From IMG/VR virus record IMGVR_UViG_3300032088_000039, positions 1-33,374 of that record: a DNA stretch of 33,374 nt; one strand, written 5' to 3'. The notes below the pieces were generated by a model, which was given only the letters and a program-made list of their open reading frames with translations, was not told the DNA's origin and did not search any database. Origin of the DNA: a virus. Taxonomy: Duplodnaviria > Caudoviricetes. The position numbers and the translations under genes were made by a program. Shown here piece after piece: positions 1 to 33,374 of this stretch. Position 1 is the first letter of the stretch, and each line of letters begins with the position of its first letter.

Positions 1-1756
1 GTCTAATGTTTTAGACGTATTGGCATATAACACACACTTTAATGCACTAACTGCTAACTTTGCATTAAATGAGTCGTTCCTCTCGACTGCACAATTAAGA
101 TCATCTGTTGTATCCCATGCTGCTACACTGGGATATGAACCACGAAGCAGGACAGCTAGTCGGGCCGAGGTTACTCTCTCACTTAATCTAAACGGCGTTG
201 CAAATAGGCCCACGTCAGTTGTGCTTGGTGCCGGAACTACATTTACTGCTTCGGTCGGCGATGTCACATACACTTATCAAACGATCGAGGACTATGCGGC
301 TACTGATAACGGATTTGGTCTCTATCAGTTTTTAAGTAAAGTAGGTACAACTACTATTCCTATCTATGAAGGCACGCAGAAAACTAAGACATTTTATGTT
401 GGCGAAGTCGGTGAGCGACAATTGTATGTTATTCCGGATGACACAATTGACACATCAACTGCAGCGGTCAATGTGTTTGACGCACCAAATGGTACTGCAT
501 TTAATGCATATACACCTATTACATCGGCTGTTACAGTTACTGCAAAATCAAGATATTATGCAATGTCAGAAGCGCCTAATGGTTATTATGAACTTAACTT
601 TGGTGACGGCATATCGTTTGGTGCAGCGCCAGTTGCTGGTAACAAAATTGTTGTTTCATACCTCTCATGCCTAGGCGGAGAAGCAAACGGTGCGGTAACG
701 TTCACTGCTTCAAGTGGTGTGAACATAAATGGTAGCAGCTATCCTCTTGCTACAACAACAGTATCAAACTCTGCAATGGGCGCAGCAAAACAAAGTATTG
801 AATCTATTCGACAAAACGCGCCTATTGCCTTTGCGGCACAGCAACGGCTTGTTACTGCAGACGACTATCGTGCTACTATTCAAAGTAACTTCACGGCTGT
901 ATTAGACGCCATTGCATGGGGCGGAGAAGATAATACGCCGGCCGAATATGGTAAGGTTTTTGTTTCATTAGTATTTGCAGATAACACATCAGATGCTGCA
1001 AAGGTTGCTATTAAAGATAAGATCGTTGCTGATGTTACTGATAACCTATCAATTATATCGATCGACACAGAATTTGCAGATCCTACTACGACATTTCTAG
1101 AACTTGTTGTGACATTTAATTTTGATCCAAACCTCACCGGCGCGACTATTAAGTCTACTGAATCTGCAGTTACAGATACTGTAAACTCATATGTAAGCAC
1201 TAATTTAAAGAAGTTTGGCGGAGTATTTAGACGGTCAGAGCTTCTTGCCGAGATCGATGACATCAGTGCAGCTATCTTGAACTCACGTGTCTCAGTAGCG
1301 ATGCAGCAACGCTTTTTGCCTGCACTCAATACTATTACATCATATGATATATTCTTTCCAAATGAATTAGCTGCGCCAAGCGCTACACAGCATGTTGTCT
1401 CGACTTCAACCTTTCGATTTAATGGTAAAGTTTGTACAATCAAAAATAAATTGAATGGCACTAAACTGCAGATTATTAGTTCGACCGGCGAAATTGAAGT
1501 AGATAATATAGGATCGTTTGATAACTTGCAAGGTAAAGTTACTATTACAGGCTTTGCGCCTTCATCGATTACTGCAGGCGTTGACTTTCTTAAAGTGACA
1601 GCTCTACCATCTAATCAATCGACTGTTAGACCATTGCGAAGCTATATTCTTGATATTGACCAAGGCCCATCATTTGCATCAGGCGCAATTGATAGACAAC
1701 AGACTGATATTGCTCTTGGTTCGGGCGTAGGCGTAATTTCAACACTCGGTTCTTAA
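1..1756 (+). CDS. gp6: T4-like baseplate wedge subunit gp6 (5'-truncated by window edge)
   Basis: The frame is open from base 2 (SNVLDVLAYNTHFNALTANFALNESFLSTAQLRSSVVSHA), so the TTG at 20 is not the true start. Recognisable gp6 motifs: LAYNTH..ESFL..AQLRSSV, YELNFGDG, ESIRQNAP..QQRLVTADDY, AWGGED..YGKVFVS. Confidence 0.92.
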   Translation, partial: SNVLDVLAYNTHFNALTANFALNESFLSTAQLRSSVVSHAATLGYEPRSRTASRAEVTLSLNLNGVANRPTSVVLGAGTTFTASVGDVTYTYQTIEDYAATDNGFGLYQFLSKVGTTTIPIYEGTQKTKTFYVGEVGERQLYVIPDDTIDTSTAAVNVFDAPNGTAFNAYTPITSAVTVTAKSRYYAMSEAPNGYYELNFGDGISFGAAPVAGNKIVVSYLSCLGGEANGAVTFTASSGVNINGSSYPLATTTVSNSAMGAAKQSIESIRQNAPIAFAAQQRLVTADDYRATIQSNFTAVLDAIAWGGEDNTPAEYGKVFVSLVFADNTSDAAKVAIKDKIVADVTDNLSIISIDTEFADPTTTFLELVVTFNFDPNLTGATIKSTESAVTDTVNSYVSTNLKKFGGVFRRSELLAEIDDISAAILNSRVSVAMQQRFLPALNTITSYDIFFPNELAAPSATQHVVSTSTFRFNGKVCTIKNKLNGTKLQIISSTGEIEVDNIGSFDNLQGKVTITGFAPSSITAGVDFLKVTALPSNQSTVRPLRSYILDIDQGPSFASGAIDRQQTDIALGSGVGVISTLGS

Positions 1757-1757
1757 A

Positions 1758-2714
1758 ATGGCAAATGCACAAATAGATCTTAATCGCGTTGACGTTAATC
1801 TAAGAAAGTATCAGGTCAAATCAGTATTGCCTGAGCACTTTACTGATGATTATCCTATGTTGATATCTTTCCTTGAAGGATACTACAACAATGCCGAAGA
1901 AGACGATACATTATCAGTTATACGTGATCTTCAATCAGTATTTGATATTGAGCGAACCTCACTTGACAACTTAGAATATTTGTTTGGCATGATTGCTGAT
2001 GGTGCAAACAGTGGATACTTTTCAGATCCGCGTGAAGTGCTTCGCAACTTTGCCCAGTTTTATCGAGTTAAAGGTACAAAGTACTCGGCCGAAGGATTTT
2101 TCCGAGCTTTCTTTGCAGAAGACATACAGATCGAACACCCGAAAGATAACCTATTTATTGTAGGTGAATCACAAATTGGTACAGAATCATTACGTTTTAT
2201 CCAGAACGGTGCACTATATCAAATCTTCTCTGTTCTTATTAAGTCATCGATTCCTATCAGTGGCTGGCGAGAACTATATAAAAAGTTTGTGCACCCGGCT
2301 GGATTTTTTTTAGGTGGACAGGTTGTTCTTGAGCTACCGTCCACTAACTCTCTGCTTAATGCAATGCCAGAAAGTGTTCCGGCACCTCCGCCACCTTTAA
2401 CTATAGTTGGTGCTGCTACGCTTGCTGCGCCGTTTGGATTGAGCGAGCTTATAGGCAAATTGCCAGACGACGGAGATTCAGATTCGCGTATTGAATACAT
2501 TAGTCTTGCTGCAACTGCTGCTAAGTTTGCAGATATGCCGGCTGAAGTGTTTATGCTAAATTACGCGCGGATCGACAAAGCTATGCATGTCAACTCACCA
2601 AGAATGTCAGATGATACATATAGTGATGATCTTGCAAACCACGGTATTCGCATGAGCAACCATGTCGAGACTATGGATCAGAATACTTACACTCATGGTG
2701 CAGACTCTGGTTAA
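1758..2714 (+). CDS. gp7: gp7-like baseplate wedge protein (short form)
   Basis: Directly follows gp6. Motifs LPEHF..DYP..FLEGYY, FYRVKGTKYSAEGFFRAFF and WRELYKKFVHPAGF match the conserved N- and C-terminal blocks of T4-like gp7 wedge proteins. Confidence 0.7.
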   Translation: MANAQIDLNRVDVNLRKYQVKSVLPEHFTDDYPMLISFLEGYYNNAEEDDTLSVIRDLQSVFDIERTSLDNLEYLFGMIADGANSGYFSDPREVLRNFAQFYRVKGTKYSAEGFFRAFFAEDIQIEHPKDNLFIVGESQIGTESLRFIQNGALYQIFSVLIKSSIPISGWRELYKKFVHPAGFFLGGQVVLELPSTNSLLNAMPESVPAPPPPLTIVGAATLAAPFGLSELIGKLPDDGDSDSRIEYISLAATAAKFADMPAEVFMLNYARIDKAMHVNSPRMSDDTYSDDLANHGIRMSNHVETMDQNTYTHGADSG

Positions 2715-2720
2715 AAACAC

Positions 2721-2728
2721 TATAAATA
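2721..2728 (+). promoter_or_regulatory. T4-type late promoter (gp55-dependent) TATAAATA
   Basis: Exact TATAAATA in the gap between gp7 and the next gene, followed by a GAGGA Shine-Dalgarno and ATG at 2757. Confidence 0.85.
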
Positions 2729-2756
2729 CAGATAACTTATTTAAGAGGACAATTGA

Positions 2757-3743
2757 ATGGCTCGTCAGAATATAGGTGTTGGCGCCTCAGCAAATGATGG
2801 CACTGGCGATACACTGAGAGATACTGGTACGAAGATCAATGCAAACTTTGTTGAGCTGTATCAAAAGCTTGGCGGAGACAGCAGCTCATTGTCCGGACAA
2901 ATTTCTGTAACAAATTCAGGCCTACAGTTTGAAGGCTCTGCTGCAGACGACTTTGAAACAGCTCTTGTTGTAGAAAATCCTACAGCAGATCGTACTGCTA
3001 CATTGCCTAATGCGACCGGAATAATTATATTAGATACTGCAACGCAGACACTTACAAATAAAACACTTACAACCCCTCTGCTGACGACACCTAAAATTAA
3101 TGACCTGTCGTCAGATCACACATATAATGTTGTGGCCGGTGAGCTTGTAGCAAACCGCAATATCACGCTGCCAGTGCTTGCGAGTGACGACACATTTGTA
3201 TTTGCAACTGTTGCACAAACGTTAACAAACAAAACTTTAACATCGTCTACACTGACAGAACCTAGAATTCAAATTGCAATTAACGATGCTAACGGAGCAG
3301 AGATTTTTGGTATTACGCCAGTAGCTAGTGCGGTCAATCATATCAACGTGTCTAATGCGGCGACTGGCAGCAATCCGGCGCTTTCTGCTCATGGTACTGA
3401 CACTAATTTTAATATTGATATTAAAGGTAAGGGAACTGGTTCAGTCTCAATAGACAAAGTTGCGTATGGATCTAATACACAGACTGCGGCAGGTGCGGCC
3501 GATCCAACGTCTACATATATAATAGTAAACAGTGGCAGCGCTATAGCGATATCTGTAGCCGACGGAACTACGATAGGCGAATATAAGATCTTTACAAACA
3601 AAGGTGCAGGTGCTGCTACAGTGACACCTAATAACTTTGCACAAGGAACATCGGTTGCATTAGACCAACACGATACATCAACACTCATATGGGACGGAAC
3701 CAATTGGAATCTGCTTGCCCAGCATGGCGCGACAATAGCGTAA
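2757..3743 (+). CDS. Baseplate/fibre-connector protein with T4 gp9/gp10-type N-terminal domain
   Basis: N-terminus MARQNIGVGASANDGTGDTLRDTGTKINANFVELY is the gp9/gp10-family N-terminal motif. It also has two QTLTNKTLT fibre repeats and a C-terminal LIWDGTNW beta-domain typical of phage fibres. Confidence 0.72.
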   Translation: MARQNIGVGASANDGTGDTLRDTGTKINANFVELYQKLGGDSSSLSGQISVTNSGLQFEGSAADDFETALVVENPTADRTATLPNATGIIILDTATQTLTNKTLTTPLLTTPKINDLSSDHTYNVVAGELVANRNITLPVLASDDTFVFATVAQTLTNKTLTSSTLTEPRIQIAINDANGAEIFGITPVASAVNHINVSNAATGSNPALSAHGTDTNFNIDIKGKGTGSVSIDKVAYGSNTQTAAGAADPTSTYIIVNSGSAIAISVADGTTIGEYKIFTNKGAGAATVTPNNFAQGTSVALDQHDTSTLIWDGTNWNLLAQHGATIA

Positions 3744-3755
3744 TAGGAACAGACA

Positions 3756-5132
3756 ATGGTTGCAATTATTACAGATGCATTTAAAAGACAAGTATTAGAT
3801 AATATCTTTACTAGCGTCAAAGACTCGGACGCGTCATACTATATTGGTATAGGCCGCAGTGAACAATGGGATAGTAGCGACAATGCAGTTACGCCAACCA
3901 ATACGTTAAAAGACGTGCGTGATTTTAGAAATTCAATGCAGGCGATGAAGTCTGGCGAAGATGTTTCATATGTTATTCCACGAAATAACTGGTCATCAGG
4001 TACAATTTATGCTGGTTATGACGACTATGTAGCAGGTTATCCTACTAACGCCTATTATGTTCTTACTGACGAAAACGCTGTTTACATTTGTCTGCAACAA
4101 GGCCGTGATGCGGCAGGTAATGCTGTTACATCGACAACAAAGCCAAACGGCACTACAGTCGATCCGCTTAAAACGCCGGACGGATATGTATGGAAATATC
4201 TCTATACGATCGGCGCGCTGAGAGCTACCAAGTTTGTTTCATCAAACTACATGCCAGTTGAACTTGTAGGAACAACAGACTCAAACTCTTCGGCTCTTGA
4301 GATCGAACAAAAAGGTATCCAGAACGGTGCAATTGCAGGTGAGATCATTGGCGTAAAAATAGTATCGCCAGGTTCAGGTTACACTTCTGCGCCTACTGTT
4401 TCGTTCACAGGTAACGGTGTAAAACAGGCAGCGGCCACTGCAACAATATCAGGCGGTGCAATTGTAAAAGTTGAGATGAACGATTCTGGCGCTGGCAAAG
4501 CTTTTGGCCGCGGTTATAAATATGGTGCAGCAACATTATCTGGTGGCGGTGGATCCGGCGCGGAGGTTAGAGTTGTTTTAGCTCCGCCCGCCGGCATTGG
4601 CGGCGATCCAAGGGATGATTTGCGGTCAACCGCTCTTATGTTTAATACACAATTGACCGGTGATGAAACAAACTCAGTAATTACAGGTAACGATTACAGG
4701 CAAATTGCACTCATTCGAGATCCTAAAGTTGGTCCACTGTCGACTGATTCTGACTGGGAACAATCGTCAGCAAACGTTTTAAATAGATTGCACTTCGGTT
4801 CTATTAGTGCTAACTTTTCGGCCGATAAAATTTTGGTAGGTGCAACTTCGGCTGCAAGCGCATATGTAGACAAAGCCGACTCAAGCTATGTCTGGTATCA
4901 CCAGACAGAAACAACTGGATTCACGCCGTTTTTAGAAGGCGAAACAGTAACTGAAGCCGACGGCAACGGCAACGGCATCCTTGATGCTGACGGCATAGAT
5001 GGTGACGATTATGCATATACATTGCCAACTGTTAATAATATGTCAGGTTCTATCTTGTACTTAGATAATAGGGCTGCGATCACACGATCAGTTGACCAAA
5101 CCGAAGACGTAAAAATCATTATTCAACTCTGA
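3756..5132 (+). CDS. gp8: Baseplate wedge subunit gp8
   Basis: Motifs YIGIGRSEQW, VIPRNNWSSGTIY, YYVLTDENAVYICL, PDGYVWKYLYTI, YRQIALIRDP and C-terminal ILYLDNRAAITRSVDQTEDVKIII are characteristic of T4-like gp8. Confidence 0.88.
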   Translation: MVAIITDAFKRQVLDNIFTSVKDSDASYYIGIGRSEQWDSSDNAVTPTNTLKDVRDFRNSMQAMKSGEDVSYVIPRNNWSSGTIYAGYDDYVAGYPTNAYYVLTDENAVYICLQQGRDAAGNAVTSTTKPNGTTVDPLKTPDGYVWKYLYTIGALRATKFVSSNYMPVELVGTTDSNSSALEIEQKGIQNGAIAGEIIGVKIVSPGSGYTSAPTVSFTGNGVKQAAATATISGGAIVKVEMNDSGAGKAFGRGYKYGAATLSGGGGSGAEVRVVLAPPAGIGGDPRDDLRSTALMFNTQLTGDETNSVITGNDYRQIALIRDPKVGPLSTDSDWEQSSANVLNRLHFGSISANFSADKILVGATSAASAYVDKADSSYVWYHQTETTGFTPFLEGETVTEADGNGNGILDADGIDGDDYAYTLPTVNNMSGSILYLDNRAAITRSVDQTEDVKIIIQL

Positions 5133-5144
5133 GAGCAGAACTAG

Positions 5145-8100
5145 ATGTCAGTAAAATACACAAACACGCTTTTCGCTACGACGTACAAAGACGATTTTAA
5201 AGATAGTGACCACTATCATCGAGTCCTTTTTAACTCTGGCAAATCGCTTCAAGCACGAGAGTTGACGCAATCTCAAACTATTATTCAGCGCGAGATCGAA
5301 CGCTTTGGCCGTAACATATTTAAAGAGGGCGCATCAGTTAATCCTGGCGGCCTAACTATTAATACTCGGTATGAGTTTATTAAACTCGACACCACCACAA
5401 ACGCGCTGCCTGCAGATACACAACCTATGGTCGGAGATGAGTTTACTGGTCAGACATCGTCAGTAAAATTTAAAGTCCTTGAAGTTATTGCTGCAACTGC
5501 GTCTGATCCTGCAACACTTTACGTCAATTATACAAATACGTTAAGCGCAACTGCTACGGCTGATCCTATACGCATGAGCCCAGGCGAAAACCTGATTGGC
5601 GGATCATCTGGTGTTACAGTTACGGCCCAGACAACAAACACAGTTGCTAACCCTGCTGTTGGCCAAGGTTGTAAGATTTCGGTGCGTGGCGGGGATTATT
5701 TTACGCAAGGGCATTTTGTATTTGCGGCAAAGCAAGAAATGTTGCTGTCAAAATATACATCAACACCAAGCGCTATTGTAGGATTTATTGTATCACAAGA
5801 TATTGTAGGCTCTGGTGACTTTGAAGCCTTGTTTGATAACCAGGGTGCAACACCCAACAGGTCTGCTCCAGGTGCAGATCGTTATCGGATTCGTCTACAA
5901 CTTACAACTCAAGACTTAGTCGACTCTGACGAGAACTTCCTATTCTTCTGTAAAGTAGTTGATGGCATAGTAGTCGAAACAGTCACAGGCAACAAAAGCT
6001 ACAATATACTTGAAGACAGACTTGCAAGGCGCACTCGCGAAATAACTGGCGACTTTATTGCCAAGCCTTTTAAAATAAAATATGTGCCGCACGCAGCCGA
6101 CGATACAAAGCTCAAACTTACAGTAAGTCCTGGCATAGCCTATGTTCAAGGATATCGTGTTGAGTTATCTACGCCTAAACAGTTTGATGTAAATAAATCT
6201 CGTGAAACTATTTCGGTTAATAACGATGTTGTGGCTGCTACATATGGCAATTACATTGTTGTAGATAACTTAGTTGGTACGCCGAACGTCAATGTGTTTC
6301 AACAAAGAAACTTGCGGTCAGCCGTCACTCATGGTGGCAGCACTATTGGTACATGCCGAATTAGGGCTATTGAGAAAGACGGAGCCAATTTTAGGTTGTA
6401 TCTTTTTGAAATTAAGATGAATGCTGGCCAGTCTTTCCGCGACGTTAAATCTATTGGCGGTTCGATCATCGATTATGCTGATCTACTACTTGAAAACAGT
6501 AAAGCAGTGTTAAAAGAAGTAAGTGATAATAATCTGCTGTTTTCTCTTCCGACAGAGCGGCCAAAGCTTATATCAGACATTTCGCTTGAAGTACAGCGTA
6601 AATTTAATGCTACGCTCGATCCGTCGGGCAACGCATCACTTACACTTACTGCATCAGGAGAAACATTTGCAAATACCAGTGACTGGATTTTGTCGGTTGA
6701 CTCAGACGGTGATATCATATCACCTACACTCAGTGGAGCTGGAACACAGTCTGCCACTATCTCAGGTGGTCCGACATCAACAAACGTCGAAGTAATTGCA
6801 AAGGTTAATAAGTCAGCCGGCGCGGTCAGAACTAAAACTCTAGTAGAAACTACGCTTAGCGCGGCTATTGAATCAGATGGCCTTGGCAATGACTATATTG
6901 ATCTTGATAAACCAGATTTGTATTCTGTTGTTCGGTTAACAGATTCAGACTCAAACGGTGCGAGCCTATATAATCGATTTATTATCGATAATGGCCAGCG
7001 CGATAATTTCTACGCTCCGGCGCGCCTTAATCTTAAAGGTGGCGTGACTAAACCTGCAGGCAACGTGTTTGTACGATTTAAATATTTTACGCACGGTGCG
7101 TCTGGCGATTTCTTTGCAGTTAACTCATATCAGGGTCAAGTTAATTACGAAGATATTCCATCACATACAAAGAACGACGGTTCTGTTGTACAACTGCGTA
7201 ACGTCCTTGATTTCCGTCCTCGTAAAACAGATCGAGACTCTGACTTTACATCTGCTACTGCTCGTATCAACGAACTGCCAGATAACACAGATCTAATCAC
7301 GTTTGATACAGAATATTATTTGCCACGGTTCGATAAAATCATCGCGACACCAGAAGGTGAAATTACTGCGATCGAAGGTAAATCTGCTTTGACACCTAAA
7401 TATCCTGAGACGCCAAACAATGGTTTAGAATTTTATCGTGTCAAAATGAATCCGTATACCATCGGCGCTACTGATATGTCAGTCACACCTATCGAAACTA
7501 AAAAATACACAATGAGTGACATTGGTAAGCTTGAACAAAGAATAGATCAAGTCGAAGAAATGGCTACGCTTTCGTTGCTTGAGCTTGATCTTAAAAACTT
7601 ATTAGTATTTGATTCGACTGGCACAGATAGAACTAAGGCTGGTTTCCTAGTAGATAACTTCTCAGACCAGCTGGCGTCAGATACTCGTAACGTAGAATAC
7701 CGCGCATCGATTGATCCACGGGACAAAATCCTACGTCCGTCGTTTATTGAAAACAGTGTATTGCTCAAGTATGATTCAAATGCTTCTTCTAATGTTATTA
7801 AAAAAGGCGATAACATTTATATCAAGCACACCGAGCAAGAATACATTACGCAGCCACAAGCCTCTGGTACAATTAACATTAACCCGTTTTCTGCTATTAC
7901 AAATCTAGGCAATGTAACGCTTTCGCCGGCATCTGATAACTGGCGTGAGACAGTACGTGGCGCAGATCGTATTATCGATGGCGGTAATCGCCTTGATACT
8001 ACGCAATCTCAGCTGTGGAATAATTGGGAGTGGAACTGGGGTGGAACAGACGCAAACAACTTGAGCATTGGTCAGGTTGTTAATCAATCTACTTCTTCGC

Positions 8101-10283
8101 TACAAGTTAACTTTACTCGCCGCGGCGGTGCAGGCCAAGCCTGGAATATGGCCGAAAGTGGTACTGAGACGCAAACAACGACCGCTGTTTCCCGTGTCGT
8201 ATTAAGTGAAACTATTCGTGAAATTGTTGGTGATCGTGTAGTCGATGTTGCGCTTGTACCATTTATGCGTTCACAACGAGTATTCTTTAAAGCAGAAGGT
8301 CTTAAGCCAAACAGCCGCATGTTTGCTTTCTTTGACGACACAGATGTGTCTGATTGGGTACGTGACGAAGGTGGTGTATTTACTCGCGTATCAGACGCCA
8401 ATATAGATTATGGCACTCGCTATAATTCTGCTACGCAACATCCAGAAGGTCCATCGTCTTTGTTTACTGATGGTGAAGGAAAAATGACTGGTTCGTTCTT
8501 CATACCAAACACTGATGCGATTAAGTTTAGATCTGGAACGCGTGAGCTTAAACTTCTTGATATTACTTCGTCAGAAGAAGATTTTGCAACATCTGTTGGT
8601 ATCGCGTTGTTTACTGCTCAGGGCGTTATCGAGACAATGCAGCGCGATGTGCGATCTACTCGCCTACTTAACGTTCAGACCGAAGAATCAATGATATCAT
8701 CTAACCGCATTGTTACGCGGCGTTGGAGATGGGCAGATCCAGTTGCTGAATCTTTCCAGATCACAGAAACTGATGGTGTCTTTATTACAAAAATTGATGC
8801 ATACTTCAAAACAAAAGATCCATCTGTACCGGTGCAATGTCAGCTAAGGCCAATGGTCAATGGCTCGCCTGCGTCAGACAGCATTATCCCTGGATCATCA
8901 GTGTTCCTTTCACCAGCCAGCGTTAACATATCTGATGATGCATCAGCCGCAACAACGTTTACTTTTGAAGAACCAATATTCCTGAATCCATATACAGAAT
9001 ATGCGCTAGTGTTCTTGGCCGAGTCTGTAAACTATAATATGTTTGTTGCTGAAACTGGTGAGTTTATTCTTGGCTCTACAGAGCGACGTATTACATCTCA
9101 GCCGTATCTTGGTTCGTTCTTTAAATCTCAGAACGCATCGACATGGGAACCAGATCAAACAATGGATCTTATGTTTAAAATCCATCGCGCCGTGTTTAGC
9201 ACATCACCTGCGTATGCTACGCTAGAAAACACAGGCACTGTACGGAATCAATTACCTGAATTTCCGGTAGAGGTCAATTCAACCGATAATAAAGCGATTG
9301 TTACGCATCCTGGTCACGGATTTAGTGTTGGCGATCAGGCCGAATTGTTTGGCTTTGACAGTGCACTTAAATATGGCGGTATACTTGGTTCAGACATTAT
9401 GGGCCCTCGTACTATTACTGCGCGAGACGCAAACACATATACATTTGCAATGGACTCTAACGGACAAAGAGATGCTGCAGTCGGCGGTACGGCTATTACG
9501 GCTAAATCACAGGTTCCTTTTGAGACAGTTATTCCTCAAATCGAAAACATTATCCCGTCTTCAACTAATATCGCACTGTCAGGTAAATTTACGTCTGGCA
9601 AGTCAATTGCAGGTGAAGAAGCGCCGTTTGTTAAAGATGCGGCTTTCCAGACATTAGCTATTAAGCAAAACAATTTCTTTAACTCACCAAGGATCATTGC
9701 TACAGAGGCAAATGAAGTTTCTAATCTTGCATCAGGCACTAAGTCTGCGACTATCAAAATTGATATGGTTACAACAGAACCACGGGTGTCACCAATTATT
9801 GATATGCAGCGAACTTCATTGTGGGCAATTCATAATGTCATTGACAATCAAGTCGATAGTGCTGGTGCAGATACTGTTACAACAAACCTGCCAACCGTAT
9901 TTACTCCAGAAACTACGGCGACAGGCGGAAGCTCTGTTGCTAAGCACATTACACGGCCTATTACTCTTGCTAACGATGCTGTTGGCCTTAAGGTCTTGTT
10001 GGCAGCCAACCGACCTTCGGTTGCAGACTTCCAAGTATATTACAAAGCCATTGGTGATGACATCTTATTTAATGAAACACCATGGACCGAAGTTGTTCGA
10101 TTAGCGTCACCCCCGACAGATGAAAATCCGCTGGTGTATCGCGACTATGAATATTTGGTTGGTGGTAAAGACGGACTTGCTTCGCCCTTTACTAAGTTTG
10201 CAATTAAGATTGTTATGACATCTTCTAACAATGCTAAGGTGCCAACATTTAAAGACTTGAGAGTCATAGCATTGGCGATATAA
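5145..10283 (+). CDS. Large virion structural protein, VrlC/DUF4815-like
   Basis: N-terminal YKDDF..YHRVLFNSGKSLQARELTQSQ, APGADRYRIRL, KYTMSDIGKLEQRI..EEMATLSLLE, GFLVDNF, PFMRSQ, DPVAESF, GSFFKSQNASTW and C-terminal FAIKIVM..VPTFKDLRVIALA. This family follows gp8 in marine T4-like phages. Confidence 0.8.
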   Translation: MSVKYTNTLFATTYKDDFKDSDHYHRVLFNSGKSLQARELTQSQTIIQREIERFGRNIFKEGASVNPGGLTINTRYEFIKLDTTTNALPADTQPMVGDEFTGQTSSVKFKVLEVIAATASDPATLYVNYTNTLSATATADPIRMSPGENLIGGSSGVTVTAQTTNTVANPAVGQGCKISVRGGDYFTQGHFVFAAKQEMLLSKYTSTPSAIVGFIVSQDIVGSGDFEALFDNQGATPNRSAPGADRYRIRLQLTTQDLVDSDENFLFFCKVVDGIVVETVTGNKSYNILEDRLARRTREITGDFIAKPFKIKYVPHAADDTKLKLTVSPGIAYVQGYRVELSTPKQFDVNKSRETISVNNDVVAATYGNYIVVDNLVGTPNVNVFQQRNLRSAVTHGGSTIGTCRIRAIEKDGANFRLYLFEIKMNAGQSFRDVKSIGGSIIDYADLLLENSKAVLKEVSDNNLLFSLPTERPKLISDISLEVQRKFNATLDPSGNASLTLTASGETFANTSDWILSVDSDGDIISPTLSGAGTQSATISGGPTSTNVEVIAKVNKSAGAVRTKTLVETTLSAAIESDGLGNDYIDLDKPDLYSVVRLTDSDSNGASLYNRFIIDNGQRDNFYAPARLNLKGGVTKPAGNVFVRFKYFTHGASGDFFAVNSYQGQVNYEDIPSHTKNDGSVVQLRNVLDFRPRKTDRDSDFTSATARINELPDNTDLITFDTEYYLPRFDKIIATPEGEITAIEGKSALTPKYPETPNNGLEFYRVKMNPYTIGATDMSVTPIETKKYTMSDIGKLEQRIDQVEEMATLSLLELDLKNLLVFDSTGTDRTKAGFLVDNFSDQLASDTRNVEYRASIDPRDKILRPSFIENSVLLKYDSNASSNVIKKGDNIYIKHTEQEYITQPQASGTININPFSAITNLGNVTLSPASDNWRETVRGADRIIDGGNRLDTTQSQLWNNWEWNWGGTDANNLSIGQVVNQSTSSLQVNFTRRGGAGQAWNMAESGTETQTTTAVSRVVLSETIREIVGDRVVDVALVPFMRSQRVFFKAEGLKPNSRMFAFFDDTDVSDWVRDEGGVFTRVSDANIDYGTRYNSATQHPEGPSSLFTDGEGKMTGSFFIPNTDAIKFRSGTRELKLLDITSSEEDFATSVGIALFTAQGVIETMQRDVRSTRLLNVQTEESMISSNRIVTRRWRWADPVAESFQITETDGVFITKIDAYFKTKDPSVPVQCQLRPMVNGSPASDSIIPGSSVFLSPASVNISDDASAATTFTFEEPIFLNPYTEYALVFLAESVNYNMFVAETGEFILGSTERRITSQPYLGSFFKSQNASTWEPDQTMDLMFKIHRAVFSTSPAYATLENTGTVRNQLPEFPVEVNSTDNKAIVTHPGHGFSVGDQAELFGFDSALKYGGILGSDIMGPRTITARDANTYTFAMDSNGQRDAAVGGTAITAKSQVPFETVIPQIENIIPSSTNIALSGKFTSGKSIAGEEAPFVKDAAFQTLAIKQNNFFNSPRIIATEANEVSNLASGTKSATIKIDMVTTEPRVSPIIDMQRTSLWAIHNVIDNQVDSAGADTVTTNLPTVFTPETTATGGSSVAKHITRPITLANDAVGLKVLLAANRPSVADFQVYYKAIGDDILFNETPWTEVVRLASPPTDENPLVYRDYEYLVGGKDGLASPFTKFAIKIVMTSSNNAKVPTFKDLRVIALAI

Positions 10284-10504
10284 TGAGATATGTGACTGTT
10301 GATAACACGCCTGGTTTAGTTAAGGATCGAAACACTGGAGCAGTGATAAATACTAATAAATCTGAAATAGAAGAAGCTCGCGAAAGAAAGCGGCTTCGAC
10401 TAGCCGGAAAAAAAGAAATAGAAAATCTTAAAGATGATGTTGGTCATCTCAAGCAGGATATGGCAGATATAAAGACACTGCTGCAACAATTGGTGGATAA
10501 GTAA
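10283..10504 (+). CDS. Small conserved phage protein with C-terminal coiled coil
   Basis: TAATG stop/start overlap with the upstream gene. GLVKDRNTGAVINTN plus heptad tail EIENLKDDVGHLKQDMADIKTLLQQL is a pattern I recognise downstream of VrlC-like genes in T4-like phages. Confidence 0.7.
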   Translation: MRYVTVDNTPGLVKDRNTGAVINTNKSEIEEARERKRLRLAGKKEIENLKDDVGHLKQDMADIKTLLQQLVDK

Positions 10505-10891
10505 ATGGCAGTAACAAATGTCGATCTCAATGACTTAATTAGTACATGGCGCAATAAAACTAATACCATTAGTCAACATGTCGGTGATGTAACGGCTCTT
10601 ACTACAGACGTTAAATCAGATACTGTTGGAGCCATTAATGAATTAGAAACACAGGCAAATAATTTTCAGGTACAGCTAGACAATTTTGACGCTGGCACTG
10701 ATTCTGCTACGGTTCTGGCGATTGCACAAGCCGCGGCTATTGATGGTGGCAACCTAGTTGATTTAACAGTTACTAATGGCAAAATTGCAAATGGCACAAT
10801 ACAATTTGGTAAATTCAACAACGTTCAAACATTGTCACTTATAGACTCGGCTGGCGTAACAGTAAAGACGATATACGGCGCAGGAGCCTAA
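10505..10891 (+). CDS. Small putative virion/fibre-associated protein
   Basis: Abuts the upstream stop. Contains fibre-type motifs DLISTWRNKTN and GDVTALTTDVKSDTVGAINEL. Confidence 0.6.
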   Translation: MAVTNVDLNDLISTWRNKTNTISQHVGDVTALTTDVKSDTVGAINELETQANNFQVQLDNFDAGTDSATVLAIAQAAAIDGGNLVDLTVTNGKIANGTIQFGKFNNVQTLSLIDSAGVTVKTIYGAGA

Positions 10892-10893
10892 TT

Positions 10894-11832
10894 ATGGCAA
10901 TCCGCAGACCTATGAAAATGGCAAATGGCAATTTGCGAGATATGACATCATTAGAAGTTGATGCTCTTATAGAAGAAGCTATTAGGCAATACGGAAATAA
11001 TCCTTCAAGATTATTATCGGTATCAAATTCTGGCGGAAATCTCGGTGCTATTACTGATACACGTTTGCAAGCTGGTGCGTACGCAACAGGCACGGCTAGT
11101 GCGCCGACCGAAGCAGGAACTCCTGATGTGTCTACTGTCAGTGTTGCATATGATAGGTTATCAGAAGTTTCTTCTGGTGCTGCGCCGACATTTAGCAATT
11201 CAGCATATTCATATCCTATTTACCGCTCAGGTGGTAATCTTGTTGCAATGTCCACGCAGGACTGGATGGATACTATTATTAATCCGGCTATTGAAAAACT
11301 TGTTCTTGGTACTATTTCTACGAGCCAGGCCGGGACATACTTCATATCTTCTAATGTGTCAGAAAGCGGATCTACACTGATATCTAACACACCGGTTTTT
11401 GTCGATACTCGTGCTGATGCAGCCGAATACACGGTAGACGGTATTGGTGAAGTGGGTGGCGAAGTTCAAGATCAACCAACAACAATTACAAGCTATTTTT
11501 TACACCAAATAAATCCAGCTACTTCAGTTGCATACACTCCACCTGTCATATATAGAGAGTCAGATAAAAACTTACAAGCTTATCCTAAAGCATCACTTGC
11601 TACAGCCTTGCAGAATACAATGCGCAATGTTACTGAAACCGTAACTAATTATAGACTACGTTACTCATTTACCAGTGGGACAAGTAGAGGTACTGGCATG
11701 GCTAATACGAAATTAGATGGATCAAGTTACAATACTAAGTTTGTAAGCGCTGATGATTATCGCGCTCAGGAATTTCCGGCCGGTGCGGTCACTACTTCGA
11801 CTACATACTTTTTAAAGATATTTAAAGAATAA
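10894..11832 (+). CDS. Hypothetical virion protein
   Basis: 312-aa ORF tightly packed in the late operon, Ser/Thr/Gly-rich, with a recurring GNL motif (NGNLRDM, GGNLGAI, GGNLVAM). Confidence 0.6.
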   Translation: MAIRRPMKMANGNLRDMTSLEVDALIEEAIRQYGNNPSRLLSVSNSGGNLGAITDTRLQAGAYATGTASAPTEAGTPDVSTVSVAYDRLSEVSSGAAPTFSNSAYSYPIYRSGGNLVAMSTQDWMDTIINPAIEKLVLGTISTSQAGTYFISSNVSESGSTLISNTPVFVDTRADAAEYTVDGIGEVGGEVQDQPTTITSYFLHQINPATSVAYTPPVIYRESDKNLQAYPKASLATALQNTMRNVTETVTNYRLRYSFTSGTSRGTGMANTKLDGSSYNTKFVSADDYRAQEFPAGAVTTSTTYFLKIFKE

Positions 11833-11846
11833 GGAAACTTTTTGTT

Positions 11847-13280
11847 ATGACACTGTTTGATGGCAAGATCATCACTGCGACTTACACAAGTAATGTGTAC
11901 GACGTAATCGAAATCCTATATTATGGCGAAGGCGGAGCGACGTCTTACATAATCGAAAACAATCCCTTACATCCTGATTTTAAAACCTTAGTCGAAAATG
12001 GCTGGGATGCTGACGCTATTCAAAAAGCTACTGAAGATAAAAAAAGAAAAGAGGCAAAGGCATTTAACGAAATGCTTGAACCACACATCCAGGCTCGTAT
12101 TGCTGAGCGTATTGGCTTGATCGATAAAGAATTAAAAAATAAACATATTCAATCTCAAGAGGAAATACAAAACCTAAGGCTGCAGCAAAAATCTGTAGAA
12201 ATTGAGCAGCGGTTTGCTGAGTTGCGCGAGCGTGAAGCCGAGATTCATAGGATTGCTGATGAGCGCCATGAGGAGCTGACACAGCGCGAAGCCGATATGC
12301 AGTTGTCTGCTGAAGAGCGTTTAGAAGAATTTAATAAGCGTGAAATGCAGATCAATAGCGAATATGCGAAGATCGATAGCAGTTATAAAGACCTCGATAG
12401 CAGTTATAAGGACCTCGATACCAGTTATAAAAACCTCGATAAAGATTATGAGAAACTCGATAAAGATTATGAGAAAATTGAAGCGGCGCACAAGGATCTT
12501 GACAACGCGCACAAGGATCTTGACAATAGGCAAACTGAATTACAAATGACGTCTGAAGAGCGTTTAGAAGAATTTAATAAACGTGAAGCTGAGATTCATA
12601 GGATTGCTGATGAGCGTCATGTAGAAGTTGCGCAACGTGAGAAAGATCTTGATCTAACGGCTGAAGAGCGTTTAGAAGAATTTAATAAGCGTGAAGCCGA
12701 GATTCATAGGATTGCTGATGAGCGTCATGTAGAAGTTTCACAACGTGAGAAAGATCTTGATCTAACGGCTGAAGAGAGATATGCCGCGTTTGAAGAGCGC
12801 GAAAAATTAATTCAATTAACTATAGAATCACGCCATGAAGAAATCGATATGCGTGAAGAAAGACATCGAGAAGAACAAGATAAGCGCATGGCTGAAATAA
12901 AAGATCATGAGCATCGTGTGTCGGCCGAGCTTGAACAGCGGTTAGAATTGCGCAGGAGTGAGATTGAAAGAGATGCTTTAGCAAAGGGCGCAAAGATCTT
13001 AGAGCAAAAACAAAAAATGGTTGGCAAGCTTGATAAATCCCTAGACGATCTGTCATTACAAAATTTGCAATTAGATAAGCAAATAAAACTGCAATTGTTT
13101 GATTACATTAGCGAACATGCCCAAGATAAAAACACGTTATTTGAATTTAAATTGTGGGCAATGGAAGACAATGATGTTAAATCAAGTCCGATCGAAGTAC
13201 GGAAAAAAATACGCAAATGTAATAACCTGTGGGTAGGTCTTAGCGCGCTTGCAGACGTGAAAACATCTAATGTATTATGA
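11847..13280 (+). CDS. Long coiled-coil protein with internal tandem repeats
   Basis: AAGGA SD upstream. E/R/K-rich 477-aa ORF with 36-aa and 7-aa repeats between small globular N- and C-terminal regions. Confidence 0.75.
   Translation: MTLFDGKIITATYTSNVYDVIEILYYGEGGATSYIIENNPLHPDFKTLVENGWDADAIQKATEDKKRKEAKAFNEMLEPHIQARIAERIGLIDKELKNKHIQSQEEIQNLRLQQKSVEIEQRFAELREREAEIHRIADERHEELTQREADMQLSAEERLEEFNKREMQINSEYAKIDSSYKDLDSSYKDLDTSYKNLDKDYEKLDKDYEKIEAAHKDLDNAHKDLDNRQTELQMTSEERLEEFNKREAEIHRIADERHVEVAQREKDLDLTAEERLEEFNKREAEIHRIADERHVEVSQREKDLDLTAEERYAAFEEREKLIQLTIESRHEEIDMREERHREEQDKRMAEIKDHEHRVSAELEQRLELRRSEIERDALAKGAKILEQKQKMVGKLDKSLDDLSLQNLQLDKQIKLQLFDYISEHAQDKNTLFEFKLWAMEDNDVKSSPIEVRKKIRKCNNLWVGLSALADVKTSNVL
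12371..12530 (+). repeat. In-frame 21-bp (heptad) tandem repeat
   Basis: ctcgatagcagttataa(a/g)gac-type units encode IDSSYKD LDSSYKD LDTSYKN LDKDYEK LDKDYEK IEAAHKD LDNAHKD LDN. Confidence 0.85.
12553..12776 (+). repeat. In-frame 108-bp tandem duplication (36 aa)
   Basis: ctgaagagcgtttagaagaatttaataa.. starts at 12553 and 12661, and ctgaagag recurs at 12769. A more diverged copy lies at about 12202-12344. Confidence 0.9.
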
Positions 13281-14388
13281 CTTTAGTAAGCCTTTTAATT
13301 TATTCTTAGACACTACTACGTTTTGCAATGTTTCATGTCCGCAGTGTCATAGAACAGACCCGAACGGTCTTGGCAAAATAGGTTGGTTGCCATTGGTGAG
13401 TTGGTCCTATAAAGACGTTCTAAAGATGCTGCCGCCAGAAGAATTAAAGCTAATTAATCGCACTAAGCTATGCGGTACATGGGGCGATCCTATGATGACC
13501 AAAGACATAGGAAAGATATTACCGTACTTATGCGATAATACAATTGGCGATGTGAGTGTAGATACTAACGGCTCATTAAGATCTGATGATTTTTGGTGGG
13601 AGCTTGGTATTGAATGTGGATCAAAGCTACGAGTGGTTTTTGATGTAGACGGCACTACCCAAGAGATGCATCATAAGTACAGGCAAAAATCAGATTTAGC
13701 GACAGTGTTATCTAATATGGAAACATTTGCTGCAGCAGGTGGAATAGCACAATCACAAACTATTGTGTTTAACCATAATCATCCGTACAAGCAGGACATT
13801 GCAAATTTATGTAAAGAGCATGGCTCACAGCACCACGAATTTGTAGTATCAGATAGATTTGAATCTGTTGATGCATCACGATCGTTATACGAAGTAACAC
13901 CGTTTAAATTTATTGATATAAACGGCAATGAGGATGAATTGATTCGTGCGCCGAGTAACAAGCAACCGCCGGCGTTCCAGGCTGTCAAAGGTAAAATGCG
14001 GCTTGAGAAACGCTCTGAAGAAATTGCATGTGAGTGGGGTATGAAACAAGAAGTTGTTATAAATCCTGATGGTCAAGTTTTTCCGTGTTGTTTTTTGGCA
14101 AACGGCATATATCCACACACATACGGCGAATTTAAAGACAGGAAAGCTGCAGCTGCAGTTTATGACGTATCAGATACAGGTGGAGTGTATCACCCGATTA
14201 TGCAAGAGTATATAGCACGGAAAGATGATTTTAATGTTAATCTCAGGCCGCTTAACGAGATATTGCACGATAAGTGGTATCAAATAACGTTGTTGGAATC
14301 TATTAAATCGGCAACTCCAATAAAACAATGTGTGTGGCACTGCAGCACTCAGGTGCGCAAGATTCATCAGGAAAGAACAGATGCCTAA
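13270..14388 (+). CDS. Radical SAM enzyme with C-terminal Twitch/SPASM-like Cys cluster
   Basis: CxxxCxxC motif (CNVSCPQC), GTWGDPMM, DTNGS, FDVDG, and a C-terminal C..VINPDGQVFPCC..CVWHC auxiliary-cluster pattern. Confidence 0.9.
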   Translation: MYYDFSKPFNLFLDTTTFCNVSCPQCHRTDPNGLGKIGWLPLVSWSYKDVLKMLPPEELKLINRTKLCGTWGDPMMTKDIGKILPYLCDNTIGDVSVDTNGSLRSDDFWWELGIECGSKLRVVFDVDGTTQEMHHKYRQKSDLATVLSNMETFAAAGGIAQSQTIVFNHNHPYKQDIANLCKEHGSQHHEFVVSDRFESVDASRSLYEVTPFKFIDINGNEDELIRAPSNKQPPAFQAVKGKMRLEKRSEEIACEWGMKQEVVINPDGQVFPCCFLANGIYPHTYGEFKDRKAAAAVYDVSDTGGVYHPIMQEYIARKDDFNVNLRPLNEILHDKWYQITLLESIKSATPIKQCVWHCSTQVRKIHQERTDA

Positions 14389-15001
14389 TATAATATTTGT
14401 TAAGCATGGTGAAAAATATACGGCTGCACACGTAAATAAAATATATAATCAGCTTCTTACATATTATCCTAGTGCAAAATATTATTGTTACACCGATGAT
14501 CCAGCCGGCATACAAGAGCATATACACATTATCAATATTTTAGACAGGCCTACTGTAAGAGGTGTTTGGAATAAGCTAGCACTATTCGCGCCTCATATGT
14601 CTATGCATGGTTATCCACTTAACGGCCGGTGCATTTTCTTTGATTTAGATATGGATGTTAAACACGATCCTTCTCAATTTTTAAATGTAAATCCAGGTTT
14701 AACGTTATGCAGCGATTACTGGAAACGAGATAATCCAAGATACCAGATTAAACATGCATATAATGTCACGGTCAATAGCTCTATTATGGCGTGGGTTGCC
14801 GGCGAACACGTTGACATATGGCAGAAATTTTTGACAAATACTGATTATTATATGCGTAAGTACAAGGGCATAGATAGATTCATAATACATGAGAATTTTA
14901 CGGTGAACACATTTAACGACGGCATTGTGTCTTCTGTTGCAAATCCGTATAGTGGTGGTGCTGCAATTGATATGTACAATGGAATAGAATATGTCGTATA
15001 A
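14381..15001 (+). CDS. Glycosyltransferase (GT-A fold, DxD)
   Basis: Likely start is ATG 14381 (MPNIIFVKHGEKY), overlapping the radical SAM stop, rather than 14330. Motifs KHGEKY, CYTDD, WNKLALF, IFFDLD, NSSIMAW and YKGIDRFI fit a small phage/bacterial GT family. Confidence 0.72.
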   Translation: MPNIIFVKHGEKYTAAHVNKIYNQLLTYYPSAKYYCYTDDPAGIQEHIHIINILDRPTVRGVWNKLALFAPHMSMHGYPLNGRCIFFDLDMDVKHDPSQFLNVNPGLTLCSDYWKRDNPRYQIKHAYNVTVNSSIMAWVAGEHVDIWQKFLTNTDYYMRKYKGIDRFIIHENFTVNTFNDGIVSSVANPYSGGAAIDMYNGIEYVV

Positions 15002-15656
15002 AGATAATCTATATAAGAACGCTTTACAGGCCGTCGAACAAATATACAAAAAATCTATGACTGATATGGATATTGATTTGTATCGTAGCCTTGATATAAT
15101 CCAGTCTGTTAGTGATAACCAAATAAAAAATAAAGAGTGGTGTGCCGATGCTATTGAACCATATTTAAAAGATATTGAATCTAAAAGAAGTAAAGTCCAT
15201 GTGTTGATAATGGGCAGTTGGTACGGGCTGTTAAGTCAAATTCTATTTCATCGCACAGCTGAACATGTCATTTTTGATAATTGTGATGTAGATCCTGAGT
15301 CAGAAGAAATAGGAAATAAGCTGTCCAGGTGTGTAGGCCATAATCAGCAGAAGCGCATTAGATTTCGAGGCGCAGAAGCATTTGAATATTTTGTAGAAGA
15401 TCCTAGCAAATACCACATGATTATTAATACAAGCTGCGAACACATGGATGCTGGTGATTTAGGTATGATACCATACATGAAGTCAGACGACACGATCATG
15501 TGCATGCAAGGCAATAATTATCACTCGGTAACAAGTCACATAAATACGCACAATAGCCTTGATGAGTTTACTGCTAGTCTGGGATTACGTGAAGTACTAT
15601 GGGCCGACACTTTAGAACAAGAAAAATATGATAGGTATATGGTGATAGGTAAATGA
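14991..15656 (+). CDS. Class I SAM-dependent methyltransferase
   Basis: VLIMGSWYG (motif I variant), CDVDP acidic motif II, IINTSCEHM, MQGNNY and RYMVIG. Overlaps both neighbours. Confidence 0.75.
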   Translation: MSYKDNLYKNALQAVEQIYKKSMTDMDIDLYRSLDIIQSVSDNQIKNKEWCADAIEPYLKDIESKRSKVHVLIMGSWYGLLSQILFHRTAEHVIFDNCDVDPESEEIGNKLSRCVGHNQQKRIRFRGAEAFEYFVEDPSKYHMIINTSCEHMDAGDLGMIPYMKSDDTIMCMQGNNYHSVTSHINTHNSLDEFTASLGLREVLWADTLEQEKYDRYMVIGK

Positions 15657-17371
15657 AAAGAGTAATTTATACACTATATCAAAACACCACAAAGAGTGGT
15701 GACATTGTAGCACCAGGCGATTGGGAAAACCACAATGAATATTTTGATAGGCTTTTGCAGTGTAAAAAAGATTATGCTAAAATATGTGGAGCTGATTTTA
15801 AATTTTATGAAAATACAGTTGAAGAGTGGGATACAAGCGAAGTTGTAGTAAGCAGCCAATTTGTAAAAATCAATTTATATAAATTACATCTATTTGAAGA
15901 GCTAGCAAAAGAATACGACGAAGTGTTATATCTTGATCTTGATGTTATCATCAATACCGAGGTTAATATATTTGATACATTTGATTTGAACAAGGGTTTA
16001 GTTTTTAGAATAAAAAACGATGAAATCGTGACAAAAGACATAAGCCAAACAATGAGCTTGCATGATGTTGGTATGCGCAACCCTACAGTAAAATATCATA
16101 TCACTAAAGAACTTCTTGGAAGCGATAGCGATCCTAATGTTATTAATACAGGAATTTTGCTTGGTGATAGCAAGCACATAGGCATGCTAAAATTTAGCGA
16201 GCGGCTTCCTGAAATATCGATGCGGATAGAGAAGGCCGTAGATTTTTATCACTATATTAAAATTGCATACACTCCAAACAACGAGGCTATTTTTTCTTAT
16301 CTTATTGAAGATCATAATATACCGTATCAGACTATTGGTCATGAGTGGCATGATATCCGCAATATGGAATTTGTGTACGAACCCTTTGGTAAATTTGTCC
16401 ATATGATAAACAAAAACTTTTATTTGTTTTATAAGGATAAAACACAAGTTATATTTTCAATTCATATGGATATACCTGATAATAAACTCGATCAACCTGG
16501 AAAGTATCCGGGCGATAATATCACAAAGGCTGTTCGCACTAAAAATGCTATGAATCAATATTATAACGCACTATATAAAAACAAGGCAGACTATGCTGCA
16601 GCTATTGGCGTAGATTTTTGTATGGTAGGTTATGACGAAGCATTTGAGAAATTTGCTGAACAATATCCATTGCTCACTATATACGACATTATAAACTTGT
16701 ATAAAATACATTTGCTTGATGTGTTTGCTGAGAAATACGATCAAGTATTATATCTTGATTTTGATGTTGTGTGCATGTCAAATGATAGTTTTTTCGACCA
16801 CAATAATTGTGACACTCATGTTTGTTGCATGTTTGATAACTTTAAAGAGCGCGCTGCAGATGAATTTAAAAAACGTAACATAGAAGATTGGTGCCACGAT
16901 CACCGATCACCGTTTACTAAATATTGGAACGCTCATGCGTTATCTATGGAATACGATGCAGAGCCAACTGATAGCGTGTTCAACACTGGCATAGTAGGAG
17001 CATCAAAGAAATCGTTGTCAAAACTCCGGTTTTTTGAAGACATGCCTGATATTATAGATACAATGACTGAGCTGAAACAAGATGACTCGATGTATCCAGG
17101 ACCTGTTGTTGAGCAATTTGGATATGATAACGAGACAATTTTTGGTTTTAAATCAGCTATGAACAGCACACCTATAGGATATCTAGGATCTCGATGGCAT
17201 GCAGTATCAAGGGCAAATCCACTATTATATTCTGCTGGTAGAAATGACGCTGACGTTGCTAGAGCTCAATCACAATTTGATGCGTTCATAAAAGATAAGA
17301 AACCTGTATTTGTTCACATGATTTCAAAGCAATTTGAGTTGGTGTTTAAGGATTCTACCCTCTCAACATAG
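15653..17371 (+). CDS. Tandem two-domain GT-A glycosyltransferase
   Basis: ATGA overlap with the methyltransferase. Two homologous halves: INLYKLHL..VLYLDLDV..INTGI..NEAIF..FVHMINKNF and INLYKIHL..VLYLDFDV..FNTGI..NETIF..FVHMISKQF (GT8/GT34-like DxD and NxG motifs). Confidence 0.8.
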   Translation: MKRVIYTLYQNTTKSGDIVAPGDWENHNEYFDRLLQCKKDYAKICGADFKFYENTVEEWDTSEVVVSSQFVKINLYKLHLFEELAKEYDEVLYLDLDVIINTEVNIFDTFDLNKGLVFRIKNDEIVTKDISQTMSLHDVGMRNPTVKYHITKELLGSDSDPNVINTGILLGDSKHIGMLKFSERLPEISMRIEKAVDFYHYIKIAYTPNNEAIFSYLIEDHNIPYQTIGHEWHDIRNMEFVYEPFGKFVHMINKNFYLFYKDKTQVIFSIHMDIPDNKLDQPGKYPGDNITKAVRTKNAMNQYYNALYKNKADYAAAIGVDFCMVGYDEAFEKFAEQYPLLTIYDIINLYKIHLLDVFAEKYDQVLYLDFDVVCMSNDSFFDHNNCDTHVCCMFDNFKERAADEFKKRNIEDWCHDHRSPFTKYWNAHALSMEYDAEPTDSVFNTGIVGASKKSLSKLRFFEDMPDIIDTMTELKQDDSMYPGPVVEQFGYDNETIFGFKSAMNSTPIGYLGSRWHAVSRANPLLYSAGRNDADVARAQSQFDAFIKDKKPVFVHMISKQFELVFKDSTLST

Positions 17372-17380
17372 TGACTCTTT

Positions 17381-17410
17381 ATTATAACACGATTAGTGAG
17401 GTTTGTAAAC
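17381..17410 (-). promoter_or_regulatory. sigma70 / T4-early-type promoter on the minus strand
   Basis: Reverse complement reads GTTTACA-aacctcactaatcgtgt-TATAAT: -35 TTTACA (17409-17404), 17-nt spacer, extended -10 TGn and perfect TATAAT (17386-17381). Confidence 0.75.
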
Positions 17411-17416
17411 AACAAA

Positions 17417-17833
17417 ATGAATATTAAAAAAACAATTTGGCTTATATTAGGTTTTGCCAGTCTGGCCATGGCATATATCGGAATTATCGTACCAGGTATT
17501 CCGTTTAGTATATTCCTTGTATTTGCGGCATATTGCTTTAGTAAGTCAAGTAAGCGCATGCACGATTGGATATACAACCACAAATATTTTGGACCCTTTC
17601 TTACAAACTGGGTAAACTATCGAGTATTTCCGACTAAAGGCAAATACGCAATGGTTATTGTTATGTCATCCAGTTTGCTGTTCTTATGGTTTACCACTGA
17701 GAACATTAAGGCCGTAGTGTGGTCCGGCGGTTTCATGGCGCTTGTCGCTATATGGGCATGGCGATATCCTGGAACCCTCAATGAATATGATAGGCGTGTT
17801 GAACAAGGTAAAAGAGTTGCCTGGTTCACATAA
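17417..17833 (+). CDS. ybaN: YbaN/DUF454 family inner-membrane protein
   Basis: LGFASLAMAYIGIIVPGIPFSIFLVFAAYCFSKSSKRMHDWIYNHKYFGPFLTNW matches the DUF454 signature (G..LP.LP..PF..LA..CF.RSS.R...WL..H..FGP....W). Hydrophobic helices present. ATG 17417 is preferred over GTG 17396. Confidence 0.85.
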   Translation: MNIKKTIWLILGFASLAMAYIGIIVPGIPFSIFLVFAAYCFSKSSKRMHDWIYNHKYFGPFLTNWVNYRVFPTKGKYAMVIVMSSSLLFLWFTTENIKAVVWSGGFMALVAIWAWRYPGTLNEYDRRVEQGKRVAWFT

Positions 17834-17851
17834 ATTAGAGTCTAAAACATA

Positions 17852-17859
17852 TATAAATA
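17852..17859 (+). promoter_or_regulatory. T4-type late promoter TATAAATA
   Basis: Exact motif in the intergenic gap upstream of the fibre gene block. Confidence 0.85.
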
Positions 17860-17895
17860 AGAACAAATAGACTTTATAAAAAGAGTATTTGTTCC

Positions 17896-18240
17896 ATGGC
17901 GCAATATGAAGAATTAAGTATAGACAAAGGTACCGATGTCACAGTACAGCTTGAGCTCGAAGATACAAGCGGTAATCCAAAAAATCTGACGAATTATACA
18001 GTTGCAGGCAAAGTAAAGCGCAACTATAATTCGTCGACGTCTACACCATTTACAGCCGAGATTAAAGCTCCTGCCACAGGCGGGGTAGTAAATCTCAGCC
18101 TAACAAATGCGCAAACAAATACATTTAAAGCCGGACGCTACGTATACGATGTTGAGATATCTTTTGTCGACAGTGATTCACAAACTGTTGTCGAACGAAT
18201 CCTTGAAGGTCAAATTGAAGTCACCCCGTCAGTGACATAA
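17896..18240 (+). CDS. Small fibre-associated virion protein (BppU-N-like beta sandwich)
   Basis: IDKGTD..NLTNYTVAGKVKRNYNS..GVVNLSLTNAQT..AGRYVYDVEI..RILEGQIEVTPSVT, a family commonly preceding fibre genes in marine T4-like phages. Confidence 0.7.
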   Translation: MAQYEELSIDKGTDVTVQLELEDTSGNPKNLTNYTVAGKVKRNYNSSTSTPFTAEIKAPATGGVVNLSLTNAQTNTFKAGRYVYDVEISFVDSDSQTVVERILEGQIEVTPSVT

Positions 18241-18255
18241 CTTTAAGGAAATAAC

Positions 18256-21200
18256 ATGAAGGTTGTTGTTGGTACAAACACGATAGTCAAAAAAGTTACC
18301 GTTGGCACGCCGCTTAGAGTAGGTAACGCAGCGAATGGTAGTCTAACTGGATTAGATGATGTCAATGGTATAGTAAATCTTGGCCATGATACAATATTAC
18401 AGTACGACTCGGCTGCCGGTAAATTTAAACATGTATCGCCTGCAGCGCTTGCATCTGACGGCTTAACTGTTTCAGCCTCTGGTATGGGCTCACTGTCAGA
18501 AACTGGCGGTACGCTTACATATGTCGGACCGAGTGTCGACAGTGTTCGAGCGCTTTTTAATGTCACATACGATAGTAGTGCATTAGGAACACTTGTCAAA
18601 ACTGGTGGTACAACTCATTTAACTGGCCCTACGCCTAATCAAATCCGTGGCTTGTTTACAGCAGGCAATGACTTACAATATAATGCAGCAACAGGTGAAT
18701 TCTCTGTTACGGTTCCAAGTGGTTCGTCAGGGTTTGATAGTAACTTCAATGCGAAGTCTACAACAAATCTGCCGGAAGGCTCTAACCTATATTACACCGA
18801 CTCGCGTGGCCGAGCGGCAGTATCTGTTGTCGACGCCGGCGGATTTGGTTCGCTTGCGTATAATGCTGTTACCGGTGTTCTTACATACAATGGGCCAAGT
18901 GTTTCCGATATAAGATCTGGAATTAATGTTGGTGCGAATTTAGCATATGATTCTGCGACAGGCAAAATTACATTTACAGGTTCACTTGGCGGAACATTCG
19001 ATTCTGACAATGCGCGTAAGTCAATTAGTGTTGTTGATGCTGGTGGACAAGGTTCACTTGCATACAATAATGGCACTGGCCAAATCACTTATACTGGTGC
19101 GACCGATTCATCGACTCGTGGATTATTCTCTGCTACCGGTGATCTAACATATGATAACGGACAATTTGGATTTACCCAAAGAACTGATGCACAGGTTCGT
19201 GGATTACTAAATGCCGGTTCAGGAATAACGTATGACAATACGACTGGCCTAATTAGTGCAAGTGTTGGCACACACTATGCTGACTCAGACGCTCGTCATG
19301 CAGTAACAGTACAGGATCTTGGCGGACAAGGTTCGCTTTCATACAACAATAACACAGGTCAAATATCATACCAAGGAGCAAGCGACTCTGATACGCGTGG
19401 TTTGATTAGTGCGACTGGTGATATTACATATAATCAAAATACCGGTGTTATTAATTTTACACAAAAAACTGATGCACAAATACGAGGGTTGTTTAATGTC
19501 AGTGGGGACCTTGGTTACGATACTGGTACTGGTGTATTTTCTGTTGATCTCGGATCGGTGGATGTAACCGATTCTGCAGTTACTCGAGCGTTACTTTCTG
19601 TTACCAACGACGATGGTGATTACGGCTCACTTGCATACGATGCTGGCACAGGACAATTTGCCTTTACAAAGGTTACTGACTCTGATATAAGAGGATCTTT
19701 ATCTGCAGCCGGCGATTTGGCATACAATCAGACAACAGGCCAATTCAGTTATTCTAAACGAACAGATGCTGACATCCGCAGCTTGTTATCTGCATCTGGT
19801 GATCTAGCTTATAATTCTGGTACTGGTCAATTCAGTATCACAACAGGTGCACATTATCAAGACTCAAATGCCCGACATGCCATTAGCTTTAGGCACACTG
19901 CTGACTCAATTGCTAATGTCAATGAATATGGAACAGTAACGTACAACCAAGCAACTGGTGACGTCGTAATATACGGCACACGTGATTCTGATATTCGTGG
20001 ATCGATGAGCTTTGTTGATGCAGGTGGATTAGGCTCACTTGCATACAATGAAAATGAAGGTCGAGTTACATACACAGGACCAAGTAATACTGATATTGCC
20101 GGAACACTATCGGCTACGACCGATCCTCTCTCAATGGGTAAACTTACTCTTGATTCAAGCAAAGGACAGTTTACACTTAAGTTAGAAGACGATAGTGTCA
20201 GAGCTCTATTCAGTGTTACTTCAGATAACGAAGGCGGCTCGTCTCTAACATATGATTCTTCTACTGGTCAATTTGTATTCAGTGGCCCAAGCACCCTCGA
20301 TCTGCGTTCAAAGATTAGTGTTGTTGATGCTGGTGGTGACGGTTCTCTTACATATTTTGAATCGGGCGGTGTGTTTACATACACTGGCCCTAGTCCGGCC
20401 GAAGCGCGCGCTCACTTTACTGCTGGCCTTGGACTAGACTATAATCAGTCTACGGGCACATTTAGATTAGACAGTTCTGCTAACATTGTTACAGGCGGCA
20501 TTGTTACAAATGTTCTTGAAGTAAAAGATTCTGCACGGATCGATACTATTACATCGCGCAATAGTGGTGCTAATACATTAACCCTTACTGGCAGTAGTGT
20601 ACATCTTAAGACCACTGATGCCAGAATATTACTTGATACAGAGTTTTTACACACAACTGATAATAGAATTATTTTTAATGTCGACGATAGTGACATTACT
20701 AAAATTGATAATGGTGGTTTTGTTATTGGTGCAGGATCTAATGTTCAATTCTTTGTGTATAAATCTGCGACAAATCAATTTTTAAGTAGCGCTGGTTTAA
20801 GCGTACCAGACGGCGATATTACTGGTAAGACAATTGACTCGTTAAACAAACGAATCGATGAATTGCCTGATTCGGCCCAAACAAAAGCAATTTTTACGTC
20901 AGGTCCTGGTTTATCCTACGATAATACTAACGGCATATATCGAATTATATCTTCTGGCGTAACAGCTGGAACTTATGGTGATGCGACAAATGTTTCTCAA
21001 CTTACCGTAGATTCACTTGGTATTGTTACGGGTGCTGTCAACGTTCCTATATCAACAGTAACAAATAACACCTTTGATTCTGCAACTGGTCAGTTAACAA
21101 TTACTACGGCAACAGATAGTTTCAACGCATCTATCACATTAGACCCATTTACTACAAATACTCTGGCCGAAGGTCCTAATAATCTATATTATACTCGCAG

Positions 21201-22353
21201 CAGATTTGATAGTGCATTAGATGATAGTACGTCTGAAACAAGAATACGTCAATATTTTAGAACAGATCTTGCATCTGATTCATCTCGCCAACAAGTAAGA
21301 AAATATATTAACGTTGGCCCAAGCCTGTCATATGATTCGGCGACAGGTAAGCTAACAACTAATCAGGCGCTTGACTCAAATAGCAATGTGCGCTTCCAGA
21401 ATATTGTTCAGACCGGACAGTTACAAGGTCCGGCAGAGTTTATAATCGATCCGGCAGCTATTGGTGATAATACTGGTACTGTTAAGATTCTTGGTAACCT
21501 TCAAGTCGAAGGTGTACAAACGATTATTAATTCTACTACGGTTTCTGTCAATGACAAAAACATTGTATTGGGTGACTCAGCCGCCGATTCATCTGCGCTA
21601 CATGGAGCAGGAATTACGCTAGGCGGAACAAATATTGTAGACAAACCATCGTTTACATATTCTCATGCTGGACAAAGATTTGTATTTAATCGTAACATTC
21701 AGGCTGACAGCTTTTATGGTGACGTAACAGGCAATGTGACTGGTGATGTTACAGGTAACGTGACTGGTGATGTTGTAGGTGATCTCACTGGAAACGTCAC
21801 AGGTCAAGTATCTGATATATCAAATCATACCACAACAGATTTAGCCGAAGGCAACAATAAATACTTTACGATACCCCGAGCTCGCAATGCAATACAAGCC
21901 GTTGATGCTGGCGGCGACGGTTCGTTCATATATGATTCTTCGACCGGGACAATGACCTACACAGGTCCTAGTCCGACTGAAGTTCGAGCACACGTATCTT
22001 TAGTTGATAATGGTGGTGATGGCGAAATGTCGTATGACGCCGCAACCGGTATTATATCATATACAGGACCGTCAGAAGCTGAATGGTATCAACACTTTGT
22101 AGATAACGCAGATAGCCTTGGCGATATGGTTTGGGATTCAAATTATGGCACAAAGGGTGGACTGCGGTTACACGAGCGTCATATACTTGGTTTACAAGAA
22201 ACAGGCGTAGATTCGTTTGTTGCAGCCCAAGAATTTATAATGTACTATAGTGGAACAGCAGGCAGTTTACGAAAATTAAATCTTAACACATTTAGCTCTC
22301 TGGTTGGCGGAGGCGGAGGCGGCTCAAAATTGTTTGGTTTTATAAATTTATAG
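18256..22353 (+). CDS. Long tail fibre-like protein with degenerate beta repeats
   Basis: AAGGA SD. 1365 aa, G/S/T/D-rich, with repeats SVVDAGGxGSLAYNxxTGxxTYTG and RxxxSAxGDLxY, three TxxLxEGxxNxY motifs, a GNLQVEG..TIINSTTVSVNDKNIVL motif and a G(D/N)VT tetrapeptide run. Confidence 0.8.
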   Translation: MKVVVGTNTIVKKVTVGTPLRVGNAANGSLTGLDDVNGIVNLGHDTILQYDSAAGKFKHVSPAALASDGLTVSASGMGSLSETGGTLTYVGPSVDSVRALFNVTYDSSALGTLVKTGGTTHLTGPTPNQIRGLFTAGNDLQYNAATGEFSVTVPSGSSGFDSNFNAKSTTNLPEGSNLYYTDSRGRAAVSVVDAGGFGSLAYNAVTGVLTYNGPSVSDIRSGINVGANLAYDSATGKITFTGSLGGTFDSDNARKSISVVDAGGQGSLAYNNGTGQITYTGATDSSTRGLFSATGDLTYDNGQFGFTQRTDAQVRGLLNAGSGITYDNTTGLISASVGTHYADSDARHAVTVQDLGGQGSLSYNNNTGQISYQGASDSDTRGLISATGDITYNQNTGVINFTQKTDAQIRGLFNVSGDLGYDTGTGVFSVDLGSVDVTDSAVTRALLSVTNDDGDYGSLAYDAGTGQFAFTKVTDSDIRGSLSAAGDLAYNQTTGQFSYSKRTDADIRSLLSASGDLAYNSGTGQFSITTGAHYQDSNARHAISFRHTADSIANVNEYGTVTYNQATGDVVIYGTRDSDIRGSMSFVDAGGLGSLAYNENEGRVTYTGPSNTDIAGTLSATTDPLSMGKLTLDSSKGQFTLKLEDDSVRALFSVTSDNEGGSSLTYDSSTGQFVFSGPSTLDLRSKISVVDAGGDGSLTYFESGGVFTYTGPSPAEARAHFTAGLGLDYNQSTGTFRLDSSANIVTGGIVTNVLEVKDSARIDTITSRNSGANTLTLTGSSVHLKTTDARILLDTEFLHTTDNRIIFNVDDSDITKIDNGGFVIGAGSNVQFFVYKSATNQFLSSAGLSVPDGDITGKTIDSLNKRIDELPDSAQTKAIFTSGPGLSYDNTNGIYRIISSGVTAGTYGDATNVSQLTVDSLGIVTGAVNVPISTVTNNTFDSATGQLTITTATDSFNASITLDPFTTNTLAEGPNNLYYTRSRFDSALDDSTSETRIRQYFRTDLASDSSRQQVRKYINVGPSLSYDSATGKLTTNQALDSNSNVRFQNIVQTGQLQGPAEFIIDPAAIGDNTGTVKILGNLQVEGVQTIINSTTVSVNDKNIVLGDSAADSSALHGAGITLGGTNIVDKPSFTYSHAGQRFVFNRNIQADSFYGDVTGNVTGDVTGNVTGDVVGDLTGNVTGQVSDISNHTTTDLAEGNNKYFTIPRARNAIQAVDAGGDGSFIYDSSTGTMTYTGPSPTEVRAHVSLVDNGGDGEMSYDAATGIISYTGPSEAEWYQHFVDNADSLGDMVWDSNYGTKGGLRLHERHILGLQETGVDSFVAAQEFIMYYSGTAGSLRKLNLNTFSSLVGGGGGGSKLFGFINL
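21718..21810 (+). repeat. 12-bp in-frame repeat encoding G(D/N)VT tetrapeptides
   Basis: GDVTGNVTGDVTGNVTGDVVGDLTGNVTGQV; degenerate at DNA level. Confidence 0.8.
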
Positions 22354-22366
22354 AGCATTTTAAAAG

Positions 22367-22374
22367 TATAAATA
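22367..22374 (+). promoter_or_regulatory. T4-type late promoter TATAAATA
   Basis: Exact motif in the intergenic gap 22354-22405. Confidence 0.85.
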
Positions 22375-22405
22375 AGATGAAGAAGTTAATAGTTTTGGAT
22401 AAACA

Positions 22406-22738
22406 ATGGCCGCAACATTTGGAAATGGACTAGCTACAGTCGGAAGTACAGAGACAACTTTGTACACCGCGCCAGCTGGTTTGTCAGGATTACATTTGGT
22501 CGTAGGCTTTATTGCTACAAACATATTTGGCTCTGCCTTGCCTATTACTGTTAAGCTAGTGCGTGGATCAGATACAATATATTTGGCGCATGATCGTAGA
22601 GTTTTGCCAAACGACACCATTGACATTTTGATGGGAACTAAAATAACGCTCATTGATGGCGATCTTATCAAAGTCAAAGCACCACTAGACAATGCCTTCA
22701 GCGTATTTCTAACTGTAACTGAGGAAGTGCTAACATGA
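22406..22738 (+). CDS. Small putative virion protein
   Basis: 110 aa with TTLYTAPAG..ATNI..VKL..L..GDLIKV pattern typical of small beta-sandwich phage structural proteins. Downstream of a late promoter. Confidence 0.65.
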   Translation: MAATFGNGLATVGSTETTLYTAPAGLSGLHLVVGFIATNIFGSALPITVKLVRGSDTIYLAHDRRVLPNDTIDILMGTKITLIDGDLIKVKAPLDNAFSVFLTVTEEVLT

Positions 22739-23043
22739 GCGGAGAATATGGAAGAGATAATGTTGGCGGCATTTACACAGGCAACGCTTTTCACGATAAG
22801 ACATTTTATGGGTTTAAAGTAGATAGCATCGGAAATTTTAATTGTACAATAATTAGAAGCAATGATAGCGACGTTATAAACCTACCACAAACAACAGCGC
22901 CGTCGGGGCTTGACTCAGCGGCGGATTCACTTAATGCAAAATTTGCACACCCTGATGACTACAAGGTACATTTTTGGTCAATGGACGCAATTACATTTAG
23001 ATTTAATAACTCGACCGGCCACCTTGAAATGGTCAGGTATTAA
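22735..23043 (+). CDS. Hypothetical phage protein
   Basis: ATGA overlap with the upstream gene and GAGGA SD. TFYGFKVD..G and FRFN..TGHLEM motifs. Confidence 0.6.
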   Translation: MSGEYGRDNVGGIYTGNAFHDKTFYGFKVDSIGNFNCTIIRSNDSDVINLPQTTAPSGLDSAADSLNAKFAHPDDYKVHFWSMDAITFRFNNSTGHLEMVRY

Positions 23044-23064
23044 TGATCCGGAGATAACAGTCCT

Positions 23065-26000
23065 ATGGCAACAATAATCGACTTAGGTAAAATCAGATTT
23101 GACTTTAAAGGCGTTTACGCAGGTGGTATTACCTACGAAGTAAACGACGTTGTCAAGTATGGTGGTAACTTGTACGTGTACACGTACGGCATTGCAACAT
23201 CAGGAAACGTTCCTACCAATACGACATATTGGGATCTAATGATGGAAGGCTTCAACTTTGAAGGCATCTTCGATACAGGAACAACGTATAACATCGGTGA
23301 TGCGTTTTCGCATGGTGGTATTGTGTATATCGTTACAGCAAATACTGTTGTCGGCCAAACACCGCCTAACGCATCTTATTACTCGACATTTGTCGATGGT
23401 CTTCAGTTTGAAGGTACATGGGATGTAGGTACGGCGTACCAAAAAGCAGACCTTGTAACTTATGGCGGTAAATCTTATATTGCGCTTCAAGATACAACCG
23501 GCGATATTCCTTCGTCGTCTGGTACGCAGTGGGACATCTTTGCTGACGGCATTGGCATACTTGGGACTTGGCAAGCAGCTACGGCTTATATCAAAAATGA
23601 TGTTGTCACTTATGGTGGCTCAACATATCGCGCGCTGCAGGATGTAGCGCAGAACATCAAGCCTTCGGCAGGTTCACCCAATTGGGGAACATTTGTCACT
23701 GGCTTTGACCTTAAAGATTCATTTGACTCAGCAACAGCATATGTAAAAGACGACATTGTTCTTTTCGGTGCAAACTTATTTAGAGCTAAAGGCGATGTGA
23801 CAGGTGTTCATCCAATGAATACAGTCAGCTGGGCACCTTTCCTAAGTGGCTTCTCTTATGTCGGTGCTTATGACGCAGCACGCAAATATTTTATTGGTGA
23901 AATCGTTTTACACGGCGGCAATTTATATCAGGCCAAACTACCTTCAACTGGATCTGAACCAAGTGGTACAGCTGCGGCCTGGGAAATTATTGCTACAGGA
24001 TTTACTGCAAAAGGTGATTGGGCAACTGGTACAGTGTATGCACCTGGTGACATTGTCAAGCATGGTGGATCTGCTTATGTTGTTGAAACATATCATACCG
24101 CTGCAGCGGCCTTTGCAACAGATTTAGCAGCTAACCGTGTAGCAGAATTTGTTTCTGGCGTTAAAAACCGAGGAACATGGTCAGCTGGTGCAGATTATAT
24201 TGTCAACGATATGGTTATCAGTGGCAACTCTTCTTACATCGCGCTCACTACTCATACATCAACAGCCAACTTTAGCACAGACTTAGGTAACGGTAACTGG
24301 CAGGTGTTTGCTGCTGGCGGTGGCGGTGTGCTTCCGACTGTTGGTGGTTCTGACGTTGGTAAATCACTTGTCGTTAAAGGCGATGGCACAGGTTACGAGC
24401 TCGATTATGTCGATAACTCACCCAACACATATTACGTCGCACACGGCGGTGTCGATGCAACAGATGCTGGTAAATCGGCTCAACGGCCATTTGCTACAAT
24501 ACAATATTGTATGACACAGATTGCTGCAGAAAAAACTGCAGACTCATCGGCGCAGGTGTTTATTAAAGACGGCGTGTATAGAGAATCATTACCTATCACC
24601 GTGCCTTCGGATACAACAGTATTTGGTGATGGTCAGCGTAATACTACGATTGAACCGGCCGCAGGTGACTCAAACAAAACCATGTTCTTTGTGAACGATG
24701 GTGTTCTAATGAAAGAACTTAAGCTTCAGGGCTTAACTGGATTTGCACTCGATTCTGCTAACGGTGAGCCTGACAATATTGAAAAGGCAACGATCGGTGG
24801 TGTCTTCCTTCGCCTTGATCCTACTGCGGTTATTAATAAATCACCGTATATTAAAGAATGTTCTGCCTTTTCTACAGGCGGTGTTGGTGTTCTTATTGAT
24901 GGCGGATTGAACTCTAATCCGGCCAATAACGGTTCAATGGTCTTTCACACATTTACTCAAATCCACTCAGGTGGCGTTGGTTTCTGGGTGCGCCGGAACG
25001 GTAAAGCTGAAATTGTATCATGCTTTACATACTATTGCGACTTTGGTTATGCCACATCTGGCGGCGGTCAAATCCGTGCGTTGAACGGCAATAACTCTTA
25101 TGGTACATACGGAACAGTATCGTCGGGCAATGATTCAAGCGAAGTAACTCTTAACGGTTCTGTTCGTGGTTATAATCTTGATTATCAAGATGGTTCGCTT
25201 AAAAATGGTGAGTTTACAAAGGGCGGTATCGTTGCTGCAGTAAACAGAACATTTGCTCTTAACACAATCGCTAAAACGAGCCCAGCTCGTGCTACCACAG
25301 TAGCTCCACATGGGATGACAGATGGTGCTCTTGTTTCCTTTAACACACTCTTGCCAGCATCTTGGTCGAGCTCAGCTAATGCGACAAGCTATTATGCTGA
25401 TGTTCAGGACTCATACTCGTTTGATCTCTATACAAACACGGCTCTCTCAAATCCGGCGAGTGGAGAAGCATGGGGTGGACGGCATGTAACAAACACGTCT
25501 ATAACAGATATTACTCGTTCAAACCCAATGACAACAACAGTTGCCTCACACACACTCGATTCATACGACCTTATTCGTATCCAAGGTGTCGGCGGCATGA
25601 CGCAAGTTAATGACCAATACTTCCTTGTTATGGATCATAGTTCGTCTATTATTAAATTTAAAGAAGCTGAAAATAACTATATCGCGGTTGCGACAAATGG
25701 CAGCAACGCGGCTGTAATTACCGGTGTAGCTGGTGGAGTTACTCATGCTGCTGCAGTTGAACCTACTTTGTCACTTTACAAAGGTTCTCGTTACTACTTT
25801 GATATTGATTCGTCAAACGGCAATGGCTTCTATCTCACGACAAGTGATCCAGCGTCAGTCACGCCTTCACTATCTTATACAGGCGAATATACAACCGGCG
25901 TTACTGGTTCGCGCGCCGTTAAAGGTGGAAGGCTTGCTATTACAATCGATAGCTCGGCTCCGGCTACTTTGTATTATGCCAACTCTGGTAACGTGCTAGC

Positions 26001-27045
26001 GGCTGGTACAATTAATATTGCCGCTCCAGGCGATGTAGATGCTACATCATATTCTGTATATACGTCTGGCGGCCAATTGCGTAAAACAGATTCAGGCGAT
26101 GCTCTTATATCAGGCAATATGTCTAGAATTGGTTCCAAAGCGCTGATTGTAGATCACCAGCCCGGCGCCAACAAACTTATCATTGATAACATTATTGGCA
26201 CTGGTTTTCAAGATGGCGACTCTATTAACGATTCAGGTAATGCTTCTAATGTATATGCAAAGCTTTCGGTATCTGATGCTGCGCACGACCAATTTGGTTA
26301 CACAATGGCGTTTACCGGCCTAACTGGCGCTAGACCAAAAACTGGTGGCTCTGTACAGTTCATAGCTAACCTTGGTGATTCTGGCTACGACTCGGTAGGA
26401 TCTTACGTGATTCAAACTGTTGGCGATTATGATTCATCAACAGGCAATGCACTTCTTGTATTTGCTCAACAAAAGGCAGATACACGTAAAGCACCTAAAG
26501 GACAGCAGGTAAAAATTCGTTATAAATACTCACAAGCTAGACTTACTGGTCATGACTTCCTGAATATTGGTTTTGGTAACAAAACTCAGACCAATTATCC
26601 TGGCACACCTTCACTCGCTGCAGCGCAGGGTAATGAGGTTGTTGAACGAGATACTGGCCGTGTGTACTTTGTGTCAACTGACCAATCTGGTAATTTTAGA
26701 GTAGGTAACTACTTCCGGATCGATCAGGCGACAGGCCGAGCAACATTGGACGCCTCAGCGTTTGACCTTTCTGGTCTAACATCTCTGAGACTTGGTTCGA
26801 TTGGTGCTCAGTTAGGTGAAGCAATTAACGAATTCTCGGCCGATGGTTCATTGGCAGGTAATTCAAACTTGGCTGTTCCTACAGAACAGGCCGTAAAAAC
26901 ATATGTTGATGCTCAACTTGAAATTGCATCTACAAAATCATTGCCAAAAACCGCTAAAGGTGGCGACTTAGCAACAGAACAATATATTGGATTTAGTATC
27001 CACGACTTAACAAAATTAACCGCAAAAGGCGTCGACAAGGCGTAA
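23065..27045 (+). CDS. Multi-domain tail fibre/spike: N-terminal aromatic repeats, pectin-lyase-like beta-helix, conserved fibre C-terminus
   Basis: GGAG SD. About nine F.G.W....Y..(N/G)D.V..GG..Y.A repeats (aa ~1-420), then YYVAHGGVD..GKSAQRPFATIQ..IKDGVYRESLPITVP..VFGDG beta-helix entry, SPYIKECS, FTQIHSGGVG and AEIVSCFTYYC. C-terminal RLTGHDFLNIG, GRVYFVSTDQSGNFRVG and AVPTEQAVKTYVD. Confidence 0.8.
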   Translation: MATIIDLGKIRFDFKGVYAGGITYEVNDVVKYGGNLYVYTYGIATSGNVPTNTTYWDLMMEGFNFEGIFDTGTTYNIGDAFSHGGIVYIVTANTVVGQTPPNASYYSTFVDGLQFEGTWDVGTAYQKADLVTYGGKSYIALQDTTGDIPSSSGTQWDIFADGIGILGTWQAATAYIKNDVVTYGGSTYRALQDVAQNIKPSAGSPNWGTFVTGFDLKDSFDSATAYVKDDIVLFGANLFRAKGDVTGVHPMNTVSWAPFLSGFSYVGAYDAARKYFIGEIVLHGGNLYQAKLPSTGSEPSGTAAAWEIIATGFTAKGDWATGTVYAPGDIVKHGGSAYVVETYHTAAAAFATDLAANRVAEFVSGVKNRGTWSAGADYIVNDMVISGNSSYIALTTHTSTANFSTDLGNGNWQVFAAGGGGVLPTVGGSDVGKSLVVKGDGTGYELDYVDNSPNTYYVAHGGVDATDAGKSAQRPFATIQYCMTQIAAEKTADSSAQVFIKDGVYRESLPITVPSDTTVFGDGQRNTTIEPAAGDSNKTMFFVNDGVLMKELKLQGLTGFALDSANGEPDNIEKATIGGVFLRLDPTAVINKSPYIKECSAFSTGGVGVLIDGGLNSNPANNGSMVFHTFTQIHSGGVGFWVRRNGKAEIVSCFTYYCDFGYATSGGGQIRALNGNNSYGTYGTVSSGNDSSEVTLNGSVRGYNLDYQDGSLKNGEFTKGGIVAAVNRTFALNTIAKTSPARATTVAPHGMTDGALVSFNTLLPASWSSSANATSYYADVQDSYSFDLYTNTALSNPASGEAWGGRHVTNTSITDITRSNPMTTTVASHTLDSYDLIRIQGVGGMTQVNDQYFLVMDHSSSIIKFKEAENNYIAVATNGSNAAVITGVAGGVTHAAAVEPTLSLYKGSRYYFDIDSSNGNGFYLTTSDPASVTPSLSYTGEYTTGVTGSRAVKGGRLAITIDSSAPATLYYANSGNVLAAGTINIAAPGDVDATSYSVYTSGGQLRKTDSGDALISGNMSRIGSKALIVDHQPGANKLIIDNIIGTGFQDGDSINDSGNASNVYAKLSVSDAAHDQFGYTMAFTGLTGARPKTGGSVQFIANLGDSGYDSVGSYVIQTVGDYDSSTGNALLVFAQQKADTRKAPKGQQVKIRYKYSQARLTGHDFLNIGFGNKTQTNYPGTPSLAAAQGNEVVERDTGRVYFVSTDQSGNFRVGNYFRIDQATGRATLDASAFDLSGLTSLRLGSIGAQLGEAINEFSADGSLAGNSNLAVPTEQAVKTYVDAQLEIASTKSLPKTAKGGDLATEQYIGFSIHDLTKLTAKGVDKA

Positions 27046-27066
27046 ACGCGAAAGAGGAATTAAAAA

Positions 27067-27492
27067 ATGGCAAGCATTGATACTGTACGTAACGCTCTTT
27101 TAGATAAGATCAACACGTCTATCGCATCAGCAACACCAGAGCAGTTAGCTTATCTTACAAAGGCTGCAAATGGTATTGAACAATCAACAACGTGGTCAAC
27201 AGACGCAGTCAACTTTGATGCTGACAGTTATGGCGGACACTTTGTCAATACAGGTTCGGCTGCAATAACTGCATCTCTACCTTCAGTAGGAGGCAATGTC
27301 GCAGGCGACGGTAAAATTACCTTTGTTGACGTAGCTCAAAGTTTTGCAACAAACAACTTTACTATTTCTCCGGCAACAGGTGAAAAAATTCTTGGTCAAG
27401 ATAGTGATATCTTAATTAACACCCAAGGTATTGCTGTTCAAATCGTATGGTCTGGTGATACTTACGGATGGCAGTTCGTAGTACAAGGCTAA
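27067..27492 (+). CDS. Small fibre-associated/adaptor protein
   Basis: GAGGA SD. FVNTGSAAITASLPS..ITFVD..FATNNFTI..GEKILG..GW is a module commonly found in phage fibre proteins. Confidence 0.65.
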   Translation: MASIDTVRNALLDKINTSIASATPEQLAYLTKAANGIEQSTTWSTDAVNFDADSYGGHFVNTGSAAITASLPSVGGNVAGDGKITFVDVAQSFATNNFTISPATGEKILGQDSDILINTQGIAVQIVWSGDTYGWQFVVQG

Positions 27493-27521
27493 ATAGTAAG
27501 AACTAAAATACGGGTATTGAT

Positions 27522-28433
27522 ATGGTCAAAAAATTAACACAGTATGTGAAAACAATAGGTTCACAAAAGGCTGGCAATCCTAATCAAGGTGTATGGGAAT
27601 TTGCGCAGTCTTTAGACCAGAACCGAGGGGTAAATGCTTCGGTTGAGCATTCATCAACCATTTGGTGTGTTCCTACTGGCATATCTGAAGCTCGTTTTGA
27701 AATCTGGGGAGCCGGAGGACAACCTGGCGGGGCTGAAAGTTGCTGCGGCATTGGTCCGCCATCAAGTTCTGGTGCCTATGCCTATAAAAAGATAGGCGTA
27801 ACTCCGGGCCAATGTTATAACGTTTATGCTGGAGTTTCATATTGCGCGACGCCGTGCCGTTGTGGCGGCTGCGCAATGACAGCCGGCCAAAGTGAACCAT
27901 GTCATGTGAGGTATAATACCTTTGTAACAGGCTCTGGCCTAACAAACTTTTGTGCAGAACATGGTAACCATTCGTGCTATATCACGTGTGGCAGTGCGGC
28001 TACTGGTGAATGGGAAGCCGTGACAGGCGTTGATAGCGATACAACGTTCTTATGGAATGATTCTGAAAACGCCCCGCAGGCTCAATACTATGGAGCAGAT
28101 GGTGGTACGATTGGAATTAACGGATATGCGTTTACAAACAAACAAGGTAATCCAAAAACAACTGGTGAATTTTGCTCATGGCGGTGGGCTGTTCCTTATC
28201 CGGGTGGGCTAGTTACTAAACAAGGTGGTCACTATATCGCTCAAGCGTGTTGTAACCAATCTGGCTGTATGGGTATGTATTTTAATCATACATTTGGTTA
28301 TGGCGGTGGCAACCGTAGCACTGGAGGCGCATACGCTGCAGGTGCTGGACAGCCCAGTGCAATGTCTTGTGGCGGCAACACCAACTGCGCCGCGGTGAAC
28401 AACCACGGTCGTGTCAGAATTACTTATACTTAG
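27522..28433 (+). CDS. Cys/Gly-rich virion-associated paralogue 1 (type A)
   Basis: WCVPTGISEARFEIWGAGG, SGAYAYKKI, GLTNFCAE, YYGADGG, PYPGG, GRVRITY; about 18 Cys by manual count. Confidence 0.75.
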   Translation: MVKKLTQYVKTIGSQKAGNPNQGVWEFAQSLDQNRGVNASVEHSSTIWCVPTGISEARFEIWGAGGQPGGAESCCGIGPPSSSGAYAYKKIGVTPGQCYNVYAGVSYCATPCRCGGCAMTAGQSEPCHVRYNTFVTGSGLTNFCAEHGNHSCYITCGSAATGEWEAVTGVDSDTTFLWNDSENAPQAQYYGADGGTIGINGYAFTNKQGNPKTTGEFCSWRWAVPYPGGLVTKQGGHYIAQACCNQSGCMGMYFNHTFGYGGGNRSTGGAYAAGAGQPSAMSCGGNTNCAAVNNHGRVRITYT

Positions 28434-28442
28434 GAATTAAAA

Positions 28443-29462
28443 ATGGCAAAAAATATTACTCAATTTATTCCTGGATTTAGTTCAACCTCTGAAATGGTCG
28501 ACAAGTGCGAATTTATGTGGATAGCTACCAGTATGGACGATAACCGCAGTGGGAACGACTACGGCTCGATTTGTGGCAGATGGTGTTGGCAGGCTAATCA
28601 CAAATATAGAGGCGACGTAGAAATAACAGCACGATTTTCAAGTGGTGGCGTAGGCGGTAGCTGTTGTTGTCAGTATGGTGCGGCAGGATTTAGCGGCACC
28701 GTCTTAAATTATAACGCTAAACCAGTTAATTCAGCAGACGCATGCGATCACGCAGAGCTATGCTGGAGAATACCTTATGGCGGTTGTTGCAGGCCTGACT
28801 TTGCAGCAAGCAGCGAAGCTTGTACTGGTTGGTTTAAAGACACAAACGCGTTTGGCAATGATGGTAACGATTACAAATACTGCGCGCCATCTCCATATTG
28901 TATGTGTACAGTGTGTAATGATATGCTAGACAGTTGTGCTCGGTGTAATACTGTAGTTTACAATGACAATATGTGTTACGATATGACCACCTGTGCCGGC
29001 CAATCATCTGGAAACATGTATCATCGCTGTCGACAGCAGTATGTTAACGCTGGAATTAATCTTGCCGACTTTCCTTTTGATTCAGACACGAACATAAAAC
29101 CGGGTAAACCTGGATTCCGAGCATACGCTCAAGAATCATATCATGGCTCTGGCGTGTGCACAGCAACAAGTTGGGCAGAATTTCCTGCTATGCGTGGCGG
29201 CAATAAAGAGCACTTTATAGGTATGCAGACTGGTGGAGAAAATTGTTTTGGAGCGTGGGTACAAGAGTGCATGGAATGTGTTTGGTTTGGCAGAGCACAG
29301 ACAGGCGGTAACTCACAGAACCAGTACAGCAACGTTTGCCTCTGGGGCCGAGCAGCTTATCCTCCCTCCGCCAATGGCAACAATTGCTATTGTGGTTCAA
29401 TGGAGCATGGCGGTAAAGGTTTGCATATGTACTACACATTAACTGAAGAAATTACAGGGTAA
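28443..29462 (+). CDS. Cys/Gly-rich paralogue 2 (type B)
   Basis: MAKNITQFIP, GGVGGSCCCQYGAAGFSG, WRIPYGGCC; about 27 Cys by manual count. Confidence 0.72.
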   Translation: MAKNITQFIPGFSSTSEMVDKCEFMWIATSMDDNRSGNDYGSICGRWCWQANHKYRGDVEITARFSSGGVGGSCCCQYGAAGFSGTVLNYNAKPVNSADACDHAELCWRIPYGGCCRPDFAASSEACTGWFKDTNAFGNDGNDYKYCAPSPYCMCTVCNDMLDSCARCNTVVYNDNMCYDMTTCAGQSSGNMYHRCRQQYVNAGINLADFPFDSDTNIKPGKPGFRAYAQESYHGSGVCTATSWAEFPAMRGGNKEHFIGMQTGGENCFGAWVQECMECVWFGRAQTGGNSQNQYSNVCLWGRAAYPPSANGNNCYCGSMEHGGKGLHMYYTLTEEITG

Positions 29463-29467
29463 AAATA

Positions 29468-30529
29468 ATGGCAAAAGTATATACTGAAATATTACCCGCG
29501 GTTTTTCCGACAGAAGGTGTCACAAATTCCGAAGGATTTAGAGATCGTAAGTTATTAACTTTCCAAGCGCCGCACGATCTAGCGCGGGACCAGTGGACAA
29601 GCTATTATGGTTCAGATGCTGATAGTCCTACGCGGTTGATTTGGGTCATTCCAACTGGCGTGAGCAAAGCAAAGTTTGAGCTTTGGGGTGGCGGAGGCCA
29701 TGGAGCCGGGGCAAGTTGTTGCCAAATGGGAGCACCTGGAGGGTCAGGTGCATATGCACATAAAGAAATTGACGTAACACCGGGCGAAAGATACGTGCTT
29801 TGTCTTGGCAATTATGAGCACTTTTGTTGTACACACCGTGCTTGTTGTAGCGGTATGAGCCCTTCGACAATTAGCCAAGGATGTATGATAAAGCAGATCG
29901 GCCATAAAGGTGCTACGGCTTGGGTATCAGGCAGCGGACTAACAAACTTCTGTGCCGAAGGCGGTAATCCTGGAGTTGTTGCATTTTGTCCTGGAACTAA
30001 CTGTCATGATGTAGAATGTAGATCTTGCTGTTACTGTTGGACAACTTGTGAGTTTTTTACAGGTGGTCCAGCCGGTACTACTTGTTCTTGTTATAGTGGT
30101 GGTCCTCAGATCAGATCCCTTGACAGCGATGGGGACATAATGCGTTGTGCTTGTTACTTCGGCGCGGACGGCGGCGAGAGAGGAACACGCGGTTATATGA
30201 GAACTAGCTGTTGTGGCATCAGTGCTGATGCATCAATGTGCGGTGGACGAATTGGCGTACCATGGGCAGGCGGATACTGGGATAGACCTGGTCGGACGGC
30301 CAGAGGCGGCATAATGGAAATGTCAGGCGGCATGTGTTGCCACTGCTGTGGCGGATATGGCGGCCCGTGGGCGCAGTGCGCGCTTAATGGCACATTTGGT
30401 GGCAACGGCACGACCAATCATGCCAACATGATGCGAGGCATGGGTGGTACATCGTCTGTTGCAATGGACGGTACAAGTTGTTGTGGTCAACGCGGCGGGC
30501 CTTCTGCCATCTGGATAAGTTATTGTTAG
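29468..30529 (+). CDS. Cys/Gly-rich paralogue 3 (type A)
   Basis: WVIPTGVSKAKFELWGGGG, SCCQMGAPGGSGAYAHK, GLTNFCAEGGNPG, YFGADGG, PWAGG; about 31 Cys by manual count. Confidence 0.75.
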   Translation: MAKVYTEILPAVFPTEGVTNSEGFRDRKLLTFQAPHDLARDQWTSYYGSDADSPTRLIWVIPTGVSKAKFELWGGGGHGAGASCCQMGAPGGSGAYAHKEIDVTPGERYVLCLGNYEHFCCTHRACCSGMSPSTISQGCMIKQIGHKGATAWVSGSGLTNFCAEGGNPGVVAFCPGTNCHDVECRSCCYCWTTCEFFTGGPAGTTCSCYSGGPQIRSLDSDGDIMRCACYFGADGGERGTRGYMRTSCCGISADASMCGGRIGVPWAGGYWDRPGRTARGGIMEMSGGMCCHCCGGYGGPWAQCALNGTFGGNGTTNHANMMRGMGGTSSVAMDGTSCCGQRGGPSAIWISYC

Positions 30530-30539
30530 GAAATATGTA

Positions 30540-31547
30540 ATGGCAAAAAATCTCGCAAGTATAGTAAAAAACGTCAAGCCCGGTGGCGTAACTGGTACAA
30601 TCGACCAAACACAGAAAAAAGTTCACGTATGGGAAAACGTAGGCGAACAGGGCATCATGCAAGGCATCCACGGGCAGGGCGAATACAGTTGCGGCTATTG
30701 CCGAAGTTGCTATATCTACTGTGTTCCAGGCGTTGCGCGTCCTGGTGCAGGCTCCTGTGACCGCAATAGCGCACCGAACAGAGTTAAGTTTGAAATCTGG
30801 GGCGCGGGCGGATATGGCGCTCAGCCGTGGAATTGCGGTATAGCTGTTCCTTCTGGTGCCGGTGCATATGCGTATAAAACAATATGTAATTCGGATGTCG
30901 TGGCAAACAACTGTTATCTAATTAGACTTGGTTACACGTGGTGTTGTCTGCCTAACGCTGGTTCAGGCGATAATGTGACTCCAAACACTGAATATCGCGA
31001 GCTCAATTGCACAACTCACATTACAGGCAACGGCTTAACAAACTTCTGTGCCGAACCTGGAAGAGGCACAACAATACGTTGCTGTAACTTTAACGCTACA
31101 TGTTTTGATAGTGACAATGCTAGAATTTGGACACTTGACAGTCATGACCAAGGTGGCCTTGGCCCACAAGCAGCGTATTATGGAGCAGATGGCGGTTCTA
31201 AAGGCAAACTTGGTTATATCACCAAAAAGCCAGGAGCACCGGCTGACAATCCACTTTCATATATGCAACATGTCCCATATGCTGGCGGGAAAATTGATAA
31301 ATGTGGCGGACACTTTATCTACAGCAATGTTAGATATGGACATGGCGGAGATTTGAATCCGGGTCAGGATTACACAGAACAATGGAAATGCGTTGACGCT
31401 CTTTACCATGGTGTTGCGAATCATTCACCTTCATATTACACGGCTGGTCAAGGTTGGCCTGGCGGACATACATGTGGCGGTGCAAGCCCGTGTTCTGGTA
31501 ACACTCCGGGTCGCGTAAAAATCACTGCTTGGTATGAGGAGGAATAG
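30540..31547 (+). CDS. Cys/Gly-rich paralogue 4 (type A)
   Basis: FEIWGAGG, SGAGAYAYK, GLTNFCAE, YYGADGG, PYAGG, GRVKITAW; about 19 Cys by manual count. Confidence 0.75.
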   Translation: MAKNLASIVKNVKPGGVTGTIDQTQKKVHVWENVGEQGIMQGIHGQGEYSCGYCRSCYIYCVPGVARPGAGSCDRNSAPNRVKFEIWGAGGYGAQPWNCGIAVPSGAGAYAYKTICNSDVVANNCYLIRLGYTWCCLPNAGSGDNVTPNTEYRELNCTTHITGNGLTNFCAEPGRGTTIRCCNFNATCFDSDNARIWTLDSHDQGGLGPQAAYYGADGGSKGKLGYITKKPGAPADNPLSYMQHVPYAGGKIDKCGGHFIYSNVRYGHGGDLNPGQDYTEQWKCVDALYHGVANHSPSYYTAGQGWPGGHTCGGASPCSGNTPGRVKITAWYEEE

Positions 31548-31553
31548 TGTGAG

Positions 31554-31561
31554 TATAAATA
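31554..31561 (+). promoter_or_regulatory. T4-type late promoter TATAAATA
   Basis: Exact motif between paralogues 4 and 5, followed by AGGAG SD and ATG 31586. Confidence 0.85.
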
Positions 31562-31585
31562 ACCTAAGTTATAGGAGAATTATTC

Positions 31586-32668
31586 ATGGCTAAAAATTTA
31601 TCACAGTTTATGCCAGCCGTCGTAGCTCCTGAGCAAGTTCCAACCGGATTTGAAGCATTCTTACTACCAGACAAGGCTCAAGGCGATTTTGACGCCAATG
31701 GGCGAGATCAAAATTATAGTGGCCACTGTTTTGTGTGGCGTATAAACCGTAACATGTGTGACATCCGCGTAAAAATTACTGGTGGAGGCCAAGGCGGTGC
31801 AGCCTATTGTTGCTGTCAGCAAGGTCAAACTGGCCTGCCTGGCGTAATGCAATTGTACAGTGTTTGTAATTCTGTCAATTCGAGCGGAAGCGTACCTCCA
31901 GGTTCAACACCAACTGGACCGCTTGGCGAAGATGTAGAAGTCAACGGTGTAAAAGGTCAGCAGCGTCTTATGTTTAGGATTGGTATGGGCGGATGTTGCT
32001 GTTCTACGTGTATCGGCCATGAGAGTTGTTTTTCTATGTTGTGCCATTATTGTACTGGCACAGGCATCACAGAAGATCTGAACACCGGGTTTATTTGCAT
32101 TTGTGCTGGATCGTTTCAATGCGGTGGCAGGACGTCTTGCCAGTGGGGTTACAACAACGACTGCAACAGAGCCGCGATAACAAATCAAGCTGATGCGTTG
32201 AATACCGCTGTTTGCAGTGGTGCCAATTGCGGAACATGCTGTGCCCGTATTGATGGCAAATGTGGATGTACAAAATCTCCAATTTGTGCTGGTTATGACT
32301 GTGCGGAATGTATAGGTTGTGCTCATCCAGGATATAATATGTATAAAGGGCAGTGCTGCTCTGATGGAAGATGCGGTGTATTACAAATGTCGGCAGGTCA
32401 AAATACTGCTTCACCATTTGAATACGGATCACATTATTTAGGCATTGGCCATGGGTGTCAGCAAGAACATAATGCAAATTCTATGTGGTGCCAACTTTGG
32501 AAAAGAATCGGTATTGCTGGCAATAACACTATCAATATAAGGCAGGCAGGCCGAAGTAATGCTGTTCCATCAGGCTGTGCAGGCGGTTGTGCCGGTGGTT
32601 CACAAGATCAGGCTGGATGGGGTTATATACGCTGGAAAGATCCAGGATACGACGGGAAGAAATTATAA
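31586..32668 (+). CDS. Cys/Gly-rich paralogue 5 (type B)
   Basis: MAKNLSQFMP, GGGQGGAAYCCCQQGQTGLPG, FRIGMGGCCC; about 35 Cys in 360 aa by manual count. Confidence 0.72.
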   Translation: MAKNLSQFMPAVVAPEQVPTGFEAFLLPDKAQGDFDANGRDQNYSGHCFVWRINRNMCDIRVKITGGGQGGAAYCCCQQGQTGLPGVMQLYSVCNSVNSSGSVPPGSTPTGPLGEDVEVNGVKGQQRLMFRIGMGGCCCSTCIGHESCFSMLCHYCTGTGITEDLNTGFICICAGSFQCGGRTSCQWGYNNDCNRAAITNQADALNTAVCSGANCGTCCARIDGKCGCTKSPICAGYDCAECIGCAHPGYNMYKGQCCSDGRCGVLQMSAGQNTASPFEYGSHYLGIGHGCQQEHNANSMWCQLWKRIGIAGNNTINIRQAGRSNAVPSGCAGGCAGGSQDQAGWGYIRWKDPGYDGKKL

Positions 32669-33374
32669 TGGCAAAAACACTAAAAAGCTTTTTCCCACAC
32701 CAGATAGAACCTGGTTCTCGGGATATGAAAGACACTGAAGGTTCATCAATTATTTTCCAATTGTGGGGCGGTGATTATACACAAAATGACCAGATACCTG
32801 GTTACTGTTATTGTACTGGTGGCGCATGTTATAATCCTACTGGATATGATTCTGATATTCCACGTTATTATTGGACAGTGCCGGCAGGCATAACCAAAGC
32901 GACATTTGAAGCTTGGGGAATGGGCGGATACGGTGCCGGGGCTACTTGCTGTATGATGGGTGTTCCAGGAGGTTCTGGTGCCTACGCACTTAAAACTATA
33001 GACGTTGTCCCAGGTGATACATATACAATGTGTCTTGGCGATGTAATAGACAATGGTGCGCAGACTACATATATATCCAATTGCGCTAACACCATACAAA
33101 ACAGTGACCCAAGCAGTAATCCTGACCTTGTCAATCACGGAATACGAGGCGCAAAGGCATATGTCACAGGTAACGGTCTAACAAACTTTTGTGCCGAAGG
33201 TGGAAACCCTGGAGTTACACGGCCATATGCATATATAGGTTCAACTGCATGTCGGATGCCCGGTGGCGGTAATCAGGCGTTTCATTGCTGGGTACCTCTG
33301 ACAATGTGTGATATCACACGAAGATCCGTCGGCGATAGTGATAACGACAGATATCAAAGAGCCTGTTACTATGG
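32668..33374 (+). CDS. Cys/Gly-rich paralogue 6 (type A), 3'-truncated and absent from the ORF track
   Basis: TAATG overlap at 32666-32670. Manual translation is open to the window end: MAKTLKSFFPHQ..WTVPAGITKATFEAWGMGGYGAGATCCMMGVPGGSGAYALK..GLTNFCAEGGNPG..GDSDNDRYQRACYY. Confidence 0.8.
   Translation, partial: MAKTLKSFFPHQIEPGSRDMKDTEGSSIIFQLWGGDYTQNDQIPGYCYCTGGACYNPTGYDSDIPRYYWTVPAGITKATFEAWGMGGYGAGATCCMMGVPGGSGAYALKTIDVVPGDTYTMCLGDVIDNGAQTTYISNCANTIQNSDPSSNPDLVNHGIRGAKAYVTGNGLTNFCAEGGNPGVTRPYAYIGSTACRMPGGGNQAFHCWVPLTMCDITRRSVGDSDNDRYQRACYY

Follow-up and report, generated by a model that had tools for sequence, protein, structure and literature searches.

The O-glycosylation motif of the Bacteroidota is D-(S/T)-(L/I/V/T/A/S/M), with under 1% Asp at the +1 position; as the available text describes it, the system is periplasmic and acts on exported proteins (PMC12871550). 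The Maf enzymes, flagellin nonulosonate O-glycosyltransferases, use CMP-sugars to O-glycosylate protein Ser/Thr residues, and according to the available part of the source no sequon is known for them (PMC11339370). The staphylococcal SdgB and SdgA glycosylate Ser-Asp repeats, and the available part of the report gives DSD as the minimal peptide on the adhesin (PMC8561734). Glycans on the capsid and tail tube C-termini are described for the mycobacteriophages Che8 and Rita (cluster F1; Freeman et al. 2023) in the available sections of the reports (PMC11256854, PMC12619734). The host recognition cluster (HRC) of pelagimyophages and cyanomyophages is a variable island from VrlC to gp14, which contains fibres, GT8-type glycosyltransferases (GTs) and radical SAM cassettes; its available description proposes O-chain modification of the host (PMC7029224).

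The window, which is the whole stretch of 33,374 nucleotides analysed here, belongs to an uncultured marine T4-like phage. It carries 26 proteins and ends upstream of the neck genes; the 87-kb contig L505 shares 99.99% identity with it across 21.7 kb. Like the HRC, the window has a variable island downstream of VrlC that holds fibres, GT and radical SAM genes, and its content varies in 24 loci. Unlike the present proposal, the available HRC description mentions neither a bias in the dipeptide Asp-Ser (DS) nor virion modification (PMC7029224). Like Che8 and Rita, this phage group encodes GTs (GT8 and phrog_1962 in the window, GT25 and GT8-like in relatives), and a glycan coat made by phage GTs is the proposal in both cases. 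In the available accounts of these two phages the glycans were demonstrated, whereas the many internal sites considered here, which lie on the fibres, the neck, the sheath and the periphery of the baseplate, are read from sequence only. SdgB/SdgA, as described in the available text, have a GT-B fold and long SD repeats as targets, whereas the clade of DS-rich relatives has dispersed DS(A/D) sites. The features of the window are as follows.

2..1756, + strand: gp6, with the 5' end cut off
3756..5132, + strand: baseplate wedge protein gp8
5145..10283, + strand: VrlC-like/DUF4815 baseplate protein
10894..11832, + strand: g312, a 312-aa companion of the cassette, with three internal repeats, a weak likeness to MABP beta-prisms and no DS
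11847..13280, + strand: 477-aa protein, the most constant cassette partner, with conserved N- and C-domains flanking a long repeat insertion
13270..14388, + strand: radical SAM/SPASM protein (Pfam), a variable cassette member
14381..15001, + strand: single-domain GT-A-like glycosyltransferase (phrog_1962), with DxD
14991..15656, + strand: protein resembling class I methyltransferases, by a weak profile match
15653..17371, + strand: two-domain GT8-like glycosyltransferase (Pfam), halves 28% identical, with DxD in each
17896..18240, + strand: LtfC-like small protein 5' of the fibre
18256..22353, + strand: 1365-aa tail fibre-like protein, with the strongest DS excess
22735..23043, + strand: 102-aa protein between fibre and spike
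23065..27045, + strand: 1326-aa tail fibre/spike (phrog_9851), with CBM5/12-type repeats

DS was counted in all 26 window proteins, and the expectation was derived from 2000 composition-preserving shuffles per protein. The counts given in an earlier note on this DNA for the fibre, the spike, the 102-aa protein, gp8, the VrlC-like protein and the two-domain GT all agreed with the recount. The enrichment exceeds composition in the fibre (38 against 12.2 expected, 3.1x, z 8.3), the spike (16 against 7.5, p 0.002) and the 102-aa protein (4 against 0.9, p 0.006), whose homologues have 1-4 DS each. DS is the commonest dipeptide of the fibre; SD occurs 12 times, DT 5 times against 13.1 expected, and the triplet DS[A/D] 15 times against 2.0. 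The gp8 of the window alone showed no significant excess (6 against 3.4, p 0.10), and the two-domain GT has 6 against 2.8 (p 0.056). The LtfC-like protein has 2 DS. The VrlC-like protein is not enriched (12 against 10.0), as the earlier note had suspected, and contains 7 DS[A/D] triplets against 1.5 expected. The reported lack of DS was confirmed for the radical SAM enzyme, the methyltransferase (MTase) and the 5'-truncated gp6 (0 against 3.1), and extends to the single GT. DS had also been called pervasive in the outer virion proteins, which is too strong for this window: apart from the fibre, the spike and the 102-aa protein, the 17 other putative structural proteins sum to only 38 against 29.5.

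Comparison with homologues showed a two-sided pattern. Fibre homologues have a DS excess of 2.8-4.0x in 109 of the 120 listed, at identities down to 27%. A first inner/outer split of the clade proteins, in which LtfC stood at 2.6x, was chosen after the DS values were known. It was replicated on fresh gp6-anchored loci, where the inner proteins avoid DS (observed/expected: gp6 30/82.5, 0.36x; gp25 5/19.6, 0.25x; gp27 19/47.3; gp48 8/27.8) and the outer proteins accumulate it (gp7-like 125/57.7; gp9-like 200/71.7, 2.8x; gp8 136/58.1, 2.3x); the homologue counts are not independent. Pelagiphage-like controls were flat, with values of 121/133 (0.91x) for gp6, 13/18 for gp25, 34/38 for gp9-like and 41/32 for gp8. 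The depletion in non-structural proteins was no stronger in the clade than outside (0.80 and 0.81, respectively). In 18 gp8 sequences, DS occurs at 34 columns, its position shifting over short distances, and of 151 dipeptides it shows the strongest coupling. Searches of 50,697 records with fibre, spike, VrlC and Maf-like queries identified no cultured strongly DS-rich phage. In the cultured phage C48C1, gp8, gp6 and the fibres have normal DS, and a single repeat-driven protein (SD 28) is DS-rich. No paper on C48C1 was found in the literature; nor was any report of DS bias or glycosylation of marine phage virions, in a search of open-access main texts.

Repeat expansion alone does not account for these sites, in agreement with the earlier note: the 38 fibre sites lie in 23-33 distinct contexts and the 16 spike sites in 15-16, and the non-repeat fibre stretch 730-1160 has 16 DS against 3.8 expected. 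A DNA-motif origin (GANTC) was also ruled out; the Ser codon class after Asp is that of other Ser residues. DS might instead be a structural habit of the lineage, in which helix N-caps and Asx-turns were amplified by repeats, with no covalent modification. TDSxxR helix starts and YDSxTG hairpins do hold many of the fibre sites, alignment A2 contains several invariant DS columns, and the DS of the C48C1 repeat protein occupies helix-start-like positions. This was examined in 45 non-redundant fibres out of 233 with the same repeats, the DS class being set with the hairpin positions masked. In the hairpin [YF][DN]xx[TS]G, the 12 DS-rich fibres have D:N of 81:19 before Ser and 32:40 before other residues (OR 5.3), against 77:107 and 60:55 in the DS-poor fibres (OR 0.66). 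The 27 fibres that are not DS-rich use NS, DA and DD at the same hairpins and helix starts. Thr serves helix caps and turns of the kind where DS sits, yet DT is depleted (0.39x in the 12 DS-rich fibres). Moreover, the excess crosses unrelated folds (gp8, the gp15 tail, LtfC, the sheath and an insert of the major head protein), and a structural habit gives no reason why gp6, gp25, gp27 and gp48 avoid DS in the DS clade only. This explanation is therefore considered rather unlikely.

The signal is order-specific and Ser-specific. The reversed SD is at background in the clade, and DT, NS and ES are not enriched either. At 1045 clade sites, the +1 residue is preferentially A (4.2x) or D (2.0x), while L/I/V are disfavoured (0.27-0.41x). 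The earlier note had likened the sites to the Bacteroidota sequon D(S/T)(A/I/L/V/M/T). Both place Asp directly before Ser, concentrate in proteins of one topological class and accept Ala at +1. The DT depletion and the disfavoured L/I/V at +1, however, rule out identity with that sequon; Asp makes up 15% of the +1 residues in the clade, and in the window A/I/L/V/M/T follow DS at 23 of 64 sites (background 39%). The exported targets of the periplasmic system also differ from virion proteins, whose assembly is cytoplasmic. DS pairs could also be low-affinity binding sites for metals (Ca, Mg, Fe) or minerals on the particle surface. The exterior location fits, and DSD is the second commonest DS triplet. 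A calcium motif has little support, as [DN]xDS[DN] is found at 34 of 1043 sites and DSDG at 14, and metal binding explains neither the background level of SD nor the avoidance in inner proteins, which leaves this possibility a slim chance at best.

DS thus has the properties of a recognition tag under selection on the outer proteins of the virion, rather than those of a repeat or turn habit, because its distribution is two-sided, its signal is specific in order and for Ser, and other phages build the same fibre hairpins with Asn-Ser. The best explanation, to which about an even chance is given, is that DS is a tag at which an enzyme would modify Ser, probably a phage GT encoded outside the window and not in the adjacent cassette. 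The 2-3x excess on outer proteins likely marks sites of enzymatic modification, probably by a sugar. The writer would recognize (hydrophobic)-D-S-(A/D/small) on cytoplasmic subunits, either before they assemble or while they do so. DS sites would build up in surface loops and at fibre turns, and would be purged where a bulky adduct would obstruct subunit contacts.

The adjacent cassette consists of four overlapping genes (13270-17371). It contains three GT-A domains, a radical SAM enzyme and an MTase, as the earlier note had recognized, though the MTase call has an E of 0.003. Pfam assigned the radical SAM/SPASM and GT8 families, and CxxxCxxC is present. That note had proposed this cassette as the source of a modified glycan on the DS serines, and the idea has some attractions: of the 24 DS-clade loci that span the whole interval from VrlC to the fibres, 21 have the cassette there in some form, all three GT domains have DxD, and its enzymes could extend a glycan started by another enzyme. 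Of the 24 loci, however, 6 have the radical SAM gene and 13 a homologue of the two-domain GT. The expected co-occurrence of DS enrichment and cassette GTs failed in both directions. The complete DS-rich genome G057 (278 DS against 153) gave no match to GT2x, GT, MTase or g312, whereas Mosig (48 against 52 expected) and the complete genome G023 (103 against 98 expected) have the cassette. Because the cassette and the DS excess occur apart in these genomes, the cassette is neither a necessary nor a sufficient writer. In the loci L067, L068 and L086 the interval lacks the cassette, and L068 and L086 show DS-rich fibres; G060 has a DS-rich fibre with no cassette locally. The MTase and single GT of the window cluster with G023/G001-type cassettes, and so with DS-negative phages, and not with those of its nearest relatives, and the constant partner g312 avoids DS as a family (14 against 43.8 expected). 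The cassette is therefore a very improbable writer. Of the glycan proposal, the tag-like selection on exterior proteins stands, and the adjacent cassette as writer does not. The distribution of DS is two-sided, independent of repeats and codons, and not linked to the cassette.

By position and content, the cassette of the window is assigned to the HRC. It travels with g312 and the 477-aa protein, and is likely a separate, exchangeable HRC module that works with these two proteins or on the host envelope. The GT cassette beside the fibres is probably mobile and has partners of its own; that it acts on neighbouring proteins should not be taken for granted. The g312 model (pLDDT 94) had no match in BFVD, and its PDB matches were limited to MABP-type beta-prisms at Z 5-6. 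No informative PDB match came from sequence searches with alignments of the two-domain GT, the single GT or g312. As a single-protein query the two-domain GT matched no viral contig; as an alignment query it did.

A candidate writer was found in the genomes of relatives, outside the window. The clade genomes encode a 200-aa protein with a Maf/sialyltransferase-like fold whose neighbours are two GT25 genes, a GT8-like gene and, in many cases, a sulfotransferase and an MTase. Strong matches were found in all four DS-rich records at least 77% complete and in 3 shorter ones. The 10 DS-poor records, which were cultured or at least 71% complete, gave no strong match and one weak one (1e-6). All 8 Maf-positive contigs holding gp8 (7 distinct, of 16 searched) have 6-10 DS in gp8, against 2.2-3.9 expected. 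The predicted model (pLDDT 89) is most similar to Maf 5MU5 (Z 10.9, rmsd 3.8, 168 aligned), with SteA (Z 9.7), CstI (2P56, Z 9.5) and the pyrophosphokinase HPPK (Z 9.0) as near ties. The modelled fold thus resembles Maf, CstI and CstII, and the direct Ser/Thr transfer to a filament protein described for Maf in the available text may be an analogue of its proposed role. Unlike the Mafs, the candidate is single-domain, with 10% identity, and its activity is predicted; the lack of a sequon in known Mafs also speaks against it as the writer of DS. An Atlas match led to PF01973, but this profile matched 0 of 38 records; no Pfam match was found at E up to 1, and NCBIfam and PDB sequence searches gave no name.

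In the gp8 tree, the DS excess and the Maf-like gene both fall within one clade, so their agreement amounts to a single evolutionary event, and other clade-specific genes exist. C48C1 carries the gene despite lacking a general DS excess. The Maf-like cluster could also act on DNA or LPS instead of virion proteins, because the DS-clade genomes also encode a thymidylate-synthase-like gene. Alternatively, DS might be a tag for a non-glycan modification such as phosphorylation, or for a host-encoded enzyme. The distribution fits any Ser-directed writer, the Maf-like fold is common to pyrophosphokinases, and the available text of one report describes phosphorylation of marine phage structural proteins (PMC12014285). 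But the clade-restricted enzymes found are GT-like, and no kinase was conspicuous by eye, or by Pfam on 12 proteins, among the G057 families common to other DS-rich genomes, which makes this alternative quite improbable.

A modification tag, probably for O-glycosylation by a phage enzyme, remains the preferred reading. More tentatively, its writer may be the 200-aa protein with the GT8-like and GT25 genes, and the outcome may be a coat of acidic glycans that shields or stabilizes the particle or makes it less sticky. It is possible, though doubtful, that this abundant clade has an O-glycosylation code of its own, in which the Maf-like enzyme would add an acidic sugar to the serine of D-S-(A/D), the GT8/GT25 enzymes and sulfo-/methyltransferases would extend it, and the structural proteome would have been rewritten, with hundreds of outer sites gained and the interfaces purged. 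If DS is a modification tag, the bacteriophage particles of a widespread marine clade would carry a sequon-directed coat that sequence alone reveals. Some of the many GTs in marine T4-like phages, which are at present linked to DNA or host LPS, would then gain a testable role, with a bearing on the persistence of virions in seawater in the face of proteases, grazing and adsorption. Glycoengineering might also profit from a small cytoplasmic O-glycosyltransferase whose tag is two to three residues long. The Maf-like gene is present in about 650 stored viral stretches, and its matches in genome_contigs are contigs of MAGs from several unrelated groups; in G037, the gene is split by a stop.

The window is a 33.4-kb fragment of a T4-like phage that makes up its entire record and is 20% complete. 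Its variable island is the host recognition cluster known from pelagi- and cyanomyophages, a setting in which GT8-type genes and radical SAM cassettes have been described before (PMC7029224). No close cultured phage was found; the top VrlC match is phage C48C1, at 35%. The features are as follows.

T4-like gene order: gp6, gp7-like, gp9-like, gp8, VrlC-like, then the variable island
Variable island: glycosyltransferase (GT)/methyltransferase (MTase)/radical SAM cassette, fibre, spike, six Cys/Gly-rich paralogues
10894-11832: g312, a 312-aa protein
11847-13280: 477-aa protein
13270-17371: the cassette (radical SAM, single GT, MTase, two-domain GT)
17396-17833: YbaN/DUF454 membrane protein gene, cassette end
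27522-33374: the six Cys/Gly-rich paralogues, ~300-360 aa each, after the spike; four match phrog_4205

The YbaN/DUF454 gene is also found in the closest relatives (L052, L054, L055). Comparable paralogue runs lie downstream of the spike in four other loci (L047, L055, L060, L061).

The Asp-Ser (DS) counts of the earlier note were all reproduced for the window proteins. Compared with composition-preserving shuffles, DS occurs 38 times in the fibre (12.2 expected), 16 in the spike (7.5), 4 in the 102-aa protein (0.9), and 6 in the two-domain GT (2.8). The counts in gp8 (6 vs 3.4) and VrlC (12 vs 10) are not significant. DS is missing from gp6 (3.1 expected), and from the radical SAM and the MTase. 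The fibre DS sites fall in 23-33 distinct contexts, and a non-repeat fibre stretch holds 16 (3.8 expected); DT is depleted in the fibre (5 vs 13.1). Ser codons following Asp are ordinary in the window.

Of the 120 top-ranked fibre homologues, 109 have DS at 2.8-4.0x. Controls came from a second search, started from a DS-poor fibre that shares these repeats. With hairpin positions masked and thresholds placed at gaps in the data, 45 non-redundant proteins (from 233) were classified as 12 DS-rich, 27 DS-poor, and 6 between. In the shared hairpin, Asp:Asn is 81:19 before Ser and 32:40 otherwise in DS-rich fibres, versus 77:107 and 60:55 in DS-poor ones. The preference for Asp over Asn is tied to Ser only in DS-rich fibres; therefore, other fibres build this structural element without DS. 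The DS signal is real, strong, and clade-wide.

Across whole contigs from the clade, DS is high in gp8, gp15, LtfC, gp7-like proteins, gp14 tails, the sheath, and the major-head-protein insert; it is low in gp6, gp13, gp25, gp27, and gp48. Labels of inner and outer proteins were presumed from T4 architecture. With this split, which was drawn after seeing the whole-contig data, DS ranks highest among 302 dipeptides in outer proteins, whereas in inner proteins only one of 310 dipeptides ranks lower; its rank is mid-range in controls. A new set of 160 loci, retrieved through gp6, reproduced the pattern.

Table. Observed/expected DS in window-like loci; pelagiphage-like control loci. Counts over homologues are non-independent samples.
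gp6: 30/82.5 (23 non-redundant of 80); 121/133 (30 non-redundant of 79)
gp25: 5/19.6; 13/18.2
gp27: 19/47.3
gp48: 8/27.8
gp53: 12/18.8
gp7-like: 125/57.7; 280/225
gp9-like: 200/71.7; 34/38
gp8: 136/58.1; 41/32.4

Among Maf-negative control records, L467 is an exception, with one gp7-like protein at 20 DS (8.8 expected). Separately, the DS-rich genome G057 has a fibre of >3300 aa with 80 DS (L134:2-10021), part of which is a short-period repeat with DS in most units, in a fold context different from that of the window fibre.

In 18 gp8 sequences, DS falls in 34 columns, shifts position over short distances, and shows the strongest coupling among 151 dipeptides. Outer gain and inner avoidance, in fixed order and with Ser only, would be the expected trace of an enzyme-read tag. 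Against such a tag, non-structural proteins are equally DS-depleted in clade and controls (0.80 vs 0.81), VrlC is flat across the clade, and the window gp9-like protein has no excess (1 vs 1.7). Considering all writers, DS is probably a modification tag.

The earlier note proposed the adjacent cassette as the writer, which now appears very improbable. In favour of this proposal, some part of the cassette is present in 21 of the 24 clade loci (several near duplicates) spanning the whole VrlC-to-LtfC interval; however, the 477-aa family accompanies it in all 21, and the other three have neither. The cassette also occurs where DS is not in excess: Pelagibacter phage Mosig has 48 DS in its structural region (52 expected), and G023, a record of 221 kb rated as 100% complete, has 103 in its Gly/Thr/Ser-rich proteins (98 expected). 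Conversely, G057 (220 kb, 100% complete) is DS-rich (278 vs 153), and BLAST and profile searches found no two-domain GT, single GT, MTase, g312, or 477-aa family in it. A search with the two-domain GT retrieved 43 loci, of which 27 combine g312 with the 477-aa family, the single GT, and the MTase; in only one of the 43 do VrlC or fibre genes lie no more than 10 kb away. Cassette GC is lower than that of its flanks. In quick trees with moderate support, the window MTase and single GT cluster with G023/G001-type cassettes (DS status known for just three such records), not with those of the nearest relatives. The most fitting reading of the cassette is that of an exchangeable module that goes with g312 and the 477-aa protein.

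The g312 protein, always followed by the 477-aa family, avoids DS (14 vs 43.8 in 21 clade proteins). It contains three internal hairpin-helix repeats; its predicted model is confident and resembles MABP beta-prism domains only weakly (Z 5-6). It is a candidate receptor- or membrane-binding protein that the cassette may serve. The 477-aa protein belongs to a ~190-aa family and itself carries a repeat insertion of ~300 aa. Its length differs even between near-identical genomes, because ~108 bases of the repeat region are missing in L506, a 99% identical phage.

Identity with the Bacteroidota O-glycosylation system, which the earlier note invoked, does not hold: DT is depleted, the +1 residue is preferentially Ala/Asp, and virion assembly would be cytoplasmic. 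The likeness would lie in Asp-Ser reading, if DS is enzyme-read here. SdgB, a GT reading DSD, provides a precedent (PMC8561734). A DS system, read here from sequences alone, would be a variant of phage virion glycosylation, which is so far described for mycobacteriophage capsids (PMC11256854, PMC12619734). In the article texts searched, no report of DS bias in phage virions was found. Phage glycosylation by an enzyme encoded outside the window has roughly an even chance of explaining the DS signal.

A better writer candidate than the adjacent cassette is a 200-aa Maf-like protein, known from records of relatives; in this phage its gene would lie outside the window. When G057 was compared with other DS-rich and DS-poor genomes, it was among about a dozen families without match in the DS-poor set. 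Strong matches occur in 8 of 40 records, comprising seven DS-rich ones (G035, G037, G043, G051, G057, G059, G069) and C48C1, and in none of 10 long DS-poor records. In G037 (C1:100464-101061), the gene is in two pieces, by a real break or an assembly error. All eight Maf-positive contigs holding gp8 (of 16) have a DS-rich gp8. Among 68 loci with enough flank, the gene adjoins a GT8-like gene in 65, and GT25 genes lie nearby in 66 and 58. The predicted model comes closest to Maf (Z 10.9, rmsd 3.8, 168 aligned); SteA, CstI, and a pyrophosphokinase follow narrowly. Because the DS-rich phages form a single clade with C48C1 as sister, the agreement between gene and DS counts as one event; C48C1 carries the gene and has little DS signal. 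Alternatively, the substrate of the Maf-like cluster might be DNA or LPS. Thymidylate-synthase-like, cytidylyltransferase, APS-kinase-like, and UDP-glucose dehydrogenase-like genes lie together in G057 (L131:8371-11481), which suggests a chemistry that modifies DNA or sugars. Among cultured phages, C48C1 (OQ984149.1) alone carries the Maf-like gene, and it is a possible bench model; one of its proteins, a repeat protein of 1568 aa, contains 31 DS (L163:16306-21009).
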